Shown here: positions 1 through 64,000 of the stretch, one piece after another
How positions within the stretch are numbered: the first letter of the stretch is position 1
Layout of the letters: each line of letters starts with the position of its first letter
IMG/VR virus record: IMGVR_UViG_3300017774_006254
Coordinates: 97,503 to 161,502 of that record
Direction: 5' to 3' (one strand)
Length of the DNA stretch: 64,000 bases
Origin: a virus
Position numbers and translations under genes: made by a program
The notes under the pieces: model-generated
The model's database searches: none
What the model was told of the DNA's origin: nothing
What the model saw: the letters and a program-made list of their open reading frames with translations, nothing else

Positions 1-12
1 TCAGCCGAAGAC

Positions 13-354
13 ATGATGGAGGCTCTTGGAGATCAAGAAGACGTCAAGGTGAAGGCTACCCCTTGCGCGACCGGCGTGATCTTGATGGGCAACTGCCATC
101 ACTGCGGTAGGCAATGGAAGATGATTTCTCCATGGGCCGAAGTCGCGATGATGTTCGTAGGACAGGTTCCGAACGGGACAAATGGCGAGCCGCCGTGGAA
201 GCCCACAAGGCAGGGCATCTTCATGCGTACGGACTGCGCTTGCGGCAAGAAGAGCCCGATGGTGACCGAGTGGGACGAGATTCGCGCTTGGGTGGACATT
301 GGCATTCGCATCGGAGCGCTCAGTCCCATGATTCTAAAGGCGGTCAGGGGGTAG
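13..354 (+). CDS. Hypothetical Cys-rich (putative Zn-binding) protein
   Basis: 113-aa ORF with CHHC and CAC motifs. Confidence 0.6.
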   Translation: MMEALGDQEDVKVKATPCATGVILMGNCHHCGRQWKMISPWAEVAMMFVGQVPNGTNGEPPWKPTRQGIFMRTDCACGKKSPMVTEWDEIRAWVDIGIRIGALSPMILKAVRG

Positions 355-781
355 CAGGTTCGGGCTTCTGCTCGACTGGAGCTGGCGGGATGTACCCTCC
401 CAGCTTCACAAAGCTCTCTTCAGCTACAGTTTGAAAGCCCGCCACGATGTGCCGCGCATAGATCACAGCCGAGCGCTCAGCAACCGTCCGACCGTTCTGA
501 GCAAGGGTGCTGTTGATGCCGTCGAGGCGCACGGCGACGGCGACGAACGTTGCGACATCGCCATGGCGAATGGCCTCAGCTGCCATCTCGGGCGTGATGT
601 CGTAGATGCGTCTCGCTAGGTACGTCACAGCTCGGGGCATCTTGCCCATGGCAGGATCCAAACAGACAGAGTCCTGCATGCGCCGCCAGACGGAGTACAG
701 CGCCTCGACGCTGCGCACTCTCCCGAGCTGCTGAGGAAGCGCTTTGTACTCGATGACAGCGCCATGCCTGGAAACGGTCAT
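344..781 (-). CDS. Hypothetical protein
   Basis: ATG at 781 overlaps the TGA of the upstream phosphatase gene (ATGA coupling). Confidence 0.6.
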   Translation of the reverse strand: MTVSRHGAVIEYKALPQQLGRVRSVEALYSVWRRMQDSVCLDPAMGKMPRAVTYLARRIYDITPEMAAEAIRHGDVATFVAVAVRLDGINSTLAQNGRTVAERSAVIYARHIVAGFQTVAEESFVKLGGYIPPAPVEQKPEPATP

Positions 782-1218
782 CGTGGTGTCTGGCGCAAGA
801 GCCACTGTTCGAACATGGGGTTGCCCAGGCAGTCTTTGTGACGCCTGGTGCGAATCAGCCTGATCGCATCGACGGGCTTCATCTTGTACCCGTACATCAA
901 GGTGAGAGTGGTCATGAGCCCGCTCCTGTTGAAGCCCATCGCGCACGTGATGATCATGCGCTTGCCACGGAGAGCTTTCGCGCCGAGCACCTTCGCGTGC
1001 GCGTGAAAAATGTCGCCAGCTTCCTCAGGTACAGGCCGATAGATGTCGTCGTCGAAACCGAGGCGGATGATCTCCTTCCCCGGTGGAGGCTTCAAGCCTT
1101 TCGCCTGATGCTCTTCGGCGCACAGCACAAGGATATCTGCGTGGTTGAAACCAGTACCCTGGAGCCCGGGGTACGAGCCTTGGGCTACCCCAGGGACGAT
1201 CCAATCAAAAGCGTTCAC
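778..1218 (-). CDS. Dual-specificity/tyrosine protein phosphatase
   Basis: CX5R P-loop (ITCAMGFNRS), acidic loop GFDDD, C-terminal IRxxR..LxNPxF. Confidence 0.85.
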   Translation of the reverse strand: MNAFDWIVPGVAQGSYPGLQGTGFNHADILVLCAEEHQAKGLKPPPGKEIIRLGFDDDIYRPVPEEAGDIFHAHAKVLGAKALRGKRMIITCAMGFNRSGLMTTLTLMYGYKMKPVDAIRLIRTRRHKDCLGNPMFEQWLLRQTPR

Positions 1219-1288
1219 AAATCCTCTTGTTCTTTCGACACACGTGAAGTAACGTTGTCAGACATCAGCATGGTAGCAGAGGAGCGAC

Positions 1289-1687
1289 ATGGACACGACC
1301 AAGATGAAAGACGACACGACTCTCCCTGGGCACAGTTACTCGTTGGGGGAGATGCGGGACACGATCCGGAAGATGCGGGAAATCAACAGCGCCTTCTACG
1401 CGATGGTTTTTCAGGCAGGGATGGGTAGCCATTGCCACGCCTTTGTCGAGTTCAGTGGCCTGCAAGCGAAGTTCATCGACATGGCAGAGGCCGCGCTCGA
1501 CGCCGGGATTGAGTTTCCTTTCGCGAACACGCACAGCAGCACCTCTTGGCCGATGGAGGTTCATCACGCGGCGTACCTCGGGGAAAAGTTCAACTGCATC
1601 TACGGCTTCGCTCTCGCTCAGAGTCCAGATCTTCTGGAGGCCTTCAACAAAGAAGCCTTTGGAGAGAAGAGGGAATCCAATGGCTGA
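1289..1687 (+). CDS. Hypothetical protein
   Basis: 132-aa ORF, GAGGAG RBS upstream. Confidence 0.7.
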   Translation: MDTTKMKDDTTLPGHSYSLGEMRDTIRKMREINSAFYAMVFQAGMGSHCHAFVEFSGLQAKFIDMAEAALDAGIEFPFANTHSSTSWPMEVHHAAYLGEKFNCIYGFALAQSPDLLEAFNKEAFGEKRESNG

Positions 1688-2243
1688 AGACATCGAGAAG
1701 AACCGAAGCAAGGCGGAGGCTGGGGAGGACATCCTTCTCAGCTCGCACCCGTGCCCGCACTGCCATCATTTGACCGGCGGCACATACGACCGCTATTGGT
1801 CAACACGTGGCGGTTTTGGGAGACACTCAGCCCAAGAAAAAGACTGTTCGTTTTCTACGGACAATTACGAAAGGGCGATGAACCGGCTCGGTGTGGATGA
1901 CGGAGCGGACAGGTCTACCTCGTACCAATACAGCACTTGGTACCACGCCGCGATGGAACCTAAGTGGGCAGCAGCTTACGCCAAGCAAGTCGCCGAAGAA
2001 CTGGCGAGGCGAGAGCAGGAGCTAGCTCACTTCGCCAGAATTCGCCCGATGGCGGAACTCATCTATGCGTGCGATCGAGCTGCGACTCCGCAGTTTGCAA
2101 TTTCCAGAGCGGAGGAGTTCGTCAAGGCGTACGCCGAGAACGTGGACCCTCTGACCGACGCCTTGGAAAGAGCCAAGAAGGCCATGGCGGAGGCGACGGA
2201 GCGACTCTCGCGCTCCGAACGAAAACTCGCGGAGAAGACGTGA
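1680..2243 (+). CDS. Hypothetical protein (CxxC, C-terminal coiled coil)
   Basis: ATG at 1680 overlaps previous gene. Confidence 0.65.
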   Translation: MAEDIEKNRSKAEAGEDILLSSHPCPHCHHLTGGTYDRYWSTRGGFGRHSAQEKDCSFSTDNYERAMNRLGVDDGADRSTSYQYSTWYHAAMEPKWAAAYAKQVAEELARREQELAHFARIRPMAELIYACDRAATPQFAISRAEEFVKAYAENVDPLTDALERAKKAMAEATERLSRSERKLAEKT

Positions 2244-2440
2244 TGAATGGGCCGGAAAAATTTGGAGCGATAACGGTGGTCGCACTCTGCGCTGTGGGCA
2301 TTGCACTCATAGTCAGCAGGCATGTCTCCGACCAAGCTGAGCGGGGCGTGCGACCGAGCGCAGACACGGTGATTCAATGTTCTGACGAGTGCGTACGCGC
2401 TTGCGTCAGAGCTGACCGAGAGGAGATTGTGTTCGAATGA
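2243..2440 (+). CDS. Small membrane protein
   Basis: Hydrophobic N-terminal segment; coupled to both neighbours. Confidence 0.5.
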   Translation: MNGPEKFGAITVVALCAVGIALIVSRHVSDQAERGVRPSADTVIQCSDECVRACVRADREEIVFE

Positions 2441-3156
2441 GTATCCAACTTACATGCGGAGACGCCTGCGACCTGATGCGCTCCCTCCCCGCTGAGTCGA
2501 TTGACATGATCGTTACGGATGTCGCGTACGAGAGCTTGGAAGAGCACCGCGCGAAGGGGAGCACAACCCGTCTCAAGGTGAGCGACGCGAGTTCCAACGA
2601 GTGGTTCGACATCTTTCACAACGACCGCTTCGCCGAGTTCTTCAGTGAGGCCTATAGGGTTCTGAAGAAGGATGCGCACCTGTACTTCTTCTCCGACGGG
2701 AAGACGTCTCGTGTGGCTATCCCGGTCGGAGAAGCGGCTGGCTTCAAGTTTTGGAACGACATCACCTGGGTGAAGACAGGCGATGTGGTGAAGGCTGAAA
2801 GCTTGGACCCTCGGGATGTTCGCATCGGAATGGGCTACCACTACAGGAACGCGAAGGAGCTGGTTCTCTTTTTCGAGAAGGGGAAGAAGCGGCTGGCGGA
2901 CTTGAGCGTGCCGAACGTTCTCTGCTATCCGTCAGTGCGCAACAAGTACCCCACGGAGAAGCCTGTCGACCTGATTCGTGTCTTCGTCCGGCAAAGCACT
3001 GTCCAGGGTGATGTCGTGTTGGATCCGTTCATGGGCTCTGGAAGCGCGGGAGAAGCGGCGCTGCGCACTGGCCGGTCATTCATCGGTGGCGACATCAAGC
3101 AGAGCGCCGTGGACCTCGCGAAGACGCGTCTGGAGGCTCTCCAGCGTCCAGGCTAG
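2437..3156 (+). CDS. N4-C/N6-A DNA methyltransferase-like (beta order)
   Basis: N-terminal TDVAY at the DPPY position, YPTEKP, VLDPFMGSGS SAM motif. Confidence 0.85.
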   Translation: MSIQLTCGDACDLMRSLPAESIDMIVTDVAYESLEEHRAKGSTTRLKVSDASSNEWFDIFHNDRFAEFFSEAYRVLKKDAHLYFFSDGKTSRVAIPVGEAAGFKFWNDITWVKTGDVVKAESLDPRDVRIGMGYHYRNAKELVLFFEKGKKRLADLSVPNVLCYPSVRNKYPTEKPVDLIRVFVRQSTVQGDVVLDPFMGSGSAGEAALRTGRSFIGGDIKQSAVDLAKTRLEALQRPG

Positions 3157-3159
3157 AAT

Positions 3160-4407
3160 GTGACGGTGCATCAGAACCCGAAGATCGTATCTCTCTCTCC
3201 CAATAGGCCAGCAAGCGTCGACGTACGGGCGGCACTACTGGCCGCTCCTTCGTCATTTCTTGACAGCATCGGCCTGACGGTCGAAGACGTAGAGAGTATG
3301 GGAACACAGAGAGACCGCGTTCCTTCGATCGGCGAGGGGCACTACGCTCACGCGTACGCGCTCCCCAATGGCATGGTTCTCAAGGTCACAGACGACCCGG
3401 ACGACGCTGCCGCGGCTGACGTGGTCAGGAAGGCAAACGAGAGAGGAGAATTCCCAGTTGGCATCCTGCACGTCACTGCCGTGAAAAAGTTCAGGACGCA
3501 GGTCTACGAGAACGAGCGAGAACCGAACGAGCTTCGGGACATCTTCGCTATCGTATCTGAGCCTGTCATGTCGCTGAAGGATAGGATTTGGGGCGCGTTC
3601 CTTATGATCGGGCAGAAGCGCCGGTGGAAAGGGCGCGCAGACGGAATGCTCGTGAAACCGTTCTTCGGATACATGGTTCGCAATGGAATCAGGTCCATCG
3701 AGGAATTCCTTCGAGCGAAAAGCGACCACTCAAGCGACTACACAGACTTCGCGTGGACGCTGGCACTTGAAGCTCCTGAGGTCGTAGAGATCTTCGACGA
3801 GGTGCTAGAGGGTGCCCACTGGATGGCTGGCCACGGCTTTCAAGTAACTGATATTCACATGGGCAACTTTGGGGTCGCTGCGGGTGGGCGCACCGTGCTG
3901 TTCGACTTTGGGCACGGCTCTCGCCTCGATGAGACCGTGCATTCTGCGGAAAACGTCGAGCTGATGGCAAACGGCCCGATGAAGCGCGTGGTCGCCGCCT
4001 TCGACGAGTGCTTCGCCGTCCTCGTGAAGGAATTCCCAGACTTCGGGAAGATCGAGCTTGTGAACGACGAGAAGGCTGGCTCGGACAATGGGCATGGCTC
4101 GGAGCGCCAGTTCGGATACTGCATGGACGGTCCGACCATCCGCATCGCGTTCGCCGCGAAGACAGACGCCCTGCCAGTCGCAAACATCCGCGGCCTGATG
4201 GCTCACGAGTTCGGCCACGCCATCGATTTTAGGTACGGAGGCAAGCTGGGCAAGATGCTCGGACAGCGCCTCCCAGGGGGCATAGAGCGCCGCGCAGACG
4301 CCATCGCGAAAGCAGTATTCGGTCGCACCATCAAGTACGACGGGAAAGACGTGCAATGCGTGGCGTGCCAGGGCGTCAGCGTGCGACCGCGCAGGCTGGG
4401 CGCGTGA
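3160..4407 (+). CDS. Protein-kinase-like domain fused to zincin metallopeptidase-like domain
   Basis: GEGHYAHAY Gly loop, VLKVT, DIHMGN, LFDFG; C-terminal AHEFGHAID...ERRAD. Confidence 0.75.
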   Translation: MTVHQNPKIVSLSPNRPASVDVRAALLAAPSSFLDSIGLTVEDVESMGTQRDRVPSIGEGHYAHAYALPNGMVLKVTDDPDDAAAADVVRKANERGEFPVGILHVTAVKKFRTQVYENEREPNELRDIFAIVSEPVMSLKDRIWGAFLMIGQKRRWKGRADGMLVKPFFGYMVRNGIRSIEEFLRAKSDHSSDYTDFAWTLALEAPEVVEIFDEVLEGAHWMAGHGFQVTDIHMGNFGVAAGGRTVLFDFGHGSRLDETVHSAENVELMANGPMKRVVAAFDECFAVLVKEFPDFGKIELVNDEKAGSDNGHGSERQFGYCMDGPTIRIAFAAKTDALPVANIRGLMAHEFGHAIDFRYGGKLGKMLGQRLPGGIERRADAIAKAVFGRTIKYDGKDVQCVACQGVSVRPRRLGA

Positions 4408-4434
4408 GCGTGGCGGATGCGCTAGGATAGACGC

Positions 4435-4974
4435 ATGCCTAACGCGTTGGTTTTTGGAGACAGCACAGCAGGAGCCCCCGGCACAGCGGCGGCGACGGTG
4501 CTTCGAGCTAACGGTTACCAGGTGACCGTCATTCACAATGATGGGAAGTCGCCAATCGTGCAGACTCGTGCGCCGTACTGGGCTCAGTACGTCAACGCTG
4601 CTCGGGGAGCGGATGTGGTGCTGCTCATCTTCGGCAGTAACAGCTCAGCGAGCACAGCGCATCGTGTCGCCCTGGAGAAGCTGCGTGATGGTGTGAGGCC
4701 ACCGGTCTTGATGAGCGGTCCGCCGATCTACAACGCCGAGCGACGGCCAATTGGTGACGCGCTTCGAGCGATGAACGCGCAGGTCTTCGGCCCTCGGTAC
4801 ATTGATGCCTATCCGCACACGTCGCTGTCTCTTCCGCGAGCGCCGGACGGTGTGCATCTGACAGCTGCGGGGGCGGTGCCGTGGGGAACGGCGATGGCTC
4901 GGGGCGTGATGGACTTCATGGCAGATCCCAGTTCGTACCCTCGCGTGGGAGGCGCCTCCAGAAACCCTACCTGA
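4435..4974 (+). CDS. SGNH/GDSL hydrolase
   Basis: FGDS block I, GSN block III, DGVH block V. Confidence 0.8.
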   Translation: MPNALVFGDSTAGAPGTAAATVLRANGYQVTVIHNDGKSPIVQTRAPYWAQYVNAARGADVVLLIFGSNSSASTAHRVALEKLRDGVRPPVLMSGPPIYNAERRPIGDALRAMNAQVFGPRYIDAYPHTSLSLPRAPDGVHLTAAGAVPWGTAMARGVMDFMADPSSYPRVGGASRNPT

Positions 4975-5028
4975 GCACCAGCGGACTGCTTCTCGCTGGT
5001 GCCTTGGTTCTGGGAATCGGGTGGTTGC

Positions 5029-5304
5029 TTACTCCTCGACGCTGACAATGTTTTCTGGCGCGAACATCACGTCGTCGTTCTTGTTGAGTTGGGCGAAGGC
5101 AAGCCCCTCAATGACCTTGCCCTTGTAGGGGATGTCAAGCGAGTGGTCGACGGCTGAGATTCGAACGACAGCTTCTTCTTGAAGTTTTCGATTCGTCAGT
5201 TCAATGAGCAGTCGCACGACGTCTCCGCGCCGAAGATTGCGTCGCAGTTCCAGAAGCGGTGGTTTCTTTTGACCTGCGTCGGCCGAGGCAAGCTTCCAGT
5301 TCAT
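5029..5304 (-). CDS. Small beta-rich hypothetical protein
   Basis: ATG at 5304 coupled to upstream stop. Confidence 0.55.
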   Translation of the reverse strand: MNWKLASADAGQKKPPLLELRRNLRRGDVVRLLIELTNRKLQEEAVVRISAVDHSLDIPYKGKVIEGLAFAQLNKNDDVMFAPENIVSVEE

Positions 5305-6131
5305 CCTTCGAGATCGTCCATGGAGATCATTTCCGGTGGGACGATGTCTACGATTCCGCACTGATTGAGCACCGCTCGCCCAACGTGCGTGGAGAGCTGT
5401 AGGTCGAGCATGGCGGCGTCGACCTGCATGTGCTGGTGGAGCCCCAAGATCAGATCGGGCCATGTCTTCGGGGTCCATCCCGAGTTCTTCAGCGTCTGGA
5501 GTCTGTCTCGAACCTGATCGAGAAACGCGGGGCTCTCTGGCATCTTCTCTTCGTCCGATTCGTACTCCCTTCGTTCCCAGGGCATCAGAGGGGTAATCTC
5601 CGCTCCGTGTCCAGCCATGGGATCAATGGTCTCTGGAGCGACCATCATGTCCGTCATCCCTGGCGACGTCTCGGGGTTGAACGGAACGGCAATCGGCTTG
5701 TACGGGGCCTGTATCGAGATCATCGGAGCAGGCTCGGCAGTGGCTGCTGGCGCGTACCTCATTGGAGCATCATCGAGCCAAGACTTCGAGAGAAGTCCTG
5801 CGTCCAAGCCGAGACGATCGAGCCACTCTTTTTCCATTTCCCGAAGTGGCGTGTCGCTACTGCCGTAGATCAGGGCGTGGAGCTGAAACGGCTTCTGAGC
5901 AAGAGGCTCGGGAACGCCGCTCTCTGCCTTCACCATCTCGGCCGCAAGGGCTGCGATGGCCACACCTTGCCTGAGCCCCTCGAAGTAAGCCATCTGCTCG
6001 ATCTTGCCGACGTTGCGAAGCGCTTCGCTTCCGGCGACATCTGGCAGGCCGTTCTGAGCAAGGGCTCGAAAGAGTCCAGCGTGAAGAAGGTTGAACCGAC
6101 GCTCATCCGCTTCAAATCGAAACCTGATCAT
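5301..6131 (-). CDS. Hypothetical protein
   Basis: 276-aa ORF in a coupled - strand operon. Confidence 0.7.
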   Translation of the reverse strand: MIRFRFEADERRFNLLHAGLFRALAQNGLPDVAGSEALRNVGKIEQMAYFEGLRQGVAIAALAAEMVKAESGVPEPLAQKPFQLHALIYGSSDTPLREMEKEWLDRLGLDAGLLSKSWLDDAPMRYAPAATAEPAPMISIQAPYKPIAVPFNPETSPGMTDMMVAPETIDPMAGHGAEITPLMPWERREYESDEEKMPESPAFLDQVRDRLQTLKNSGWTPKTWPDLILGLHQHMQVDAAMLDLQLSTHVGRAVLNQCGIVDIVPPEMISMDDLEG

Positions 6132-6514
6132 TCTTCTTCCTCGTCTTCGTTGTCATCGTCGATCTCACTCGGCTCCTCCTCATCGTCAATTTCCCATGAC
6201 GATGAAGCGATGCGTGGTGTCAGCGCAGAGCGAAACCGACTGATCCAGTGCGCGAGAGTCGTCTCTGACTGCGATACATCGTCGAGGAACGACCCTTGTT
6301 CCTTGAGCCACCGCTCGAAGTCGTCACGCGAATGTGCTGCGCCACCGTCGGCGCAGTCCACGACCTTCACTTCTCGCACGCCCCCCACTTGGCTCAGCTT
6401 TGTGCAGGTGATCTTGAGCCACTGCGGAAGTGTGGTGGCCTTCACCTTCACCTCATCGAGGGCATCTTCCCGATGGTCGTCAAGCCAGTCGTCGAACTCG
6501 TCTCGCGTCATCAT
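6128..6514 (-). CDS. Acidic hypothetical protein with internal repeat
   Basis: RDEFDDWL.../RDDFERWL... duplicated helix, acidic tail. Confidence 0.7.
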   Translation of the reverse strand: MMTRDEFDDWLDDHREDALDEVKVKATTLPQWLKITCTKLSQVGGVREVKVVDCADGGAAHSRDDFERWLKEQGSFLDDVSQSETTLAHWISRFRSALTPRIASSSWEIDDEEEPSEIDDDNEDEEEE

Positions 6515-6957
6515 GACGGTTTTGATTCCGGAGCTGGGAGCTTCACGGCGGGCCCTTCAAGGTTCTCGACGACCAGAGCCATTGCCCTCAGAAACACCTC
6601 TCCTTGCTCAGGAGGAAAGTTCGTCGTGAGAAGCTTCTTGGCCCAGTCGATCTTCACGCACCGATCGTAGATGACGCCGTCGATGGTTTCTGGACTGCGC
6701 TCAAGAGGCGCTACCTCGTACTCAGCGACCGCTCGAATCACACACTCGCGGAACTTCGGCACCCCAATCATCCCCGTGGCCCCTGGGATGACATACTTGA
6801 CGCGATTGTTCTTCACGAAGAACAGAATCACAGTCGGAGAGCCGAGGAACGTCATGGCGGCGTCCTGGGCTTCGATGGCCTGCGCTTCAGCTTTTTCAAT
6901 CAGGCTAGCCAGGCTTCCGGAGACTATCGGGCTGAAGATCAGGTCTTTTTTCTTCAT
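6511..6957 (-). CDS. Hypothetical protein
   Basis: ATG at 6957; coupled to next gene. Confidence 0.65.
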   Translation of the reverse strand: MKKKDLIFSPIVSGSLASLIEKAEAQAIEAQDAAMTFLGSPTVILFFVKNNRVKYVIPGATGMIGVPKFRECVIRAVAEYEVAPLERSPETIDGVIYDRCVKIDWAKKLLTTNFPPEQGEVFLRAMALVVENLEGPAVKLPAPESKPS

Positions 6958-7019
6958 CGGGCGATAGTGCTTGAACTGTCCGACAAAGGCAAACCCGTTC
7001 GAATCGGCTAGCATTGGGC

Positions 7020-7727
7020 ATGTCATACGCGACGAAGCGCACATCTCTTGGGCAGGTAGACGTTGGTAGCGCTCCTGGTGGAGGTGTCATCCGAAGCAAG
7101 AATGGCTTTTCCTACCAGCTGACACCGGAGGATTTGCTTTGGCTCGCGCGGTCCGTGCAGTACGAAGCGGGCAATTATGCGGCAACCGCCTGGACCTACG
7201 CGCAGCGCCTTGCAATGGCACGCGGAAGCAGTCTCAAGAACCTCGTGCAAGCGCATAGTCAGCCTATCAACCCCATCTGGCGTCGGGACGGTGACAAGTG
7301 CCGTCCAGGCGGCACGTATCATGGCCGCGACGAGTGCTCTGAGCGCAGGCTTGCCGTGCGCGATCAAGCCGCCTCGCTTCCCTGGACCAGCGTGCGCCCT
7401 GAAGTTCGCGAAACGATTGTGAAGTTCGCGACGGGGCGCCTGCCAAATCCTGTCCCTCGCGCTGCCAACTTTGCGAATGCGCCAGTCACACAAGGCTATC
7501 TCTCGCGCAACCCCGACTCAGCTATCGTGCTGCGCGACGGCAACTGGTACATCACCGAACGGGCAACGAACTCTTGGCCAGCGGATTTCGTGACCATCGA
7601 AAGCGACGGGCGAATCGCCGGACCCGCAGTTGCCGTCGGAGCAACCGTTGTCGGTGCCGTGGGGGTTGCGGCAGCGGCGAGTTTTGCCTGGTGGGCTTAC
7701 TCGACGAAGTATAAGAAGCGAAGATGA
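7020..7727 (+). CDS. Putative cell-wall hydrolase (SleB/Hydrolase_2-like) with C-terminal TM and basic tail
   Basis: DLLWLARSVQYEAG resembles the catalytic Glu helix; TM followed by KYKKRR. Confidence 0.55.
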   Translation: MSYATKRTSLGQVDVGSAPGGGVIRSKNGFSYQLTPEDLLWLARSVQYEAGNYAATAWTYAQRLAMARGSSLKNLVQAHSQPINPIWRRDGDKCRPGGTYHGRDECSERRLAVRDQAASLPWTSVRPEVRETIVKFATGRLPNPVPRAANFANAPVTQGYLSRNPDSAIVLRDGNWYITERATNSWPADFVTIESDGRIAGPAVAVGATVVGAVGVAAAASFAWWAYSTKYKKRR

Positions 7728-8119
7728 TCGAACTTGTCCGTCCAATTCGAGTTGGGTTCTGGAGGCCAGTTACGCAGCCAGCGAAGTCAGCAAAATCGCT
7801 ACTTGGGCAACTTCTTGAGGGCTTGGACGACTGTCTTTCTCCCGAGCCCGATGTGCGCAAGTTCGTCAGTCGCAACTGGAATGCTGAAGAGCGACAGGTC
7901 GTAGCCGAATACGTCGAAGATCAGCGGTTTCGTTCAGCGGTGTACTTCGGAAGCTCCCGTTGTCGATTTTGCGGCAAAGAGAACGGAGTCGCCGACTTTA
8001 CGGACAAGACGTATGTCTGGCCGGAAGGTTTTGGCCATTACTTGCGTGAACACAGTGTTCGTCCTCCGTTGGAGTTCGTCGCGCATGTACGCCGCCGCCT
8101 TCGGGATGGTTTGCGTTAG
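7724..8119 (+). CDS. Hypothetical protein (YxGxSxCRxC motif)
   Basis: YFGSSRCRFCG...WPEGFGHYLREH. Confidence 0.7.
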   Translation: MIELVRPIRVGFWRPVTQPAKSAKSLLGQLLEGLDDCLSPEPDVRKFVSRNWNAEERQVVAEYVEDQRFRSAVYFGSSRCRFCGKENGVADFTDKTYVWPEGFGHYLREHSVRPPLEFVAHVRRRLRDGLR

Positions 8120-9159
8120 GTGACGATGCCCCTGGCAAGCTCTTCGGCCGCGGCACGCACCTTCAAGAACATCTCTTCGTGAGACTTTGTGGGACCGCTG
8201 ATCTTGTGTAGGTAGATAGCTGTTGTGTTGGGCGTGGCATGGCCCAGGAAGGCCTGGATGTCCTGAAGACGGGCTCCAGCCTTGTCCAGATCGCGAGCGG
8301 CCATGTGACGCAGACCGTGCAGGCGTACGGTGGCCAGGTCTACTTCGGCTCGTTTTGCGGCCCGAGCCAAGATCTTGTTCATCATGCGCGGGGACAGGGG
8401 TTTGTTTGGCTCGCACTTCTCCGTGAGCGCGCAGTCTCGCATCGAGCAGAAGACGCCATCGTCAGGACCCAACCCTTGAAGGCGACCAGCAGCAATCCAG
8501 TACGCTTTGAGAGCCTCGTAGCAGATGCTTGGTATCTCGAAGTGCTTCACGGCGCCGCCCTTCACTCGGCATCGGTATGACCGTGGTGTCGCTTTGAGAT
8601 CGAGGTCTTTTAGGCAAAGCGAGGCGACTTCAGTGCGACGGCGGCCAGTGAAGGCGAAGAACAGCAAGATGGCCCGATCGCGAATTCCAGCAGCATCCGA
8701 TGGGAGCTTGTCTAGTATCAGCTTGAACGTCTGCCACTCCATCGGAATGGCATGTCCGTAGGGCGTAGGCTTGATGTCCGAGCGAGGAACGTGCTCAAAC
8801 GGGTTGTATCTAAGAAGCGGTTCCCCGTTCGCGCCGCTAGGCTTGCGCAAGAAGTCGAAGTACGAACTCATGGCGGAGATTCTGTAGTACGCCGTCGAAG
8901 CCCCGACGTTCTCCATGAGGTGCTTCTTGAACCCAACGGCATGGGCCACCGTTACATCTTCGGGGCACATCCAGTTGTAGAGCGTGAAGAACTGCTTGAT
9001 CGAGGTACGGTACGCACGCTTCGTGTTTTCGGGCTTTCCTTCGAGGAAAGCAGCCAGCATCAACAGATGGCTCTTCAACTTCACGTTGTCCCCATTGCCG
9101 AACCTGGACAACGAAGCACTGTCTCGTGGCACGAACGTAAGTTCAGTAGCGGTACTCAT
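8116..9159 (-). CDS. Tyrosine recombinase/integrase (XerC/D-like)
   Basis: SAM-like N-domain; TGRRRTEV (R), VKGG (K), HGLRH, LGHA, TTAIY catalytic residues. Confidence 0.93.
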   Translation of the reverse strand: MSTATELTFVPRDSASLSRFGNGDNVKLKSHLLMLAAFLEGKPENTKRAYRTSIKQFFTLYNWMCPEDVTVAHAVGFKKHLMENVGASTAYYRISAMSSYFDFLRKPSGANGEPLLRYNPFEHVPRSDIKPTPYGHAIPMEWQTFKLILDKLPSDAAGIRDRAILLFFAFTGRRRTEVASLCLKDLDLKATPRSYRCRVKGGAVKHFEIPSICYEALKAYWIAAGRLQGLGPDDGVFCSMRDCALTEKCEPNKPLSPRMMNKILARAAKRAEVDLATVRLHGLRHMAARDLDKAGARLQDIQAFLGHATPNTTAIYLHKISGPTKSHEEMFLKVRAAAEELARGIVT

Positions 9160-9246
9160 GCGAAGAACAATACTCCTTCTTGACACCAAGTGCTCTGTCT
9201 GACACGGTGAACATCCTGACATCTATTTGTCGGAAAGGACGTACAA

Positions 9247-9456
9247 GTGAGCAAAGTTTCTGAGTTGACGGCGAAGAAGAACGCCAAGGTTGAAGTGCGA
9301 GTTCCAGTCCACATGCAGAAGGAGCACAAGCTTGCCGAGACTGTCACCGGCAAGGTCGGCGACATCCGCACAGAAGGTCGCTTGGCGCGCGTGACGGTCC
9401 TCGTCAGAGGCAAGCCGTTCGAGTTCCGGCCCCAGGACATTTCTCTCGTCTCCTGA
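9247..9456 (+). CDS. Small SH3/KOW-like protein
   Basis: 69 aa, GTG start after AAAGGA. Confidence 0.6.
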   Translation: MSKVSELTAKKNAKVEVRVPVHMQKEHKLAETVTGKVGDIRTEGRLARVTVLVRGKPFEFRPQDISLVS

Positions 9457-9540
9457 ATTCGCCTTCGCCTCGGCGCGGTGGCCAGTGCACCGGAGATCAC
9501 AGCGGACTGGAAAGCCAGAGCCGCTGTTGTCTTTTCTGAA

Positions 9541-9614
9541 GCTCCCGTAGCTCAGTTGGATAGAGCAGTCGCTTCCTAAGCGAAAGGTCCCAGGTTCAAC
9601 TCCTGGTGGGAGCG
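9541..9614 (+). tRNA. tRNA-Arg(CCT)
   Basis: Acceptor GCTCCCG/TGGGAGC, D arm GCTC..GAGC, anticodon loop TTCCTAA, T loop GGTTCAACTCC; no encoded CCA. Confidence 0.93.
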
Positions 9615-9662
9615 TGTGTCGAAAGTCGTTGCTATGTAGTGGCCCGCGAAGTACCATGGGGA

Positions 9663-9911
9663 ATGGTCGAAAGCGCAGCGTACGCGGCAGAATTTGAACT
9701 CGAAACGAGAAGCGCGCAAAGCTCTCGCCTTAGCATCCTTGGCCAGAGCACTAAGATTTGCAGGGGAGACTTTGTGCGCGTCATCGATGGCCCATTGAAG
9801 GGGCGCGGTGGACTTGTCGTCTACGCGTCTATCCACTTTGCGTCCGTCCACTTTGCGTCCGATGGAAAGATTCGCGTTCTTGAGCAACTGCAACTCGCGG
9901 TGGGCCAATGA
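9663..9911 (+). CDS. KOW-motif protein
   Basis: RGDFVRVIDGPLKGRGGLV matches KOW consensus. Confidence 0.55.
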   Translation: MVESAAYAAEFELETRSAQSSRLSILGQSTKICRGDFVRVIDGPLKGRGGLVVYASIHFASVHFASDGKIRVLEQLQLAVGQ

Positions 9912-10754
9912 AGCTACACCACGCGGTCCTCACTGCCGAGAAGATGCTCGAACGACAAGACCTCTCATCAGAAGAACGCATCGCTCTTGTCGTCGTGACT
10001 CGATTCTCGAAGAGAGTGCTTGCCGCAAAGCGGGCCATCCGATCTCTCGAAAAAGCTGTCAGCGGAGAAGACCTGAACCAGGACGAGTTGCCTGCCGGAT
10101 GATAGAGTTGGTCATGCGTAACACGGGCAAAGAAGCACTGCGTCGGCTAGGAGCATTTGTCTGTGGCATCTGCGACGAGCTGTCTGAGAAAGCGGGCTCT
10201 GTTGTCCCGCAGGACGTGCAAGTGGGCATCTACGCCGTAGGGACGACTATCGACGTGTGCGCCGCCTGCCTAGAGCGGCACAGCGAAGAAGCACAGCGAA
10301 AGCAGGCCGAACTCAAGCGCCAGGACGAACACCGTCGTCGAATGGACGAAATCGAGAGGAACCACAAGAAGTGGATGGACAAGCATCTCGAAAAAGCCAT
10401 TCCGCTCCTGTCCGTGACGCACAGTTCAAGCAGCTCCTCCTACAAGCACAGCTGCATTCAAGCTCATGATGATTTGATGGCGGCCACAAACGGTCGCTTC
10501 GGAACGAGACGCTGACGACCATGGCCGACCCGATTCACCACTGCGAACTCTGCGGAAGGAAGCTGGGTCAAATTCGCATCGAGCTTCCGCAGGACATGAT
10601 CGCCCGTATTGAGCTGGAGTCGGAGATGGTAGAAGACCCGACGTGCCTTCGGTTTTGTGACCAGAAGTGCAAGAAACGCTGGGGCGATTTGAAGCAGCAG
10701 GCTGCTTGGAAGGCTCACGGCGCGCTCTGTATGTGCCCCAGATGTCTCAGGTGA
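9908..10754 (+). CDS. Three small hypothetical ORFs (9908-10102, 10099-10515, 10521-10754), two with CxxC pairs
   Basis: Coupled or closely spaced ORFs. Confidence 0.55.
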
Positions 10755-10776
10755 GCGCGCGTGTTACGATCTGCGC

Positions 10777-12276
10777 ATGAGCTACAGTCACAGCCTCGGG
10801 GCCGGTCTATCAGCGCCACTGCTCTCCGCTTCGAATGCGGTGTTGCCGAAGAACACCCTGTCGGTGGCTCCGAAGGCTGCGACTGCGCCTGTGTCAACGG
10901 ATCCGTTTCAGATTGTTCCACCAGAGTGCAGCCGCATGCGTCCTACCGGCACCAGCATCTACCCCACGATTGCTGCGGGTCAGATTGCTATGTTCACTTG
11001 GCCGTATGTGACGCTGGATGACGTCCAGGTTCGGTCTGCGCTTGATGCCATCGTTGGGAACGGTTCACAGGGCGGAGGGCCAGCTGTACTTGCGGGTTTG
11101 GTGAGTGCTGTCAGCTCAGCCGTTGTTGCGACGTCTACCGCTCAGACAGGGCAGGTGACGTCCGACGCTGTGCGCGCAAGAGCGGTCGCCCTTGCTCCTG
11201 CTTTTTTGGCAGCGGGTTTCATCAGAGATGCCGAGGTGAATCAGTCGGTCACGCGGGGGTACTTGTGGATCGCTGCATCTTGGACTGCGGCTCAGAATGT
11301 CAACGAAGCGAAGCGAATCGTGACGTCTGTTCTGAGGTCCGCGCTTCCTCCTGATGCTCTGTGGACGGGAGCAACGCTTCCATCGGGGAAGGTCAAGGCG
11401 ATCTCGGGACTTGTCACGGCAGTGGCGAACGAGTCGGACGTTGCGCTTGAAGCTGCCGCGAAGGAGTCGGTAGTCAGTTTCGTCGAAGCCGCGAGCGCTC
11501 TGGCTTCGGTTGTTGCCACGGTGCTTGGTGGAAGAACCGTATCGAGCGCTGCGGTGGCTATGCGAAACGAGTTCAGCACTTCGTCCGAGAGGATGAGGAA
11601 AGCTGCTTTGGCCATCCAGTCGGCCACCAGCTTGGTCGGTCAAGTTGAGGCCGTGGCTGCGGCGGCGATGGCTCTCCCGGCTGAAGCGCAGAATACGGCG
11701 GGCATTGCGCTACAGGAGATGCAGCAGCGTCTCCGAGAGAGCAAGAGTTGGATCACGGACGGCATGCAGAATGCGCGTTCCGTTCTGGAAACCTGTGCGC
11801 AAGAGACCAACGGAACGGGAGGCATCGCTCGTCGTCTTCGAGATCTCGTGTACGAAGATGCCCGAGCGACCATCGATCGACGAGGCGTACCTACGGTGGC
11901 ACGTGAGTACGCAAAGTGTCAGCTGTGGAAGCGGGCTCAGCAGCAGCTGGACAACGAGCTTCGAGGCCTGGCCGCAGAGCTGAGCGGCGCATGCACTGTT
12001 GCTGGCGGCCTCATTCAGAATGGCAATTCACTCGAAGCTTTGATCGCGACTGTCGACGCCGCACTTGCTCGTCTCGACTTCGTCATCTCTCAGCTCCGGA
12101 TGAACTGGTGGTCGCGTGACTACATGGGAGTACCAGTCGGCTACTGGATTGGTGGCGCATCTGCGATTGCTCTGGTTGGTGGCGGCCTTGTGATTCGGTC
12201 CATCAAGCGAAGGAGAGCGACAGCTGCGCCACCCAAGCCTGCGCCAGTATCCAAGAACAGGAGGAGATCTCGATGA
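10777..12276 (+). CDS. Ala-rich helical membrane-anchored protein, probable virion component
   Basis: MSY..SLGA start; C-terminal TM followed by VSKNRRRSR. Confidence 0.7.
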   Translation: MSYSHSLGAGLSAPLLSASNAVLPKNTLSVAPKAATAPVSTDPFQIVPPECSRMRPTGTSIYPTIAAGQIAMFTWPYVTLDDVQVRSALDAIVGNGSQGGGPAVLAGLVSAVSSAVVATSTAQTGQVTSDAVRARAVALAPAFLAAGFIRDAEVNQSVTRGYLWIAASWTAAQNVNEAKRIVTSVLRSALPPDALWTGATLPSGKVKAISGLVTAVANESDVALEAAAKESVVSFVEAASALASVVATVLGGRTVSSAAVAMRNEFSTSSERMRKAALAIQSATSLVGQVEAVAAAAMALPAEAQNTAGIALQEMQQRLRESKSWITDGMQNARSVLETCAQETNGTGGIARRLRDLVYEDARATIDRRGVPTVAREYAKCQLWKRAQQQLDNELRGLAAELSGACTVAGGLIQNGNSLEALIATVDAALARLDFVISQLRMNWWSRDYMGVPVGYWIGGASAIALVGGGLVIRSIKRRRATAAPPKPAPVSKNRRRSR

Positions 12277-13193
12277 GCTACGTCGGACACAGGCATGGCG
12301 TCCCGCCAATGACCCGGCACTTCTACTTGCGTGACCGTGGCCTCGGACAGAGCCCCTCACCTCCGCTTCGCTCTTTTGACGAGCTGCCAAAAGAGGGTGA
12401 GCGATTCAACATCATGTGGGCGCTCTTGAGCGACGCTCCGACGATCCAAGCTCTTCGAAATCGACTGATCGAGCTTCGAGCGTTGAACCCTAGCGAAGCG
12501 GATGATTCTTTGTCCGAGACAGGGGCACTTGTCACTGGATTGAAGAACTTCTGGCTCAGGGCTTCATCCGATCCAGACCTGTGGCCAGGTATCCACGCTC
12601 ACCAGAACTTCAACTTCGGCCCGACGAATATGCAGAACGGAGTGGGTCAGATTCGCATCAATAGGGGCATGTGGGACCTCTTGAACGGTGCTGACGTGCA
12701 CCGACCATGGCGCGAGACGGACCGTGGATTTGTACGCTTGCGCGCTTCGGACCCTGTCATGACAGCGATGCGCAACAGGCTTTACAGCCTCGGCTACATC
12801 GACGCAGCCGTCATGCCTTCTGTTCAGGAAAACAGTGAGTTCGTGCGCGCTCTCATGACGTACGCATACGAGCTTGGCGGCATTGGTGTAGACGCGGGAT
12901 CCTGGCCGAGCGGCTTCAATTTCGGCCCGAACGACGGAGATAAGCTCAGGATCTCGTCGCAGCTTCTTAACTCACTGATCAACACACAGGACAACCCGAG
13001 GTCTGTGGCGGCCGTGGAGGGGTTCACATCGGGGATTGCGACCATGCGCACAAAGCCGCCGTTGATTGGCAGCGTGGGCGCAGGTTCGCCGTCGGCGCTC
13101 TTGTTGACGCCAGCGCCTGTCTTGAGAAGGGTAGCCATCTCCAGCATTGCATCTCGCCCCGGCTTGGTCGCGGCAATGACGAAGGCCAGATGA
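12273..13193 (+). CDS. Probable virion protein with two internal repeats
   Basis: MSY start, RGLGQ; LRNRL..WP..NFGP..RI module occurs twice. Confidence 0.7.
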   Translation: MSYVGHRHGVPPMTRHFYLRDRGLGQSPSPPLRSFDELPKEGERFNIMWALLSDAPTIQALRNRLIELRALNPSEADDSLSETGALVTGLKNFWLRASSDPDLWPGIHAHQNFNFGPTNMQNGVGQIRINRGMWDLLNGADVHRPWRETDRGFVRLRASDPVMTAMRNRLYSLGYIDAAVMPSVQENSEFVRALMTYAYELGGIGVDAGSWPSGFNFGPNDGDKLRISSQLLNSLINTQDNPRSVAAVEGFTSGIATMRTKPPLIGSVGAGSPSALLLTPAPVLRRVAISSIASRPGLVAAMTKAR

Positions 13194-13654
13194 TGGATGC
13201 CAACGCACAAAAAGACCTGTACTGGTTCTTCGTCCAGCTCTGGCCATCGATGGTCGTGGCTCTCATCGTGTACGTGGGCGGTCTGACAACCAACGCGCTC
13301 GCGTCTCTGTTTTTCCCAGCGGCAAAGGCGTACCTCTCTGGCAAGCAAGCAGAGATCGATCCCTCGTGGCCGTTTCTGTTTCGCTTGTGGGCGTCGACAC
13401 GAGTGTCTCACCCGTTTCTGGTCGGCGCGCTGATTTCTCTTGTTCCAGAACTTCCTCGGCCGGAGTTCGCCGAGGGCGAAATTAGCGCGGCTATGTGGTT
13501 CGGGCTCGTCGGCATGCTCAACGGGCAGGTGCACATGATCGGTGAGTCCGTTGTTCGACAAATTACCAGGGTGGTGGGACTCATTCTTCCGTGGGCTCGA
13601 ACGAAGCTTGGCCTTCCAGCAAGCGAGACCGAATCGGACAAGACGGATGCCTGA
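13190..13654 (+). CDS. Multi-TM membrane protein (holin-like candidate)
   Basis: 3-4 hydrophobic segments in 154 aa. Confidence 0.55.
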   Translation: MMDANAQKDLYWFFVQLWPSMVVALIVYVGGLTTNALASLFFPAAKAYLSGKQAEIDPSWPFLFRLWASTRVSHPFLVGALISLVPELPRPEFAEGEISAAMWFGLVGMLNGQVHMIGESVVRQITRVVGLILPWARTKLGLPASETESDKTDA

Positions 13655-14000
13655 CATTCTGAAGAAGCCTGGTGTTGTTCTGGTCCTGGCGATGGCGATC
13701 TTGCTCCTGGTCGCACTGGCTGCGACGGCGTTCCAAGGCTGCCACTGCTCGGGGACGCCCGCTCTAATCGTCACGGGAATTGATGCGGGGCCTGGAGAGC
13801 GCATCATCGAGGACAGGCTTGACGCTCGCGTCCAGCAGTTGTCGGTGCGCATTGAGCAGATCGAAGAGAAGTTCTCAGACGACCTAGCGGCTTTCGATGC
13901 GCAGCAGCGCGCTGAGTACGAGCGCTTGCGCGAAGGTGAAGACCTGGAAGCCGCAGCACGAATGCTGTCTGATTGGAATCGGCACCGGACTCGCCAATGA
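13647..14000 (+). CDS. Membrane/lipoprotein-anchored coiled-coil protein (spanin-like candidate)
   Basis: N-terminal TM ending FQGC, then coiled coil. Confidence 0.5.
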   Translation: MPDILKKPGVVLVLAMAILLLVALAATAFQGCHCSGTPALIVTGIDAGPGERIIEDRLDARVQQLSVRIEQIEEKFSDDLAAFDAQQRAEYERLREGEDLEAAARMLSDWNRHRTRQ

Positions 14001-15331
14001 AGTACAGCTTCCGCGAGTTCTCGGATGCATTACCGAAGTCGATTGTGGCACTTGCCCAGGCCAACACCTACGAGGTGCTCAGTCATCCGCGTCTCATCTT
14101 GATGCACGCGGCGGAAGAAGTGCAAATCTTCCTGGATTCCCGTTGTCGCCAGTATCTACCCGAAGCACTACGAGTCCTGCCGAATGACCCTGAGGCCAGG
14201 TTCGACTCTGCGCATGATGATAGACGGTTGATATTCGCAGCTATCGGGGCTCTTTGCGACGAGGGTTTTCAGCCTTTTGCAGCAAATCTAGCTCCGCCGC
14301 CAGATCATGAAGTAGCGGGACTATTGCCGGACATAGGCTTGCTCATTCAGCTGGTTCAACAGGATGAGCCTCTGTACCAGGAGCAAGCAAGCCGGTGGCT
14401 CGTCGCTGCGCATTTTTATGAGCAGTTCCGTGCCTACCTAGAAGAGAGCCCGGGCTTCTCTGAGTCCAGCTTGCGCATGACGCCAGAGCAAGCGGCCATT
14501 GGAGTGGGAATTATCAACAAGTGGTGGCCGTGGGTTGAAGCGATCGAAGCGGCCTCCAAGTCGGGCGAATGGGTCGACTGGAAAGGCCTTGGCGCGTCTG
14601 GTCTTCATCCGAACGCGAGAGCGACAAGTTTTCGCAAGTTGCTCGCCAGCCTTCCCGAGCCGCTGTCCGGGCCGTTGCGCGTCAAAGATGCGCGCGAGTC
14701 GCTCCAACGATGTGGGAGCGAAGCGCTGTCTACGGCGGCGATCATATGCCGTGCGTCCAAACCGGATGCACTGCGAAAGGCCATCAGCGAAACCGCGCTC
14801 ATGAGAAGCGATTTTGAGTTTCTTACTCGCTTCACGTTTGCTGCGATTGCCCGTCTTTCCGATGAGGGCTTTCAGCCGTTCCTTTCCAGTCTGACACCTC
14901 CAAACGATCCCGGGTTTGACGAGTTCTTACCGAGCGCTGACGCGTTGATTCGCCTGGTGCAGCAAGACGAGCGCCTGTATCAGGAGCAAGCTAGCCGCTG
15001 GCTTGTGGCAGCTCATTGCCACGCGCAACTGCGCGCTTACAGCAAGGACAACCCTGAATGCTTTCTTGGTCATTCATACGACAATCTGATGACCATCGAG
15101 CAGGCTGAGGGCTTGGTTGCCATTTTGAACAAATGGTGGCCGTGGGTCGCAATCTGCGACAAGGCGATCTCGACCGAAGGCACCTATGACCCTGCTCGGC
15201 GCTTGCGGGATGGAACGACCAACTACATCGACTGGAAGCATCTTTTTGGCGCTACCGAACTTCGTCCGAATGCAAGACGCACGAGCAAGCGCCGCCGCAC
15301 AAGCAGACGCTCCTCCAGGCGTGTAAGGTAG
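13997..15331 (+). CDS. Tandem two-domain repeat protein with Arg/Ser-rich tail
   Basis: DEGFQPF..LVQQDExLYQEQASRWLVAAH..NKWWPWV present twice; tail RRTSKRRRTSRRSSRRVR. Confidence 0.8.
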   Translation: MKYSFREFSDALPKSIVALAQANTYEVLSHPRLILMHAAEEVQIFLDSRCRQYLPEALRVLPNDPEARFDSAHDDRRLIFAAIGALCDEGFQPFAANLAPPPDHEVAGLLPDIGLLIQLVQQDEPLYQEQASRWLVAAHFYEQFRAYLEESPGFSESSLRMTPEQAAIGVGIINKWWPWVEAIEAASKSGEWVDWKGLGASGLHPNARATSFRKLLASLPEPLSGPLRVKDARESLQRCGSEALSTAAIICRASKPDALRKAISETALMRSDFEFLTRFTFAAIARLSDEGFQPFLSSLTPPNDPGFDEFLPSADALIRLVQQDERLYQEQASRWLVAAHCHAQLRAYSKDNPECFLGHSYDNLMTIEQAEGLVAILNKWWPWVAICDKAISTEGTYDPARRLRDGTTNYIDWKHLFGATELRPNARRTSKRRRTSRRSSRRVR

Positions 15332-15335
15332 AACC

Positions 15336-15809
15336 ATGTTTCGTCACATCGCTGCGCTCACCATCTGCCTCTGCACTGCCTCCGTGCCCGCTGAGGCCCA
15401 GAATGCGCCCGAGTATCAGCTCACTGAGCCAGCGGACATTCTCCCTCTGCGAAGGGGTTCCGTTGCGCCACGTGACGGGCTTCTCATTGACGCGTCGGAC
15501 CTCCTACAGATTCGCGCCGACTACGAGCGTCTGCGGTTCCTCTTGGCGCGCACCTCAGAGCGCGACACTGAGGTCTGCGGGATACGCGTGCAGATTGAAG
15601 AGGCGCGGACGGCCGCTTGCGGCGAGCGCGTGAGGCTCCGAGACGATCTGTGGACCGCGCGGCAGGCGGAGCTTGTGGGCCAGGTTGCCGCCGCTCAGGA
15701 GCAGGCTCGTCGCGCCGCGGAGCGTGGCTGGTGGGAGCTTCCGATCGTCTGGGCGATACTCGGGGCGGCCGTAGTCGGAGCCGCGTGGATTGCAGCCGCT
15801 GTGTACTAG
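15336..15809 (+). CDS. Secreted coiled-coil protein with C-terminal TM
   Basis: Signal peptide ending AEA|Q, coiled coil, terminal hydrophobic helix. Confidence 0.65.
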   Translation: MFRHIAALTICLCTASVPAEAQNAPEYQLTEPADILPLRRGSVAPRDGLLIDASDLLQIRADYERLRFLLARTSERDTEVCGIRVQIEEARTAACGERVRLRDDLWTARQAELVGQVAAAQEQARRAAERGWWELPIVWAILGAAVVGAAWIAAAVY

Positions 15810-15844
15810 TTGACGACCCAGTCTGAACCTGTCAGACACGTGGT

Positions 15845-16633
15845 ATGTCGAATGAAGGCGGTCCGAAGATACTGGTGAACCCGATCACAGATCGGCAGCG
15901 AGACGTGCTCGTCTGTATCCGCAAGTCCCTCGATGACCATGCGTACGCTCCAACGCTTCGGGAGATTGGTGACGCCCTCGACATCCAGAGTACCAATGGT
16001 GTGACCGAGCACCTCCAGGCGCTGATCCGCAAGGGCTACGTCGAGAAGGATGGTCAGAAGTCGAGAGCGCTGCGTCTTACGAAGATGGGGATGATCATCA
16101 CGGACCCGCCTCGACTTCCTGATGTCAGAAGAGGGAACTACCCCAGCAATCCCACGGAGGGTATCGAGCAGACATACTCGGTCGTCTCTTCCTTGCGGTA
16201 TCTGGCAGACGCCGCGGACCATCTGCTCCACGACCACAACTGCGACACGTTGCACTGGGAGCAGATCGTGGCCGCGAAGGACGCGGCTCGTATTCACGCG
16301 GACAGGCTGGAAAAATCAGGAGACCCCGAATCCGAGCGAGACGCTCTGCGCTCGGAGAACGCAAAGCTAAGGCGTCGCCTTGAGACAGCTTCGCCTTGGC
16401 AGGCAAAGTCGTTCACGGAAGAAGAGATGCGCGCGATCGAGTCGAGGTGGGCTACGGGACCTGAGAGGTATCAGGCAGACGCAGACTCGATGATCGCCTT
16501 CATCCGGTTCCTGAAGGGCGCCAACCAAGAGCTGCGCGCGAGAATCATGGAGTCGTCTGACGAGAAGCTGCAAGGAGCGGCGACTGAGTCGGTGGAAGAA
16601 TTGTTCGCTGCGCACCGGCGGAGGGAGTCGTGA
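15845..16633 (+). CDS. LexA-type winged-HTH DNA-binding protein lacking the S24 peptidase domain
   Basis: TDRQRDVL..PTLREIGDALDIQSTNGVTEHLQALIRKGY..SRALRL. Confidence 0.85.
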   Translation: MSNEGGPKILVNPITDRQRDVLVCIRKSLDDHAYAPTLREIGDALDIQSTNGVTEHLQALIRKGYVEKDGQKSRALRLTKMGMIITDPPRLPDVRRGNYPSNPTEGIEQTYSVVSSLRYLADAADHLLHDHNCDTLHWEQIVAAKDAARIHADRLEKSGDPESERDALRSENAKLRRRLETASPWQAKSFTEEEMRAIESRWATGPERYQADADSMIAFIRFLKGANQELRARIMESSDEKLQGAATESVEELFAAHRRRES

Positions 16634-16938
16634 GACTCTTCGGCGTTCAGGTTTGCAGGCGCCTCGGCCTCCCCAAGACGCAGCAGATCGCTGTTGGGAA
16701 AGAGTGGACGGCGCTGATTAGCCAGCCGGGAGACGAGTCTTGCTACGAACTCGAAGTGATGTTCTCGGGCGAAGTGGGTTGCAATGTTCGTGTTCGCGTA
16801 GGAGCGCAGGGCTCGACATTCGCGACGGCGACTCGTGCCATCGAGCTTGAAATCGAAGCAGCCGTTCGCGGCGAAATTGATCGCCGGTCTACGCAGCTGA
16901 AGCACATGCGGGCTTCGCTGTCGCAGCAGCGTGCCTAG
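16630..16938 (+). CDS. Hypothetical protein
   Basis: GTGA overlap with the LexA-like gene. Confidence 0.55.
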   Translation: MRLFGVQVCRRLGLPKTQQIAVGKEWTALISQPGDESCYELEVMFSGEVGCNVRVRVGAQGSTFATATRAIELEIEAAVRGEIDRRSTQLKHMRASLSQQRA

Positions 16939-17101
16939 TCCGTCGGATGCGTCAAGTGCAGGTACCACGGACCAGCGAACGTCTTCTTCTTTCGACGCCG
17001 CTTGCTCTCTTTGACCATCTCCAGCTGACGCTCGACCTTGATCGACTTGTAGCGCGGAGGTGGTGGGATGAGAGTGCTGTCCCGCGGCGACTGGATGGTC
17101 T

Positions 17102-17317
17102 TCACGTTGATACCGGCGTCGCGCTGATGCGATTATTCTTCAGCCAGTCGTCCACCACTCGCTTCGCACAAGCGAATCTCGGCTTCTCTGTCTGGCCGTT
17201 CAGTACCTTTGCGATGAACATGACGGTTGGCAGCTGCCCCGGAAACCTTCGAAGTTCCTGGTGTATCTCGGCTACCACTACGCCGCGGCCATCGACCCAT
17301 TTGAACATCGCTGCCAC
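17102..17317 (-). CDS. Hypothetical protein
   Basis: 71-aa ORF. Confidence 0.5.
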   Translation of the reverse strand: MAAMFKWVDGRGVVVAEIHQELRRFPGQLPTVMFIAKVLNGQTEKPRFACAKRVVDDWLKNNRISATPVST

Positions 17318-17321
17318 GGGG

Positions 17322-17531
17322 TCACCTGTGTCGACGGCGACGCCTGTTCTTGCTCATCGCTCTTGCCGGAAGGAAGAGGAGCGCGGCGCCCAGTCCCGCA
17401 ATCAGCAGGCCCGTTCCCCACCTTGACTGACTGACACCCTCACCAAGGCCGTTCATGCCACAGCCGCATCCCTCCAAACCCTGCAACGGAAATCGGGTGC
17501 TGCGCATACCTGTGTTCTGCGTGTAACTCAT
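17322..17531 (-). CDS. Small TM protein with Arg tail (probable virion membrane protein)
   Basis: MSY start, GLEGCGCGMNGLGE, TM, MSKNRRRRRHR. Confidence 0.7.
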   Translation of the reverse strand: MSYTQNTGMRSTRFPLQGLEGCGCGMNGLGEGVSQSRWGTGLLIAGLGAALLFLPARAMSKNRRRRRHR

Positions 17532-17620
17532 AGCAGTCACTGTAGCCCACCCGCGCTCGTCTCCCAAGCCAACTATCAGCTAACTATCAATCAGCCGCGA
17601 ATTGATACAGACGAGACTCG

Positions 17621-18832
17621 ATGCGAATTCTAATGGCCACGAACACATATCTTCCCCATGTTGGCGGTGTAGCCAATTCTGTCGACAGAATGGTCAGAAG
17701 CCTTCGAAAGATGGGGCATGACGTCCTTGTCGTGGCGCCTGGGGACAGCGCGATGGCACCCATCTATCTCGATGATGAGCACGTGGTGCGGATGCCTGCA
17801 CTCGCTTCTGTCGCTGGCAGTGGATTTGCCCTCCCCCTGCCGACGGCCGAAAAACTGACGGCGATCATCGCCGCATTCGATCCGGACATCATCCACTCGC
17901 ACCACCAATTCTCGCTTGGAAAAGCCGCGCTCACGGCGGCTCGCCTTCTTCAGAAGCCCATCGTCGTCACCGTTCACACGTTCCTTGAGAACATGGTCAC
18001 GAGCTTCAAGTCGCCGATCAAAACATCGCCGTCAACAAAGATTGTTGCGGCAGCCGCTTCGTTCCTGGGGATGGCCACGTTCCCGATTTTCTATGAGAAC
18101 CAGTGTGACGCGGTGCTCGCGCCAACCGATAGTGCAGCCAGGCTTCTTCTTGAAAGAGGGGTCACGTCTCCCATCTACATCACGCCGTCGGGCATCGACG
18201 CTGACATGTACGCGCGGCCTGACGGCGCTCCGGTGAGAAAGAAGTACGCGATAGATCCAGGCGCGTTCGTAATCGGTCACGTTGGCCGACTGTCGAAGGA
18301 GAAGAATCTCATTCTTCTTGCGAATGCGATGGCCATCGCTCTGGCCGACAACTTCGGCACCCGAGCTGTCATCGTGGGAGACGGGCCCTGCATGGGCGAG
18401 ATGAAGGCAATCTTTCAGCGGCGTCGCGTCGGGGCTCGTGTGCGCTGGCTTGGCGTGAAGCGTGGCCAAGATCTGGCGAACGCATACGGAGCTATGGACG
18501 TGTTCGGCTTTGCTTCGGTCATCGAAACCCAAGGCCTTGTCCTGGCTGAGTCAATGGCGGCGAGTACGCCTGTCATCGCGCTGGATGGACCAGGCACGCG
18601 GGACATCATCCGCAGTGGGGAGAACGGCCAATTGGTCTCCGAGTTGAGCCCGGAGGCGCTCGCAGAGGCGATGATCGATTGGGCGAAGATTCCTCGGCCA
18701 GAACGAGTCAGGAGGCGTGCTCAGGCAAGGGCTACTGGGTTCGATTACGCGCTTGAGAAAACCACAGCGAGACTCGTGTCTGTGTACATGCGGGTTGCAC
18801 ATGATGTCAGACAGCGAGTACAGTCGCGCTGA
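17621..18832 (+). CDS. Glycosyltransferase family 4 (GT-B)
   Basis: MRILM..YLPHVGGV, VGRLSKEKN, ETQGLVLAESMA. Confidence 0.92.
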   Translation: MRILMATNTYLPHVGGVANSVDRMVRSLRKMGHDVLVVAPGDSAMAPIYLDDEHVVRMPALASVAGSGFALPLPTAEKLTAIIAAFDPDIIHSHHQFSLGKAALTAARLLQKPIVVTVHTFLENMVTSFKSPIKTSPSTKIVAAAASFLGMATFPIFYENQCDAVLAPTDSAARLLLERGVTSPIYITPSGIDADMYARPDGAPVRKKYAIDPGAFVIGHVGRLSKEKNLILLANAMAIALADNFGTRAVIVGDGPCMGEMKAIFQRRRVGARVRWLGVKRGQDLANAYGAMDVFGFASVIETQGLVLAESMAASTPVIALDGPGTRDIIRSGENGQLVSELSPEALAEAMIDWAKIPRPERVRRRAQARATGFDYALEKTTARLVSVYMRVAHDVRQRVQSR

Positions 18833-19245
18833 TGTCAGACGAAGACTTGAGCCCTCCACCAGCGAACACCGGCGACGCCTACAGGCTCGTCTTCCTGAAG
18901 ATTGACTCTGAAGGTGTCATCTCGATCAGCGGTTCGGTCAGGTCTCTCACTACGAAGATCTACGACCGGCGGACAGCGATTCGCTTCGCGGCGCATGAGA
19001 TTCAAGAAGCGCCAGTCGGGGTCGCGGAACAGATCGTGGCTGTTGTTGGCCCGAACGGGAGAGCGCTCGCGGTGCTCGCGGCAAGCGGGAAGCCGGTTCG
19101 AGCTGCTCTTGCTCTGCGAACGAAGCGAGCGCTTTCTGGGCTCCTTCCTAACGACATTCAGCCGCGACGCCGAACGAGCCGGACGCCTGTCGATCGCCTG
19201 AGCAAGGGGTCCGAGGCGAAGCGTCGCACGTCGAGACGGGCCTAA
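18832..19245 (+). CDS. Hypothetical protein with RRTSR-rich tail
   Basis: C-terminus PRRRTSRT...KRRTSRRA. Confidence 0.65.
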   Translation: MSDEDLSPPPANTGDAYRLVFLKIDSEGVISISGSVRSLTTKIYDRRTAIRFAAHEIQEAPVGVAEQIVAVVGPNGRALAVLAASGKPVRAALALRTKRALSGLLPNDIQPRRRTSRTPVDRLSKGSEAKRRTSRRA

Positions 19246-19280
19246 TTGCCCAAGGGTGGAGCCAAGGCACCGGGTCGCGT

Positions 19281-19676
19281 ATGCTTGAGCCCATGCATGT
19301 GAACCCCTCTCCCGCAAGCGTTCAACCGTACGTCCCCTCGCTGTACCTTCCAGGGAGCCTCGGACGCTTTCGTCAGTACCCTCGGCGCGTCGTGACGCCT
19401 ATTCCAGGCGCGGGCTACAACGTGGGCCGAGGCGTGTGGGGAGAGCAGGTCTTGTACCTCGGCGGGTACGGCGACCTGTTCCGTCGAGGCCGCTCGTACC
19501 CGTACGGCAAATACGCTCAGGTGCCATTGCGTGGCATGGGACAGGTTCCGACTTCGCCTTGGTACATGAGGGGCTGGGTCTGGGCTCTCGCAGGAGGAGG
19601 CTTGGCTGTCCTTGGCGCTGGGTCTTACATGGCCCTTCGCAAGAACGGTCGCAGCCGTCGCAGGAGAGCGCGATGA
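19281..19676 (+). CDS. TM protein with Arg tail (probable virion protein)
   Basis: LRGMGQ, TM, LRKNGRSRRRRAR. Confidence 0.7.
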   Translation: MLEPMHVNPSPASVQPYVPSLYLPGSLGRFRQYPRRVVTPIPGAGYNVGRGVWGEQVLYLGGYGDLFRRGRSYPYGKYAQVPLRGMGQVPTSPWYMRGWVWALAGGGLAVLGAGSYMALRKNGRSRRRRAR

Positions 19677-20122
19677 GCTACGCATCCAAGAAGTATTGGA
19701 ACGAGTACGCAAGTGCTTGCCAAGGGATGGCGGACGAAGGCGCGTGCTTGAACCGAGCGATTCAGCATGGGGCGTCTGTGACGTTCGCGGCGAGCGGCAT
19801 GGGCCAGGTGCCCGTGCAGACCGTCCAGCAGGGCATCGCCACAGCTGCGAACGTCTCGGAGATCACTGTTCAGCTCTTGCGCAACCCTGAGATGTTTGCG
19901 TCGCAGCAAGCGCCTCGAATCGTCAATGCGCTCGACACGTACATCGTGACGCCGTTAGTCGACCGAGCTGCGGACAGAGCCACGCCGTACTTCGTGCGCT
20001 ACGTGATGCCGCCGCTGGCGGTGCTGTACGTGCTGTCTGGTCTCGCGGCTTTCTACAGCTACAAGGTTTTGGAAGGTCAGCGAGACCGAAAGGTGTCGCC
20101 GAACCGTCGTCGACGCAGGTAA
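19673..20122 (+). CDS. TM protein with Arg tail (probable virion protein)
   Basis: MSY start, SGMGQ, TM, VSPNRRRRR. Confidence 0.72.
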   Translation: MSYASKKYWNEYASACQGMADEGACLNRAIQHGASVTFAASGMGQVPVQTVQQGIATAANVSEITVQLLRNPEMFASQQAPRIVNALDTYIVTPLVDRAADRATPYFVRYVMPPLAVLYVLSGLAAFYSYKVLEGQRDRKVSPNRRRRR

Positions 20123-20145
20123 TCAAAAGAAGGCTGGGCGCCACC

Positions 20146-20700
20146 ATGAATGTTTCAAAACGTGATCTTTTCTCGATGAGTTCGCAGCAGGCGGCGGCCG
20201 GTCGTCAGGCCTGGACGAAGGCTGGTCAGAAGGGCCGATTGGCAAGCTCGTCGTTTGATGCCGAGGCTATGGCTCCGAAGACTTGGATCATCTGGGTCGG
20301 ACCCAAGGGTGATGAGATCGCGACGATTGAATGCGAGCTGTACGCCGTGCCACGTGCCAGCAATGCGAACGAGCAGATCGGTATGCTGATTGGCATGTGC
20401 CCCCGGTGTGGCGAGAACTTCACGGTCCGCGAGGACAACAAGGGCATGACGTGCGAGCGCGTGTCTTTCCGCAAAGCGCCCAAGCACCTGAAGATCAACT
20501 GGCAGTTCCATTGCAAGAACGTGCTGATGAAGCCGGTGATGGACGACGATCAGATCCCTGTCATCAGCAGTCCCGAGCGCTGGGCCTGTGACTACTGCAA
20601 GGGCTGGTGTGTGCGAGTGAGCGGGGGCATTGCTACAACGGATATGACCGGAGTCACGCAGTTCTCAGTATCGGGCAACACGCCCATCATCGGAAGGTAG
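20146..20700 (+). CDS. Zn-binding hypothetical protein
   Basis: CPRCG and CDYCKGWC. Confidence 0.7.
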   Translation: MNVSKRDLFSMSSQQAAAGRQAWTKAGQKGRLASSSFDAEAMAPKTWIIWVGPKGDEIATIECELYAVPRASNANEQIGMLIGMCPRCGENFTVREDNKGMTCERVSFRKAPKHLKINWQFHCKNVLMKPVMDDDQIPVISSPERWACDYCKGWCVRVSGGIATTDMTGVTQFSVSGNTPIIGR

Positions 20701-20702
20701 CT

Positions 20703-21053
20703 ATGTCGTATCACTTGGGCCCGAGTCCAATTCCGCAACCACTGGTGCGGCCGAGGTACACGGCCCCACAGCCTGTGTACGAGTTCCTGCCGCTGGCACA
20801 AGTTCCTTCTCAGCCCACAGGGCTGGTTCTGGACGCGACCACGAAGCGCGTTCTCATTGCGGTAGGGCTGTTCTTGCTCGCCGTGGTGCTCTTCTACGTG
20901 TTCCGAGGTAAGCCGCTTGCGAAGAACCATCGCCCAATCAAGCGGGCCTCGACGCCAGAACTTGCGAAGAATTTGTACGACCGACTTGAGCGACGCGGGG
21001 GCGCGAACGAGGCGACGATGCGAAGTCTCAAAGCGTACTCAAGAAAGAAGTAG
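20703..21053 (+). CDS. TM protein with basic C-terminus (probable virion protein)
   Basis: MSYHLG start, TM, LAKNHRP. Confidence 0.7.
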   Translation: MSYHLGPSPIPQPLVRPRYTAPQPVYEFLPLAQVPSQPTGLVLDATTKRVLIAVGLFLLAVVLFYVFRGKPLAKNHRPIKRASTPELAKNLYDRLERRGGANEATMRSLKAYSRKK

Positions 21054-21070
21054 TCTGTCGTAAGAACCAG

Positions 21071-21100
21071 TTGACACGAGTGTCAGACAGGTGGTACTTC
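21071..21100 (+). promoter_or_regulatory. Sigma70-like promoter containing a TGTCAGACA palindrome
   Basis: TTGACA (21071) then TGGTACTTC, 18-bp spacer. Confidence 0.5.
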
Positions 21101-21104
21101 TGAC

Positions 21105-21741
21105 GCTCGATGATCGCTGATTCAGTACGCAGAGCCGCAGAGTACGTCGTCATGTTTTGTGGCGCGGCGAGCCTGTTCAGCGATACAGCTTTTCAAGTAG
21201 CGCTGGTTGCCGCGGTAGCTTTGATTGCGTTCGATACGCTAGATCGCGTCAAAACATGAAGGCGCTCACAAGCATCGCAGCGACGTACGCCGCACGCCCG
21301 GACGAGCAAGTTGTGTCCGATGTGCTGGGTGGCGTTGTCATGTCTGTGACGGCACTGCTTCTGTTCTTCTGGGAGACCTTCTGGCAGTGGCTAACAAAGG
21401 ATCTCCGGACAGGTGAAACCAAGCGGAAGCGGCGTAAAGCGAGCCGCGTCTTCTTCGGCTGCCATTCTTGCAAGGTGGTAGCCAAGTACGCTCTCTCGGA
21501 TGGTCCGAAGGTGAGCATTGCGAACTCAGGACTGATCGACCATTTCCACCGGCGATCAATAATCATCGCATGGAGAACGAGTGCTACAGGTCTTAGTAGC
21601 ATGCGGGTGGCGCCCGCAGTTCAGCGGATCTGATACCAGGATGCGCGTAATTCGCGGCTGGGCAGAGTCATTAGTCAGGTAAGCGAATGAGAACCCGCAA
21701 ACTAACCAGGGCGGGCAAGTAGTGTATCCTGACCTGCCACT
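21105..21741 (+). ncRNA. Candidate large structured ncRNA (possibly GOLLD-like)
   Basis: Perfect 10-bp helix 21150-21159/21250-21259, many hairpins, some with GNRA-type loops; lies between a promoter and the tmRNA. Confidence 0.5.
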
Positions 21742-21743
21742 AT

Positions 21744-22109
21744 GGGCGTGAAAGGTGTCGACGGAGTGACTGGAGACCGTGTTGCGTGCAGGGGTTGATC
21801 GGCTGGCCCCTATATCAAGCCGATCATCGTAGATGCGAACGAAAGCAACTACGCTCGCGCCGCGCAAGCAGCCTGAGCCGTTTGGTGAAGTAGGCGGCGG
21901 ACTTCATCGGGCGTCATTTAGCCGAGGCAAGCTTGTTTTGTATCCTCAGGATTCAAGCCCAAGGCTGTTCATCTGAAGATTGGTGGAGGAGTGACCGTCA
22001 CTCCCGACCGGGCCGCACCAGCTGAGAGCGGTACTCTCGAACAGGTGATACGCACGTAGACGCACGGAATTTGGCATTTCGGACCCGGGTTCGACTCCCG
22101 GCACGTCCA
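21744..22109 (+). ncRNA. ssrA: tmRNA
   Basis: Acceptor GGGCGTG/CACGTCC-A with G3.U70, T arm CCGGGTTCGACTCCCGG, tag ORF 21835-21876 ANESNYARAAQAA*. Confidence 0.95.
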
Positions 22110-22110
22110 T

Positions 22111-22140
22111 CGCCACCTGGAAACGGGTGGCGTTTTCTTT
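22111..22140 (+). terminator. Intrinsic terminator
   Basis: CGCCACCTG-GAAA-CGGGTGGCG followed by TTTTCTTT. Confidence 0.85.
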
Positions 22141-22145
22141 GGCCG

Positions 22146-22193
22146 TTGACACCTGTCTGACATGCGCGTAGCGTGTCGGACATATGTCAGACA
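22146..22193 (+). promoter_or_regulatory. Sigma70-like promoter overlapped by three TGTCnGACA palindromes
   Basis: TTGACA-17 bp-TAGCGT; palindromes at 22154, 22174, 22185. Confidence 0.65.
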
Positions 22194-23539
22194 ATTCTGA
22201 AGCGAACGCCTACGCGCCTCATTCCGATGTGACCATCAAGGAGATGGGGGAGGACTTCAAGAGGAGTCCGATCCGCAACTACGTTGCGCCGCCTGCCCCC
22301 GGATACGACGTGCATGGTCTTTGGTCCTGCTTCGGCTCTCAGCACCGCTCGGGCTACGCAACTCACGCGATGGCACTTCATTGGATGCTGTCGAAGGAGC
22401 TTAGTATTCCGACGCAGCTGACTCCACATCGCACGATGGACGTCGACATCGAGAGGTTCCCAGCGGACAGAGAGCAGGTGCTGTTCGAGTGGCACAAGGA
22501 GGCTGTCGGCATCCCTCACGCGCTGTTCGTCAGCTTCCCGCTGGAAGTGGCTGCGGAGATGGAAGAGGCGGCGGGCGCTGTCGTTCCGTACTGCGCGTTC
22601 GAAGGCGACCGTGTGAGCAAGTACGCTCGGGACCTTGCTGAAGGTCCAATCTTCAAGAAGGTCTGGGTTGTCAGCGACTTCGTGAAGCAATCCTTGCTGG
22701 CGGCGGGCGTTCAGTCAGACCGTGTCGACGTGGTGCGACCGATGCTCACGGATGGCTTCTGGTCGATGACCGACATCGACAAGCTCCGGACGAGTCGCGA
22801 TCGACCGGTGACCGCCCAGGACCCTTTCGTGTTCGGCGTCATGGGCACGTGGCAGAAGCGCAAGGGCATGCTGGATTTGGTCCGCGCGTACTATTCGTCG
22901 TTTCGACGCGAAGAGCATGTCGAGCTGGTCATTCGCACCAGCTCCATCGCGAGCAATGTCACGATTCGTCGACTGAAGGAACAGATCACAGCGGATCTTG
23001 CTGCGGTTGCTGCGGAGTTTGGCGATCACAACTTCCCGCATGGGCACAGGCAACCTCGTCTTCGTCTTGAACTCGGCACAGACCTGACGGACCAGCAGGT
23101 GATCGAGTGGCTCGGTACGCTCGACTGCTACGTGACGCCTTCGTACGGAGAAGGTCTTGGTATCCCGCAGGTCTGGGCGAAGGCACAGGGCGTCCCGATG
23201 GTTGCCAGTTCATTCGGCGCGGTCGGCGATCTGCTCACAGAGATTGCAATCGCGAACGGAGGGACCGTCGACGAGATGTTCCCGCATGAACTCGTGCCGG
23301 TTGACCCAGAGATCCTCAGGCTTGGCTTGATGTTCGAGCGGTCGACGCAATGGGGCGGGTACAGGGTGCCAGACCTCGCACAGCACATGCGCTCTGCGAT
23401 GAACGCCGGAAGGATCACGGATGTTGCCGGTGCGATGTACGTGAGGCATGCGTTCGGGAAGGACACGCTTGTTCCGCTCCAGACTGCGCTCGCGAAGGTC
23501 ATCCCGAGCAAGATGTCAGAGGAGTGGTTCGAAAAATGA
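22184..23539 (+). CDS. GT-B (GT4-like) glycosyltransferase
   Basis: SGYATHA, GTWQKRKG, PSYGEGLGIP. Confidence 0.85.
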   Translation: MSDNSEANAYAPHSDVTIKEMGEDFKRSPIRNYVAPPAPGYDVHGLWSCFGSQHRSGYATHAMALHWMLSKELSIPTQLTPHRTMDVDIERFPADREQVLFEWHKEAVGIPHALFVSFPLEVAAEMEEAAGAVVPYCAFEGDRVSKYARDLAEGPIFKKVWVVSDFVKQSLLAAGVQSDRVDVVRPMLTDGFWSMTDIDKLRTSRDRPVTAQDPFVFGVMGTWQKRKGMLDLVRAYYSSFRREEHVELVIRTSSIASNVTIRRLKEQITADLAAVAAEFGDHNFPHGHRQPRLRLELGTDLTDQQVIEWLGTLDCYVTPSYGEGLGIPQVWAKAQGVPMVASSFGAVGDLLTEIAIANGGTVDEMFPHELVPVDPEILRLGLMFERSTQWGGYRVPDLAQHMRSAMNAGRITDVAGAMYVRHAFGKDTLVPLQTALAKVIPSKMSEEWFEK

Positions 23540-24597
23540 TTTCTGTCGTCGGTCACTTTGGCACCCTGTACTCGTACTCGACTGTTGCAGGGAACATCGC
23601 GGAAGCCCTGCGCGCTGAAGGCATGCTGGCAAACTGCCAGAACCTCGATGAAAGATGGCACCCACGATGGGCAGCGCTCTCCGAGGTGAAGGGGGAGCCG
23701 ACACACGGCCTGCTCGTCTCCGCGCCTAACCATTACGTTGACGTGTTCGCGAGCATGTTCGGCCGCGATCGCGCGGCGATCTTCGTGAGCCCGAACACAG
23801 ACGCGCTGGCGGACGAGCACGCTCAGACCATCAGCCTGTTCGGGCTTGTGATCGCGCCTTCGAGGTTCTGTGCGAACGCGGTGGCGCGGCAGTGCACAGT
23901 CGACAGCGTGTCCGTCTTGCCGCTCGGGACGCCCCTCGTCCTGGAGAAGTCTTTCGAGCGCATTGAGCGCATCCACGCTGAAGGGCCTAGCACGCGACCA
24001 CGCGTGCTTCACTTCACGTCGGACCAGGCGTGGCCATCCCGCAAGGGCACGGAGACTCTGCTGGCTGCGTGGGCGGCTCTGTGTCCGCGGGCTGACCTGA
24101 CGGTCCACGGACCGCCTTCTTTGCGCAAGGAAGCGCTCTACGCCATCGCAGACCTTGGCATCGATGAAAGCGTCACGTACGAGACGTCTGGTCGGTACGG
24201 GTCTTCTGATGATGAGCTGTCGAGCTTGTTCGCGTCAGCAGATCTCATCGTCGCCCCATCGCGTTCTGAGGGATACGGGATGATGATTGCTACGGCTGTC
24301 GACTACGGGATTCCGCTTTTGACCACGTACAACACAGGTCACGCGGAGTTCCTTCGGTCTTACGCAGGAGCGTGGTTGCAGATTCCGACGCCGAACGCCG
24401 GTCCAATCGCCTACGAGTGGGGCCAAGCTCCCCTTCTTGAGGCGGAGACTCTTGCGGCGGCACTTCGAGTCGCGTTGATGCCGAGCGTGCGAATGAGCAT
24501 GATCGTCGACGTGGCAAGTCCTGTTGAGCCCGCGGTGGGTTCTTGGAAATGGGCGTCTGCCCAATGGGTCGAACGCCTGAAAGAGTGGATGGCATGA
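23536..24597 (+). CDS. GT-B (GT4-like) glycosyltransferase
   Basis: RKGTETLL, PSRSEGYGM, GIPLL. Confidence 0.82.
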   Translation: MISVVGHFGTLYSYSTVAGNIAEALRAEGMLANCQNLDERWHPRWAALSEVKGEPTHGLLVSAPNHYVDVFASMFGRDRAAIFVSPNTDALADEHAQTISLFGLVIAPSRFCANAVARQCTVDSVSVLPLGTPLVLEKSFERIERIHAEGPSTRPRVLHFTSDQAWPSRKGTETLLAAWAALCPRADLTVHGPPSLRKEALYAIADLGIDESVTYETSGRYGSSDDELSSLFASADLIVAPSRSEGYGMMIATAVDYGIPLLTTYNTGHAEFLRSYAGAWLQIPTPNAGPIAYEWGQAPLLEAETLAAALRVALMPSVRMSMIVDVASPVEPAVGSWKWASAQWVERLKEWMA

Positions 24598-24893
24598 GCA
24601 GCAAGAAACCAGTTCTGAAGCACCTCAACGGCGAGGGGCCTGTTGAGATTTTGACTCGCACCATGGACTTCAACATCCAGCAGATGGAAAGCCCTGACGG
24701 GAAGAGGGTGGACCTTCCCGCGAACACTCTCGTCGCGTTCACAGCTCAACGGTTCCGTGAGCTTGGCGACACTGACGAGTGGGAGTTCACTACGGTCAAC
24801 GTGGCCCCGTCTGGTGCTTCGGTGACGAGCTACGTCTACCTCTCCGGCGTGGACATCTTCATGGTGCGGGCAGCCGCCCGAGTGGCACTCTGA
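24594..24893 (+). CDS. Hypothetical protein
   Basis: Coupled ORF, ATG at 24594. Confidence 0.6.
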   Translation: MSSKKPVLKHLNGEGPVEILTRTMDFNIQQMESPDGKRVDLPANTLVAFTAQRFRELGDTDEWEFTTVNVAPSGASVTSYVYLSGVDIFMVRAAARVAL

Positions 24894-25105
24894 TGTCGTC
24901 GCGCGAAACGCAGAGCGCACGACTTTCGTTTCGTGCGACCACGCAGAACATGGCGAAGCTCATCGCTGTCGCAAAAGCGAAGGCGATGACGACGGCGAAA
25001 GGCCTACCGAACGTATCGGCGGCCATGAACTTCCTCATCGAGGAATTTGATATCACTACGCTGGCTCGACGGAAGCCGAAGAAGAAGGAGAAGTCTGATG
25101 TCTGA
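24893..25105 (+). CDS. Small ribbon-helix-helix-like protein
   Basis: RLSFRAT strand followed by two helices (NVSAAMNFLIEE). Confidence 0.45.
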   Translation: MSSRETQSARLSFRATTQNMAKLIAVAKAKAMTTAKGLPNVSAAMNFLIEEFDITTLARRKPKKKEKSDV

Positions 25106-25607
25106 TGACAATTTGTTTGGTGTGCCGGACTTCAAGCCCGATGCTGTTGCGGGCACCGCTTTGACGCTGTCGAATGCTGTCGAAGCGCGTGCTCTTGTTC
25201 GGCGCATGTCTGGCGAGGAGGATCCCACTCGATGCCATTTTCACTGCGTCATGTGTGGATGGTCCAAGACGCTTCACTTCGACGAAGAAGAGCGAGCCGC
25301 GGTCGGAGATGTCCGCTCGTACACGGGTCCTTGTCCTGACTGCAATTCCATGACGCTTCAGCCGTTCGACACGATCGCCAATGGCGCGTTCAAGTCGATC
25401 CATGAGATGGCCAGCGACAACCGCAAGAAGGACTACAGCGAGGCCGCGGACGTCTTCATTGATCGGGTGACAGATCGGTTCGGCGGCAGCATCGCAAGCA
25501 TGGCGCCCAAGGACCCTGTGGCGTCAGGTGGAACGACACGAGACCAGTTTCCCGACGCCGACATGAGCGACACTTCTGTGGGCGCCACACGCACGAAGCA
25601 GGAGTAG
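25098..25607 (+). CDS. Zn-ribbon protein
   Basis: CVMCG...CPDCN. Confidence 0.65.
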   Translation: MSDDNLFGVPDFKPDAVAGTALTLSNAVEARALVRRMSGEEDPTRCHFHCVMCGWSKTLHFDEEERAAVGDVRSYTGPCPDCNSMTLQPFDTIANGAFKSIHEMASDNRKKDYSEAADVFIDRVTDRFGGSIASMAPKDPVASGGTTRDQFPDADMSDTSVGATRTKQE

Positions 25608-25609
25608 TC

Positions 25610-26833
25610 ATGGAGCACCGTTTTCAGCACATCGATGGTTGGTTCGACTTTGACGACATCTACAGCGAGGCCGTGGCCTCAGTGGACGGCGCAGCGGTGT
25701 TCGTCGAGGTCGGCTCTTGGCTCGGCCGTTCAGCGGCCTTCATGGGCGTGGAGATCGTGAATTCCGAGAAGCCCATCTCGTTCTTCTGCGTGGATACGTG
25801 GAAGGGATCCGTTACCGAGAAGTATCACCAGGACATGGTCGCTGCGAATGGAGGGTCGCTTCGATCTTTGTTCGAGAAGAACGTCGAAGGACTTCCCGTG
25901 ATGTCTCTCGAAGGCGACTCCGCTGAGTCCGCTTCGACGTTTGATGACGAGTCGGTTGACTTCGTCTTCATCGATGCAGCTCACGACTTCGAATCGGTGA
26001 GCCGAGACATTCGAGCGTGGTATCCGAAGGTGAAGCCAGGCGGCGTCATCGCGGGACACGACATCGGCTGGAGCGGGCTCTTTGCCGCAGTGCAAAGCGC
26101 CATCCCGGCGAAGGAGATTGAGCAGCGGCGTTCGAGCTGGTGGCACCGGAAGCCGCTTGCTGTGGAACCAAAGCTTCCAGAGCCGCTCGACTTCCAGAGC
26201 GCCGATGCGGTCGTCTGCATCCCATGGGTGAACCGAGAAGACCTCCTGGAGAAGGCGATCTCGTCTGTCCCCTCGTGGCTGCGCGTTGTGGTCATCGATC
26301 ACGGCCAGGACATGTCCATTTCACTTCCCAGCGGAGTGACCCGCTTGAGCACGGCAACGCGGCTCAAGTTCACACAGGTTCAGAATCTCATGCTGCGCCT
26401 CGCCGCAACGAATGGGATCAAGCACCTGTTCTTCATGCACTCGGACGCTTCGTGCTCGACGGACGTCTTCGACAGGCTCAGTGAGGCGGCGCGAGCAAAC
26501 GACGACTGGGGCGTCATCTTCACCCACTACGACGTGCTGGCGGCGTTCCATGTGCCGAACCTGCTATCGCGCGTCGGTGTCTGGGACGAGACGTTCGAGT
26601 GGTATCGAGCTGACTGCGACTACTACAGGCGCGTGCGCCTCGCAGGCCTTGCCACGGCCGACACAGGCCTGGTCGTTCACCATGCACCGTCGTCGACCAT
26701 CGGCGCCGATCCCGCGGAGAAGGCGCACGTGGACGCCGTCGCTGAGTGGCACAAGCTTCACTACCTCCACAAGTGGGGCGGAGAGGACGGGGGAGAGAAG
26801 TTCTCCGTCCCGTACAATCAGAGCGGAAAGTAG
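25610..26833 (+). CDS. Class I SAM methyltransferase fused to a GT2-like domain
   Basis: VEVGSWLGRS, VFIDAAH, GGVIAGHD; C-terminal FMHSD, GVWDETF, DCDYYRR. Confidence 0.85.
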   Translation: MEHRFQHIDGWFDFDDIYSEAVASVDGAAVFVEVGSWLGRSAAFMGVEIVNSEKPISFFCVDTWKGSVTEKYHQDMVAANGGSLRSLFEKNVEGLPVMSLEGDSAESASTFDDESVDFVFIDAAHDFESVSRDIRAWYPKVKPGGVIAGHDIGWSGLFAAVQSAIPAKEIEQRRSSWWHRKPLAVEPKLPEPLDFQSADAVVCIPWVNREDLLEKAISSVPSWLRVVVIDHGQDMSISLPSGVTRLSTATRLKFTQVQNLMLRLAATNGIKHLFFMHSDASCSTDVFDRLSEAARANDDWGVIFTHYDVLAAFHVPNLLSRVGVWDETFEWYRADCDYYRRVRLAGLATADTGLVVHHAPSSTIGADPAEKAHVDAVAEWHKLHYLHKWGGEDGGEKFSVPYNQSGK

Positions 26834-26834
26834 C

Positions 26835-27152
26835 TCAAGCGCGGTGTGTGGCCGTCCACACGTAGTTCGCGACCCAGCAAATCGCAGCCCCTGCAAAAGC
26901 CCCCATCAGCGGGGCTTTTTTGCTGCCTCCAGCAGCCATGGACCCCACCGCGCCCGCGATGGCACCGCCCACAACAGCCGCCTGTGTCCCCGCGTTCATC
27001 GCGCCAACGAGACGAGTCCGGAAGGCATTGCTGACGGCGGTCGGGTCGCACATGGATGACGTGAGAACCTGGCCCATGCCCACATGGCGCAGGTTGGCCT
27101 TCATGTCTCGGATCATCCACTCGGGAACGTCTGTTTTTGACTTGTAGCTCAT
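26835..27152 (-). CDS. Small glycine-zipper TM protein (probable virion protein)
   Basis: MSY start, MKAN, VGMGQ, two GxxxG-rich helices. Confidence 0.68.
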   Translation of the reverse strand: MSYKSKTDVPEWMIRDMKANLRHVGMGQVLTSSMCDPTAVSNAFRTRLVGAMNAGTQAAVVGGAIAGAVGSMAAGGSKKAPLMGAFAGAAICWVANYVWTATHRA

Positions 27153-27206
27153 GCAGGAAGCTTAGCCCCTTGGCGCCCGAGAGGCGACGGAGTAGTCTGT
27201 CCGACA

Positions 27207-27980
27207 ATGGTCAGACAACAGCACCGGTTCTACGACTCCGATGGCCCTGGAACGCTCACGCGCGTCCTGAACGAACCCCATCACCGCATTGGACACGTGC
27301 TTCTGAGGCAGCGGGATGCCGCTCGTGCGCTTGGCATACACAATCCTCGCAGCCAGCGCTTAGGGAGGGGATCGTTTGGCTCTGCGTACGAGGTGGACAT
27401 CATTCCTGGTGTTCGTTCCGTGATCAAATTCACGCGCGACCCCTCGGAGGCATTGGCCTCAGCATTCCTCTGCGGCAAGAGCGACCCGCGCGTGGTCGAC
27501 ATCTACCGCACCTGGTCTCTGAACTGGACGCACGAGCGGAACCTTCGTGGCTGGTACGTCGTGCATCGAGCGTATCTCCACAACCTCTCGAAGCGCGACA
27601 CGGACCTCGTCGAAGTCTTGTGGCGCCTCTACAACGACATGGAGATCGACCTGAAGTTCCCCCGAGCGAACAACAGGGCGATGATCGACAAGTGGCTCAA
27701 CTACGTCCGCGAAGAACTGGAGGAGATGCAGGCGTACACGAAGACGAACGTCTCACGCACCATGTCGCTGCTCATGGAGGTCAGCCAGTGCGTGCACGCG
27801 ATGCATCGACTTGGCATCGACTGGGAGGACATTCATCCGGGCAACATGATGCGACGTGACGACGGCACCATGGCGATTGGCGATGTTGGTTTTGGGCTTC
27901 TGCACAATCCTGTGGAGGCGCATGTCGACAACCTCACGACAGACCTGGCGATTGATTACATGGAGAGCCTTCGGCCATGA
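27207..27980 (+). CDS. Protein-kinase-like protein
   Basis: LGRGSFGSAY, VIKFT, DIHPGN, IGDVG. Confidence 0.8.
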   Translation: MVRQQHRFYDSDGPGTLTRVLNEPHHRIGHVLLRQRDAARALGIHNPRSQRLGRGSFGSAYEVDIIPGVRSVIKFTRDPSEALASAFLCGKSDPRVVDIYRTWSLNWTHERNLRGWYVVHRAYLHNLSKRDTDLVEVLWRLYNDMEIDLKFPRANNRAMIDKWLNYVREELEEMQAYTKTNVSRTMSLLMEVSQCVHAMHRLGIDWEDIHPGNMMRRDDGTMAIGDVGFGLLHNPVEAHVDNLTTDLAIDYMESLRP

Positions 27981-28204
27981 GCACCCCGGTTCGCCCTCCA
28001 GAGTGGTGGGCAGTGTACGGCGCGGTCTGGGCTCTCATGAGGCGCTCCGGGCCCACGGAAACGAAACAACTGCCCGACCGAACGTTCGTGACCAGCGTCG
28101 TACCGCGCAGCGCGCTTGCCGCCATGTGCGCGCAAGAAGCTGACGAGGCTATGAAGGCGTGGGAGGAGCACAACAACCCCGCACCGAAGGCCGTTGACTA
28201 CTAG
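27977..28204 (+). CDS. Hypothetical protein
   Basis: Coupled 75-aa ORF. Confidence 0.55.
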   Translation: MSTPVRPPEWWAVYGAVWALMRRSGPTETKQLPDRTFVTSVVPRSALAAMCAQEADEAMKAWEEHNNPAPKAVDY

Positions 28205-28405
28205 CTCAGAACGAAGTACCAAGTACGTTGCTGAGGAAGACTACAGGTCAGCGCGGGTTCGTTGTTTGTCCCAAGACCTTGCCCACGAGGATGACGCTTT
28301 ATGCGTGGGATACGATTGCGGCGTATTAGCGGAAGACTGTGACATCCGTACCGCAAGGTCACATGGCAGGCCGGAAAGACGGTCACTACTCACCTGGAGA
28401 CGAGC

Positions 28406-28669
28406 GTGGCAAGTCCACCCTGCTGGAAGTGTGGAAAGTGTAACCGGAAGTCCGACTTCGTGTCTGGATTCTGGGTGGCTCGGCACGGGAAGCCGACTCC
28501 CACCGGCAGGATCGAGAAGAAGTGGCTTGGTACCCGTGGTTACAACCGCCATCCAGCCACTGTGGTCGAGTACAAGTGCGGCGAGTGCGGACACGTTGGC
28601 TGGAGCAAGCTCGGGCAAGCCTTGCGCAAGTTCCGCGAAGTGTTTCCGGAGAAGGAGATTCTCACATGA
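28406..28669 (+). CDS. Zn-ribbon protein
   Basis: CWKCGKC...CGECG. Confidence 0.6.
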   Translation: MASPPCWKCGKCNRKSDFVSGFWVARHGKPTPTGRIEKKWLGTRGYNRHPATVVEYKCGECGHVGWSKLGQALRKFREVFPEKEILT

Positions 28670-28962
28670 ATGCGTACAAAGACGGGCCGTGTTCCTTTTG
28701 CGAGCCAGGCGAGCAGCGAAGCACATGCAGTGTGTGCGCGGGGACGGGCCTGAACGTGCCATCGCTTCAGTTCTTCGTGACGGGTCACCTGAAGCCAGAA
28801 TTCAAGGAGATGGTTGAGAAGTTCCGTGATGTAGCGGTGTTCGTCGTTCAGAACTCCCCGAACAATCCCGAGCGCAGCCGTGCGCTCGGAAAGATTGTGG
28901 AAGCGAAGGACGCCGCGTGTCGTGCTCTGATCATGAAGACGCACGAGCGCCGAGCGCCGTAG
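28666..28962 (+). CDS. Zn finger plus helical hairpin (possible Acb2/Tad1-like sponge)
   Basis: CSFC..CSVC, then LQFF..HL....PERSRALGKIVEAKDAACRA. Confidence 0.45.
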   Translation: MNAYKDGPCSFCEPGEQRSTCSVCAGTGLNVPSLQFFVTGHLKPEFKEMVEKFRDVAVFVVQNSPNNPERSRALGKIVEAKDAACRALIMKTHERRAP

Positions 28963-29005
28963 CGGAAAGAGTGCGCTTCGAGGTTCCGCGCCATAGAATC
29001 AGACC

Positions 29006-29614
29006 ATGGCAATTGGAATCGCGGTCATCGCTCTCACCGTTCTTGCGTTCGCCGCCATGGGGATATGGATGGCGGTGCGGGGAACCAAACCTCAGCTACC
29101 CGCAGGTGACACGACCCTGCTCTCCGTGTTCAACGCGAAGCTTCATCTTGAGAGAGGCTTCTCCGTTGCGAACGTTGGAAACCTCATGCACGGGACCGGT
29201 CTCGACTGGGACGAGATGAAGACCGATGCGACAGCCGCTCTCCTTGAGGTTTCGAAGGCGTGGGGGGTGTACAGAGGCGTCTCGCCAGTCAAAGCGCTCG
29301 ACGGCGTCATCATCCTCGTGCTTGGAGACGTTCAGTGGAAGGAAGCGCTCGCCTCGAACAGCCTCCAGGACAACACGGTGGCCTTCCAGTCCTACGCAAC
29401 GCAGTCAGTCGGGACTGGCCCCCTCATGCTGTGCATCAAGGGCTCAGCGGGGCCAATAGGGGAGCTGGTCGTCCATGAAGCGGCGCACGCCCTGCTGACC
29501 GTCGCAAAAGCGAGCACGAGCGACAACAACCTGCATGAGGACCCCAACGTGTGGTCGGAAGGTGGCATCGAGCAGACGGCTGTGGCGCGTTTCAGGGAGC
29601 GAAGGGTCAGTTGA
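29006..29614 (+). CDS. Membrane-anchored zinc metallopeptidase-like protein
   Basis: N-terminal TM, VVHEAAH motif. Confidence 0.6.
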   Translation: MAIGIAVIALTVLAFAAMGIWMAVRGTKPQLPAGDTTLLSVFNAKLHLERGFSVANVGNLMHGTGLDWDEMKTDATAALLEVSKAWGVYRGVSPVKALDGVIILVLGDVQWKEALASNSLQDNTVAFQSYATQSVGTGPLMLCIKGSAGPIGELVVHEAAHALLTVAKASTSDNNLHEDPNVWSEGGIEQTAVARFRERRVS

Positions 29615-31237
29615 GCGGGCCTGCGCTCGCCTGAAGCAGTGAAGAGAGCGTGGCGTAGGCGATGAGTGCGTGAGCCGTCTCTCCTGTCGCCCCGTTCGAC
29701 AAGAGCACTTGGAGTGCTTCGTCGTCTTCCACGCCGTAGAGTCGAATCGTCTCCACGGAAGAGTGGGTGAACGCCACCCAGAGTTGTCCCTCGCTCATCG
29801 TGAAGACGACGTGGCTGTCTCCCAAGGCGATGGAGTCGGGTTCACCCCCGACCGCCTTCTTCATTGTTGCCTTGAGAGCCTCGACGTCACACGTGTACAT
29901 GACGCCGTCACTGTCCTGTTCGTTGGCCATGGCGGACATCGTATCCCCATTTTCCTCTGTAGATGATCCCACGCTTCGCAAATTCTTCCCCGAGTGGAAG
30001 CGCGAAGAAGGTGACGATCTCGTGGTCCGTCCTGCGCTCCACAAGATTCGCTGTTTCCAGCTCGATCAGCTCAACGGTTACCTCTCCGGCCTCGTAGTGG
30101 TTCCTGTAGGGTTTTGTCCACCGGTGCTGATGGCCAGGAGGTCTGCGGATCCCAAGCATGTGTCGAAGACGGGCCAAGGCCTTAGGGCTTACGGCGATGT
30201 TGCTCGGCATATTTTTCTCCCAGTAGCTGAGGATTCAGCGAGCGCCACGACGCTGTTCGCGCTTCGTGGGCGCGGTGATTGCGCCTTGTCAGGACGAATC
30301 TGTGAAACGCGAAGGGCGAGGCACCACCTCTGTTCTCGTGACTTGTACATGCTTTGCACATGTACAAGTCGGTCTCTTGCGCACCTCTCTCGTGCAGCCT
30401 TGCGATTCGAGATCCGCTGCGCCAGTGCACGGGGCGCTGGCACAGGATGCACGTATAGGTCTCCGCTCTTGAGACGAGCCACTTGCGCCACATCGTGAGT
30501 AGTGCGTGGCGCCACGGGATGACGCGTGGGCTATGGCTCGGAGTGGGTGGGGCTGTGCGGTACATCCTGACCTCTTTCAGTCGCCGTGAGGCAACATGTC
30601 GCTGGCGCTCTTCGCGATGTTTTCGAGCCGAGTCACGGCGAGTTTCTCGATCTCGCTCTCTGACGAGCCGCGTTCCTCGATGTAGAAGCCTGATGTCGTG
30701 ATAATCACGCTCCATCGTTTGTGTGGCGATGGGCGCCGATCGTAGGTCACACGGATACGCCCGCAGGCACTGGTCCAGCTCTTGGTTGAGACATCTTCGT
30801 TCAGGTGGTGAAGGTCGAAGCTCATGAAGTGCAAACTGCTCATTGGCACCTTTGCTCCTTTCGCGGGTTCAGTCTCTGTTTTGGCGCGCTGAGCGCGAAT
30901 CGCGCGAATGGCGATGGCTGCGGCGGTGCGCTCTTCCTGCATTTGTCCACGCAAGTTGAGCTTGCGGGCGATCGCAACGTTTCTGCGCCACAGCCCTGTG
31001 TAGTACGCCTCGGCCGCGTCAAGTCGGGTCTGTGACATCGCGTTCCACCTTCTTCGCAGCCTCAGCGGCCTCCCAGGCCTTGTTACGTTCATCGGCTCGC
31101 CGCTGGGCACCATCAAAGGAGCGGAATGAGATGGGGCGTCGGAGCTTGTCGCAGATGACGTACAAGCGGTCTTTTTTGTTGTAGTACGCCACTCTGTAGG
31201 CGGCGTCATTGGATCCTCGGTAAGGGAAGTAGCGCAT
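29607..31237 (-). CDS. Run of small hypothetical ORFs (29607-29939, 29908-30210, 30182-~30565, 30577-31038, 31019-31237)
   Basis: Overlapping or closely spaced - strand ORFs. Confidence 0.5.
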
Positions 31238-31245
31238 ACGGGCTC

Positions 31246-33279
31246 CTAGATGAGGACCATCTGCTGGCCCTGCTTCGACGGCTGAATCTTCCGTCCTGGA
31301 ACGAAATTCTTCGAGTCCGTGATTTCCATTTCGATCTCGTGGAGCAAGATGCTCGGAGATGTTGCCGCGTCGAAGCTGTCGAGCATCGGGTACGACATCC
31401 ACAGTTCGTCCATCGCTCGCGTCACCCCGACGTAGAACAGGCGGCGCTCTTCGAGAAGGTCTCCGTTCGTTGCTGGGAAGGAACCATTCGCTAGGTACGG
31501 CATGTAGACGACGCTGGCCTCGCGACCTTTGTATCGGTGGATCGTGCTCACTTCGACAACGTTCCTCAGCTTGGAGGATGTCTTCTTGTGGTCGAGAATT
31601 GCGTCCACGGCGTCCACAAGTGAGGCGGCGGTGTCGTAGTCGGCGGCGAAGGAGAGGACTTGCTCGATGTTTTTGTCCGGCGCGTTGTCTCCGTCGTTGT
31701 CTGATTTGAGCCAGTCTCCGAGCTTGATGTCTTCGACGAGCTTGTGGAGAACCTGATAGGCGGACTTCCCGGCTTCGATTTCATCGCGGATCGTCTCTAT
31801 CAGCCACAGCCACTCGTCGACCTTTTCTCGTTGTCCGCGACCAATTTGCGGCGCGTTGACAACCGCTCGCCATTCCATGTCCTGGTTCGCGTCTTTCGCT
31901 TTGGCGAGGTCTTCGAAGTACGACTTGCCGAGCATTCTGCTCGGGTTCGACATGCATGCTTCCATGTCATCAATGGTGGCCCGGTCGAGCGCGACGCGTA
32001 GGTACCCGAGTAGGATGGACGCCTCTGTCATCTTGAAGAACGACTCGCCAGAGACGATGCGGTATGGGATTCGAGCTTTCGCCAGGGCCACTTCGATGGA
32101 CCGAGCCATGAAGTTCATTCGGATGACGATTGCCTGGTCTCTCCACGCGACGCCTTGGTCGAAGTGCGCGTAGATGTTCTTGGCGATGGCGTCTGCTTCC
32201 GCGGTCTCGTCGATGAACGAATGGCACGAGACGTGAGCGCGAGTGTTGCGTTCGCACTTCATCGCAGTGGCGATGATGGTATCGGGTGGCATCTGCGCGA
32301 TGACCTTGTTGGCCAGTGCGATGATCTCGATACCAGACCTGTAGTTTCGGTCCATCGTAATCGTTATCGCTGTCGGCCAGTCCGTCTCGAACGCAAGCAT
32401 GCGCTCTGGCGTTGAGCTTCTGAAGCCGAAGATTGACTGTGCTGGATCTCCCACGATCATGTAGTTCGTGTGGATGGAGCTGAGCGCAGATGCGATTGCG
32501 TCTTGGACGGGGTTGGCGTCCTGCGCCTCGTCCTGCATCACAAACGACCATCGCTGTGCCCACTTCTCGCGTATGTCTTGCATCCTCAGCAGGTCGGCCG
32601 CGGCGAACAGCATGTCGTCAAACGTGATGAAGTTCACGAACTCGCCGTTCTCTTCCACGCCTTTCCCCTGGCGAAGGTCTTCTGCGAGGTGAAGGATGCT
32701 GAGAGCCTCGTCAGCCAGGTGTTCTCCCGCGATTTTGTCAGCGGCCTTCTTCAGATCTTCGTTCGTCATTCCAAGGCGCCGCAGGGTGCGACTGGCAATG
32801 AGCATGCGTGACTTCGCACAGGCGGACAGGTTCTCGATCATCTTCGAGTTGAGCTGACTGCCCTTTGCGGCGAGGTTGTGGCCTGCGATCTTTGCGCTCG
32901 TGCGGATAGCTTTGCGCCAGAGCCTTCCGGTCGTGTCGAGTACCCACTTCTTCTCTGGGTCAACTTCTTCGTGGAAGATGTCCAGTCCGATGGAGTGCCA
33001 GGTACGACAGATGCTCTTCGCGTGCACGCCTGGGACTCGGGCAACGAGTCGCTTCTCCAGCTCCTTGCGAGCGTTGGACGAGAACGAGATGAGCAGGATC
33101 TTCTCTGGAGGAATGTACGAATTCTCGATGAGGGAAGCCGTGCGTTCAATGAGAGATTGCGTCTTCCCGCTCCCGGCTACGGAGCCGACCCGCAGGGGCC
33201 CTCGTGTATGTGCGATGACCCGTAGCTGTTCGGGGTTGAACTTCTTCTCTGCTGCTGGCTGCTTGGCTTTCTTCGCCAT
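31246..33279 (-). CDS. UvrD/PcrA/Rep-family SF1 helicase
   Basis: AGSGKT, DEAQD, VGDPAQSIFGFR, NYRS, STIHRYKGRE, EERRLFYVGVTRA. Confidence 0.95.
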   Translation of the reverse strand: MAKKAKQPAAEKKFNPEQLRVIAHTRGPLRVGSVAGSGKTQSLIERTASLIENSYIPPEKILLISFSSNARKELEKRLVARVPGVHAKSICRTWHSIGLDIFHEEVDPEKKWVLDTTGRLWRKAIRTSAKIAGHNLAAKGSQLNSKMIENLSACAKSRMLIASRTLRRLGMTNEDLKKAADKIAGEHLADEALSILHLAEDLRQGKGVEENGEFVNFITFDDMLFAAADLLRMQDIREKWAQRWSFVMQDEAQDANPVQDAIASALSSIHTNYMIVGDPAQSIFGFRSSTPERMLAFETDWPTAITITMDRNYRSGIEIIALANKVIAQMPPDTIIATAMKCERNTRAHVSCHSFIDETAEADAIAKNIYAHFDQGVAWRDQAIVIRMNFMARSIEVALAKARIPYRIVSGESFFKMTEASILLGYLRVALDRATIDDMEACMSNPSRMLGKSYFEDLAKAKDANQDMEWRAVVNAPQIGRGQREKVDEWLWLIETIRDEIEAGKSAYQVLHKLVEDIKLGDWLKSDNDGDNAPDKNIEQVLSFAADYDTAASLVDAVDAILDHKKTSSKLRNVVEVSTIHRYKGREASVVYMPYLANGSFPATNGDLLEERRLFYVGVTRAMDELWMSYPMLDSFDAATSPSILLHEIEMEITDSKNFVPGRKIQPSKQGQQMVLI

Positions 33280-33632
33280 CAGTTTGCCTTGGCAGCGTCC
33301 GGCTCTGGATCGGGTTCTGATGCAGGCTCTTCTTGAAGAAAGATGAGGTCTACGTCGATGGGCAGCGCACAGATGCTTCCTGGAACGTCGACGAGAGCGT
33401 AGGTTGTTCCTCCATTACCAGCGAGCCGGGTGAACCCGACGATCTTTCCGTGAGTGTGCGACGTGTCGGACAGACGGCAGAACACTGCCTGCCCGGGTCG
33501 GAGGCACCGGTCGTCTTGCTCTGGGACGACCTCTTCTTCGTGTTCGAGTGGAGGGGCGACCTTCCGATCTCTTGCACGAAGGAAGAAAGCATCTACCGCG
33601 GAAACGAGCTTGATGATGGAGGACTTCAGCAT
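33279..33632 (-). CDS. Hypothetical protein
   Basis: 117-aa ORF. Confidence 0.6.
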   Translation of the reverse strand: MLKSSIIKLVSAVDAFFLRARDRKVAPPLEHEEEVVPEQDDRCLRPGQAVFCRLSDTSHTHGKIVGFTRLAGNGGTTYALVDVPGSICALPIDVDLIFLQEEPASEPDPEPDAAKAN

Positions 33633-33633
33633 G

Positions 33634-34038
33634 TCAGCGTCCGTTGTTGTATTCGGCGGCGGCCGTTCCGGAGTACGCGGCGTTCGAGAGGAGGAACTGA
33701 CCCTTCCAGTCCCAGTCGTCCATCACGAGCGTCTGCACCTGGTCAGACGTGAGTTCGACCGTCTCTCCCGTGTGCATGTGGAGCATCTTGATGGCGGTGT
33801 CGTAGACCTTGGTGTGGTCCTGCGGTTCTGTCGGTGTCAGCCACAGCTTGAATGTCCCGCCGTTCTTGATCGTTTCGTTGAGCGAGGCTGTGTGAACCGC
33901 GAGCAGGGCGGCACACTTGCTCAAGTAGCCAGCTCGGGCCTCCTGCACGATCTTGACGTGCTTCTCTCGGTTCTCTCTCAGCGCCTTGAGGGTGGTCGCC
34001 GTGGAGGCAGTGATCTTCATTCCATTCAACACGCGCAT
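33634..34038 (-). CDS. Hypothetical protein
   Basis: Phage-type ORF (LRENREKH..P.DHT..YD.AIKML..D.WDW). Confidence 0.7.
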   Translation of the reverse strand: MRVLNGMKITASTATTLKALRENREKHVKIVQEARAGYLSKCAALLAVHTASLNETIKNGGTFKLWLTPTEPQDHTKVYDTAIKMLHMHTGETVELTSDQVQTLVMDDWDWKGQFLLSNAAYSGTAAAEYNNGR

Positions 34039-34101
34039 TGTTCTCTCCAAAAAAAGACAACCACGCGTTCGAGCATTGGCTCGTCCAGGTGGTTGTCGAA
34101 A

Positions 34102-34163
34102 TGGAGCTTGGCGGAGTCGAACCGCCGAGAAGGTGCTTGTGACACCGACTTCCTTTTAGCCCC
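34102..34163 (-). ncRNA. Mini tmRNA-like tRNA-like domain with Ala identity
   Basis: GGGGCTAAAAGGAAGTCGGTGTCACAAGCACCTTCTCGGCGGTTCGACTCCGCCAAGCTCCA: G3.U70, A discriminator, T arm, no D stem. Confidence 0.65.
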
Positions 34164-34277
34164 ATAGGCGACCGAAGCGTTCGTACCCGCACGCCCCGGT
34201 CTGTATTGATCAACTTTTCAAGGGTTGATGCTCTCTTAGAGATTCCACATCCGGCATGGAAACGCTTCAGATCTAAG

Positions 34278-34353
34278 TGATCGCGCCTTACCACTTGGCC
34301 ACCCCGACATGAAGAGAGAGTCGGGGACTGGGTTCGAACCAGTGTCTCGATCA
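34278..34353 (-). ncRNA. Circularly permuted tRNA-like domain #2 (YrlA/Y RNA-like)
   Basis: T arm ACTGG-TTCGAAC-CCAGT, looped acceptor CCCCGAC/GTCGGGG, D arm GCC-AAGTGGTAA-GGC, closing TGATCG/CGATCA. Confidence 0.75.
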
Positions 34354-34434
34354 AGAGTCGTTTCGTAGATGATGCTTCGTCAAAGAGCGTCGAGATTGTC
34401 CACTACAGATTTAGGATCAGGTTCACCTTTCGTT

Positions 34435-34521
34435 CGACGCTTCGCTTGCCTATGCCGTTCGGCTACTTCTCCCCAGATTGGAGAAGGAAGGACTTGAACC
34501 TCCAAATTTGGCGTCGCGTCG
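34435..34521 (-). ncRNA. Circularly permuted tRNA-like domain #1 (YrlA/Y RNA-like)
   Basis: T arm GGAGG-TTCAAGT-CCTTC, looped acceptor CTTCTCC/GGAGAAG, D arm GCC-GAACGGCATA-GGC, closing CGACGC/GCGTCG. Confidence 0.72.
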
Positions 34522-34576
34522 TTTTAGATTGAGATTGGTGGTCTTTTAGCGACGCGCGTGGCGCCGCGTAGTTGGT

Positions 34577-35317
34577 TCATCCAAGCAGGAAGTCGAAGAT
34601 GACGTCGGACATCTTCTTCTCGTCGACTTCGATGAGGTTTGCTCGCTCGCGAGCTTCCTTCACGGACTTCATCAGGAAGTCGGTCCTCTGAAGGATCGCG
34701 GTCTTGTGACTCTGCACGATCGCGCCGCTCTGCGCGATGGTCTTCCACGTGCCGACGGTGATGTCCTCGTCGATCAGCTGGGACTGAGCTGGGTGCTCTT
34801 TCGTGGGAGGCACAAGGACGATGGGCTTCTTGATCTTCTTCGTCTTGATGGTCTCGATGGGCTTGGTGACGTAGACGCGCTCCACAGCGTCGTACTCCCA
34901 TCGCTGAGCAGGGTCGAGCACTGGGAGCTTCTCCACGAAGGTGTGGATGTCGGAAAGCTGCTTCTCCAAGAACAGAAGCGTTGGGACCGGCACGTCCTTG
35001 ATCATCACGACGCCGCCGGGGCCGAGGATGTCCGCCATGGTCTTTGTGTTGCCGACGTCCTTCGTGAGCGTGATGTCGAACAGCTCGCGCTGCCTCTCCT
35101 TCACCTCGGCGAGAGCGTCCATGACTCGAATCGACACGAACTTGGACTCGGGCGGGTACTTCTCGCCGTCTTCTCCCTTCGGCTCGTACGTTTTGATCAT
35201 GCCGGTCACGGCGTCAGCACGCTGGAGGAGGACGTGCTCCTTCGACAGTTCCTTGTAGGCGCGCGTCTTGATGTCGCGCTCGACAGCCACGATCTGATTC
35301 AGCTTCTTCTTGCTCAT
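34577..35317 (-). CDS. Conserved-looking hypothetical protein (KLNQI.AVE type)
   Basis: ATG at 35317; sits between tRNA-Lys and the tRNA-mimic RNAs. Confidence 0.8.
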   Translation of the reverse strand: MSKKKLNQIVAVERDIKTRAYKELSKEHVLLQRADAVTGMIKTYEPKGEDGEKYPPESKFVSIRVMDALAEVKERQRELFDITLTKDVGNTKTMADILGPGGVVMIKDVPVPTLLFLEKQLSDIHTFVEKLPVLDPAQRWEYDAVERVYVTKPIETIKTKKIKKPIVLVPPTKEHPAQSQLIDEDITVGTWKTIAQSGAIVQSHKTAILQRTDFLMKSVKEARERANLIEVDEKKMSDVIFDFLLG

Positions 35318-35350
35318 GAGATTGAAATTCCTTGTTGTTCGCCGCAGCGA

Positions 35351-35423
35351 TGGGACGAGCGGGACTTGAACCCACATGTTGCGGATTAAAAATCCGCTCC
35401 TCTACCAATTGAGGTATCGCCCC
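35351..35423 (-). tRNA. tRNA-Lys(TTT)
   Basis: D arm CCTC..GAGG, anticodon arm GCGGA-TTTTTAA-TCCGC, T loop GGTTCAAGTCC; U1:C72 mismatch. Confidence 0.88.
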
Positions 35424-35444
35424 AGGGCCAGAGGCCCTTCGAGA

Positions 35445-35783
35445 TCAGAACGAGACGACGACGTGCGTTGTGACCTTGGGGACCACGCGCTCACCCTTGA
35501 TGATGAACACGTCCTTCTTCAGGTCGTCGGCGGAGATCTTCAGATCCTCCATGCACGCTTGAAGCGCCGACTTTGTCGCGCACTCGTGTGCTTCGTAGCT
35601 CGTGACGACGCTGATGATCTCTCCGGCGTCGTCGACGACGTCCTGACGGGCCGCTGGCTTCATGAGCCAGTACGACGTGCGCCGCGTCTTCTTCTTCTCG
35701 TCGCTCTTCTCGCCGTCAGAGCCGCCGCCGTCTGTCTCTTCCGCGCTTCCGGTCTCAGTGTTCAAAGTCTCTTCTTCCGACAT
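35445..35783 (-). CDS. Hypothetical protein
   Basis: 112 aa, GGAGAG RBS. Confidence 0.7.
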   Translation of the reverse strand: MSEEETLNTETGSAEETDGGGSDGEKSDEKKKTRRTSYWLMKPAARQDVVDDAGEIISVVTSYEAHECATKSALQACMEDLKISADDLKKDVFIIKGERVVPKVTTHVVVSF

Positions 35784-35888
35784 CTTCTCTCCGTGGGTTG
35801 ATAGTGCGTCCTGCTGGGCACTTGGTACACCGGGAACGTAGTCCTGAAGTTCCTGTCTGACAAGTACCTAATAGAACTTTTTTGGGGT

Positions 35889-37397
35889 TCATCCGCCGAG
35901 CTTTTCGAGGGCCGTGTGGCGTCTGAACTCTTCGGCCCTGGACGCTGCCAATCCGGCTTCCGCCAGGTCGAACGAAGTAGCGTGGATAGCCATCACTCGG
36001 AGCGCAAATCCGTGCTGTGACGTATTGAACGTCTCGCTCAGTTCTTTGATCGAAATGAAGTCTCCGCCGTAATGGGCGATGCGTGACTCTTTGTACTGCC
36101 CAAAGAGCATGCCGCTGTAGACGATCTCCGATATGCCGACGCCATCGTCTTTACGCCTCCATCCAATCAGCGTCATGTACTCGTGGAGATCAGTCTTCGA
36201 GACGTGGATCGGCGCTGACGGCATTGGTCTGACCTTTGGCAAGCCCACTGTCGAGTTCATCTGGAGACCAAAGCCCAGTAGAAGCCAGGCCCAGATGATC
36301 TTGGTCGGTCAGAGCGCAAATACACGACAGAGGCAGGCGTACAACGCTTTGGTCAGGCCGTCGTACTTGTACGTACTCGGCGGACTCGGCGGAACCATCG
36401 CCCGGACCGCCGAAGACTCGCACGCCGACGTGTGGATCCGCGTCGTGCACCCTGATGGTGGAGCCGTAACCCATCACCCTGACGACACGATCTTCGATCA
36501 TGTCTATCACGGCACTCCCGACGGCTGGTCGATATGCTGGCGTCGCTGATTCCGATGGTTTCGTTGGAGCACGGGGAACCTCAGCCTTCGCCTCGCACTC
36601 TCCGCAACGCCATCCGCTTGGACACAAGGCGCACCTGTATGCCCGCTTGCTTCCTGGCTCGATGAATTCTGCGCATCCAGTGCACTCCGGGATCAGCGGT
36701 CCATTCGTGACATCATCCTCAGCTATCGACGCCCAACGAACTACGGAGGGGAATGCACTGCCCCTCACCATAGACACGGGCACTGTGACAAGGGGCTCGG
36801 TACGAGCGTCAACGCGCTGCGAGCGCGAGGCATACACGGCCCCCAAACTGCCCTGCTGTTCCCATCCACGAGGTGGTGGTGGCTCGAACAGATCGTCAAC
36901 TTTGCTCTTGATCCACTCTCGCAGCCTCATTTTCATGAGCGCTCGAAATGCGGGCAAGTCGGCGATGACCAGCTCGATGAGAAGCGGCGGCTCCTTCTCG
37001 AAGTCCTCGCCATTCTCGGCAGCCTCGACAGCGGCCTCGACGTGTTCTTTGGAGCCAAAAACGTTCTCTCCATCGGCCCACGGGCCACCCTTGCCAACTC
37101 GTCCACTGTACGTCATCGGTTCTCCTTTGCGTGCCTGAGCCCGATGGTCGCAGCGAGCATCAGGGCCCCCTTCATACCGCGTGTTCCGTACGTCTCGGCG
37201 AGTTCTTGGAGCTGCGCATACATCTCCGGTGAGACATTGAGCGCGATCACCTTTGTGTTCTCGTGCTCTGCCTTCGACAGGTCGACGTCGCGCTGAATCA
37301 TTGCGCTCTCCTCCTTGGCGAGCTTCTTCCTCACGACGGATTCGGAGTGCTGAGCGTTCAACTTGTTTTCGATCTGGAACAACATTCCTGACATCAC
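35889..37397 (-). CDS. Hypothetical ORFs (35889-36260; 36190-37116 with CxxC pairs; 37113-37397 RHH-like)
   Basis: Overlapping - strand ORFs. Confidence 0.55.
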
Positions 37398-37603
37398 TTC
37401 TCTCCTTCGGTCACGTTGCTGTGACCGTTGTTCTTGAACTCGGCGAGAGCGGACTCGGAGATGCGCCAGGGGTTCCCCTGTACGTTCTCTCCGAACTTCA
37501 CCGCCTTGATTTTCTTGGCCTTGATGAGCCGCTTCATGGTGGATTTGCTCACCCCGAGCATCTTTTCCACCGCGCTCGCGGTGTAGAACTTCTCTTCACT
37601 CAA
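37394..37603 (-). CDS. Excisionase-like (HTH_17) DNA-binding protein
   Basis: YTASAVEKMLGVSKSTMKRLIK..IKAVK..WRISES. Confidence 0.8.
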   Translation of the reverse strand: MSEEKFYTASAVEKMLGVSKSTMKRLIKAKKIKAVKFGENVQGNPWRISESALAEFKNNGHSNVTEGEK

Positions 37604-38591
37604 AACTGACCTCCCTCCTTCATACCGAGAAGCTTCTCAGCTTCGTCGAAGCCCATTCTCTGTACCGCATCTTGGATACGTTTCGTGCGCGCCTCTTTGA
37701 TCAGTCCGGCTACCGCTTTGATCGCGTCCTTGTCCCGGATGTTCATGTTGACACCGAGCACCTTCCTCATGATCTGGCACATCTCAGACTCAGCTCCCGG
37801 CGCGTGCTCACGGTACTCGTATATCAAGTTGACCAGTTGATCGAACTCGGTGGTGACACCGGTAAGACGTTGCGCCGCCTGGCGGCCTTGCTGCTGCTGA
37901 CTTTTCGATCCGGATTCGTCCTGCTCGTTCATCACTACTCCTTATCGTCGCTTCTGGACCAATGGTACCTGCGCTCGGGGTCCGCTACTTCTCCGTTTGG
38001 AAGCAGGCGCCCGTGCACGACTGCGTCGCATACGTCGCATCCACATGGTGATCCGTGACCGGGCTCTGGAACGAGTGCATGGTCTCGAACCAACTGCGCT
38101 CGAACGGCGGCTGATGCGTCAATTCGGGCTGCGCGATGCCGCTTCATATCGGAGAGAAATTGCATGTAGCGCCGATGTCGATCTCTCTTCAGACGCCAGT
38201 CTGTCGAATCCCACCAGGAAGAGCGCCCAGTGAACTGCATCCACTCCATTCCGAGCGTCACGCTCAGCGCGTCAAACCTTTCAAGGTTCGCCAATAACGC
38301 TCTGTCGAAGGCGACGATATCCAAAGATGCGCCGACTACTGTTTCAATCGAGTTCAGCCACGAAAAGAGCATTGCATGCTCTTCTCGGCCGCCAATGGAG
38401 ACGCAGTGCGTTTTGGTTTTAAGAAGAGGTCGCTTCGCTTCTTCAGCGGACTTCATCGCTTGGACTACCTGCGACTCCAATTCGCGTCCTCCTCCGGCAA
38501 GCCGGATCAGGGCCTTGTAGTTGGCAACGGACTTCTCCGCCTGAGCGATGCGCTTCAGCCGCTTTCTTCTTCTGACTTCTCGGTAAGCCAT
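37600..38591 (-). CDS. Two hypothetical ORFs (37600-37935, 37935-38591)
   Basis: Coupled ORFs. Confidence 0.55.
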
Positions 38592-39133
38592 TTGGTTGTC
38601 CGTTTGTGAAACTCGCGAAGTCTCTTCTTGAAAGCAAGGACTGCCTCGCGAAGTGAACTTCCGCAGCTCTTGCATTCGTACAGACTGCCGCTGAACACGA
38701 TCTTCCAAGGGGATGGGTCCGGAGCACGGAGGCGCCGGACGACACTCAGGTCCCTGTCTTCGTAAAACAGAACCTTCATGTAAGCCTCAGAACGAAGCCT
38801 TTTCATCTCCAGAGTCTCTCCGAAGACGGAGATGAATTCGTCTACGACGACGATGGACATGCAGGCGAACCCCGTTGGCACTCCGAAGTCCGGCCCTCTC
38901 AACACGTACATGACGAGTGCGAACAGGTGCTTTCCGGAGTAGCTGTCTTTTTCGGTCCACTCGCGAAGAAACAGCAACTGCCCCTCCTCGAAGTGCCGAT
39001 CTGCCTCGCTCCTGAACTCGAACGTCTTCGTTCCGTCCATCACGACGCCAAACATCTGCGGCGTGATCTTCAGCTCGTGGTCGTACTCGATGTTTCCGTA
39101 CGCACGCTGCTCGGGAAAGTGCTTGAGCCTCAC
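38555..39133 (-). CDS. ASCH/DUF3850-like protein
   Basis: HELKITPQMF..V..GTKTFEFR...DR.F..G..L.LREW. Confidence 0.8.
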   Translation of the reverse strand: MRLKHFPEQRAYGNIEYDHELKITPQMFGVVMDGTKTFEFRSEADRHFEEGQLLFLREWTEKDSYSGKHLFALVMYVLRGPDFGVPTGFACMSIVVVDEFISVFGETLEMKRLRSEAYMKVLFYEDRDLSVVRRLRAPDPSPWKIVFSGSLYECKSCGSSLREAVLAFKKRLREFHKRTTKWLTEKSEEESG

Positions 39134-40874
39134 GATCCATCTCCTGCACGAAGCACGTAGTTGCAGATGTAGTCGAGTCCTTTATCGGGCCACCCCTCTT
39201 CCTCTTGAGTCGCCTCGTCAGCTGGGCGCTCCTTGTAGTCCACCTGCACGCACGTTTGGACCGGAAGGAGCATCCCCCACTGCACCCCTCTCATCATGCC
39301 GTCTTCGGGCCAGTGATCGCCTCGAAGCTCCAAGCACGACCTGGCGGCATCTCTCGCCTTGTCAGCGGAGTCGTACTCGTAGAAACAACCTTCTTCGTCG
39401 ATGGAGTACCAGGCAGCAGTCTTGCTCTCGTCGGCTGGCTTGAGCCCGCGCTGTTCGAGCTGTGCACGCATGATTCGGTTCTGCGCCATCACGAAGTCCG
39501 CCCCGAGGCGCACAGCCGCGATTTCGTCGAAGAGCCTGTCGAGCGCCTTCAGCCCTTCCAGCTTCTCCGTACAGGTGCGACAAGGACGCGTTCGCATCCG
39601 CTCAACCGTGCACGCTCCGCACTTCACAGCGCTGAGAATGGATGCCTTGGCCTTGTCTATTTCATCGTTGGTCATGATCAATTCCTGGTGAGCTGGGGCC
39701 TGGACTACTGCCTCGAATCTCGACCTTGTTCAGGTACATGCCGAGAACTTCGGACATAGCCTGTTCTTTGTCAGCTGGGAGGAACCACACTTCGGGAGCG
39801 AACCCGCGCCGTTCCAGTTCATCGAAGAGCGGCTTGGGATCTGTCATCGGTTTGAACGCGTCCATGACTTTGCGCGGAGCGGCATCGTCCCACTGGTCGC
39901 GTTCGGAGTTGTAGGCATCGAGGGCATGCTGCCCGCTGGGCTCGGGAGTACAGAGCGTGCAGACCGTCATATCGCGCACTGACTGCCGGTAGAGCATGCG
40001 CATGGCGTTGAAGATGTGCTCGTCTTCCATGTCGGCGATTCGAATCGACGAACCGTCCTTCATCTTCCAGCTAGGTTCCGTCTTCATCTGCGCCACCTTT
40101 CTTCGTGCCTGTGAAATCGGCCCAGCAAGAATCGCAGGCGAACGTCTCTGTCGCAGAGATCTTGCGCTGTGCTCCAGCGACAGAATAGAACTTTCGAGGC
40201 TCATAGAACCGCGCAGTGGCGGCGGCGCGGCAAGTGTAGTTTCGGTAATGGCACGGATGGTCTCCAACCCCGTCCCAGCCACAGCGACAAGCCTTACTCA
40301 TCTTCGCCCTCGTCGTCCTCGTCGTCCTCATCCCGCTCTGGATGCCACGGGCCGCCAAGATCCACTGTCGGGCCATCGGGAGGCGACGGGAGGTACCCGG
40401 CGGAGGTGCCCGAGGCATGCGCACGACCCATCCGGTTCTTCAGGTCTGCGTTCAGGCTGAGGAGCGCCGCTCTTACCACTTCCATCTGAAGCTCAACAAG
40501 CAATTGCTCGTACGTCATGTCGACGGTCAGATAGGCATCGACGATGGGCGACCAGAGCCGGTAGACGGGTTTACCGTCGCGAATTCGGTGATGGATAACG
40601 CTCATGTCGGTTCTTTCGTGTTGGCGGGCACTGCGTACTTCGCTGGCACCACGTACCACGCGGGCCATGGGCAAGAGTGCGGGGGCTGAGGCGGTCTTAT
40701 GAGCAGACCCCGATCACAGAGAGTGGCGACGTTGACGCGGATGTCGTACGCGCGAAGGTCTGCGCGCCAGACAGAGTCGCGCTGCATCGCGCGGCGGTGC
40801 GACTTGTTGAGAAGCACGCGCTCTCGAAGCTTTGCGCGGCGTGTCTTGGGCGGATGGCAGCTTGGCTTGGTCAC
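39130..40874 (-). CDS. Several hypothetical ORFs (39130-39681, 39662-40087, 40294-~40605, 40602-40874)
   Basis: Overlapping or closely spaced ORFs. Confidence 0.55.
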
Positions 40875-43800
40875 AGGACTTTCTCCTCGGTAATTTCGAT
40901 GCGCAGCACGCTGCCATCAGCGCCGCGCTCGCTAACCCAGGAGGTCGGTGTTTCCTCAGTCCATCTTGGAGAAGTCACGCGGTGCCTTGTGACTTGTTGC
41001 TGAGCGGAGTCGATCGTCGAGTGCAGGGTAAGGGGCCCTTCCCCCAGCAAGATGTGCTTCCTCCCTGCTGGTGACAGCTGGTACCTCTTCAGGGTTACAG
41101 CGAACACCAAGGCGGAGACAGGTGGAACGCTCGCGTTTGCTACTGGCTCCCAGTCGCTAAGCCTGATGCGGACGATAGCGGCCTTGCGCGGCCACCAGGC
41201 CGTCCACCATCCAGCGCTTGAATTCGTATCAAGCTCTCGCAGCACAAGCTCCTCGTTCTGGCTGACGTGCTCTGGCGAGTAGATTGGCTGGTGGAGTTCG
41301 ATGATCTGGTTCGGACCTGGCTTGCGCGGGCGAACTCGGCGCTCTGGAGATGGCGATGGCTGAGCGAAGATTTCCCTCAGTGCACCTCGACCAGATCCAG
41401 GCCGTCCGTCCTTCCCGCGGTCCGTAACAACCAAGTCGTAGCTTCTGATCGTGGCCACGCCGTTGGCATTGGGAACGACTGCACGAGCCTCTGCTTCTGT
41501 TGCGAACACGTTGTTGAAGTGCCCATCGACCGTGACGACGAACATCTTTGTCGTATCGCTTGGGAAGCGAGCCACGAACTCGCGAGACTTGATTTCACTG
41601 TCCCCAAAGACGCCCTTGCAGTCCAAGAAGAACTCGAACACGCATTCATCTTCTGGGTTCGGGGATGGTGGTGCCACAGGCGGAACGCCTGAGGGGGTAC
41701 CGCCGTAGTAGCTGACAGCGTTCTTCGGTTCCTCGGTCTCCTTCTTTAGCCACTTGGTGTACGCAGCAAGCGCGATGTCAAAGTCAACGTGTACGCGGCC
41801 CCATCCGATCTGGATGATGTCCAAGCTGTACTCGCCCGATGAAACGAACTCGCAGATCGAGCGCAGGAATTTTGCTGAGTTGTCCTCAAGCACCTGCGCA
41901 CCTGGCTCCGCATCCAAACCGAGCACTAGGCGCTCATGCGTGCAGCGAAGCAGCTCTCGCTGAACCATGTACGCGCCGTCGTGGTAGCCCATGACGACAC
42001 CGCGCGAGCCGTCTGGCATCTTCACGAGCGTCCCAACGGTGAGCACGTGATCACCTCGCTTCACCTTGGGGAACTTCCCATCCATGATCTCAGGCATGAG
42101 GATCGCGGGGACGAGCGCTCGGTTGATCTTCGCTGCGATAGCGTCACCCTGGCGGATGCTGTCCAGCCCATGGCTGAGGTCGTAGGCCATGGTATGAGTG
42201 ACGCGCCGGACCGTGGGAGTGCTTGGGCGCTTGTAGTTCTCTGACATGTAGACCATGTAGACATGCGGTTCGAAGTACGTCGCACCGGTTGCAGGTGCTA
42301 CGAACAGGTCTCCCACACGAGCAGGCTTCTTCAGTGAGGAGCCCTTGATGAACTTGTTGCAGTAGTCACTGCTGACGAGTTGGTCGTAGACGTCCTTGGG
42401 ATCGTCGGCTTTCTCTCTGGGTGCCTGGCGTGCCTGGCTTGCGACGATAGAGACGGCTTCGATGGCTTCGATGAGAGCTTGGTTTTCACTGCCTTCGTCT
42501 TCTTCTGGGTCACCTTCTTCGTCAGACGGCTCGGCAGGTGGCTCAGGACTGGGCTCGGGCGGCACGTCGGTGGTGGGCGCGTTGACGAACTGAAACAGGA
42601 ACGTCTCGCTTCTCGTTGTGATGCGACCGCGCGAGTCGTTGTCCAGGAGCAGTTGCCAGTGTGTGTCCTCGACCGGCTTCGCGATGCCGCTGGCTTTCAG
42701 GTCGTAAAGGTCTCTCAAGACGCCGCCGTGTATGACGCGACCGCGCATGCTGTCCGTGAAGTTGAGAACGCGCTGGCCTTTGACGGCTGGGAACAAGACG
42801 AACGTTCCTGCGGGCCGTGTAGCGTGCCAGTGAATGGACTCGGTCGTGACGAAGTCGTTCTCCTTGTCAGTCCCGACTTTCACGGACATCTCTGGCTGAA
42901 AAGTGCACTCTTTGATGCGGTCAGCGGGGTCGTTCTTGAACATGCCGACGCGCAACAGCTTGGGGCTCGGAGCTGGCTCGGGGTTGGACTCGGGAGTCGC
43001 GCGCGAGAGTTCGTTGAGGCGCGCAAAGTGGTCGGAGGCGTTGTAGGTCGTCTCCGGCACAGCGGTGCCTTCTGGCTTAGCGTCGGGAGCAGGTGCCGGA
43101 ACGCTGACGAACTTGAAGGCCGCGGTTACGTGGCTGTCGAGTTCCAGTAGGCCATGCATGTCCTCGGTCAGACCGATCACCCAGCGCGCCCCGTCGTTCT
43201 TGGCAACGTTGTCTTCTCGCAGGCCTTCCAGGTCGCGAGTGATGGAGCCTGCTCCGACGCGCCCACGCGCATGCTCAGTGAACTGCAAGGTGCACCCATC
43301 GGATGTCAGGCGAATGGCAATGTGCTCAGAAATCGACACGTACTCGATGATCTGGCCCGGTTTGTAGTCGTCTTCTTTGACAAGCTTCTTGTCCTTGAAG
43401 AAGCCGACGCGCAGTTGCTTCGAGGGCTGGTTCTGGACGGCGGTATCTGGTGCGGGCGTGATGGGCACTTGTTTCTCCTTCGAGTGGGCGGCGAGCATGG
43501 TGGTGAGTTCAGAACGGGTGACGCGTAGTTCGTTGACGAGGGCGTCGGCGGCTTCTTGCGGGCTTCCGTGACCCGTTACCGTGATGCCCGTAAGTCGAGG
43601 CCCGTACTTGTCGCGCGTCTTGAACGAGGCGCCCCAGGTGTCGGTGCGGGGGCTGTGAAACACGACGGTTTCCCCGGGCCTCTCTCCGCTATGCCCGCAG
43701 TAGAAGCGGCCGTGCTCCTTCCCCATCTCTTTCCCGAGGAAGAACACGGGGCCTCGCTCCTTGCCCACGAGTCTGTCCAGCGCTTGCTTCTGAGGCGGCG

Positions 43801-45655
43801 CGACGTGGGCGATTCTCGCCGTGGCGATTTCGATCTTGTTGGAGCTGACCACGAGCATGACGAGGCCTTGGTTCAGCAGCTCGAACAGGAACTCTCGTCG
43901 ATCGGGCCAGATGACCTCGTGGATGAAGCCATCGCGACTCATCTTGGTTCCAAAAAGGTGCTCCCACATCGCCGCCGCCTCGGCGCTGACGTCGATCACT
44001 TTGGAGGTGTGACCAGCGGGGAATGCACCGCACCAGAGCGTGTCACCGCGCTCAAAACGCATATTGTCGCGCGTGTAGCGGAAACCGGCGACAGGGGCTT
44101 TTACTGGCGCTTCCTCTTCTGGCCCGTCAACTAACACAAGCTTCTCGAAGTGGTCTTCATGCGCCTCGAACGCTTCGGATGACATGTGGAAAGTCTTGCC
44201 CGGGCGCTCGGTACATCGAACCCAGAATTCTTCGTTATCGTTGATAGGCGGGTGACGCAGGTCTTTGAGATTCACCGTGAAGGTCGTGCCGTCGCAATTC
44301 ACCACGTCAGCTTCAGATGCGTTGACCAGTCTCACGACGTGGCAGAGTTCGGCTCGGAACCCGGTACCAAAGAGCACTGCGTCGCCTGGTTCGAAGGCGA
44401 ATGTTGTGGTTTCTGGGGTAGTTACTGCGCGCACGGTCACTTCGTCGTTGCGCCAGTACCTCGTTCCCCGGTTTGTTTCGACCGTCAGATGGCCCCCTCT
44501 GGCGTCGGTGACCACGCCAGAATTCCCCGATCTTTCCACGGTGTCTCCGACTTTGATCTCTTGGAGGACTGCGGGGGCAGGCGTTGAGGGGAAGTGCGTG
44601 ACGACGGGGACGAACTTCGAGACGCGGGCCATGTCGGATGTGGGCATCACGAAGAAGCCGTCTTGCGGACGCTCAGGACATCGAACCCAGTCGCCCTCGC
44701 GAACGTCAGGGCGCCGCAGGAACTTCGGCTCGATCGCCTTCGTGGTAACGCCGTTCAGGTCTGTGATGTCGACGCTGGAGCCAGCCAGACTCACGCTCTT
44801 CACGACGTAGCGAGTGGCTCCGTCGAGGTCGAGCGTGGTGACAATGTCTCCAGGCTCGAAGTCTGCGCTCGCAGCCTCTTGCTTTGGCGGTGCGACTCGA
44901 ACGTAGTAGATGCGCTGCTCGTGAAGGTCTGCGCTAAACGAGACAGGAGCCTCTCGGGGATAACGGAGATCACGAACCCAGTCGTTGACGCTGAGAGGAG
45001 CGTGCCGAAGGTCTCCGGGGCTTATGTACACCTCGCCACCGTTCACGCTCAATGCGTCCTGGCCAAGCTTTCGAATCACGACAGATTCTTCGTAGGCACG
45101 CGTGACCACAAACTTGGCGGCAACCTCCACCGGCAGAGTGCCTGTCACGATGTCGCCAGTCTTGAACCCGTGCGCATAATCTTCAGGCATCGATTCGACT
45201 GGAAAGCCAGCTCGCTTGTTCCAACAATCCTCACTCTCGATCGTCACGACACCCGGCGAGATTTCAGCCGTCAAATAGACACCGCCACCATGCGGGATTC
45301 CAAGGTGCGCCATGAGGTGCGAAGGAAGGCGATGGAGCCCGTTTTCCGTGACGTGCGATACGCCGATTCCGCGAGCGCCGATCGACGTCTGCTTTCCGTC
45401 GACAATTTCGTTCAGAAAGCCAACAGCCTCATCCCAGGTGCTGGCCTCCCAGGTGGCAGCCGTCAGCTGAGCTGGATCCCCAAGGCCGTCGGCCCGAGCC
45501 CGAGCCTCGGAATAGCGGCTCAGAAAATAGGCCCTCAGCCTTTGCAAACGGCGCATCAGGCGGCGCGTGGCGTAACGTCTCGATTTCATTGGGTATCTCC
45601 GGATTGAGCTGGGTGCCCAGGGTAGGCGCGTACCATATGACACCGCCTGGCCCAT
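40871..45655 (-). CDS. Giant (~1590 aa) modular protein with SH3/KOW-like repeats
   Basis: FxxGDxV..LR.P..WVR module three times; LRVG.FK..FT..RGRV..RDL module twice; Pro-rich linkers. Confidence 0.85.
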   Translation of the reverse strand: MGQAVSYGTRLPWAPSSIRRYPMKSRRYATRRLMRRLQRLRAYFLSRYSEARARADGLGDPAQLTAATWEASTWDEAVGFLNEIVDGKQTSIGARGIGVSHVTENGLHRLPSHLMAHLGIPHGGGVYLTAEISPGVVTIESEDCWNKRAGFPVESMPEDYAHGFKTGDIVTGTLPVEVAAKFVVTRAYEESVVIRKLGQDALSVNGGEVYISPGDLRHAPLSVNDWVRDLRYPREAPVSFSADLHEQRIYYVRVAPPKQEAASADFEPGDIVTTLDLDGATRYVVKSVSLAGSSVDITDLNGVTTKAIEPKFLRRPDVREGDWVRCPERPQDGFFVMPTSDMARVSKFVPVVTHFPSTPAPAVLQEIKVGDTVERSGNSGVVTDARGGHLTVETNRGTRYWRNDEVTVRAVTTPETTTFAFEPGDAVLFGTGFRAELCHVVRLVNASEADVVNCDGTTFTVNLKDLRHPPINDNEEFWVRCTERPGKTFHMSSEAFEAHEDHFEKLVLVDGPEEEAPVKAPVAGFRYTRDNMRFERGDTLWCGAFPAGHTSKVIDVSAEAAAMWEHLFGTKMSRDGFIHEVIWPDRREFLFELLNQGLVMLVVSSNKIEIATARIAHVAPPQKQALDRLVGKERGPVFFLGKEMGKEHGRFYCGHSGERPGETVVFHSPRTDTWGASFKTRDKYGPRLTGITVTGHGSPQEAADALVNELRVTRSELTTMLAAHSKEKQVPITPAPDTAVQNQPSKQLRVGFFKDKKLVKEDDYKPGQIIEYVSISEHIAIRLTSDGCTLQFTEHARGRVGAGSITRDLEGLREDNVAKNDGARWVIGLTEDMHGLLELDSHVTAAFKFVSVPAPAPDAKPEGTAVPETTYNASDHFARLNELSRATPESNPEPAPSPKLLRVGMFKNDPADRIKECTFQPEMSVKVGTDKENDFVTTESIHWHATRPAGTFVLFPAVKGQRVLNFTDSMRGRVIHGGVLRDLYDLKASGIAKPVEDTHWQLLLDNDSRGRITTRSETFLFQFVNAPTTDVPPEPSPEPPAEPSDEEGDPEEDEGSENQALIEAIEAVSIVASQARQAPREKADDPKDVYDQLVSSDYCNKFIKGSSLKKPARVGDLFVAPATGATYFEPHVYMVYMSENYKRPSTPTVRRVTHTMAYDLSHGLDSIRQGDAIAAKINRALVPAILMPEIMDGKFPKVKRGDHVLTVGTLVKMPDGSRGVVMGYHDGAYMVQRELLRCTHERLVLGLDAEPGAQVLEDNSAKFLRSICEFVSSGEYSLDIIQIGWGRVHVDFDIALAAYTKWLKKETEEPKNAVSYYGGTPSGVPPVAPPSPNPEDECVFEFFLDCKGVFGDSEIKSREFVARFPSDTTKMFVVTVDGHFNNVFATEAEARAVVPNANGVATIRSYDLVVTDRGKDGRPGSGRGALREIFAQPSPSPERRVRPRKPGPNQIIELHQPIYSPEHVSQNEELVLRELDTNSSAGWWTAWWPRKAAIVRIRLSDWEPVANASVPPVSALVFAVTLKRYQLSPAGRKHILLGEGPLTLHSTIDSAQQQVTRHRVTSPRWTEETPTSWVSERGADGSVLRIEITEEKVL

Positions 45656-45725
45656 GTCAAGTGGTTCCTATAAGAGAGATTACCAGCCTTCCCGTTTGAC
45701 AACCAAAACCGTGCTACGATAGGCC

Positions 45726-46160
45726 ATGGCGCGCCCCAGGACCCCCTCAGTGACCTACTCGGAGCCCAGCTCGGAGGATTACGCGTCCAAAAACGTCGTG
45801 TCGTGCGACGGCTGCGGAAGGGACTGGCCGCGTTCGATGGCGGTCCCGCGCCTGAAGAAGTGCGTCAACTGCGCTCGGGACTGGTGGAGAGCCGCGCAAG
45901 GCGTGCACCGAACAGGCAACGGATCCACTCCAAAATTGCGTCTTCCGAAACCACTTTCGCTTGCACCAAACGGAATGGACGTCGACGCATTCTTGAAGAC
46001 GCGCACTGGCGTTCCAGATCCCATCAAACGTGCGCCGCGAACTCGCGAAGAAAAGCACGATCCGAACGAGTCGATCGACAGCATCGTTTCGCGCATGACG
46101 GCGAGTGCGGTCCTTGAGGAAAATGTCGACGAAGAATTCGTCGACACGGACGCGAGCTGA
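45726..46160 (+). CDS. Zn-finger hypothetical protein immediately upstream of the hairpin array
   Basis: CDGCG...CVNCA; divergent from the giant ORF. Confidence 0.65.
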   Translation: MARPRTPSVTYSEPSSEDYASKNVVSCDGCGRDWPRSMAVPRLKKCVNCARDWWRAAQGVHRTGNGSTPKLRLPKPLSLAPNGMDVDAFLKTRTGVPDPIKRAPRTREEKHDPNESIDSIVSRMTASAVLEENVDEEFVDTDAS

Positions 46161-47100
46161 GCGGCACGATACCAGGCGTGCCTCGATTCGAAGCATCGAG
46201 GAGCTTTTGCGGCGCTGCTCCGGTCTCGTCTTCTGGGTGCCGAGATACCATTGCCGTCGCAGTCGGGTCTCGATTCGAAGCATCGAGAAGCTTTAGACCG
46301 GCGGTCTGTTGTCTCGTCTTAGGCGCCGAGAAGCTTTGGAGGCCAGATGAGATGCTGTCTCGACTCGTGTCGAGCTACCGCTGTGAATCGCTGGGTCTCA
46401 GCTTCGGGCGCCGAGAGGCCTGTGCGCGGAGGTTCTGATGTTGGTCTCTTCGTCTCGTCTTGGCGCCGAGATGCCGCTGAACAGTGGGCGCGGGTCTCGA
46501 CTTGAGCGTCGAGGGGCTCTTGTGAACGTCGGTGGGAGTTTGGGTCTCAGCTCAGTGCTGAGCTACTTTTTCCGAGTCGCGATGGTCTCGTCTTTGGGTG
46601 CCGAGCAACCTCTACTGAGCGGCACGCGTGTGAGCGCGGGTGCACGTGTCTCGACTCGAAGCGTCGAGGGGCTCTTATACTACTGCGCGGAGTGGTCTCG
46701 ACTCAGTTTCGAGGTGCTGAGGGTCTCGACTTGGCGCCGAGAAGCCTTGGTGAGGTGCCGAGATCGTAGACGCCTACGCGTCTTGGCTAAGTGCCAAGCT
46801 ACTCCTGTTCAACATTTCACTTCTCTCTGGTCTCGTCTTTGGGCGTCGAGAAGCCGTTGGCGCTTGCGAGTGCCCATGCTCGCGGGGTTTCAATTCGAAG
46901 CGTTGAGAAGCTTTGGCGTAGTTCTTCGCATCCACGAGGATTGGGTCTCGGCTGGGCGTCGAGAAGTCTTTGGCAAAGGCTAGCTGCCTCAGTTCGAGGT
47001 GCTGAGGAACCGTGTCTCGGACTCATGTCTGACGTCTCGTCTTCGGGTGCCGAGTAACCTCTACCGAGCGGACTCTGTCGCGTCTCGACATCGTGTCGAG

Positions 47101-47319
47101 CTACTCCAACCCGTTCCACTTGTCTCGGCTGAGCGCCGAGCGGCCCTTGTCTTCGAGTTCCAACTCGTCCTCCGCATCGTGCATCACTGACATGAAATGC
47201 TCCGAGGTGTTGGTGTCGATACCCTTTCTCAGAGCCTCTTGAACGCGCGAAGCGTACGCGGGCGTACCTAGGCGCTCTCGCACGCGCGCTTGGAATTCTT
47301 CGCTGGTCTTGTCGATCAT
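47101..47319 (-). CDS. Small ORF embedded between duplicated array units
   Basis: 72 aa; flanked by 31-nt direct repeats 47110-47140 and 47329-47359. Confidence 0.5.
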   Translation of the reverse strand: MIDKTSEEFQARVRERLGTPAYASRVQEALRKGIDTNTSEHFMSVMHDAEDELELEDKGRSALSRDKWNGLE

Positions 47320-47907
47320 GGCGCCACGCCCGTTCCATTTGTCTCGGCTGAGCGCCGAGGTGCCTTTGTAAGGTGGACTTTCAGCCTCAGGTCGAAGGTG
47401 CTGAGGAACCGTTCGCTCTGTCTCGACTTGGGTGTCGAGCTACTTCTTATTGCTTACCAACTTGTCTCGACTGGGCGTCGAACTGCCGTTGCGCGTCTCC
47501 ACATCGTCTTGACTCGGTGCCAAGCAACACTCGGTTTCTTCATGAGGCTCGCCTGGGCGTCGAGCTGCTTTCATCCCGGAGGTTCCATGTCTCGGCATCG
47601 TGCCGAGCTACTTCTAAGAGTGATCGAACGTCCAAGCAGTCCGTTCCACTTGTCTCGGATAAGCCCCGAGCGACCGCAAGCCATCCCAGCGAGTCTCAGC
47701 TTCGAGGCGCTGAGCTGCCTTGGGCGGATGCAACTTGCCTCGCTTGGTCAGCGAGTAGAAGCCGTTGTGAACCGGGTCGTCAACGATGTCTCGGCTGAGC
47801 GCCGAGCGGCAGTAGCCTATGTCCTTCATGTCTCAGTTGGGTACCGAGTAACCGTTGAGACTCTGCCTCGGCTTTTGGTGCTGAGGAACCTATGCGACAC
47901 TGCCCTC

Positions 47908-48111
47908 GTGGCAACGCCAAAGTCGGTCCTCGTGTTTCAGAAGCTTGTTGACGGTGAGTACCAAATTGTTGCCACCTTTGGCGAGGTGGACACCGAGCTT
48001 GGCATCGCCTGGATGAGAGCGCGCAGGATGGGCGAGGACTACCACCGTGCTCAAGTGTGGAGAGGTGACGTTCTTACTTCCATCCCGATCGATTTCCTGA
48101 GCGGGAGTTGA
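47908..48111 (+). CDS. Small ORF embedded in the array
   Basis: GTG-start 67-aa ORF filling the repeat-free gap. Confidence 0.5.
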   Translation: MATPKSVLVFQKLVDGEYQIVATFGEVDTELGIAWMRARRMGEDYHRAQVWRGDVLTSIPIDFLSGS

Positions 48112-48556
48112 CACTGTCTCGGGAACTCCGAGCTGGCTCGACATGGGCATGTCTCAGTTCGCGAAGGCACTGAGAGACCGTAGAACTTGCACATTCGCCT
48201 CGCCTCTGTGACGAGGAACCGCTGGCTTCTCGATCGTGCTTTGACCAGCACGCGTCGCACCAGAGTCGCGCTTCGGGCGTCGAACCTGTATCGCAACCAA
48301 AATCATACGGAAAAACCTTCAAGCACTTCGGACACCGGAATAGCTCGTACCGGTCGAGCACTCTGGTCAGATGGCGCCTTCGCGGCAGGCGGAACTTTTG
48401 TGAACTAAAAGAACCGTCCTGATTTGGAAAGCAGATCCGTACTTGCATTTCATCTCTTCGGTGCGCGGGTGACATTGCCTCGCTCGACAGCGAGTGGTTC
48501 ATAGGCGTAGGCACGTGGTCTCGATTAGAAGGCATCGAGAAGCCGTCGGCAGTAAT

Positions 48557-48655
48557 CGGAGGGTACGAGGGTTGAACTCGCACACGGTTTTCACGTGTCC
48601 AGAGCCTCGCGCCCATGCGCTGCGCTCACGACCGTTACCATTCCGGCAACCCTCC
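48557..48655 (-). ncRNA. tRNA-Ser-like RNA with aberrant extended anticodon arm
   Basis: Acceptor GGAGGGT/ACCCTCC-G, D arm CCG-GAATGGTAA-CGG, long variable arm CACG..CGTG, T arm GCGAG-TTCAACC-CTCGT. Confidence 0.75.
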
Positions 48656-48664
48656 ATGTCATCC

Positions 48665-49072
48665 TTAGCGGGAAGTCCTTCGAGCTGACGCTCCGTGAAA
48701 CAGAAATCTCCTAGCCAACGGGACGCCGGGAGTAATGCGGCCCCAGTTCAACAAAGCGATTACTCGCTTCTCTGTGACGTGCAGTCTCCCAGTCCCGAAG
48801 CGAATTCCCTGCTGGTGCATCTGAGCTTCGTGGCGCTTCACGAAGGCCAGCGACCGGCGAGCTTTGCTCCACATCCTCGGCGTCCAGTTCTGGGCTCGGG
48901 TGCTCTTCATCCTCGCAAGTAGGGGTAGCTCTGCGCGGATGTGATCGAACGAAGCGTGCTTGGACAAAGCAGACGCATGCCACCGGCGAAGCTGGGACGC
49001 GGTCATGTTGATGGTTCTGTTGAACTCACCATACAGCTGAAGATCAAGCTCGGGACGCCTCGATGTTCTCAT
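48665..49072 (-). CDS. DUF3140-like basic protein with RTSR termini
   Basis: EFNRTINMTASQLRRW...ALLNWG; starts MRTSRR, ends RRTSR. Confidence 0.6.
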   Translation of the reverse strand: MRTSRRPELDLQLYGEFNRTINMTASQLRRWHASALSKHASFDHIRAELPLLARMKSTRAQNWTPRMWSKARRSLAFVKRHEAQMHQQGIRFGTGRLHVTEKRVIALLNWGRITPGVPLARRFLFHGASARRTSR

Positions 49073-49094
49073 GATGATTATGTAGCAGCTGTCG

Positions 49095-50461
49095 CTAGAG
49101 AAGTCCGTTCAGCGTGCTGACAAGCGCGGTCGCGTCGTCAGTTTGTGATGGCCACTTGAACTCACCTGGCCGGTGCCAGACCCGATGAGCAACTAGCACC
49201 GTTGTGCACTCAATGGGGATGAGTTCTTCGCCGTAACCTTCATTTTCGTTCTCGCTCTCACGCTGAACAGCGAACAGCGCGCCGTCTGAGAGACGCTTGA
49301 AGATCATCAACCATCGACCGCCGTTGGCGGTGTAGGTCTTCTGTGTTTGCTCAACGACTTGCTCGAAGTCTGGATCATCTCCGTAGCAAATTTTACGGGA
49401 CTTACTCTCGCTGATCTTGATTGGTTCCACGGTGTTCCTAGCTTGTGGTTGTAGCAGTGGCGTCCTGCGAGACTTTCTCTCGAAGGGATTCGCTCTTGGG
49501 GCGGAGTTCAAATGTCTCGCCGATGCTCAGTGCGTCGAAGGTGTCCTTCTTTCTTGTGAGCACCTGGAGAACTTGGGCGGTTGCCAACTGCTTGGCGCCC
49601 CACCCGCGTGGCCACTTCACGAACGCGCCGTCAGCGAAGCGAACTTGTCTCCAGCGTATGGCGAGTGACGAGCCGTTGCGCTTCGCTCGGCGAATGCGAA
49701 CGGAGTAGCCGCTCTTGTCCCTCGTGAACGCTTCGATGACAATTCTCTCTGAGACGATGTGAATCTTCATAACGTTGCCTCGCTTTGCGTTGGTTCTGGA
49801 CAGAATTTGTCCACGCAGTTGATGAGGGAGTTCATCGCGAACCACGCCTTCTTGTCCACGATGTCGAGCAGTTGACCTGCGTACCACTCCACAGTCATGT
49901 CTGGCGTCAGCCTACTGCGGCCCTCAATCAGCGGGGGCTCGGTCCCGACGTGGCATCCTGGGGCAAGTCCGCGCTCGGCGAGTGCTGAGCGAAGTGGTGC
50001 GACGGTCTCTTCGATACCGTCAGGTCCACCGCGCTCTACGGTGAGAACGGTGCTTCGGGTCAGCGCTCTGAGTTCTTCGATCGTCTTCATGGTTTTGGCC
50101 GGTGGCGGCTGGGACGCGGACGCGCCGTCGAGTTGTTCGAGGCAGATGGCGAGCGCGTCGGTGTCCGCCTGGAACTCGTCAGCCATGAGCCCGCCGAACG
50201 TCTTCACGCGGTACTCCGCATCGCTGTGCATCTTTCGCAGTCGTTCAATGGCGTCGGGGAGATTCACTTGAGCGCCCCTGTGCCAATGGTTGCAGTCTCG
50301 CTGGGCGCAGTTTCGGGCGACACCTTGACGCGAGGTCTTCCGAAAAGTTCGCCCCACTGTGGCGAGTCCGGGCCGTCCTCGGGACGTACTAGCTCCTCGT
50401 CCCCAGGCTGCGTGGGCAGATCCTTCGATGCGATGTTCGTTGGCACTTCATGCGTCTTCAT
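49095..50461 (-). CDS. Four hypothetical ORFs (49095-~49420, 49438-49770, 49767-~50267, 50264-50461)
   Basis: Consecutive - strand ORFs. Confidence 0.5.
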
Positions 50462-50475
50462 AGTTCTCCTGTTTG

Positions 50476-50928
50476 TCAGCGTGCCCTTCGCAGCCAGTCG
50501 TTGAACGACGGGTTACTAAGGGCGTAGAGCCTCTTGGTTTGGATGTTCGAGATGGTCGCTTCCACATCTGCGCCAAGGGTGATGAGGCTTTCGGCGAGGA
50601 CGAGGCCAGATCGATTGCGACCAGCGGCGCACGTCACAAGAACAGTCTTGCCGTCCTTCAAGGCTTCGACAACAAGGCCGACCGCGCGAAGCACCTCGGG
50701 TATCTGCGGCTCGATGTAGTCGTCGTTGAGACGAGCGTGCACCACACTGTGGTACTTGCTGATGGGCTTGAAGCGGGACTTGTCGAGGACGCTTTCTCCG
50801 TCAGGCGCAAGCTCCCACGCGACGTTCATCTTGAAGTCGAACTGATCGAGTTCTTCCCCGTAAGCGAGAAGGCCTCCGATCGCAACACCTGCCTCGATGA
50901 GCGTGTACGGCGCTGTTGAGCGGCTCAT
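50476..50928 (-). CDS. Dual-specificity/tyrosine protein phosphatase #2
   Basis: VLVTCAAGRNRSG (CX5R), LNDD acidic loop, LSNPSF. Confidence 0.85.
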   Translation of the reverse strand: MSRSTAPYTLIEAGVAIGGLLAYGEELDQFDFKMNVAWELAPDGESVLDKSRFKPISKYHSVVHARLNDDYIEPQIPEVLRAVGLVVEALKDGKTVLVTCAAGRNRSGLVLAESLITLGADVEATISNIQTKRLYALSNPSFNDWLRRAR

Positions 50929-53900
50929 GACGATTTCTCGCACTGACAGGCCTTCTCTTTGAGCCGCGCCTGCCCGACGTATGCAGTACCGCACGCTCGG
51001 CACGACGGTTCCCCACCGATCTCGCACTTCACTTCGTATCCGTACAGCAGCCAAGGGCAGACAATCTTCCCAGCCAGGCACGCCTGATGCTCTTCGGTGT
51101 AGCGAGAACCGACGACCTCGATTGGCCCAGTCTCATCATAGTCTGGTTCTCGAAGTACCGACACCTTCCACTCATGTTTGACGCAGAATGCGTGAAGATT
51201 CACTGCCATCTGCGTCCAGAAGTCTGAAGCCTCGTATCCGCCCCAGATCATCTTCAGGTGCACAGCAAGGCTTCTCTCGGTCATCTCGACGACCTTGGCC
51301 CACTTGTGCCAGGGCCCTGTGCCCAGCTCGAATGCCTCGCGGGGTACGCCTGCATTGGCAACTACGTAGTAGTACGTTCCCATCACTCCTCCTTCTCTTT
51401 CAGAAGCGCAGACAATCGCTGGATGACAACCCACGCAAAGATCATGTTCTGCGAGATGACACGTCCATCAGGAAGCATCTCGCTGTCGCCTGTGACGTTG
51501 TAGACCTCGGTTCGGAAGTCTCCGACGTCGTGGTCTGTCCCACGCTCTTTGGCGTCAGAGAGAATCTCTTTCAGCTCCACCAATTCACGGCGAGCTTTGT
51601 CGGGTTCGCGCATGCTGTCGGGATCGTGCTCTCCTCCGGGCACGCACTCGGCAATGTACGATTCGAGTTCTTCGCAGAAGCGGTCGATGCTCGGATTCCA
51701 GATGATCGCGTCAGCGCCACTGCCCATAGCGGTGCGCACTTTTTCCATGAAGTAACCGTCATCAGGGCGCGCACGGTTCATCCAGTGCACAGTGCTAGCG
51801 GGGCTCGTAGCGTCACGGTAGTGGCCGAAGAGAACTGGGTCTCCACCGTCTCCGTGGACCAAGAGCGTTCCCCTGGCGAGCACGGCGACTTCGGCCCAGT
51901 AGTTGTTCGTTCCGGGCTTCTTGATGAGCCAACGATCGCATTGGTTCGCAAGGTGATGCACGGGCGGTGCATGCGGCACGATCTGATGCTCGGCGTACCA
52001 GCTGGTCGCGCGTTCGACCGCGGCCTTTGTCTCCTCTTCTGTCTTGGTCTTCGTTCGCTCAGTCATCCGTCGAAAGTAGTTCTCGCGCCACTCTCCGTCA
52101 ACTACTTTCGACAGACCGCTAGCGCTACACGATCGTCTCTACAGCCGCTAGACTGTCTGGCCGCTCGCGTCGAAGGCGCGCAACAAATTCGGCTCTGGCT
52201 TGGGCACGACCAGAGAGCGAATGCGCTTCTTTCTTGGTGGCCGCCAGCACAACGATTGCCAGCGCGGCGGGACCTTTGCTGAAGTGCGCGGGCTGATCGA
52301 AAACCAAATTGATCTCGGCCCAGCGCTCTGCTCCGATGCTCTCGTCTAAGCACTTGGCGAGAGCGGCCGTGCTTTTGACGGGGTCCTCCTCGTACTTCTC
52401 CCACGCGGCCATCCAAGCCTGCACTACGGTGTCTGGGATGTGCGATAGGCGACTTCGCGAAACGGTCCGTGTTGTCGTGGCCTCCTTGTTGCCGGAAGCG
52501 ATGCCGAGAATCGTGTCCCGCAGCGAATGTCGAACAAGAGCGGTGTTCTTCTCGAAGTCCACTTCAAGGACTTCCACTTCCACGGGCGGCGCCTGAAGGA
52601 AGCTGAGCAGGGCGGTCGGGGCGAGTAGCATCTTCTTCATTGTTATCAGTTCCTTGCATTGGTCCGCACTGACAGCACACCTGCCCCTCTTCCTTTACGA
52701 AGCGGGCAAGTATGTGAGCGCCGCATTCGGCGCAGCGGTATCGGAGAGAGCGACTACTGCTTTTGAAGTGGAACACAAAGTTGGCAACGAGGACCATAGT
52801 GCGCCCTAGGTCTGTGATCGGGTACTCGATGTCAGACAGTCGTTGCAGGGCTCGCTCGCATGGGGCCAGCGCTTCGTAGTCTGGAGTTACAAAGATGTTC
52901 CCTGTTATAGTGAGCATCAGAGGTTCCTCAACTCTGTGAGCTTCTGAACAAGTTCTTCTTGTACGAAGTCGGCCAGTAGTCCGGCCTGGTGGAACATGTC
53001 CATGAGTCGAGCGAGTTCAGGAATGACCTTCTTCAGGTGCTCGGCTCGTAGCCGTTTTCTATCTGAGTTCTTGTTGGGTTCCGGGTAGTCAGTTTTCGGG
53101 TAGTCAGTTCTGCGCAGGTCACCCGAGGCTCTCAGTTTGACGAAGGCGTGCCAGTCGTGCTCCTGACCGCAAAAGTGACACTCCGTCGGAAGCAACCGGT
53201 AGTCGCATCACAGAAAGCGAAGTCGCTCACCATCCATATGGAATTCCTCGTCGTCAGAAGAACGAGACCATCCTCGCTCGCGAGCCATTCGTCGCAACGA
53301 GCACACAGCACTCTTGACCCACTCGCTGCCGACAGGTGACCCGAAGCTGAAACGCCTTCTAGTATTGGCGGAAGAGCGCTGGCAAGTTGCACGCGCCGTT
53401 GCACGGGTTGCCACCGAGCGTCACTCATGGCTTCAGCGGTTCAGTCATCGCGACGCGAATGTGCTGTGCCCGTGCCGCAACCTTGCCGATGCGATCGAGA
53501 ATGGACTTCGCTACTACCGTTGGCGCGGCGAGAACTTTCTCAGCCTGCGCTTCACACCATTCAGCGCGTTCGAAGGCGCCGAGACGGACAGCTGTTTCGG
53601 CGCGTTCTATTTCGCGAGCGTATGCGCGACGGAAGACCTCCGCCACTGACTCATAGGCTGCGTTTTTGACGCGGGTCTCCAGTACCTTTTGCAGCGTGGG
53701 GGGCGGGTGCATGAAGATCATGCTGTTCGGAGTGAGGTGCTCCAGTAGCTTTTTCCGCAGTGCCTCTGTGCCTAGGCGAGCAACGAATTTTTCACGCACA
53801 TCAGGTAGTTCGTCGATGATCCGCTCAAGTACGAGCATCGACGCGCGTTCTACTGATTTCGCGTGTCTCCGTTGAACGACCTCCTCTGCGCCAAGGATGT

Positions 53901-54075
53901 TGCCCAGGCCAGGTCGCTCGCGAAAGCCACCCTTGCCATCTGAAAACGGACCATCTGCCACGGAGAGTTCGTCGAGAACTTCGGTGACCGTGGCGACGGC
54001 ACTGCCAAAGATACCCCCCGTTGGCCACCCTGCCGACTCGGCATCGGCATCCGCTCCTCCCCAGTAGGAGTTCAT
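50925..54075 (-). CDS. Run of hypothetical ORFs (50925-51383, 51383-52066, 52125-52640, 52564-52917, 52917-53195, 53132-53428, 53425-54075)
   Basis: Coupled ORFs, several with CxxC pairs. Confidence 0.55.
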
Positions 54076-54959
54076 TCCACGGCTCCAAACAACGTGTAGA
54101 GCACGCGATGGTCCTCGTTGTACTTGTTGCCAAGCGTCTTCTCCAAGGCCTTCTCCATGTCGCGCCGGGTCTTGCAGTCCTTGAGCGGTCCTTCGAGGCT
54201 CGGCATCGCGCCTACGAGAGCTTTGACGCCCTCGGGGACCGTCAGCTTCGGCCGGTTCTTCCACATCTCATGGAACGAGAGGCGCGAGCGGATGCTGCCT
54301 TCGATCTCTCGGAGGTGTGAGATGCATTTGGCCTCAGCCTTGCTCAGATCGACGTCCCAGGCGCTTGCGAAGAAGTTGGAGGGACTGGACAGGGGCCTTT
54401 CCTGGTCGCCGATGCTGACGGTCCAGCGCATGGTCCCGTAGACCCCGTTCCACGTTACGGTCGGACTGTTGGACAGTGACGACTTGTACCTGAAGAACGG
54501 CACCCAGATCTGTTCGATCTCCAGAGACAGCTCTGCGCCCATGACGATTAGCCTCTCAGGCATGGAAGCTCGAACCAGCTTCCGGTTGTAGTCGTGAAAG
54601 CGACTGGACTCGTGAAGCACGGCGCCCAGGGATCCCCACGACGCGTAGATGCCTTCTTCAGCGCTGAACAAGGTGCCCGAGTATTCGTCCGCGACGAAGC
54701 CGACGACGTGGTGCATAGCGAACGAGTAGTCTTCTCGATAGACCTCTCGCAGCTTGGAGATCGTGATTCCCGTCTCCTCGCGCACCTCTCGAATACATGC
54801 CTCCTCTGCGGACTCTCCAGGCTTGGCTTTCCCACCAGGGAAGCTGAGGCCTTCGAGGTTGCCGCGTCGAGTGACAGTCAGAACTTGGCCCTCTTTGTTC
54901 ACGACAAGGGCAAAGGCGGCGAGCGGCCAGTTGAACTTGCTGTTCTCGGTCTCGGTCAT
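54072..54959 (-). CDS. NUDIX hydrolase with C-terminal extension
   Basis: GGKAKPGESAEEACIREVREETG Nudix box. Confidence 0.9.
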   Translation of the reverse strand: MTETENSKFNWPLAAFALVVNKEGQVLTVTRRGNLEGLSFPGGKAKPGESAEEACIREVREETGITISKLREVYREDYSFAMHHVVGFVADEYSGTLFSAEEGIYASWGSLGAVLHESSRFHDYNRKLVRASMPERLIVMGAELSLEIEQIWVPFFRYKSSLSNSPTVTWNGVYGTMRWTVSIGDQERPLSSPSNFFASAWDVDLSKAEAKCISHLREIEGSIRSRLSFHEMWKNRPKLTVPEGVKALVGAMPSLEGPLKDCKTRRDMEKALEKTLGNKYNEDHRVLYTLFGAVE

Positions 54960-55282
54960 TGAATTCTCTCCCAAGAGCGACTGTCGTAGCTCTTTCGTTG
55001 TTCGTAGGTGCCAGGCTCGAACTTCCCCACCGCGAGGCAGATCTGAAGCGCTGTTGCTGTCGCGCGGTGCAGGCGCATGGCGCGCTGCTGCATCTCTTCG
55101 GGGATCTCGCCTTGGTGGCCTTGTTCAATCCATCCAAGGATGGTTGCCACGTCGCGCTCGATGTCCTTGTTCCCGTATGGACGTTTCTGATCGACGACTG
55201 GCGCTCCAGTCTCTGAGCTGTAGACATACATGCTCTTCAGGAGGCGCAAGTGGTCCTCTGTTACCCGGACTTCATAGGACAT
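54956..55282 (-). CDS. Hypothetical protein (paralog of the C-terminal half of 56366-56941)
   Basis: HLRLL..P.VD.KRPYGN.D...LH....ALQICL..G.F..G.Y shared. Confidence 0.7.
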   Translation of the reverse strand: MSYEVRVTEDHLRLLKSMYVYSSETGAPVVDQKRPYGNKDIERDVATILGWIEQGHQGEIPEEMQQRAMRLHRATATALQICLAVGKFEPGTYEQRKSYDSRSWERIQ

Positions 55283-56390
55283 GTCTTCTCTCCTTGGATG
55301 CACGCGCTCGGCGTGCCTTGCGGTTCTCTTTACGTGGCTCCGGCGGCGGCATCTCGGAGAGCAGGCTGCTCCTGCCTTGGGGGTAGTTGCTGCTCGGGTC
55401 CCATTCGAGCGTGTCGTACTGGGGTGCGTGATGCCGAACCTTCAGAAGCACCTTGCCGTTGGCGTCGCACAGCACTTCTTCAGCGACGACGTCGTCCTGA
55501 GGGATCACCGTGTCGCCCCTTCACACGTCGAGATGGGTATGAGGGTTCTGCCGACAGGCATGAGTTGTGTGCGCAGCACGCCACCTCGTTGCACGCAGGT
55601 GTCGAGTTCACGCTGGCGCGCTGGCGCTGTCGCCATTGACCAGCATACGAGGGCCATAATCGCTGCCCAGCCAGCGACGAACATCGCGAGCTTCCAGTTG
55701 ATCGGAGCGCGTGATCTCTCCCTTCGCACTGGTGAGGGGGGCTTTGCTGAAGTTCTGTAGGTCATGTTGACTCCTTAGTTGACGAGGCCGCCGTCATGGG
55801 GTCGCGTCCCGGGCCTGCTGCCACTCCTTGAACTCATCCCACAGGGCTTCCGGCGTCGTCCCCAGGCGCGCCGCGTCGTCGATGATGTACTGCGGCCAGG
55901 GCGACACGGCTTCCAGCTTCGCGGCAACAGTGGCGAGCGCTTGATCGATGTGGTCGCATGCGTCCGAAGGGAAGTAGCAGACATGGCTGATGTAGCCGAG
56001 CAGCGCCAAAATGGATGGCGTCATCACGCCGTCCGCCGATACGTCCTCATCCCTGCCGAGGACGACAGGTATCTCGCGCCCGTCAGCCCAGTCTCTGCTG
56101 ATGCGCAAGCACCCGTTGTCCTGGAGCTTAAACGAGTACATCTGATGAACGGCGCCTTGCAGGACCGCTTTTGCATTGAGACTGAAGACTACTTTTGGCT
56201 CCGGAACCTCGGAGGCAGCCAGCTCTTCGAGCGGGCGAATCCCGTGCCCTTCCCAATTGTCGAATAGCACGGTTGCTACCCCGTCCGTGATTCTCTTGAC
56301 CGTTCCGCAGAACGTTGGGACTCCGGCCACGCATACGCGCGAGCCCTCTTTGATCTCGGCGTCGCTCACAGGACACGTTCCCAGGTACCG
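55272..56390 (-). CDS. Hypothetical ORFs (55272-55508; 55505-55765 with TM; 55794-~56390)
   Basis: Consecutive - strand ORFs. Confidence 0.5.
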
Positions 56391-56941
56391 GAGCCCTGCT
56401 TGCTGAGCACGTACGTTCCACGACCGAACGAGCCCGCGCTCAGGCAAACCTGAAGAGCCATGAGCATAGTAAGGTGAAGCGCCTTCGCGTCGGCATCACT
56501 CATCGCGCTGTGATGCGCCAGATCCTTGATGCTCTTGAGCACATCTCGATCGCCGTACGGCGCCTTCATGTCGAGCGAAGGCGCGCCGTGTTCCCAGGGA
56601 GCGGATGGGTCTGAGAAGGCATTGTGCTCGGCATCGCCCCAGTGTCCCCAGTCAATGCGCATGTTCCGAAGGAGCGCCACGTGCGACGCCGTCATCTGGA
56701 ACTCATAACGATCAGCGTATTCAAGCTGACCGTGCGCTGTCACCGCGAGAGGTTCTTCGGAGCGTCGAATCATCTGCGAGATGTCTTGGAGTCGGTCCAA
56801 ACGAAGGCGGCACTTTTCGAACGACCGAAAGGTTTCCTGCTTGATCTCGGAGAGCCTTCCTCTCACAGACAACCACTCTGGCTTGTCGCCGGTGGTGCGT
56901 ACGAACGACTCAAGTGCGTCGATGGCTTTGTCGATGTCCAT
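56366..56941 (-). CDS. Hypothetical protein (paralog of 54956-55282)
   Basis: HVALL..PSLDMKAPYGDRD..LH...ALQVCL..GSF..GTY. Confidence 0.7.
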   Translation of the reverse strand: MDIDKAIDALESFVRTTGDKPEWLSVRGRLSEIKQETFRSFEKCRLRLDRLQDISQMIRRSEEPLAVTAHGQLEYADRYEFQMTASHVALLRNMRIDWGHWGDAEHNAFSDPSAPWEHGAPSLDMKAPYGDRDVLKSIKDLAHHSAMSDADAKALHLTMLMALQVCLSAGSFGRGTYVLSKQGSGTWERVL

Positions 56942-57252
56942 GCGCCGAAAGTACAGCGCGTCAGACAGCTAGTCAACAATCTTTCTACACACCCGTGTCG
57001 CGACGTCGGCGAAGAACGCGGTGCGCTCTGGGAATGAGCGGGCGCAGTCCTCGGGGTCCATTGCCTGGTCATGGCAGACTGGGCAGGACATGTCTGTCCA
57101 CGGACTGCTGGACTCGCGCTCGTCGGCGAGGTGAAGTAGTTCGTTGATCATCGCCTCGCGAGCTTCCTTGCGTCGCGCACCCTTCACGCGAGAGCGAAGC
57201 TGGCGGCCCGTGTGAACGCACTTGAGATGCTTTGAAGGAAGATGCTTCATGG

Positions 57253-58296
57253 TCAGCGCCAGCGAGATGGTCGAGTCCTGTACCCTTCGACGCGTTTCCT
57301 GTCAGCCGCACTTGGGATGCGAGGAGGCTCTTTGCAGCCTCTGCATCGAAGCGAGCTGAGCTGAGTTGCTTTCTTGACCGTCATGCGAAACGCCGTGCCA
57401 CAGCACAGGACGTCAATCGTGTCCGCGCGTGTCCTCTTGAGCCCTTCTCGCGACACGGTGTGGTAGGCGGAAGGCTGGCGAATGCCCATGGCACGCATCT
57501 GCTTCTTCCAGGCTTCGCCGTGCTGCACGCCGAAGGTGCGCCCTTGGAAGGCCTCTACGACCGCATGGGCCACCTCGTGGATCACGACCTCTGCGCGCTG
57601 CGTAGGCGTTGCGCGCTCCCAGAGCGGTCGCGAGTAGCTGATCGTTCTGCTGCGGTAGTTCACCTTGCCCATGGCTGAGGTTTGGGCATCGCTGAACTTC
57701 ACAGCGTACGCCCGAGGGACCATCCAGCGTCGAAGTAGACGCTGCGTGTCTGCGATCGCCGTCGCCTCGCTACTCTTGGCTGGTTTCCTCGCAACGCCAC
57801 TGGACACTCGACGCACAGGCTTCCTGGAGGACGTTTTCTTCTTGGACGTCTTTCGAGGAGAGGCCTTGCGAGACGGTTTCTTGCGTCGCGAAGTCCGGCG
57901 TCCATTCCAGAGCATGCGCCCGGTGCGACGGCGTACGATTCTTGGGTTGATCAGTTCGACATCGGAGAACCATACGGCTTCGTGCCCTTCGGGACCTCGA
58001 CGATCGTCGGGCTCTCTCGCGTCGAACTCGATGAGCACGTTCTCTTCTTCCGGGAATGCACCGAAGTAGACAGAATGCTTGCTGTCCGCCCAGTCCATCG
58101 CCTGGTCACCGATAGTTGCTGACCTGGTGTCGCCTGCAAACACAGCGGGTCTCCCCTTGTACTTGTACGCGGGACGAGCCAGTAGCTTTCCCGATTCAAG
58201 AATCTGCTTCGCGAAGTCGCCGCGCGTTGCGTGGTAGTACGGGTTCCTGGCGACTCTTTTGCGCGACGTGCGACGCGGTTTCCTGGAAGTTCGCAT
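57253..58296 (-). CDS. Basic leader + putative ADP-ribosyltransferase-like domain + histone-like linker + SprT-like metalloprotease
   Basis: YYHAT..ILESG.L (ART-like); HEVAH...HGEAWK and C-terminal Cys cluster (SprT-like). Confidence 0.7.
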   Translation of the reverse strand: MRTSRKPRRTSRKRVARNPYYHATRGDFAKQILESGKLLARPAYKYKGRPAVFAGDTRSATIGDQAMDWADSKHSVYFGAFPEEENVLIEFDAREPDDRRGPEGHEAVWFSDVELINPRIVRRRTGRMLWNGRRTSRRKKPSRKASPRKTSKKKTSSRKPVRRVSSGVARKPAKSSEATAIADTQRLLRRWMVPRAYAVKFSDAQTSAMGKVNYRSRTISYSRPLWERATPTQRAEVVIHEVAHAVVEAFQGRTFGVQHGEAWKKQMRAMGIRQPSAYHTVSREGLKRTRADTIDVLCCGTAFRMTVKKATQLSSLRCRGCKEPPRIPSAADRKRVEGYRTRPSRWR

Positions 58297-58535
58297 GGCT
58301 TAGTCTGCATGCGCTAGCGTGTCGGTTCAAGGCCTTGGCAGGCACCCGCCTTGCGCGATACTGGCACATGCAGATGACGCGTTCTCTCTGGGCGAAGAGT
58401 GATGGCCAAGGCGACGCTGGCCTCGACCGAATCGTCATTCGCGATCTCACTCCAGCTGAAGCGGAGAGCGCGCGAAAGAAGGCGGATGAAGCGGTGCAGA
58501 CATCGAAGTTCGTGGAGTACCGCTTTAAGTAGCAG

Positions 58536-58988
58536 TCAGTCGACCTGACGCGCATGGAGGCCGTCGAAGTACGCCTTCATGTCTTCCCCGAGAGACGATG
58601 CTCCAAGTCGATCGAGAGCATCGAACGCCCGACCCATCTCAATGAACGCATCAAACTGAGCACGAGTGGGCTCAGCCTCAAGTTCAAGAATCTCGTTGGT
58701 GATTAGGTTCCGAGCGTCCTCTGACCGTGCCAGGAAACGGATGTCTCTTTGCCAGTCAGCGCGGTGCGGAGGAAACGTGTCGCAGAGCACCTGTAGTGCT
58801 TTTGCTTGCCTATGCGTCAGAACCTCGCCCGTAGAACCAAGAGTCTCCGTACGGAAAACCTCTTCCTTCGTCATTCGGGCTTGCGCAGCAAACTTCGCTC
58901 GCGACATCCGAAGGCGATGCCGGATGCTCATCAGCTCCAGACCTGTGATGCGGCCCATGCCCAGGTTGACCTTGGTGCTTACATACAT
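58536..58988 (-). CDS. XRE-like HTH protein
   Basis: ITGLELMSIRHRLRMSRAKFA..; paralog of the next gene. Confidence 0.65.
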   Translation of the reverse strand: MYVSTKVNLGMGRITGLELMSIRHRLRMSRAKFAAQARMTKEEVFRTETLGSTGEVLTHRQAKALQVLCDTFPPHRADWQRDIRFLARSEDARNLITNEILELEAEPTRAQFDAFIEMGRAFDALDRLGASSLGEDMKAYFDGLHARQVD

Positions 58989-58993
58989 GGCGG

Positions 58994-59452
58994 CTAGGAA
59001 ATGGGACGATGGAGGATGCCGTCCCAGAGCAGGCGCGCTGTGTCTGCTGAGGGCTCGAATGATGGTTCGAAGAGCCTGTTGAACGCGGAAAGCCTTTCCG
59101 CGGCCTCCTTGGCAATCGCTTGTTCGATCACAGCGCTGAATTGTGCGCTAGTCATGTCCTCGATGCCCATGACGGCCCGAACCCTGGCTTTCACGTCTTC
59201 GCTTAGGCCCATGAAGCGAATGTCGTACTCCCAGCTCCGATGCGACACGATGGCGGCCTTTCCACCAAGCGACTGGAGCACTCGAAGCGCCGCCGCCTGC
59301 CCTGGTTCAACCTCGATGCGGAGCGTGCCACGGCTCTCCCATCGATAGACAGTCTCGATGGACGTGTTGAGAAGTTCAGCGAATTGTCTCGGCGACATCT
59401 TCGCTCCAGTTCTGATTCTGATTGCGTCACTGCCAGTAATCGCGCTCATCAC
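58994..59452 (-). CDS. XRE-like HTH protein
   Basis: IRIRTGAKMSPRQFAELLNTSIETVYRWES. Confidence 0.75.
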   Translation of the reverse strand: MMSAITGSDAIRIRTGAKMSPRQFAELLNTSIETVYRWESRGTLRIEVEPGQAAALRVLQSLGGKAAIVSHRSWEYDIRFMGLSEDVKARVRAVMGIEDMTSAQFSAVIEQAIAKEAAERLSAFNRLFEPSFEPSADTARLLWDGILHRPIS

Positions 59453-59793
59453 ATGCTCATGGAAAGCGAAGCGTGAAGCCTCTTCGCGTCCGGCTTGGAA
59501 AGTTCTGCGTCAGCTCCGAACCGATCTTCGATGAAGCCGACGCATAGCCGCACGCACGCGTCGCAGATGGTCACACTCGGCCCCTGGATGATCATCTTCC
59601 GCTCGGCAGCAACGCCGCCACAGAAGGTGCATTGAGTCCTGGCGTGGGCTTCTTCCTTCGACATTCGCGTTCCGTGCCACTTGCAGTGCCTACAAGTGAC
59701 ATCTTCAAAGACTTCTGTCTTCCGGGAGCGAGAGCCGCCCAGGCCGCATGCGAGTTCTCCCTCGCGCAGGTAGTGGATGTACTTGCTGGTCAT
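59449..59793 (-). CDS. ClpX C4-type zinc-finger protein
   Basis: CTFCG......KMIIQGPSVTICDACVRLC. Confidence 0.75.
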   Translation of the reverse strand: MTSKYIHYLREGELACGLGGSRSRKTEVFEDVTCRHCKWHGTRMSKEEAHARTQCTFCGGVAAERKMIIQGPSVTICDACVRLCVGFIEDRFGADAELSKPDAKRLHASLSMSM

Positions 59794-59795
59794 GT

Positions 59796-60821
59796 TCAGC
59801 GTGCGTCGACGGTGAAGAGGTACTCGCTGTTTCGAAGTTCACCAACAGCTCCAACGATGCGACCCTGGGCGTTGTGAATGCCAATCTGCGCGCCGACGTA
59901 GCGCTTGTTGTCGAACACGTGAACGTTCACGGAGCCCTTCTTGCCAAGGATGTTGATGACGGTGTCGTAGGACAAGAACCCGTCACTGCTGTACGAGACG
60001 ATGAGGCGCTTCGCAGGGATAGCCTGGATGAGGCTGTGGAACGCTGACTCGAACTTGGGCTTCGAATTGAAGTCGGAGCCGCGAGTCTTGCAGTCGACGC
60101 GCTTGCACGCGACTCCGTACACTTCGGGTTTGTCCCATCGAACGAGTGATTCCCAGATGTGGTAGTTGCCGAGGTACTTGTGCTGGTTGTACGGCGGGTC
60201 GACGTACGCCAGGTCCACGTCTTTGACCAGAGGCGACTTGAGAAGATCCATCGCGTCGCTCTCGAACGCGAGCCCAGGGCCGTGCTTCGATGGGAGCGAT
60301 ACCAGATCGGGCATCCTCAACTGAAGGTCGTTGTTCGACCGTGGCGCCCAGTTCTTCAGGTACGCCATCTGGATGCCGGTCGTGGAGTCGACTCTGTCGG
60401 CGGCTTCCATGAGCGACACGAGGATGACGGCCTTCATGATTGGCTTGAGGTTCATCTTCTCAATGGTTTCGCGGATTGCGTCAATGCGCTCTCCGTTCTT
60501 CGGCTGGAAGAAGCGGCTCTTGACGCAGAACGTTTCCGTGAAGTACCCGGCGCGGCCTGGGATGGCGTTGAGCGTGTCGATGATGCCGCGGGCTCGCTTC
60601 TCAACGGCGGATCCGTCTGCGGCGATGTAGCAGCGCGCAATCGCGGCGGCGTACGCGTTGTGATCGTTAGCGAGAACCTGGTATCCCTCCTGCTTGAGTG
60701 CGAGGCCGACTCGCGAGGTTCCAGAGAACAGGTCGAGCGTCGACTTCACCTCCGGCATCTTCTTCACAAGATCGACGATGGCTGAGACGAGAAGGCGCTT
60801 GCTTCCGATGTACTTGATCAT
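59796..60821 (-). CDS. DNA adenine methyltransferase (alpha order, D12/Dam-like)
   Basis: YIGSK, DLFSGT, YVDPPY. Confidence 0.92.
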   Translation of the reverse strand: MIKYIGSKRLLVSAIVDLVKKMPEVKSTLDLFSGTSRVGLALKQEGYQVLANDHNAYAAAIARCYIAADGSAVEKRARGIIDTLNAIPGRAGYFTETFCVKSRFFQPKNGERIDAIRETIEKMNLKPIMKAVILVSLMEAADRVDSTTGIQMAYLKNWAPRSNNDLQLRMPDLVSLPSKHGPGLAFESDAMDLLKSPLVKDVDLAYVDPPYNQHKYLGNYHIWESLVRWDKPEVYGVACKRVDCKTRGSDFNSKPKFESAFHSLIQAIPAKRLIVSYSSDGFLSYDTVINILGKKGSVNVHVFDNKRYVGAQIGIHNAQGRIVGAVGELRNSEYLFTVDAR

Positions 60822-61072
60822 GTTTTCTTTCGACGCGAGCGCCTACTTGCCCCGGCCTCTTCCCGGAGGGCTTTGCGCACCGCGGTCGCCGTGTCAATCG
60901 TGTCTGTAAGCCACTCCTCCCAATTGCGCTTCGTGTCCTCGCATTCCAGCAGAGCGGCATCGCGCTCGGCTGTGACCTTCTTTAGTTTTTCCTGAAGCTC
61001 TTTCGTAACTTTGGCTACTTCTTTATCGACAATGGCCAAGATCGATGCTTGCGCTTTTTCGAGATGGGTCAT
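60818..61072 (-). CDS. Coiled-coil hypothetical protein
   Basis: 84 aa, GAGGAG RBS. Confidence 0.6.
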   Translation of the reverse strand: MTHLEKAQASILAIVDKEVAKVTKELQEKLKKVTAERDAALLECEDTKRNWEEWLTDTIDTATAVRKALREEAGASRRSRRKKT

Positions 61073-61100
61073 CGGCTCCTCGCTGACATGTTGTGACTAC

Positions 61101-61511
61101 TCATCGTTTTCTCTTTCGACGTGAACGCTTGCTTGCTCGGATGAACGCACATCCAAGGAGGAAGCCGAGGCCGACGCCAACGCTGATAGCTGTGGCGACG
61201 GGAGATGGGGCGGAGATGTCTCCGATGCTTGGAAGTGGCGCAGGGTCAGGGGACGCGGCGTCCTGGAGCCTGTCCAGAGCCGCACGGGCTGCACGGGCTT
61301 GTGCTGCCTTGGTCGCCGCGGTCACGTTCTTGAATCGAACCTTCAGGCCGGGGTCTGACGCGGCGATTGACGTCTCAAGAAGAAGCCTGCGTCCGGAGAG
61401 CCTTGCGCGGCTGATGCCAGCGGCTGCTACGGTCATCTCGTTCTCACCGAAGGTGACCGTGGCTTTCGGAAAGATCAGCTCGGCGCTCTCTCTCAGAGCT
61501 GACTCGTTCAC
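61101..61511 (-). CDS. C-terminal TM protein with basic tail
   Basis: TM followed by RASKRSRRKRKR. Confidence 0.6.
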   Translation of the reverse strand: MNESALRESAELIFPKATVTFGENEMTVAAAGISRARLSGRRLLLETSIAASDPGLKVRFKNVTAATKAAQARAARAALDRLQDAASPDPAPLPSIGDISAPSPVATAISVGVGLGFLLGCAFIRASKRSRRKRKR

Positions 61512-62697
61512 AGCAAGTCTCTCCCGTTTTCTGTGATCTTCGGAATCGACACTCGTTCTCGAAGTCGTTCCAGCGCGAGCAGGGGGCGCTGCATGTCCTC
61601 CAGATCCTTGAATAGCCATTTGCCCGTGAAACGCCTGCCTTCTCTCACGCACTCGAACTCAGACCGGACTGAGTGCGCGGCGCTACGGCTACTCGCAGCG
61701 GCCTGAGCGACGAGGCCCATCTTGTTGAACCTCGTGATTGCGGCGGACGCAATCTCAAAAAGACGTGTGTGTTTCGTGGTTTCAAGGTCGGTCGCAGCAT
61801 TCCACGGCTTGAGCTGGAGCTTCTGGAGCGCGGCGACATCGATCAGAACCTGACGCTCAAGCGCTTGACGGTACTTCGTCACTTGGGCGAACACTTTGGC
61901 CGGGTTGCGGTTCATTGTGACGAGAACTTTCTGCGCATGCGCACATCCCCCACAAGAAGCACCGCGTAGAGCGAGCTACTGTCGTCCACGATGAACTCGC
62001 CAACAAACTGCGGGTGAGGCTTGTACGCGATGCGCTCGGAGTAGTGGGCCACGATGTGTGGCAGATGCACCTTGTAGAGGAAGATGACCCCGTCTCCGGT
62101 AGACGTTCCGAGTCGGAACGGAGAGGATTCAGACCCGTCAGTCTCCTCAACGCGGTGCACGTGTACGTCCCGTCCTACCGCCTCTCCGTAGATGTGGCTG
62201 ATGAATTCTTCGCGGGTCATCGTCACGTTTCGCATGTCCGGATAGTGCGTCTACGCCAATCTCCTGTCAACAAACTTTCGACACACCAGCGAGCGCTAGT
62301 TCAAGCACACAGAATTCGGAAGCGGCGCGAATCCCTCGCTCAGAAGTTTCGAAACCAGAAGGAGCTTCAGGTTCCCGCTGAGCACCTCGTGGTACTTAAC
62401 AAGTAGCTCCTCTTCGCCGAGGGCTCCGCTTTGAAGCTCCGCGCAGAAGTGCGTCCACTCAAGCTTGAAATCGGACATGGTTTTTGTCCCGAGAGGAGCC
62501 CGCTGCGGAACAACGAACTTCTTTTCGCCGATCTTGAGCATCACGGAAACAAACAGTTCCTGGTCATACTCGGTTCGGGCGCCAGGGGTGAAGTCCACGA
62601 AGACGAAGATGTTGTCCGATCGAAACCCGAGGCGACGGAGCGCTTCTTGCCACGCCCAGCAATGAATACAGGCGGAGCTGTACGCTGAGACGCTCAT
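61508..62697 (-). CDS. Hypothetical ORFs (61508-61915, 61912-62235, 62296-62697)
   Basis: Consecutive - strand ORFs. Confidence 0.55.
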
Positions 62698-63167
62698 TTC
62701 ATCACCAGGTAGGCCATGGCCTTGATGTACTTGGCCGCACGATCGTAGTCCTCCGGGGTGGGACAAGGGATGCGGCTCATGTCTGAGTTGTCGTACAGGT
62801 CGGCCGACTTCACCAGGCGCCCGATGGGATTCTCGGCGCACCGTCGGATGAAGTCGTCATACTCCTCACCTGCGCGTCGAGTCACGGACAGCAAGGCGTC
62901 AACCGTGCTGTGAGGCACTGAAAGAACGCAGCTTCGGCGCCCCGTGCTCAACTCGAAGATCCCGCCGAGGTGGTTCACCTCGTACTTATCAGGATGATCT
63001 TCGATGACGTCATGAAGCACGGCTACCACCATGGCTTCGTAGCTCGTCTGCGCGAGCATCACGCGGAGTGGATGCAGGATGTAGGGATTGCCGCCCTTGT
63101 CGACGTCGAGCGCGTGAGCTTCGCAAGCGAGAGCGATCGCCTTCGGGAGCGTTTGTTCGTGTGACAT
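62694..63167 (-). CDS. HD-domain hydrolase (SpoT/Mesh1-like small alarmone hydrolase candidate)
   Basis: AH..DKGGNPYILHPLRV..LHDVIED..VKSADLYDN. Confidence 0.8.
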   Translation of the reverse strand: MSHEQTLPKAIALACEAHALDVDKGGNPYILHPLRVMLAQTSYEAMVVAVLHDVIEDHPDKYEVNHLGGIFELSTGRRSCVLSVPHSTVDALLSVTRRAGEEYDDFIRRCAENPIGRLVKSADLYDNSDMSRIPCPTPEDYDRAAKYIKAMAYLVMK

Positions 63168-63169
63168 GG

Positions 63170-63865
63170 CTAGACACCCTCGATGACGATTGCGTGATTC
63201 AGCAGCAGGACTTCGCCGTTCCCGCGAACCAAGTGAACTTCCCCGCCCTTCTTAATCTCAGAGACCAGAAGAGAGAACACGCCGACCGCCTTTCTGACCA
63301 CCTCGGTATTGGAGACGGCGTCAGTCTGCCGACGCAGCTCGCTGAGCCGAGCAAACGACTCTGGCGTGAGCTTGCATTCGAACCGCACGAGTTCTTGCTC
63401 CTTCGGCTTCTGTGCACGAGCGGACGGGCGCCGAGGAGGGAAAGGCAGGACAGCTGACGGCTTTTCCGCGGTGACGTCAGTCTCGGTGACGAAGCCATGG
63501 TAGCTGGCATCAGAAGGCTCTTCCGGGGTGCTCATGCCCACAACCTTGCCCGTGTCGATCGCGTTGCACACCGTATCCCACTGAGCCTGCGTGAAGCCTG
63601 GCGGAGGGGTTTCTTTTGAGACTTCGTCGTCCACAGTCGAGACATCCTCTGAAGGCTTGTACTCGCTCTCGCGAGTCACCATGTGCGCGTCGAATTTGTA
63701 GTTGATGCCATCGCCGATGATGTCGATCATAGGATCGCCACTCGCATTGAAATACTGAATGGTGCCACGGTAGACACAGCTGTCTCCAGGCTTGGTAGCG
63801 ACAACTCTGACGCCGACAGCCAGACCCCTGCGATGCGACTCGTTGGACCGGTTTTCATCACTCAT
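63170..63865 (-). CDS. Hypothetical protein with C-terminal RHH-like domain
   Basis: RFECKL....LSELRR....NTEVVRKA. Confidence 0.6.
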   Translation of the reverse strand: MSDENRSNESHRRGLAVGVRVVATKPGDSCVYRGTIQYFNASGDPMIDIIGDGINYKFDAHMVTRESEYKPSEDVSTVDDEVSKETPPPGFTQAQWDTVCNAIDTGKVVGMSTPEEPSDASYHGFVTETDVTAEKPSAVLPFPPRRPSARAQKPKEQELVRFECKLTPESFARLSELRRQTDAVSNTEVVRKAVGVFSLLVSEIKKGGEVHLVRGNGEVLLLNHAIVIEGV

Positions 63866-64000
63866 TCGAACCTCTGTGGCGTGTAAGTCTTGATGAACTC
63901 CAGGAAGTTCTTCAATGCGGCATCGCCACCGACGACATCAGCGTCGATTCCCCTGGCCCCTGCATCGAAGTCGGCCGCCGCGATGAGCAGGTGCGCGAAC

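Follow-up and report, generated by a model that had tools for sequence, protein, structure and literature searches.

Does a short string of one hydrophobic residue, two variable residues and an Asn act as a signal at the borders of viral protein modules and basic tails? The question is raised by a 64-kb stretch of DNA (hereafter the window) from an uncultured virus, which has a bacterial host and a complete genome of 161.5 kb. An initial annotation of the window had cited twelve such strings, and all twelve were found in their named genes. Here, using the 171-kb genome of a relative (G001) for comparison, we find that hydrophobic-x-x-Asn is a real signal, which is strictly Asn-dependent, conserved across diverged relatives and located on module borders, and that it is under selection at the protein level. 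We propose tentatively, at a little under even confidence, that it is a portable four-residue processing signal of its group of large bacterial viruses, which are uncultured.

Results

Composition and statistics of the signal

The residue preferences are L > M > V > I at position -3 and small, basic or Pro residues at -2 and -1; the Asn is invariant, and it is followed by R, G, P, A or S. The motif occupies linkers that appear exposed and disordered, and it does so in two settings, namely the junction of a protein body with an oligo-arginine tail or leader, mostly in membrane-anchored 'MSY' proteins, and the borders between modules in polyprotein-like chains (Table 1). In tail carriers the order is TM helix, a spacer of 3-24 residues, motif and Arg run, and some basic tails occur without the motif.

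Table 1. Positions in the window of the features discussed. Genes are named by their first coordinate; a slash marks the C-terminal side of the Asn.
Feature	Coordinates	Strand	Basis
Kinase-like domain and minimal HExxH zinc peptidase, three motif copies	3160..4407	+	Pfam, AF2, homologues
N-terminal VHQN/PKIVSLSPN/ element, two Asn sites around PKIV spacer	3166..3204	+	Family recurrence
LMAN/ (LMAN/GPM), kinase/peptidase junction	3961..3972	+	Homologues, AF2
VSKN/RRRSR-stop, tail of 499-aa MSY membrane protein (10777..12276)	12247..12276	+	Position
LHPN/ at fusion point of two tandem repeats of 13997..15331	14603..14614	+	Single-repeat homologues
LRPN/ARRTSKRRRTSRRSSRRVR-stop, tail of second repeat of 13997	15260..15331	+	Alignment of 5 sequences
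69-aa MSY membrane protein, C-terminus MSKN/RRRRRHR-stop	17322..17528	-	G001/L017 orthologues
LLPN in 18832..19245	19141..19152	+	Cited, unsupported
LRKN/GRSRRRRAR-stop, tail of 19281..19676	19635..19676	+	G001/L017 counterparts
VSPN/RRRRR-stop, tail of 19673..20122	20093..20122	+	33 homologues
Internal LLRN/PE of 19673, not among the cited strings	19874..19885	+	Alignment
LAKN/HRPIKRAS after TM helix of 20703..21053	20916..20927	+	G001/L017 counterparts
MKAN in 26835..27152	27093..27104	-	Cited, unsupported
SprT-like zinc protease domain, candidate enzyme	57253..57756	-	Pfam SprT-like E 1e-11
MLWN/ ending PYYHATR module, then Arg/Lys/Ser linker to SprT-like domain	57757..57915	-	5 homologues
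Basic leader MRTSRKPRRTSRKR, then VARN/ before PYYHATR module of 57253..58296	58243..58296	-	Homologues

The proposed enrichment of [LMV]xxN was borne out for a composite with a basic run, which lies far above chance, but not for the bare tetrapeptide, which is at chance level: L/M/V/I occupies -3 of 24-26% of all Asn vs 21-25% for other residues. About 130 bare [LMVI]xxN tetrapeptides occur among the window proteins, and bare [LMV]xxN alone has no predictive value. It is not depleted elsewhere in the proteome, and therefore context must matter. Under a loose composite rule (Asn followed by at least four R/K in eight residues), L/M/V/I stood at -3 in 19/30 Asn of the whole genome vs 124/546 (23%) of other residues (Fisher P 4.9e-6), and under a strict rule demanding an oligo-Arg run the counts were 11/11 vs 21/102 (P 2e-7). 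The window alone gave 6/12 (P 0.039) with the loose rule and 4/4 (P 0.005) with the strict one. The conditional enrichment was replicated in the independent relative G001 (29/49 vs 148/817, P 9e-10) despite its different G+C content. In neither genome were proteins ending exactly at the Asn found beyond chance. An enrichment test at protein N-termini was discarded as confounded, as the hydrophobic residue is supplied there by Met1.

Conservation at arginine-rich tails

Conservation or position supported ten of the twelve cited strings, with alignments carrying MSKN, LRKN, VSPN, LAKN, LHPN, LRPN, LMAN, VARN and MLWN, and position and statistics carrying VSKN. The other two strings were not conserved. 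The place of LLPN (18832) reads LMPG in the aligned G001 orthologue, and MKAN (26835) lies in an N-terminal stretch that is not conserved and has no counterpart in the G001 orthologue.

The Asn of the 19673 tail is invariant in 33/33 homologues (35-99% identity), with no exchange to Asp, Ser, Thr or Gly, and -3 is always V, L, M or I, whereas the two x positions and the tail length vary. The same protein has an internal LLRN/PE whose Asn is replaced by Asp in 4 of 32 aligned homologues within a conserved N/D-P-E/D pattern; judging from this pattern, it is probably a helix N-cap and not a member of the signal. MSKN, which had been assigned to 17322, comes from a 69-aa minus-strand ORF that gene calling had missed (MSY...TM...MSKNRRRRRHR-stop). 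Its orthologues end with VTPN/RRRRGRGRRRR in G001 and VRRN/RRRRHR in L017, and their middle parts are unlike. Likewise, the counterparts of the 19281 tail are LRKN/RRRVRRN/RRRGSRR in G001, where the motif is in tandem, and LRAN/RRRRRS in L017, and those of the 20703 site are VTRN/HRPVKRVS and MSRN/KAARKLS, respectively, in which the Asn and the hydrophobic residue are kept and the x positions are variable. For 10777, the support for the tail is positional because no sequence homologue was found; the G001 gene in the same position ends with VRRN/RRSERRTSRR.

In the tandem-repeat protein 13997, the sequence after the Asn of LHPN, where the second repeat starts, matches the N-termini of single-copy homologues, and the single-repeat homologues P0002-P0004 end at a matching L-x-P-N with an Arg tail. 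The stretch D-W-K-x-L-G-A-x-x-L-x-P-N is invariant in 5/5 sequences of this family (38-60% identity), and the tails vary. A search of viral and metagenome contigs with the 13997 alignment gave no related loci, nor did searches of viral contigs with the single proteins 17621 and 57253, and no relative of the 19673 protein, the 3160 peptidase module or a 1594-aa ORF was found among GenBank phages.

Module borders in the kinase-peptidase family

In 3160, a kinase part with a weak, ABC1-like Pfam match is joined to a peptidase module (AF2 pLDDT 90), in which H95, E96, H99 and E122 of the H-E-x-x-H...E pattern are invariant in 60 sequences. The closest structural matches of this module are abylysin (Z 8.1, rmsd 2.7, 92 aligned) and SPRTN (Z 7.5); the Z values are middling and therefore support the fold class and not a specific family. 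The HExxH with a downstream Glu and the modelled small alpha/beta zincin support an assignment to the minimal gluzincin/SprT-like zinc peptidase class, to which Pfam and PDB sequence searches added no name and Foldseek only weak zincin matches.

The motif is found within 15 aa before the peptidase module in 76/88 multi-domain homologues vs 9.2% of control windows, and it is kept in 22/25 contexts whose upstream parts are unrelated. Position -1 of these junction motifs is most often Pro (28/76). BLAST homology breakpoints in this family spike at -3 and 0/+1 of [LMVI]xxN, whereas seven control tetrapeptides gave no spike, and stand-alone peptidases start 2-6 residues past the expected position of the Asn. 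In the one site that was modelled, LMAN of 3160 falls outside the fold, in a linker of low pLDDT 3 aa ahead of the first helix. An N-PK[IL]V...N element occurs 40 times in the family, at N-termini and before peptidase modules. The G001 orthologue starts with MPKIVSLTAN/R and has two extra inserted modules, each bounded by the motif.

Module borders in the PYYHATR and SprT-like proteins

In each of five different architectures, the motif borders the PYYHATR module at both ends. Upstream, the Asn of the VARN site is invariant with V/V/L/M/L at -3 in the five architectures, in which the upstream sequence is unrelated, and some proteins retain a minimal leader such as MVRRN/P or MRRN/P. At the module end, M/L-x-W-N is invariant in 5/5 homologues and is followed by an Arg tail and stop, a HicA-like module, another module or SprT. 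P0007 and P0008 have their modules in a permuted order relative to each other, and P0009 has three repeats, each ending in RR[LIM][RK]PN. The module is tentatively called ART-like, with an Atlas lead (Arr-ms, Tox-ART-HYD1 at 0.94) as the sole basis; its AF2 model is poor (pLDDT 58). At the C-terminus of most relatives of the SprT-like domain stands L/I/M-x-P/A-N with a short peptide behind it that usually bears a Cys, an arrangement that hints at possible self-processing, and the 57253 copy is without this end.

The claims that the signal is Asn-specific and portable and that it marks the starts of Arg-rich tails and the module borders of polyprotein-like chains were supported by statistics and conservation. 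Of the further proposal of a loading code for virion-delivered enzymes, the part supported is that some carriers are enzymes, namely the kinase-zincin fusion, the ART-like/SprT fusion and an M23 peptidase. The M23 peptidase carrying the motif is encoded just upstream of the window.

Discussion

Cleavage at the Asn is the best reading of the signal in our judgment, and we hold it as a near-even proposition that still falls short of a probable one. In its favor are the tail statistics, the strict Asn, the shuffling of modules, the junctions and breakpoints of the 3160 family, the starts of the stand-alone forms, the linker context, the mixed Arg codons of the tails and the C-terminal ends of the SprT-like relatives. 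The chain would be cut at the Asn of hydrophobic-x-x-Asn either by a viral zinc peptidase (the SprT-like domain of 57253 or the minimal gluzincin of 3160) or by the Asn itself through cyclisation. The Arg tags would initially tether the proteins to the DNA core or membrane while assembly proceeds and would later be detached, and fused modules would be freed by the cut. We infer the cutting, the bond that is cut, the enzyme, the timing and the status of the carriers as virion proteins. Candidate enzymes are the two zinc peptidases, both minimal and one SprT-like, and a host-encoded legumain-type enzyme is a possible cutter. Counting against cleavage are the undepleted bare tetrapeptide, the basic tails without the motif and the lack of proteins that end at the Asn beyond chance, together with the following points. 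A Pfam search of the complete 161.5-kb genome gave no match to the Asn-specific or classical maturation proteases C13 (PF01650) and C14 (PF00656), to C5 adenain (PF00770, at E<=1), to the prohead proteases S77 and S78 (PF03420, PF04586) or to Transglut_core. Zinc peptidases usually have their specificity at P1', not at P1. A Pro after the scissile residue is uncuttable by most proteases, and Pro directly follows the Asn at about one third of the sites; Asn-Pro cleavage is known from reovirus and FlhB/YscU. A more specific proposal, which is possible and more doubtful, is that these large tailless bacterial viruses have their own particle-maturation code, in which a DNA-tethered SprT-like or minimal zinc peptidase, or Asn self-cyclisation, would release oligo-arginine DNA-condensing peptides and free the enzymes of polyproteins.

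Several other origins of the motif were rejected. Ribosome skipping of the 2A type requires NPGP, and this virus does not have a eukaryotic host. Intein ends do not fit, as there is no His-Asn and no Cys, Ser or Thr following the Asn. A by-product of Shine-Dalgarno sequences would apply to two tails only, and a sortase/exosortase-type sorting signal is expected to have the order motif, TM and basic cluster, whereas here the order is TM, spacer, motif and Arg run.

The chains may instead stay whole, with the motif and Arg run serving as an address to which one shared partner (DNA core, membrane face, shell or scaffold) binds and the motif as a hinge between body and tag. We consider such docking rather unlikely. 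It would agree with the lack of a protease of matching specificity in the genome, with tails that are always retained (no orthologue ends at the Asn) and with the TM helix just upstream in most carriers, which fits a tail touching DNA beneath the inner membrane. However, one docking partner is hard to reconcile with the motif at junctions without an Arg run (LMAN/GPM, LVMN/PYY, LRPN/QICGC), as a minimal N-terminal leader (MVRRN/P) and in tandem within tails (N/RRRVRRN/RRR). Chemical modification of an uncut Asn, by glycosylation at an unusual sequon or by an isopeptide cross-link to Lys, appears improbable. Lys-Asn cross-links are known from HK97 capsids and pilins, the strict Asn without Asp, Ser or Thr exchange suits side-chain amide chemistry, and four glycosyltransferase genes lie in the window, with 17621 inside the carrier cluster; however, these enzymes are of the GT1/GT4 type, which to our knowledge does not include protein N-glycosyltransferases, and modification gives no account of the exact placement on module borders and before disordered tails.

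An ordinary capping or turn motif (hydrophobic, x, x, Asn, Gly/Pro) that ends helices before disordered tails, with no signalling, is slightly more improbable still. Asn-Gly and Asn-Pro are common helix stops, and the internal LLRN/PE of 19673, with its N/D exchange, behaves in this way, but the tail Asn of the same protein never does so in the 33 homologues. Capping is also opposed by Pro as the commonest residue at -1, by sites after Pro-rich, non-helical stretches (for example, PPKPAPVSKN), by the low-pLDDT linker around LMAN and by the control tetrapeptides without breakpoint enrichment. Finally, a selective reading of a common tetrapeptide in a few paralogous tails, that is, chance and shared descent, could draw on the chance level of the bare tetrapeptide, on the two cited instances that fail and on LHPN and LRPN of 13997, which are duplication copies of each other. 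This explanation is largely refuted by the replication, unrelated-context and breakpoint tests, and we give it almost no weight: the enrichment recurs in a second genome of different G+C content, the motif stands in 22 of 25 unrelated junction contexts, the carriers are mostly unrelated proteins, and the tails are not copies of one DNA cassette because their Arg codons are mixed.

If the Asn is a cut site, as we favor, the mature proteome of an undescribed virus group follows from it. Small arginine peptides would then be predicted to condense the DNA of a bacterial virus, a new protease specificity with possible use as a tool would be indicated, and a simple sequence rule would serve to pick the tag-carrying proteins of these viruses. 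If it is uncut, the motif is still a compact transferable tag with some binding partner.

Comparison with known systems

Adenovirus, phage T4 and a few giant viruses are known to use short linear codes for loading particle proteins and trimming them afterwards. We know of no such code that uses asparagine and of none from tailless bacterial viruses with protamine-like cores. In phage T4, capsid-targeting sequences on internal proteins and on Alt, an ADP-ribosyltransferase, are clipped by gp21 after hydrophobic-x-Glu. The likeness lies in a short leader with a hydrophobic-x-acid/amide cut site that brings enzymes into the particle and is afterwards removed; unlike T4, the present virus has no S77/S78 prohead protease, uses Asn and not Glu, and carries oligo-Arg tags that are mostly C-terminal. 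Legumain (MEROPS C13) shares the strict Asn, which is its P1 residue, but the genome has no C13 or other clan CD homologue; legumains are acid-pH enzymes that are eukaryotic, archaeal and rarely bacterial.

Asparagine peptide lyases include the self-cleaving coat proteins of nodavirus, tetravirus, picornavirus (VP0), picobirnavirus and reovirus as well as FlhB/YscU (N/PTH) (MEROPS N1, N2, N5-N8; PMC3207474). In these, particle maturation involves breakage of the bond that follows a strictly conserved Asn, Asn/Ala is documented, and in picobirnavirus the freed peptide remains with the nucleic acid (PMC3207474). The invariant Asn is similar here (33/33 for 19673, 5/5 on both PYYHATR sides and 5/5 for 13997); however, the lyases have single sites inside one fold with a partner Asp/Glu, whereas the present motif is a portable tetrapeptide in apparently disordered linkers of dozens of unrelated proteins.

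Adenovirus uses adenain (AVP), whose cofactors are viral DNA and the pVIc peptide, to process pVII, pre-Mu, pVI and further proteins at (M/I/L)XGX-G or (M/I/L)XGG-X (PMC4246237, PMC7998265). Both codes are short and linear, with a hydrophobic residue four places ahead of a fixed residue, and both recur in many unrelated proteins, which in adenovirus are particle proteins, Arg-rich DNA-binding ones of the core among them, and here are putative particle proteins. In adenovirus, DNA tethers the enzyme as well as its substrates, a feature whose counterpart here is a proposal, and a precursor releases a short C-terminal peptide, basic and with a Cys, which may be compared with the LRPN/QICGC ends of the SprT-like relatives. 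The present virus differs in its fixed residue, which is Asn and not Gly, with P, K, R or A at -1, and it has no adenain-fold gene, a bacterial host, zinc peptidases as candidate enzymes and cleavage as a proposal. If the signal is indeed a maturation code of these viruses, it would parallel adenovirus maturation in function while relying on novel chemistry and a novel enzyme.

Statistics of the motif and its conservation at arginine tails

The initial annotation had proposed that a recurrent hydrophobic-x-x-Asn motif, analysed here as [LMVI]xxN, marks domain boundaries and basic tails. Every string that it cited was found in its named gene, including MSKN·RRR, the C-terminal end of a 69-aa ORF (the raised dot marks the position right after Asn). 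The bare tetrapeptide occurs at chance, whereas its composite with a basic run stands far above background. About 130 bare tetrapeptides are present in the window proteins, and L/M/V/I occupies -3 for 24-26% of Asn, the same as for other residues, so the bare form carries little information. Using a composite rule (Asn, then at least four R/K in the next eight residues), L/M/V/I was found at -3 in 19 of the 30 Asn preceding a basic run in the whole genome (G000), compared with 124/546 when the residue is not Asn (Fisher P 4.9e-6), and a strict rule, requiring an oligo-Arg run immediately after Asn, gave 11/11 vs 21/102 (P 2e-7). For the window alone, the counts were 6/12 (P 0.039) by the composite rule and 4/4 (P 0.005) by the strict rule. 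Ahead of Arg runs, Asn occurs at threefold its expected frequency. The composite rule was replicated independently in G001, a relative virus (29/49 vs 148/817, P 9e-10).

In the G001 orthologues, the motif is retained, and the middle x-x residues and the tails are altered. For example, LRKN·GRSRRRRAR, VSPN·RRRRR, MSKN·RRRRRHR and LAKN·HRP of the window correspond to LRKN·RRRVRRN·RRRGSRR, ISAN·RRRRRVRR, VTPN·RRRRGRGRRRR and VTRN·HRP, respectively, and the more distant contig L017 has LRAN, VRAN, VRRN and MSRN at equivalent places. Among 33 homologues of protein 19673 (35-99% identity), the tail Asn never varies and only V/L/M/I are seen at -3; the support for the instance in 10777 is purely positional. 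Since the spacing from the TM helix is variable (3-24 residues), the motif is tied to where the Arg run begins and not to where the helix ends. The Arg codons of the tails are mixed, which indicates selection on the protein rather than a DNA cassette. One orthologue pair (75% identical) differs only at the end, where the window protein terminates in ...STKYKKRR without the motif and its G001 partner in ...VKRN·RRRGR; thus, motif and oligo-Arg tail are gained and lost as one. Just outside the window, on its upstream side, is the gene of an M23 peptidase that itself ends in an MQPN·RRR tail.

Two of the cited strings were dropped as members, as LLPN of 18832 reads LMPG in G001 and MKAN of 26835 lies within a non-conserved stretch. 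An internal LLRN·PE in 19673, uncited by the initial annotation, was also rejected: Asn is replaced by Asp in four sequences of the family alignment, and the site looks like an ordinary helix N-cap.

Placement of the motif on module borders

The relatives of protein 13997 are single repeats ending in D-W-K-x-L-G-A-x-x-L-x-P-N and a variable Arg tail. The window gene is a 444-aa tandem duplication (halves 45% identical) of a unit that forms a single 244-275-aa gene in the relatives, and the two copies are joined exactly at the junction Asn, after which the single-copy N-terminal sequence resumes.

In the family of 3160, a fusion of a kinase-like domain and a zinc peptidase, [LMVI]xxN lies at most 15 residues before the peptidase module in 76 of 88 multi-domain relatives (9.2% for control windows taken from these proteins), and it precedes the peptidase in 22/25 upstream contexts mutually unrelated by BLAST. 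Stand-alone peptidases of the family start 2-6 residues past the Asn position. A positional test of boundary enrichment, proposed by the initial annotation, was run on this family by all-against-all BLAST, and the breakpoints peak on the motif, with alignment starts at -3 and ends at 0/+1; seven control tetrapeptides gave no breakpoint peak. Position -1 is most often Pro (28/76), and the position after Asn is taken first by P, G and R and next by S/A/K/T. In the G001 orthologue, kinase and peptidase are separated by two additional modules, and the motif borders each of them. When 3160 residues 255-415 were modelled with AF2, the peptidase had a pLDDT of 90, and LMAN lay in a low-confidence linker, three residues ahead of the first helix. 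Across the kinase/peptidase family, a short spacer between two Asn sites, N·PK[IL]V(S/G)(L/F)...AAAG-L-x-P-N· (homologues P0017-P0115), was counted 40 times, either at an N-terminus (MRRN·PKIVSL...) or immediately ahead of a peptidase module.

The PYYHATR module of 57253, which stands ahead of a SprT-like domain, has hydrophobic-x-x-Asn on either side in five architectures. The upstream neighbour is a basic leader (window), a lone Met (MVRRN·PYY), a HicA-like module that terminates in LVMN·, a three-repeat chain with every repeat ending ...RR[LIM][RK]PN·, or an unrelated domain with LLRKN· at its end; on the downstream side, past M/L-x-W-N·, the chain either stops after an Arg tail or continues into another module or a linker to SprT. 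Homologues P0007 and P0008 share their modules but arrange them in a different order, and the junction motif is retained in both. In relatives, PYYHATR is encoded in the block of structural genes, where its fusion partners are other modules and a TM anchor and not SprT. The module had no Pfam match, and its nearest named clusters in a protein-language-model look-up (0.94) were rifampin ADP-ribosyltransferase (Arr-ms) and Tox-ART-HYD1, so we tentatively regard it as ART-like. Most SprT-like relatives (P0010-P0015) have the C-terminus L/I/M-x-P/A-N, then a short peptide mostly with one to three Cys, e.g. QICGCSDH, SCRCGAHALECG...; the separate SprT gene of G001 likewise ends IRPN·SCRCG.... The window SprT copy and its 92%-identical relative are without this end.

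Genome context and candidate enzymes

G000 is a complete virus record (161,502 bp) with direct terminal repeats, and the window is its final 64 kb (G000:C1:97503-161502; G+C ~59%). Using a codon-usage model trained on G000 itself, 240 genes were called (89% coding), 103 of them in the window; the calls were made by us and are rough where ORFs are short. The window encodes an integrase, UvrD helicase, Dam methylase, LexA-type repressor domain, four glycosyltransferases, the kinase-zincin fusion and the SprT-like protease, together with a cluster of small proteins with an MSY start, a G-[LM]-G-Q tag, a TM helix and an arginine-run end. MSY is the commonest N-terminal tripeptide (15/241 proteins in G000, 20/269 in G001), G-[LM]-G-Q usually comes a few residues later (MSYAGLGQ...), and short forms of the 19673 family start exactly at the second GLGQ; this combination looks like a second, N-terminal tag.

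None of the G000 proteins tested resembled those of GenBank phages. G001 (171,466 bp, 66% G+C) shares 43/104 window proteins in inverted synteny. The DUF7873 protein and the Dam methylase have a third-position G+C of 0.81-0.84, compared with ~0.65-0.73 in the remaining genes. Both lack a G001 counterpart and were probably acquired recently. A 1572-aa ORF has no Pfam family, GenBank phage match or G001 counterpart. L017 (CAZXLQ010000001.1, 78.8 kb, 63% G+C), which bears a distant relative of the carrier cluster, is binned in a MAG labelled uncultured Clostridia, and given its G+C this placement may reflect mis-binning of a viral contig and not the host.

Coordinates of features (window positions unless G001 is named)
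Feature	Position	Strand	Remark
Spacer between two Asn sites	3175-3204		
Protein ending without motif	7020-7727		G001 partner 78567-79322
Small-protein cluster	~10.7-21 kb		
MSY gene starts	7020, 10777, 12273, 17528(-), 19673, 20703, 27152(-), 55282(-)		
Tail Arg codons AGG AGG AGA	12256-12276		Also Shine-Dalgarno of overlapping next gene (ATGA overlap, 12273)
Tandem duplication	13997-15331		
69-aa ORF	17322-17528	-	
Tail Arg codons AGG AGA	19656-19676		Also Shine-Dalgarno of overlapping next gene (ATGA overlap, 19673)
DUF7873 protein	34577-35317	-	Pfam E 1e-84
1572-aa ORF	40871-45589	-	Strong coding signal
C-terminal part of window SprT copy	57253-57300		
PYYHATR module	57904-58254	-	
Dam methylase	59796-60821	-	
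Separate SprT gene	G001 170286-171233		

Family profile searches of the whole G000 genome found no protease of the T4, HK97 or caspase types, no legumain or adenain, and no transglutaminase core by Pfam. G000 has two small zinc peptidases, each single-copy and each present in G001, namely the SprT-like domain of 57253 (Pfam E 1e-11) and the C-terminal module of 3160, in which H-E-x-x-H...E is invariant. By fold, the latter comes closest to abylysin (Z 8.1; 92 residues aligned at an rmsd of 2.7) and then to human SPRTN (Z 7.5), middling values that support the fold class alone.

Discussion

The motif is a strictly Asn-dependent four-residue unit, located in disordered linkers, placed exactly on shuffled module borders, and retained also as a minimal N-terminal leader and in tandem within Arg tails. 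The most economical reading of these five features, which we put forward tentatively, is a putative processing site with Asn at or beside the scissile bond. The class to which the candidate zinc peptidases belong usually reads the residue after the cut. Pro follows Asn at a third of the sites, which would speak for self-cyclisation of Asn rather than a protease, by analogy with the lyase families reviewed in PMC3207474.

Among the rival readings, a docking tag that stays uncut appears unlikely. Modification of the side chain would be a distinctly improbable account, and a plain capping motif slightly more improbable still. Chance, at which the bare tetrapeptide does occur, is highly improbable for a signal that in its composite form stands far above background in G000 and again in G001. 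From their context, the carriers of the putative processing site may be virion proteins or delivered enzymes.

Among known systems, adenovirus maturation is the closest in logic. It uses a hydrophobic residue four places ahead of a fixed residue, DNA as cofactor, and many unrelated substrates, Arg-rich core proteins among them (PMC4246237). The Cys-bearing ends of the SprT-like relatives also resemble pVIc, the Cys-bearing cofactor peptide of the adenovirus protease. However, the adenovirus system differs in enzyme family and fixed residue, both of which were tested for here and not found. Asparagine peptide lyases would have the chemistry in common, but the portable, linear nature of the present motif is not theirs, and the capsid-targeting sequences of T4 would share with it the idea of loading and then clipping.

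Follow-up and report, generated by a model that had tools for sequence, protein, structure and literature searches.

The window analysed here is a 64,000-nucleotide stretch (positions 97,503 to 161,502) of the IMG/VR record IMGVR_UViG_3300017774_006254, an uncultured 161-kb bacterial virus (G000). It was compared with three relatives (G001, G002, and G004; 160–298 kb). Seven open reading frames (ORFs) of 69–499 residues in the window open with Met-Ser-Tyr (MSY), at 7020, 10777, 12273, 19673, and 20703 on the plus strand and at 17531 and 27152 on the minus strand. They are listed below together with g166, in window coordinates.

7020–7727, plus strand: g146; MSY at 7020–7028, SLGQ at 7044–7055, a SleB-type lytic transglycosylase domain (predicted fold), a C-terminal transmembrane (TM) helix, and a KYKKRR tail.
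10777–12276, plus strand: g154, 499 residues; MSY, SLGA at 10792–10803, a C-terminal TM helix, and a KNRRRSR tail.
12273–13193, plus strand: g155, 306 residues; MSY and GLGQ at residues 23–26 (12339–12350); no TM helix.
17322–17531, minus strand: an ORF of 69 residues; MSY, then GLEGCGCGMNGLGE (two tags around a Cys cluster), a TM helix, and a KNRRRRRHR tail.
19281–19676, plus strand: g166; no MSY, an internal VPLRGMGQV (GMGQ at 19533–19544) immediately before a TM helix and an Arg tail.
19673–20122, plus strand: g167; MSY, a small Cys domain, a second tag GMGQ at 19796–19807, a TM helix, and an NRRRRR tail.
20703–21053, plus strand: g169, 116 residues; starts with MSYHLGPSP, followed by a central TM helix and a basic C-terminal region.
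26835–27152, minus strand: g176; MSY, a variable spacer, GMGQ at 27069–27080 abutting the conserved mature part, and a hydrophobic C-terminus.

The initial annotation had reported these seven starts together with the motifs SLGQ, SLGA, GLGQ, GLGE, and three copies of GMGQ, and every one of them was recovered in place. Its remark that most of the listed proteins end in a TM helix and an Arg/Lys tail was also borne out: a C-terminal hydrophobic helix was identified in six of the eight, and an Arg/Lys-rich tail ends five of those six. For 10777 and 20703, orthologue alignments back the MSY start and not the start chosen by the gene caller, which missed the 69-residue ORF at 17531 entirely; homologues of this ORF are located at 70055 (minus strand) of G002 and 152489 (plus strand) of G001. 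The g154 orthologue in G002 begins MSYRAQHGFGLGQ, and that of g155 starts with MTY and conserves GLGQ(S/T)P. The MSYH start of g169 is conserved in G001 and G004, and the VPLRG[LM]G tag of g166 in all four genomes. Among the g167 homologues, 32 of 33 start with MSY or VSY and 31 possess the second tag, which carries Gln in 30 of those 31, the first tag being mostly GLGS. The g176 orthologue in G001 starts with MSYARGLGQ and has a spacer approximately 60 residues longer, with SLGQ at the same boundary.

Across the whole genome, approximately 16 structural-type ORFs, encoding membrane or core proteins, begin with MSY; besides the seven in the window, nine of the same type lie at 21.7–46.9 kb of the genome. 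The leader may be described as a Met-Ser/Thr-Tyr cap, a spacer, and a tag of the form hydrophobic-x-Gly-(Leu/Met/Phe)-Gly, with Gln as the commonest next residue; the spacer is variable, usually 1–15 residues and up to approximately 40. M-[ST]-Y ranked first or second among the N-terminal tripeptides in each of the four genomes. After start correction, M[ST]Y starts numbered 18, 23, 17, and 30 in G000, G001, G004, and G002, respectively, against 2.0–4.7 expected (binomial p of 4e-11 to 4e-15). The correction moved starts to an in-frame MSY within 40 codons and biases this count upward; the raw gene calls (11, 20, 14, and 25 in the same order) are likewise far over the same expectation. G[LMF]G within the first 45 residues was enriched in M[ST]Y proteins (odds ratio 19–45), as were the C-terminal TM helix (5–18) and the basic tail (3–6). 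Enrichment of the motif over background, a point raised by the initial annotation, was confirmed for the core G[LM]GQ (6–11-fold over within-protein shuffles, z 5.1–10.5), while the loose form [GS][LM]G[QEA] was only about twofold enriched (z 2.3–3.9). A Gly tag could not be recognised in approximately one third of the M[ST]Y proteins. A hydrophobic residue occupies the place two before the first Gly in 24 of 36 N-terminal tags, and Gln follows the tag directly in 15 of the 36.

The carriers were otherwise unrelated, as had been supposed: BLASTP of 22 M[ST]Y proteins trimmed of leader and tail detected one similar pair only, the paralogous g066 and g067. The Ser of MSY is encoded by five codons (AGC, AGT, TCG, TCA, and TCC), and position 2 alternates between Ser and Thr only, with Tyr fixed; this use of both Ser codon families and the interchange of Ser and Thr indicate selection on the protein level. 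The exact bases ATGAGCTACGCA are common to four MSY genes. The cap is retained among orthologues of 35–93% identity. The MSY genes did not prove to be leaderless, a Shine-Dalgarno site preceding 73% of them, nor did they show enrichment of a common −10-like box just ahead of the ATG (p 0.10). The shared leader on unrelated membrane proteins is hence real, far beyond chance, and kept in related viruses.

In each protein the leader immediately precedes the conserved mature part, and it marks the membrane-anchored, arginine-tailed late proteins of the virus. The tag adjoins the mature part in g176 and g155, where the spacer is 25 to approximately 90 residues, and tags are also located at internal module boundaries. 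In G004 the g166 and g167 orthologues are fused in one ORF with RGLGA at the junction; the same locus in G000 and G001 consists of two genes, the second starting with MSY. Two g167 homologues lack precisely the stretch between both tags, and the leader is present or absent among orthologues, missing in many. It is modular, with the behaviour expected of a leader that is removed or that addresses the protein.

The leader is also predicted to be unstructured. An AF2 model of g146 gave a pLDDT of 89 overall, with residues 1–12 below 50. The fold of its predicted catalytic domain (VIA) matched SleB (4f55, Z 10.9, rmsd 2.8 over 116/128 residues; 4fet, Z 10.5), the next match having Z 3.8. No Pfam family, Hydrolase_2 included, matched g146 at E ≤ 0.1, and E49, a candidate for the catalytic Glu, is invariant in 42 homologues. 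Among 119 homologues, 50 carry M[ST]Y and 51 are leaderless, and the tag endings in this family vary (GLGQ, A, S, T, D, and E).

Pfam and PHROGs yielded no match for any MSY protein, nor for most proteins of the core structural module. No tailed-phage hallmark and no head-maturation protease was detected by PHROGs among the 30 largest proteins, which agrees with the non-tailed layout proposed by the initial annotation. A PHROG match of g121 to the terminase large subunit was traced to an intein within a helicase and was discarded. The FtsK/A32 packaging ATPase that had been anticipated elsewhere in the genome was not found there, and for the capsid a weak language-model lead pointed to the PM2/PRD1 capsid families. 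Phage records gave no match either to the region by megablast or to g069 and g050 by tblastn, nor did a scan of viral contigs with g154 as a single protein. Literature searches brought up neither an account of this virus group nor one of a leader of this kind.

A viral cysteine protease had also been anticipated, of the type that cuts adenovirus precursors. When all six frames of the complete genome were searched at E ≤ 10, neither Peptidase_C5 (PF00770) nor the C48/Ulp1-type family (PF02902) gave a match, so the adenain/Ulp1 assignment did not stand. A conserved virus-encoded candidate of another fold was identified outside the window.

Genome positions 47236–47832, minus strand: g069, a predicted transglutaminase-fold Cys-His-Asp enzyme.

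Its triad lies in the order Cys, His, Asp (C120 in DCD, H158 in HTHV, and D175 in LDP) and is invariant in 34 homologues. An AF2 model (pLDDT 82.6) matched by Foldseek the putative Cys proteases 3kd4 and 3isr, LapG, PNGase, TG2/3, and CPR-C4 with probabilities of 0.97–1.00 and E down to 1.8e-4, the best matches being putative proteases and LapG (4u65_E, 4fgq). By triad order and the similarity of this predicted fold, g069 is assigned to the transglutaminase-like superfamily. The Pfam Transglut_core HMM matched nothing in the genome, and scored 25.3 bits (cut-off 23) with P0226, a g069 homologue of 64% identity. Peptidase_C93 (PF06035, LapG/BTLCP) had no match in the genome at E ≤ 10, and the likeness to LapG is at the fold level only. 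A search of PDB sequences with the g069-family profile returned only designed Kelch repeats, which hit one short stretch repeatedly and were judged spurious. In all four genomes, g069 or its orthologue stands at the head of the main MSY gene row, and the enzyme family comprises 2,074 clusters at 50% identity. Two viruses with a g146 homologue and without a g069 homologue exhibited no MSY or G[LM]GQ excess (n = 2 only), and one of the two, G007, still has a mild G[LMF]G excess.

This enzyme also links the virus to SSIP-1, a cultured phage that is tailless and contains an internal membrane (PMC6356626), in line with the internal membrane suggested at the outset. Alignment of g069 with gp34 of SSIP-1, an annotated structural protein, by hhalign gave a probability of 96.9% (E 1.3e-10, 135 columns), and phmmer of gp34 against all four g069 orthologues gave E of 5e-8 to 1e-5. 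The homology spans the Cys, His, and Asp motifs. The small TM neighbours of gp34 (ORF36, gp37, ORF52, and gp53) possess G[LM]G 17–34 residues from the N-terminus. Unlike the present virus, SSIP-1 has a genome of 43.8 kb and no MSY cap, and a C-terminal TM helix is present in gp34 but absent from g069. Other SSIP-1 proteins had no phmmer match to these genomes, except one gp43 match and a marginal gp53 match in G004 only.

These observations lead us to propose that the leader is a signal recognised and cut at the Gly tag during assembly by g069, to which we assign a probability of roughly 0.5; each step from tag to cut is one that we infer. During particle assembly, the leader would be recognised, with the MSY cap acting as a clade-specific recognition or docking element, and the Gly tag would be cut by this transglutaminase-fold enzyme of the virus itself. 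A cut after Gly-x-Gly would expose Gln, which, speculatively, could cyclise to pyroglutamate. On this proposal the MSY proteins would be putative virion members.

Several known systems may be compared with this scheme. The capsid-targeting sequence of phage T4 resides on the internal proteins IPI–III and is removed by the prohead protease gp21. It is likewise a short conserved N-terminal leader on otherwise unrelated cargo, of which the virion status is presumed in our case, and it both addresses the protein and ends in a protease cut motif; it may thus serve as a precedent for addressing followed by removal. T4, however, is tailed with an HK97-fold head, and its protease is an assemblin-type serine enzyme with the cut motif (L/I)-x-E. 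In the present virus, by contrast, a Cys enzyme of the transglutaminase fold is the candidate, the cargo carries membrane anchors, and the cutting is only presumed. Adenain (AVP, Peptidase_C5) cuts at (M/I/L)XGX|G and (M/I/L)XGG|X. The resemblance to such sites noted by the initial annotation lies in the hydrophobic-x-G-x-G form, which in adenovirus, a virus that has basic DNA-condensing proteins, occurs on many virion and core proteins; at the presumed P4-equivalent position, Leu or Met was found in 13 of the 36 tags only and some hydrophobic residue in 24. The candidate enzyme also has another fold than adenain, and nothing in adenovirus corresponds to the MSY cap. A further comparison is with lasso-peptide protein B and LapG/BTLCP, Cys-His-Asp enzymes of the transglutaminase fold, which act at small residues to cleave a short N-terminal leader or a retention module. 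Lasso leaders contain a conserved Tyr, far from where they are cut, that serves in recognition and provides a precedent for the remote MSY cap. This virus differs from them in having no RiPP context, and its substrates would be approximately 16 large virion proteins, not one peptide.

Besides the third of M[ST]Y proteins that lack a Gly tag and the small number of enzyme-absent controls, two points argue against the cutting proposal. If the leader were solely a cut site, conservation of the very N-terminus would be unnecessary, and the fold of g069 is one that cross-linkers, amidases, and acetyltransferases also adopt. The first of these two points leads to an uncleaved addressing or docking tag, in which MSY and GLG(Q) fit a pocket on the shell, a scaffold, or a virion-bound enzyme and recruit membrane proteins, as encapsulin or microcompartment targeting peptides do. 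The conserved terminus would then be a free-end epitope, and the disordered leader of the g146 model, its occurrence on unrelated cargo, and the TM anchor of gp34, itself a virion protein of SSIP-1, are consistent with this idea. We regard it as rather unlikely, since conserved tags also occur deep within proteins and at the fusion junction, with no free N-terminus near, and it leaves the strictly conserved catalytic triad of the neighbouring enzyme unexplained.

The second point raises cross-linking, in which the Gln of G-[LM]-G-Q would be an acyl donor that g069 joins to lysines or an N-terminal amine, stitching membrane proteins to the shell or core. The fold of g069 with its TG2/TG3 matches, and the frequency of Gln after N-terminal tags and second g167 tags, agree with such a role. 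It is nevertheless improbable, as Gln is not conserved by site among orthologues (Q/A/S/T/D/E in g146, and mostly GLGS in the first g167 tag) and the best structural matches of g069 are putative proteases and LapG. More improbable still is that the Ser/Thr-Tyr cap is a phosphorylation or O-glycosylation site that switches assembly, set or erased by a viral dual-specificity phosphatase and glycosyltransferases. Only hydroxyl residues alternate at position 2 beside the fixed Tyr, and the window encodes a core DSPc phosphatase (778–1218) and glycosyltransferases (17621–18832, 22184–24597, and 25610–26833); these enzymes, however, have no direct link to the leader, methionine removal also needs small residues at position 2, and the Gly tag is left unexplained. 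Finally, the absence of any shared function, with the common start descending from one ancestral gene or being a nucleotide-level translation-start signal, would suit the g066/g067 paralogues and the four genes identical at the start, and is largely refuted because the Ser codons differ, the remaining trimmed pairs are unrelated, and the start sites are ordinary, the cap being kept among divergent orthologues as well.

Returning to cutting by g069, we tentatively extend it to a fuller picture, possible rather than probable, in which the MSY cap and Gly tag form a virion "postcode and cut mark" that would determine the set of proteins admitted to the particle. The cap would be read by the N-terminal helical half of the transglutaminase-fold protease in a RiPP-like manner, and the virus would belong to an undescribed lineage of tailless, membrane-containing bacterial viruses of 150–300 kb. 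Proteolytic maturation is known for tailed phages and for eukaryotic jelly-roll viruses, such as adenovirus, poxviruses, ASFV, and virophages. A 2019 review of membrane-containing phages nowhere mentions cleavage. If the proposal is true, prokaryotic tailless membrane viruses would have their first known propeptide-based maturation system, convergent with that of adenovirus, poxvirus, and asfarvirus. That g146, a SleB-like cell-wall enzyme anchored in the membrane, also carries the leader is a hint of a zymogen-like device for entry. As the leader occurs on 7–10% of the proteome and the conserved enzyme is common to the cultured SSIP-1, the question is directly testable. The leader would also allow prediction of the virion proteome from sequence only in a group of uncultured viruses that is large, judging from the number of clusters in the enzyme family.

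The virus record is a single sequence of 161,502 bp with direct terminal repeats and a GC content of ~59%; it is rated complete, and the window forms its final 64 kb. A total of 233 genes were called by a self-trained codon model in a home-made caller, for which individual starts are uncertain. The MSY starts and motifs listed in the initial annotation were all found when each position was checked in the sequence, and a six-frame scan located nine additional ORFs of the same type at genome 21.7–46.9 kb; in many of them, a hydrophobic helix lies at the C-terminus, together with a tail such as NRRRRRRS. Two more MSY starts, in a DnaQ-like exonuclease and a small soluble protein, were set aside as chance-looking. 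The Ser of MSY is encoded by AGC, AGT, TCG, TCA, and TCC, which places the constraint on the protein level. Upstream of the MSY genes there is no special box, and the Shine-Dalgarno sites are ordinary. A profile scan of IMG/VR gave nine loci, and three whole relatives were taken, namely G001 (171 kb), G004 (160 kb), and G002 (298 kb). M-S-Y is the top-ranking N-terminal tripeptide in these three and ranks second in the present genome (G000). Raw M[ST]Y starts number 11, 20, 14, and 25 in G000, G001, G004, and G002, respectively, versus 2–5 expected. Among M[ST]Y proteins, G[LMF]G in the first 45 residues is strongly enriched (odds ratio 19–45), and likewise the C-terminal TM helix and basic tails. 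Compared with shuffled proteomes, G[LM]GQ is enriched 6–11-fold, whereas the looser [GS][LM]G[QEA] motif first proposed reaches only ~2-fold. The carriers are otherwise unrelated, as had been claimed: after trimming of leader and tail, 1 similar pair remained among 22 G000 proteins.

The leader accordingly described consists of an MSY cap (M[ST]Y), a variable spacer, and a Gly tag. The tag, G[LMF]G, occurs in the first 60 residues of 36 of the 88 M[ST]Y proteins, mostly at positions 5–18, and a hydrophobic residue stands two positions ahead of its first Gly in 24 of these 36. In the shortest leaders (MSYxGLG), this hydrophobic residue is Tyr3 itself; weaker forms, such as MSYxLGQ, also occur. 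Evidence from the aligned sequences suggests that the leader behaves as a module placed at boundaries. In g176 (window 27152, minus strand), the conserved part begins directly after the tag, and the spacer measures 25 residues in G000 versus ~90 in G001. The internal tag VPLRG[LM]G of g166 and the second tag of g167, encoded by neighboring genes at window 19281 and 19673, are kept in 4/4 genomes. These two form a single ORF in G004 with RGLGA at the junction, while G000 and G001 have two genes, the second opening with MSY. The g167 family starts with MSY or VSY in 32 of 33 members and carries the second tag in 31, with Gln as the next residue in 30. The stretch from tag to tag, a small Cys domain, is precisely what two members lack, so that MSYAGLGQ is joined to the body. 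At four sites (window 12240–12272 and 19640–19672; genome 41103–41140 and 46903–46940), the Arg codons that specify one protein's basic tail (CGCAGGAGG...) also serve as the Shine-Dalgarno site for the MSY gene that follows, which couples tail and leader physically within the operons.

Adenain-like cutting had been envisaged at first, and this part was not borne out: no adenain or Ulp1 family was detected in the genome (PF00770 and PF02902, six frames, E ≤ 10), nor was an A32 or a convincing FtsK family ATPase, which had been suggested as a check. A screen for Cys and His residues that never vary, run over the core genes shared by the four genomes, pointed to a candidate enzyme outside the window.

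Genome 47236–47832, minus strand: g069, candidate Cys-His-Asp enzyme with DCD...HTHV...LDP motifs

Residues C120, H158, and D175 are kept in 34 homologues. The enzyme family is large, with 2,074 clusters at E ≤ 1e-3. Pfam HMMs give no match to g069 itself; a 64%-identical homologue lies above the Transglut_core cut-off, and the AF2 model (pLDDT 82.6) matches transglutaminase-fold putative cysteine proteases, LapG, PNGase, TG2/3, and CPR-C4. In 4/4 genomes, the g069 gene stands first in the main MSY row. In G002, orthologues of g154 and g155 (window 10777 and 12273) are located within this row, so the cluster in the window belongs to this set as a dispersed portion of it. A leader recognized and cut by g069 is consistent with the data, and we assign this reading a probability of roughly 0.5; we infer the cleavage, the cut position, and even the virion membership of the carriers. 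That the leader instead remains uncleaved as a docking tag is unlikely. Cross-linking of the tag Gln, which follows the tag in 15 of the 36 tagged proteins, appears quite improbable. As a separate observation, three g069 homologues (P0273, P0274, and P0275; 375–541 aa) are each split just ahead of the catalytic Cys; the insert shows Hint and LAGLIDADG matches that are weak and sub-threshold, and it probably represents an active-site intein.

Regarding virion type, a PHROGs search with the 30 largest proteins turned up neither a terminase nor a portal, HK97 capsid, or tail protein. A lone "terminase large subunit" match was rejected, as it was caused by an intein (Hint at aa 103–212; LAGLIDADG homing endonuclease at aa 323–377) in the following gene.

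Genome 81383–84505 (L005:9383–12502), plus strand: SF2 helicase with intein, 1040 aa

The most conserved protein of the structural module gave a weak language-model lead to PM2/PRD1 capsid families. Among the cargo is g146 (window 7020), whose AF2 model (pLDDT 89) is confident except at residues 1–12; by fold (Z 10.9), it is a probable SleB-type lytic transglycosylase, and it has a C-terminal TM helix. With this make-up, g146 resembles the murein hydrolases of PRD1, which are membrane-associated. Among 119 metagenome homologues (35–93% identity), 50 start with M[ST]Y, 41 of these having the tag at positions 5–12, and 51 are short leaderless forms that retain the domain and TM helix.

Other genes of the window are listed below.

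Window 778–1218, minus strand: dual-specificity phosphatase (DSPc, 34 bits), conserved in 4/4 related genomes
Window 3160–4407, plus strand: 415-aa protein, C-terminal third highly conserved in relatives (54–80%), with a match to the ABC1 atypical kinase domain that is weak and below threshold
Window 8116–9159, minus strand: tyrosine recombinase (integrase family) adjoining the SleB-like gene, conserved in all relatives and unexpected in a virus with terminal repeats
Window 17621–18832, 22184–24597, and 25610–26833, plus strand: GT4 glycosyltransferase, two further glycosyltransferase-like genes, and a methyltransferase-glycosyltransferase fusion, interleaved with MSY genes; the two further glycosyltransferase-like genes are core in 4/4 genomes
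Window 20146–20700, plus strand: core protein of 184 aa whose invariant residues include seven Cys (two CxxC pairs) and one His, located immediately after g166 and g167 in 4/4 genomes; no family match was found

The phosphatase might target the Ser/Thr-Tyr cap; a modification switch at the Ser/Tyr of the cap is a very improbable explanation of the leader.

Returning to recognition and cutting by g069, two viruses with a leaderless g146 homologue have no g069 homologue, and neither MSY nor G[LM]GQ is in excess in them; in one of the two, G[LMF]G is mildly in excess. In the membrane-containing phage SSIP-1, four small proteins near gp34, the g069 homologue, carry G[LM]G 17–34 residues from the N-terminus. 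Three of the four have a hydrophobic helix at the C-terminal end, and none starts with MSY. The combination of Gly tag and enzyme is thus both more ancient and more widespread, with the MSY cap confined to the present clade.

Follow-up and report, generated by a model that had tools for sequence, protein, structure and literature searches.

According to the accounts given in PMC4131195 and PMC11915505, which cite Mao et al. 2009, the tmRNA of mycobacteriophage DS6A is of a "TLD only" type that consists of just the tRNA-like domain (TLD). The same accounts describe a DS6A-like molecule as a strong inhibitor of tmRNA, whether or not it can be charged, and suggest that it perhaps titrates SmpB. 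Minihelices that join an acceptor stem with G3·U70 to a T arm are charged by AlaRS in vitro (Francklyn and Schimmel 1989, in the form cited by PMC9976931), and the alanine determinants listed for bacteria are A73, G2-C71, G3·U70 and G4-C69, plus G20 (PMC9976931). The YrlA RNA of M. smegmatis, whose 7-bp acceptor stem resembles those of modules A and B described below, is cut by RNase P and CCA-tailed in vivo (PMC4201824), and tRNA-like signals that act in cis on RNase P/Z are documented as the t-elements of plant mitochondria (PMC1920247).

Here we analyze a 62-nt element of a 161-kb phage that the original prediction called a mini-tmRNA. Our preferred reading, to which we assign a probability of roughly 0.4, is that the element is a tmRNA-like alanine "top half" that would be cut out by tRNA-processing enzymes, trimming the RNA upstream of it and freeing a small RNA that is probably chargeable.

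The DUF7873 locus and its noncoding gap

The window makes up the right-hand 64 kb of a phage genome from IMG/VR that is 161.5 kb long and has terminal repeats, and all window coordinates are collected in Table 1. The RNA genes that standard tools detect are limited to tRNA-Arg in two copies, tRNA-Lys and a one-piece tmRNA, and none of the tRNA genes of the phage encodes CCA. Between the DUF7873 gene and the next gene lies a noncoding gap of about 540 nt that contains, in 5′ to 3′ order, the permuted modules A and B, a hairpin, a leader, the element and a terminator. The element is the last unit of this gap and is followed directly by the strong terminator, which a simple scanner missed because its loop is long. 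As there is no promoter-like site in the region 33600-35700, the units downstream of DUF7873 are likely co-transcribed.

The mechanical DUF7873 ORF (266 aa) extends to 35377, into the tRNA-Lys gene (35349-35424). Because homologs are 243-250 aa long, the true start is likely the ATG at 35317. An AlphaFold2 model of the protein (mc92a91167dc4) is confident (pLDDT 87.6) and consists of long antiparallel helices and long beta hairpins. A Foldseek search of the model against the PDB gave no match. VIA returned generic helical matches (Z ≤ 9.3), with FemA and SerRS helical arms at Z 7-8; we set this likeness aside as generic coiled-coil matching that is too weak.

Modules A and B have the YrlA topology of a T arm, a closed acceptor stem-loop and a D arm. 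Among 84 DUF7873 loci drawn from cultured actinophages and IMG/VR, 79 have one to three permuted modules 50-350 nt 3′ of the gene, and such modules occur almost nowhere else. Numerous DUF7873 loci with permuted modules lie within phage tRNA arrays. The Rfam YrlA model gives sub-threshold matches in Phendrix and Racecar, and a Ro60/TROVE gene is absent from the four genomes checked (this phage, Phendrix, Racecar and NiceHouse). We also observed a hairpin whose loop contains CGGAUAUG and that recurs 3′ of the second permuted module in distant phages, at 34243-34261 (minus strand) in the window and at about 3690-3730 in L004, 3625-3645 in L005 and 3725-3755 in L006; the window version of this motif is CGGAUGUG, and that of L007 is CGGACGUG.

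Table 1. Coordinates of the features of the locus and of the RNAs with which the element is compared.
Feature	Source	Position	Strand	Description
DUF7873 gene	window	34577..35317	minus	Pfam PF25283, E 1.4e-84; 246 aa from ATG 35317
Permuted tRNA-like module A	window	34448..34503	minus	T arm, CTTCTCC-A, 6-nt loop, GGAGAAG, D arm
Permuted tRNA-like module B	window	34285..34343	minus	T arm, CCCCGAC-T, 10-nt loop, GTCGGGG, D arm
Conserved hairpin	window	34201-34170	minus	fold −21.9 kcal/mol
Leader GCCUAU	window	34169-34164	minus	6 nt, directly 5′ of the predicted RNase P site U34164/G34163
Element, 62 nt	window	34102..34163	minus	161-kb phage, sequence and fold; GGGGCUA-AAAGGAAGUC-(GGUGU CACAA GCACC)-UUCUC-(GGCGG UUCGACU CCGCC)-AAGCUCC-A
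Element, acceptor 5′ strand	window	34163-34157	minus	GGGGCUA
Element, GG-containing linker	window	34156-34147	minus	AAAGGAAGUC, in place of D arm
Element, stub hairpin	window	34146-34132	minus	GGUGU CACAA GCACC, 15 nt
Element, lower linker	window	34131-34127	minus	UUCUC
Element, T arm	window	34126-34110	minus	GGCGG UUCGACU CCGCC
Element, acceptor 3′ strand	window	34109-34103	minus	AAGCUCC
Element, discriminator A (A73)	window	34102	minus	
Intrinsic terminator	window	34049..34097	minus	9-bp outer stem and inner hairpin (34097-34056), T7 (34055-34049); RNAfold −25 kcal/mol
One-piece tmRNA of the phage	window	21744..22109	plus	ARAGORN and Rfam, 112 bits
Ser-type tRNA-like RNA	window	48557-48655	minus	long variable arm, no anticodon loop; recovered by the top-half pattern scan
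DS6A TLD-only tmRNA	JN698994	28478-28560		83 nt; 43.2 bits on RF00023
L038 TLD-only tmRNA	L038	3569-3653		85 nt; 62.9 bits, above the 47-bit cut-off
L158 TLD-only mini	L158	206-282	minus	77-80 nt; 34.2 bits; IMG/VR phage tRNA array
L162 TLD-only mini	L162	3283-3350 plus about 15 nt	minus-strand read	Actinomadura genome
L153 tmRNA-like RNA	L153	1501-1635		135 nt; 41.7 bits; 341-kb phage

The element and its likeness to tmRNA

As originally predicted, G3·U70, A73, a T arm and the absence of a D stem are all present in the pair table and the fold of the element, and the fold bears out a 15-nt hairpin in place of about 300 nt of tmRNA. The acceptor stem has 6 bp (G1-C72, G2-C71, G3·U70, G4-C69, C5-G68 and U6-A67) with an A7·A66 mismatch at the seventh position, and the T arm is perfect, all five of its pairs being G-C or C-G. 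The minimum free energy is −24 kcal/mol (z = −2.6 relative to shuffled sequences), and the fold has no 7-nt anticodon loop either, the loop of the stub being 5 nt long.

A strict "acceptor + T arm" pattern has seven matches in the real genome (three tRNAs, the Ser-like RNA, the element and two likely chance matches) compared to 0.55 per shuffled genome. Because shuffled genomes give 0.55 matches each, this pattern is not decisive by itself. What lifts the element above chance is its intergenic site near two tRNA-like modules and a terminator, the compensatory changes in L007 described below and the match to the tmRNA model. By sequence and fold, the element is a genuine tRNA-type top half: it stacks an acceptor of the alanine type on a T arm and has no part for decoding.

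It has neither the D arm nor the anticodon arm of a cloverleaf; the tRNA model RF00005 gives no match on it at E ≤ 10, and ARAGORN is silent there too. The Rfam YrlA model (RF02553) likewise gives no match on the element, which has the normal order and open ends. Searches of the element region against GenBank phages by megablast and blastn returned nothing relevant. A coding reading of the region was rejected, as the stop-free frames are not colinear between the window and L007.

The closest resemblance within the genome is to the phage's own tmRNA, which reads CTAT/GGGCGTG-AAAGG-TGTCGAC ... CCGGG TTCGACT CCCGG CACGTCC A, compared to CTAT/GGGGCTA-AAAGG-AAGTCGG ... GGCGG TTCGACT CCGCC AAGCTCC A in the element. 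The parallel between the two 5′ ends that had been claimed is correct and extends to the CTAT leader, and the T loop TTCGACT is identical. Of the alanine determinants that are listed for the bacterial acceptor stem (A73, G2-C71, G3·U70 and G4-C69), the element carries all four, and it has the tmRNA-family combination of G3·U70 with A73, a TΨC-type T loop and a GG-containing D-loop analogue without a D stem. It departs from the family in the conserved core, where the model wants GGaUUCGAC on the 5′ side and GGAC abutting the T arm and the element has GUCGG and CUC at these sites. The 3′ GAC/CAC before the T arm is kept by DS6A, L038, L158, L153, L162 and the phage tmRNA, but not by the element.

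On the Rfam tmRNA model RF00023 the element scores 18.7 and 27.2 bits, below the gathering score of 47 bits and in a range that ordinary tRNA-Ala genes match on the same model (22-28 bits), and apart from a weak P2a the alignment covers only the acceptor and the T arm. It is the second-best match to this model in the genome. Because of the sub-cut-off score, the missing core and the limited alignment we do not file the element as a member of the tmRNA family; it may still function like one. The spacing of its 5′ side (acceptor, AAAGG, N, GUCG) is a trait of tmRNA TLDs and not of tRNAs. A pattern made from this signature (acceptor, AAAGG, 1-3 nt, GTCG) retrieved the TLD-only minis of L158 and L162, which marks the signature as a TLD trait and argues for descent: the 5′ half of the element looks derived from the tRNA-like domain of tmRNA.

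These minis and the L038 and L153 RNAs show the forms that such RNAs take elsewhere. The L038 RNA (GGGGACG ... UAUCGAC-P2 ... CUGGAC-T arm-CGUCUCC-A) lies a few hundred bases past the DUF7873 cassette, in the order DUF7873, one permuted module, tRNA-Lys and, just after the latter, the RNA itself; its 33-kb contig contains no full tmRNA. The L158 mini adjoins two tRNA-Ala genes. The L153 RNA has the 5′ side AGGGGCG-AAAGG-UUUCGAU, and GCA GCA AGC ATC TGA is a candidate for a very short frame in it.

The original prediction also proposed a decoy for SmpB and EF-Tu, and the strongest alternative to our reading is of this kind: the element would be a DS6A-type TLD-only mini-tmRNA acting in trans, alanylated or uncharged, that binds SmpB and/or EF-Tu. 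We consider this rather unlikely, and the same holds for its outcome, in which the RNA would compete with tmRNA or enter stalled ribosomes without tagging. The alanine positions (G3·U70, A73, G2-C71 and G4-C69), the absent D stem and the T loop are those expected of such a molecule, and the element shares its 7+5+7 layout, AAAGG and GUCG included, with the phage tmRNA, L158, L162 and L153. Yet it lacks the UUCGAC/GGAC core, and its alignment to the model involves no more than the acceptor, the T arm and a weak P2a. The rank as second-best tmRNA-model match, where the tRNA model finds none, is offset by a score (19-27 bits) within the ordinary tRNA-Ala range. DS6A provides a precedent for a TLD-like inhibitor of tmRNA (as related in PMC4131195 and PMC11915505), and the 85-nt TLD-only unit of L038 (62.9 bits) lies near its DUF7873 cassette, but the L007 ortholog has neither alanine identity nor a tmRNA-model match. 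In addition, the phage has a full tmRNA and its genome has no SmpB gene, so that its own tmRNA would be starved too. The mini-tmRNA claim thus holds for the alanine set, the TLD-like 5′ spacing and the precedent of DS6A and fails on the UUCGAC/GGAC core and the 47-bit score, and the decoy proposal retains the inhibition of tmRNA by a DS6A-like TLD and is weakened by the missing core, the non-alanine L007 ortholog and the phage's own tmRNA.

The L007 ortholog and the tRNA slot

The only ortholog of the element that we found is a 78-nt unit in a 298-kb phage (L007:3728-3805). Its DUF7873 protein is 57% identical to that of the window, and it is the closest relative whose DNA was compared; closer DUF7873 proteins are P0001 (97% identical), P0002 (87%) and P0003-P0007 (62-65%). 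The element and the L007 unit have common flanks (CTTCGGYCGCCTAT/GGG ... TTTC) and the same T loop, TTCGACT. The L007 unit has the acceptor GGUGAGC/GCUUACC and the T stem GCUGG/CCAGC, and comparison with the window reveals changes on both sides, with pairing kept, in acceptor pairs 3, 5 and 6 and in T-stem pairs 2 and 3. Acceptor pair 4 has a one-sided change (G-C to G·U), and pair 7 is A·A in the window and C-G in L007. The stem of the upstream hairpin covaries as well (GACCG/CGGTC versus GGGCCG/CGGCCC), and the CGCCTAT leader is the same in L007.

At the identity positions the L007 unit has U3-A70, G4·U69 and discriminator C73, so the alanine set is lost, and the tmRNA model RF00023 gives no match on it. 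Its lower half, a 4-bp hairpin with a GUGG loop and a tetraloop-capped arm, is unlike that of the element. As judged from these two sequences, the top half and its place are conserved between the window and L007, but alanine identity is not. The pairs were compared directly; because MAFFT misaligned the element with L007 and the minis, no covariance model of our own was built.

Wider searches gave little beyond this pair. An 18-mer common to the window and L007 was searched in IMG/VR, where the remaining matches are all chance, and a search with the leader and T-loop pattern returned mostly ordinary tRNAs and one permuted tmRNA (L145). A metagenome scan for close DUF7873 relatives identified two loci only, at 44-45% identity.

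Of the distinct DUF7873 loci, 68 in number, 20 have a tRNA or tRNA-like unit whose start lies 47-68 or 112-165 nt past the last permuted module. The window element (122 nt) and the L007 unit (133 nt) group with the tRNA-Val, Lys, Leu and Arg of other phages, which are positioned at 112-129 nt. In the other 48 loci this slot contains neither a tRNA nor a tRNA-like unit, and the upstream RNA thus has no general need of one. The slot data would be explained just as well if the element were simply the following RNA gene of a tRNA array. Tidy tRNA-shaped units in which tetraloop-capped stubs replace the anticodon arms also occupy the slot past the permuted modules (L064:1530-1595, which equals L069, and L060:3904-3974; z −2.7 and −3.8, respectively), and ARAGORN missed them. 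Since related phages have ordinary tRNAs in this slot and cut-down phage tmRNAs are already known, we regard the element as an unusual variant of known things.

Alternatively, the element could be all that is left of a decaying tRNA-Ala or TLD gene within a phage tRNA array and be functionless. Such decay would account for the A7·A66 mismatch, for the loss of the D and anticodon arms and for a distribution in which the element is found in two phages only and the unit in the slot varies among relatives. We consider it improbable, as the acceptor and T stems are kept paired by compensatory changes between the window and L007, the lower half has been remodelled into tidy hairpins, and the flanking hairpin and leader are conserved. 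Slightly more remote is an extended scheme in which the element, as a 62-nt stub that derives from tmRNA but lacks the core for SmpB binding, would rank as the smallest alanine acceptor so far seen in nature. The phage would make it together with the Ser-type RNA as a charged non-decoding RNA, either an aminoacyl donor or a decoy for tRNA-sensing or tRNA-attacking host factors, and co-transcription and RNase P processing would couple it to the double tRNA-mimic RNA of the DUF7873 locus. Least probable of all is that the element and the Ser-like RNA are non-decoding aminoacyl carriers for a non-ribosomal enzyme or decoys for tRNA-attacking or tRNA-sensing host factors, which would suit the presence of two anticodon-less, probably chargeable tRNA-like RNAs and neighboring tRNA mimics in one genome and the tidy anticodon-less units of other phages (L060, L064/L069), but no FemAB-type transferase was found in the genome, no partner was identified and L007 lacks alanine identity.

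Proposed processing from the DUF7873 transcript and comparison with known systems

Our preferred reading, a processing unit cut out of the DUF7873 transcript, begins with a noncoding RNA 3′ of DUF7873 in which the two YrlA-like mimics, the element and the terminator would be co-transcribed. The element would occupy the slot that relatives fill with ordinary tRNAs; its linker GG could make the elbow contact, and its stub hairpin would replace the anticodon arm. RNase P, 3′ trimming and the CCA-adding enzyme require only an acceptor/T-arm stack. Host RNase P would cut between U34164 and G34163, and this one cut would both make the 3′ end of an RNA of about 410 nt, a double tRNA mimic capped by the conserved protective hairpin, and free the element as a mini RNA. 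The trailer with the terminator would then be trimmed and CCA added to give an RNA of about 65 nt. Because the full acceptor-stem alanine set is present, AlaRS probably charges the released RNA, which once charged would be unable to decode or tag. Co-transcription, RNase P cleavage, CCA addition and charging are the steps that we infer.

The position of the element is consistent with such processing, as an acceptor/T-arm unit that abuts a longer RNA in the slot where true tRNAs serve, and the cutting and CCA-tailing of M. smegmatis YrlA suggest that the host machinery accepts tRNA mimics. The role common to the element and the L007 ortholog would be processing in cis, with a trans role of the alanine identity specific to this phage. 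Against a processing role, the terminator could end the upstream RNA unaided, and a role in cis only leaves it unexplained why the alanine set is complete and why the 5′ spacing is still TLD-like.

In phages, tRNA-like RNAs overlooked by standard annotation tools appear to be common, and the element brings three kinds together in a single transcript unit: permuted mimics of the YrlA type, an alanine stub that resembles tmRNA, and the logic of an ordinary tRNA array. If it is charged, it is a natural AlaRS substrate of the minihelix type and would show to what extent a tmRNA-like domain can be reduced. If it serves as a cutting signal and no more, bacterial viruses use tRNA-like punctuation to finish a structured RNA, like organelles and MALAT1. 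Either way, RNase P cleavage at one site offers a handle for mapping the DUF7873-associated RNA.

The TLD-only tmRNA of DS6A resembles the element in being phage-borne, in having G3·U70, A73, a T arm and no D stem, in lacking a tag frame, pseudoknots and an encoded CCA, and in a linker with GG followed by GUCG. It differs in its length of 83 nt, its P2 helix, the GGUCGAC and GCAC beside the T arm and a score of 43 bits, whereas the element has 62 nt, a 5-bp stub, neither GAC motif and 19-27 bits. The element is also tied to the DUF7873 RNA cassette, and DS6A is without that cassette. The tRNA-Ala minihelix shares the G3·U70 acceptor stacked on a T arm, but it is a laboratory construct, while the element occurs as a gene in nature and has a GG linker and a stub hairpin in addition.

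The RNA called mascRNA reportedly lies at the 3′ end of MALAT1, a placement said to come from Wilusz et al. in 2008. As in the element, t-elements (PMC1920247) and mascRNA are tRNA-shaped units without a working anticodon that abut the end of a longer RNA, and in their scheme an RNase P/Z cut would make the RNA end and release a tRNA-like RNA of about 60 nt. They are organellar or eukaryotic, whereas the element has the full alanine set, and its processing is only inferred. The CDS-less tmRNAs of jakobid mitochondria and the plastid forms of about 65 bp (PMC3590771, PMC11915505) are, like the element, TLD-only with alanine identity kept; they are organellar, mostly two-piece and co-occur with SmpB, and we liken them to the element without a claim of shown homology. 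Finally, the YrlA-type modules (RF02553; PMC4201824) are the immediate neighbors of the element, and both are tRNA mimics of a kind that tRNA enzymes recognize, but the modules have a circularly permuted order in which the acceptor stem is closed, and the element has the normal order and free ends.

What the first reader, a model, noticed from the sequence alone, without database searches (positions are those of the whole stretch)
46180..48288. Cas-less array of ~38 covarying hairpins with short spacers: candidate new guide, decoy-RNA or recombination array
Seen: about 38 units of ~24-27 nt, consensus G[TC]CTCR..loop..YGAG-NN-RCY, mostly at 38-50 nt period (some up to ~63). Spacers are ~15-35 nt and largely unique. 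Sequence drifts but pairing is kept (CTCG/CGAG in most; CTCA/TGAG at 46544, 46986, 47383, 47693, 48151; CTTG/CAAG at 46780, 47506; TTCAA/TTGAG at 46887). The 5' GT can pair with the 3' RC across a constant 2-nt bulge. Several loops contain UUCG or CGAAG. At least five recurring sub-types are interleaved. No long ORF here looks real, although the rest of the window is gene-dense. Inference: selection acts on an RNA or ssDNA structure recognised by one protein or nuclease. Options are a CRISPR/TIGR-like guide array, an anti-defence decoy array (Racr-like), or recombination sites. No cas, Tas/Nop or RT gene is visible in the window; the 45726-46160 Zn-finger gene abuts the array.
Basis: partly seen in the sequence, partly recalled or inferred. 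Interest (0 to 1): 0.92.

Follow-up and report, generated by a model that had tools for sequence, protein, structure and literature searches.

The report
Phage Cas12m guide array, drifted repeats
This 2.4-kb run of about 39 small RNA hairpins is a compact CRISPR guide array whose repeats have drifted in sequence; it belongs to a Cas12m gene 67 kb away in the same 161-kb phage genome, so it is a known kind of system in an unusual, easily missed form, and its targets are unknown.

Summary
The hairpin array is real: a covariance model finds 39 units at 46180-48547, all on the minus strand, with a median period of 44 nt.

It is not Cas-less. The window is part of a 161.5-kb phage genome with terminal repeats. 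That genome encodes one Cas12m (type V-M effector; E 4e-81 to a solved Cas12m), 67 kb away. A small array of the same units follows that gene.

Each unit has a 3-bp pseudoknot strand, a 2-nt linker, a 6-bp stem and a 3' AC. This matches the crRNA scaffold seen in Cas12m cryo-EM structures. Both helices covary strongly, also in 84 units from other loci. The model built from this array also hits canonical 36-nt V-M repeats beside distant cas12m genes.

Two related phages carry the array at the same position.

Unusual features:
- Unit identity is only about 0.65, against 0.96-1.0 in canonical arrays.
- Repeats are about 27-30 nt and about half the spacers are 12-16 nt.
- The array lies far from the effector.
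- Two small genes are embedded in it.
- The genome has no cas1, cas2 or cas4.

No target was found. This scan has already noted drifted Cas12m arrays in other phages.

The parts
46180..48547 (-). Whole array: 39 repeat units in four blocks, each unit followed by a spacer. Read on the minus strand, a unit is: A-rich triplet, 3-nt pseudoknot strand (GGY or AGY), 2-nt linker, 6-bp stem with a 5-10-nt loop, then AC.
   Evidence: R1 hits; unit and spacer table; covariation.
46180..47148 (-). Block D: 21 units, the longest uninterrupted run. It ends about 525 nt upstream of the start of the 1594-aa gene.
47341..47893 (-). Block C: 13 units.
48116..48223 (-). Block B: 3 units. The third (48116-48140) is weak, at 10.8 bits.
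48477..48547 (-). Block A: the first 2 units, next to the leader.
   Evidence: The first three modules are collinear with those of L008 and L009.
48548..48664 (-). Leader of about 115 nt between the stop of the upstream DUF3140-like gene and the first unit. It is a candidate promoter or leader of the pre-crRNA (inferred).
   Evidence: The aligned stretch holding it (178 nt, with the first unit) shows 91% mean column identity across three phages. Four-fold degenerate sites in flanking genes are 0.68-0.77 identical. No Rfam match; fold z-score -1.28.
47101..47319 (-). Embedded 72-aa gene in the same direction as the array. Its last 14 codons read through a unit and its spacer. Function unknown.
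   Evidence: Conserved in L009. By my count 8 of about 10 substitutions in the unique part are synonymous. Absent in L008. No Pfam or PHROG match.
47911..48111 (+). Embedded 66-aa gene, antisense to the array. It starts with GTG here and ATG in L009. Function unknown.
   Evidence: The plus-strand frame is conserved in L009; the minus-strand frame is not. Absent in L008. No family match.
48224..48476 (.). Insertion of about 240 nt inside the second spacer, present only in this phage. Content unknown.
   Evidence: L008 and L009 have a 15-nt spacer at this place.
45726..46160 (+). Zn-ribbon gene (two CxxC motifs) next to the end of the array, on the opposite strand. Not shown to belong to the system.
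   Evidence: 95% identical protein in L009. L008 has an endonuclease VII gene at this place.
40871..45655 (-). 1594-aa gene of unknown family downstream of the array on the same strand. It serves as the synteny anchor.
   Evidence: Homologues in the two related phages are each preceded by the array.

Best explanation
The region is a type V-M CRISPR-type guide array serving the phage's own Cas12m, which lies outside the window at genome 74703-76487 on the plus strand.

Inferred mechanism:
- The minus strand is transcribed from the conserved leader as a pre-crRNA.
- Each unit folds into the pseudoknotted handle that Cas12m grips.
- Cas12m cuts the transcript into crRNAs of roughly 40-45 nt, each a 24-30-nt handle followed by a 3' guide, most often of 12-16 nt.
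- The complexes bind PAM-flanked complementary DNA and block its transcription or replication. Characterised Cas12m proteins, including D-E-D types, bind without cutting.
- The phage has no cas1, cas2 or cas4, so the guide set is inherited. It changes by drift, deletion, insertion and recombination between units. The repeats may drift as long as the fold is kept.

Shown: unit architecture, covariation, strand, link to cas12m, synteny, and absence of adaptation genes.

Inferred: transcription, processing, guide function and the silencing outcome. Targets are unknown.
For: 1. Effector. L004:6614-8488 matches a solved Cas12m (23vw_A) at E 3.9e-81 over its full length, and Cas12m2 at E 4.5e-32. 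D305, E467, D555 and four Zn cysteines are invariant in 27 homologues. It is the only PF07282 gene in the genome.
2. Link to the array. R1 was built only from the window array. It hits units right after cas12m in this genome, in relatives with 89% and 86% identical Cas12m, and in a phage contig with 53% identity. It also hits arrays after cas12m homologues of 32-46% identity. These include canonical arrays of identical 36-nt repeats.
3. Fold. The 3-bp pseudoknot, 2-nt linker, 6-bp stem and unpaired 3' AC match the published crRNA scaffolds. Those are PMC10442227 section 7 and bioRxiv 10.64898/2026.03.26.714355. In the window units the pseudoknot pair is CG 14, UA 11, UG 2. In 84 independent units it is CG 53, TA 25, with 0 of 2000 shuffles as good.
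4. Strand. G-U pairs outnumber A-C mismatches, 9 against at most 2 in the window and 28 against 7 elsewhere. The orientation matches the flanking genes and the arrays beside cas12m.
5. Conservation. Arrays sit at the same position in L008 (37 units) and L009 (25 units). Of 33 window spacers, 10 are shared with L008, several without any change. Four-fold sites are only 0.51-0.77 identical.
6. Generality. In 75 IMG/VR loci with Cas12m relatives, a structure-only scan finds 574 units on the cas12m strand and 53 on the other. 43 loci have a cluster just downstream of the gene. One complete 113-kb phage has 34 units directly after cas12m.
7. No Cas1, Cas2 or Cas4, as is usual for V-M (PMC10691335).
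Against: - No protospacer was found in the phage's own genome or in about 550 kb of related loci.
- Three long spacers have no match in IMG/VR. Five candidate MAG genomes gave only chance-level hits.
- About half the spacers are 12-16 nt, shorter than the 17-bp heteroduplex reported as optimal. Four are 10 nt or less and cannot guide.
- A module-level comparison gives 85% identity for units and 72% for spacers, so spacers are not cleanly better conserved than repeats.
- The array lies 67 kb from cas12m and on the other genome strand, unlike described V-M loci.
Confidence: 0.8

Rival explanations
1. A relic array. It descends from a V-M CRISPR array but no longer supplies working guides. Repeats and spacers are decaying and the phage keeps it by inertia.
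For: Low unit identity of about 0.65. Heterogeneous spacer lengths, including 1-10 nt. Insertions of genes and a 240-nt segment. No targets found.
Against: Both helices are kept by compensatory changes in 98% of cells, which needs continuing selection on the fold. The array is retained at the same place in three phages whose four-fold sites have diverged to 0.5-0.77 identity. The stretch holding the leader shows 91% mean column identity.
Confidence: 0.08
2. A sponge or regulator rather than a guide set. The handles bind Cas12m, the phage's own or a host or plasmid copy. They titrate it or control neighbouring genes, as described for crRNA-like RNAs and RNA anti-CRISPRs. The spacers would have no external targets.
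For: Short spacers and no detectable targets. Some units lie directly before start codons of embedded reading frames. Other agents of this scan proposed regulatory solo repeats near cas12m in other phages (not tested here).
Against: Spacers are almost all different from each other. Their length clusters at 12-16 nt. Some are kept unchanged between phages while the neighbouring repeat differs. No solo units occur elsewhere in this genome at E 0.01 or better. A sponge would not need 39 different spacers.
Confidence: 0.08
3. Recombination or cassette-capture sites. The hairpins would be integron-like sites, recognised as single-stranded DNA, where small genes are inserted and excised.
For: Two small genes and one 240-nt segment are present or absent between units in different phages. 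One gene is flanked by two copies of the same unit and spacer.
Against: The genome was not searched for an integrase or HUH gene, so neither is shown near the array or elsewhere. IS110-type and reverse-transcriptase families were searched and are absent from the genome. The units are homologous to V-M CRISPR repeats and follow cas12m in many phages. Homologous recombination between similar repeats explains the insertions and deletions.
Confidence: 0.03
4. A repetitive protein-coding region.
For: Long open frames exist on both strands of this GC-rich DNA.
Against: Periods of 37-63 nt are not multiples of three. No frame stays open across the array. Variation follows base pairing, not codons.
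Confidence: 0.01

Closest known systems
Type V-M CRISPR-Cas12m arrays (MmCas12m2, GoCas12m, PmCas12m; PMC10442227, PMC11013384, bioRxiv 10.64898/2026.03.26.714355)
   Same: Effector family. No tracrRNA-type partner is needed. The crRNA handle has a pseudoknot, a stem and a 3' AC directly before the guide. No cas1, cas2 or cas4. The repeat sequence is homologous to canonical 36-nt V-M repeats.
   Different: Canonical arrays have near-identical 36-nt repeats, a period of about 72-73 nt, and lie directly downstream of cas12m. Here units are about 27-30 nt and only about 0.65 identical, the median period is 44 nt, about half the spacers are 12-16 nt, and the array lies 67 kb from the gene with genes embedded in it.
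MV-1 myxophage V-M locus (bioRxiv 10.64898/2026.09.14.751636)
   Same: A phage-borne Cas12m of about 600 aa with an intact D-E-D triad. Two of the three catalytic positions carry the same numbers as here (D305, D555). It has an adjacent array, no adaptation genes and no protospacers found.
   Different: That report describes one consensus repeat with eight spacers next to the gene. No large remote array or drifted repeats are mentioned. I could not compare the sequences, so kinship with this phage is not established.
Compact adaptation-less type V systems of large phages (Cas-phi/Cas12j, Cas-lambda), named from my own knowledge and from titles seen
   Same: A small single effector plus an array in a large phage genome, with no Cas1-Cas2. 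They are presumed to be used against hosts or competing elements.
   Different: Different Cas12 subtypes, with regular repeats and active nucleases. Characterised Cas12m binds without cutting.
Divergent CRISPR-like and omega-RNA arrays near Cas12f and V-U groups (PMC10691335)
   Same: Irregular arrays without adaptation genes, thought to grow by duplication of guide-RNA segments.
   Different: Those have long repeats (over 60 bp in the cited case) and other effectors. Here the repeat is cut down to the minimal handle.
   Same: Short structured repeats with short spacers in phage genomes.
   Different: No Nop-domain Tas gene in the genome. Racr units mimic a host system's repeats, whereas this phage encodes the matching effector itself.

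Membership tests
Type V-M CRISPR-Cas12m system | A Cas12m effector encoded in the same genome | tested here: met
   L004:6614-8488 matches 23vw_A at E 3.9e-81 over its full length and Cas12m2 at E 4.5e-32. It is the only PF07282 gene in the genome.
Type V-M CRISPR-Cas12m system | The repeat folds into the Cas12m handle: a 5' strand paired to the first loop bases, a 2-nt linker, a stem of about 6 bp, and two unpaired 3' bases ending in C before the guide | tested here: met
   Covariation in 27 window units and in 84 independent units. Compared with the structures described in PMC10442227 and 10.64898/2026.03.26.714355.
Type V-M CRISPR-Cas12m system | Repeat sequence related to repeats of arrays next to cas12m genes | tested here: met
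   R1 hits arrays after cas12m in L004-L007, L010-L012, L014 and L021.
Type V-M CRISPR-Cas12m system | Array directly downstream of cas12m on the same strand | tested here: not met
   This array is 67 kb away on the other genome strand. A 3-6-unit mini-array of the same units does occupy the canonical place.
Type V-M CRISPR-Cas12m system | No cas1, cas2 or cas4 (usual for V-M) | tested here: met
   PMC10691335.
CRISPR array in the strict sense | Near-identical direct repeats of constant length, regularly spaced | tested here: not met
   Mean unit identity is about 0.65, against 0.96-1.0 in most canonical V-M arrays. Tandem Repeats Finder sees no array.
CRISPR array in the strict sense | Spacers match foreign DNA next to a PAM | tested here: inconclusive
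   No matches beyond chance. The host is unknown and spacers are too short for searches of large databases.
CRISPR array in the strict sense | Transcribed and processed into crRNAs | not testable with these tools
TIGR-Tas | A Nop-domain Tas protein encoded with the array | tested here: not met
   No PF01798 match in the 161.5-kb genome.
IS110 bridge-RNA or retron-type systems | An IS110 recombinase or a reverse transcriptase in the genome | tested here: not met
   No PF01548 or PF00078 match.

The most novel reading that the evidence does not exclude
The array is a hard-wired, inherited program of about 35 guides. With it the phage uses a DNA-binding Cas12m as a multiplex repressor of host genes, or of competing elements. 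It evolves without any adaptation machinery, by drift and recombination. Repeats are stripped to the minimal protein-binding fold and spacers are cut down to about the length the enzyme uses. Such arrays escape standard CRISPR finders, so phage-encoded guide repertoires would be much larger than catalogued.
Probability: 0.3. Interest if true: 0.75.

Novelty: new variant of a known kind. Interest (0 to 1): 0.45.

Why it matters
- Detection. A CRISPR array can lose repeat identity yet keep its function-defining RNA fold, which makes it invisible to repeat-based finders. Phage and plasmid V-M systems may therefore carry far more guides than reported; the one published phage case lists eight spacers.
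- Minimal handle. The 39 diverged units, plus more than 80 in relatives, form a natural mutagenesis series. It defines the minimal Cas12m handle (pseudoknot, 2-nt linker, stem, AC) and may help in designing compact multiplex arrays for Cas12m-based repression or base editing.
- Biology. An inherited set of about 35 short guides in a virus with no adaptation genes raises the question of what a phage silences with them.

Tried and rejected
- Tandem Repeats Finder sees no array.
- Rfam and tRNA scans find nothing in the region.
- No similar DNA in GenBank phages.
- The 1594-aa neighbour has no relatives in IMG/VR. Relatives were reached through protein look-ups instead.
- Pfam and PHROG give nothing for the neighbours or the embedded reading frames, apart from a sub-threshold DUF3140 match (23.1 bits against a 25-bit cut-off) for the upstream gene at 48665-49072.
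- Self-targeting: only two 1-mismatch 14-mer hits, against about 1.7 expected.
- Cross-targeting among all loci held: 2 hits, against 1.1 expected.
- Three long or conserved spacers have no exact match in IMG/VR.
- BLAST of the array against five MAG genomes that carry Cas12m relatives gave only chance-level hits, E 0.17 or worse.
- Host identification failed.
- A test of whether spacers are better conserved than repeats was inconclusive.
- Paralogous spacers within an array are rare, one pair per array.
- Promoter and terminator scans were uninformative.
- The leader's cloverleaf-like fold is not significant.
- The whole contigs of the two closest relatives could not be scanned.

Full report
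**What is there.**
The window is the last 64 kb of a 161.5-kb IMG/VR virus record with direct terminal repeats. A strict motif search puts 27 plus-strand hairpins inside 46223-48539. I aligned 27 clean units on the minus strand (A1) and built a covariance model, R1. R1 finds 38-39 units from 46180 to 48547, all on the minus strand, and nothing comparable elsewhere in the window.

In the whole genome the only other hits are three units at 77137-77288. The median period is 44 nt. The units form four blocks of 2, 3, 13 and 21, separated by stretches of 253, 222 and 192 nt.

**The fold.**
Read on the minus strand, a unit has these parts in order:
- an A-rich triplet
- a 3-nt strand (GGY or AGY)
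- two variable bases
- a 6-bp stem, mostly CTCGNN paired with NNCGAG
- a 5-10-nt loop
- AC

The stem is paired in 98.8% of cells, and four of its six pairs change on both sides. The 3-nt strand pairs with the first three loop bases. The key pair is C-G 14 times, U-A 11 times and U-G twice, and is never unpaired; 0 of 500 shuffles reach the observed score.

I then tested 84 units from other loci, none of which was used to build the model. There the same pseudoknot pair is C-G 53 and T-A 25, with 0 of 2000 shuffles as good. The third pair is G-C 50 and A-T 25.

G-U pairs outnumber A-C mismatches, 9 to at most 2 in the window and 28 to 7 elsewhere. So the RNA is read from the minus strand, the strand of the flanking genes.

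**The partner.**
L004:6614-8488 is 594 aa from the likely start. It matches a solved Cas12m (23vw_A) at E 3.9e-81 over its full length, and Cas12m2 at E 4.5e-32. The D-E-D triad and four Zn cysteines are invariant in 27 homologues.

It is the only TnpB/Cas12-family gene in the genome. The genome has no Cas1, Cas2, Cas4, Nop-domain protein, IS110 recombinase or reverse transcriptase.

Published structures describe the Cas12m crRNA handle as follows:
- a 5' strand paired to loop bases
- a 2-nt linker with a flipped base
- a stem of about 6 bp
- a 3' A and C read by the protein, directly before a guide that forms a 17-bp heteroduplex

These descriptions come from PMC10442227 and bioRxiv 10.64898/2026.03.26.714355. 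This is the architecture that the covariation supports here.

**Link between units and cas12m.**
R1 was built only from the remote array. It hits units directly after cas12m in all of these:
- this genome
- two relatives with 89% and 86% identical Cas12m
- a phage contig with 53% identity
- contigs with 32-46% identity, including canonical arrays of identical 36-nt repeats at a period of 71-79 nt

The window units correspond to about the 3' 27-31 nt of such repeats.

In 75 IMG/VR loci with Cas12m relatives, a scan using structure alone finds 574 units on the cas12m strand and 53 on the other strand. 43 loci have a cluster just after the gene. Most are regular (period 72-73 nt, unit identity 0.96-1.0); a few are compact and drifted. 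One complete 113-kb phage has 34 units right after cas12m.

**Conservation.**
The two close relatives carry arrays at the same position, upstream of the homologue of the 1594-aa gene. They have 37 and 25 units. The stretch holding the roughly 115-nt leader shows 91% mean column identity, while four-fold sites in nearby genes are 0.68-0.77 identical.

Ten of 33 window spacers recur in L008, several without any change and sometimes behind a different repeat subtype. The order of modules differs in places. However, a module-level comparison gives 85% identity for units and 72% for spacers. I therefore do not claim that spacers are the better-conserved part.

**What is unusual.**
- Mean unit identity is about 0.65.
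- Repeats are reduced to about 27-30 nt.
- About half the spacers are 12-16 nt, a fifth are 17-24 nt, a sixth are 28-36 nt, and four are 10 nt or less.
- The array lies 67 kb from its effector, on the other strand.
- Two small genes are embedded. One, of 72 aa, runs in the array direction and differs from its L009 copy mostly by synonymous changes. The other, of 66 aa, is antisense. Both are present in L009 and absent in L008.

**Mechanism (inferred).**
- The minus strand is transcribed from the leader.
- Cas12m binds each handle and cuts the transcript. A published orthologue cuts near the start of the repeat and at guide position 17-18. With so little RNA between one AC and the next handle, a single cut could make both ends.
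- The complexes bind PAM-flanked DNA and block it. All characterised Cas12m proteins, D-E-D types included, bind without cutting (PMC11013384).
- A 14-nt guide plus a PAM is still expected to be unique in a 10-Mb genome (my estimate).

**Targets.**
None were found. I checked the phage itself, 550 kb of related loci, IMG/VR for three long spacers and five MAG genomes. The host is unknown, and no expression data could be obtained.

**What is known already.**
- V-M systems are known on plasmids and in some prophages (PMC11656645).
- A September 2026 preprint reports a myxophage Cas12m with an adjacent eight-spacer array, no adaptation genes and no targets.
- Other agents of this scan have described drifted Cas12m arrays in other phages.

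This is therefore a variant of a known system, not a new class. The new points are the degree of repeat drift with the fold retained, the compaction, the size, the remote position and the embedded genes.

Noticed in passing
window 48548-48664 (-): The leader before the first unit lies in a stretch with 91% mean column identity across three phages. It can be drawn as a cloverleaf with a T-arm-like hairpin and a 7-bp closing stem. The fold is not significant (z -1.28), and neither Rfam nor ARAGORN recognises it.
   Followed up: partly
window 47101-47319 (-) and 47911-48111 (+): Two small conserved protein genes sit inside the array, one in each orientation. They have no known family. Both are present in relative L009 and absent in relative L008. 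The first is flanked by two copies of the same unit and spacer.
   Followed up: partly
window 48224-48476: A segment of about 240 nt with lower GC is inserted in the second spacer in this phage only. Its content is unknown.
   Followed up: no
window 45726-46160 (+); L008 9213-9866 (-): The Zn-ribbon gene at the end of the array is 95% conserved in one relative. In the other relative an endonuclease VII (PF02945) gene takes its place, which suggests a slot used by homing-type genes.
   Followed up: partly
window 21744-22112, 9541-9614, 35349-35424: The phage encodes a tmRNA (112 bits; tag ANESNYARAAQAA), a tRNA-Arg(CCT) and a tRNA-Lys(TTT).
   Followed up: no
L048 and L096 (IMGVR_UViG_3300032770_000005, 152857 bp): One viral contig carries two different Cas12m genes about 48 kb apart, 43% and 39% identical to the query.
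   Followed up: no
L062 contig (G008) 106192-108510: A complete 113-kb phage with terminal repeats has at least 34 units directly after its cas12m. The median period is 54 nt and unit identity is 0.87. This form lies between canonical arrays and the window array.
   Followed up: partly
L007 13090-13170: The second array of the phage with 53% identical Cas12m is followed by a tRNA-like sequence with a T-arm and an acceptor end.
   Followed up: no
L010 3860-4660 (-): A contig binned as Polyangiales has a drifted array after cas12m and also encodes an anti-Pycsar Apyc1-like protein nearby. The contig is probably phage DNA.
   Followed up: no
L005 17009-20131; L006 16955-20077: In both close relatives, a 1040-aa helicase gene near cas12m carries Hint/homing-endonuclease domains, which suggests an intein.
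   Followed up: no
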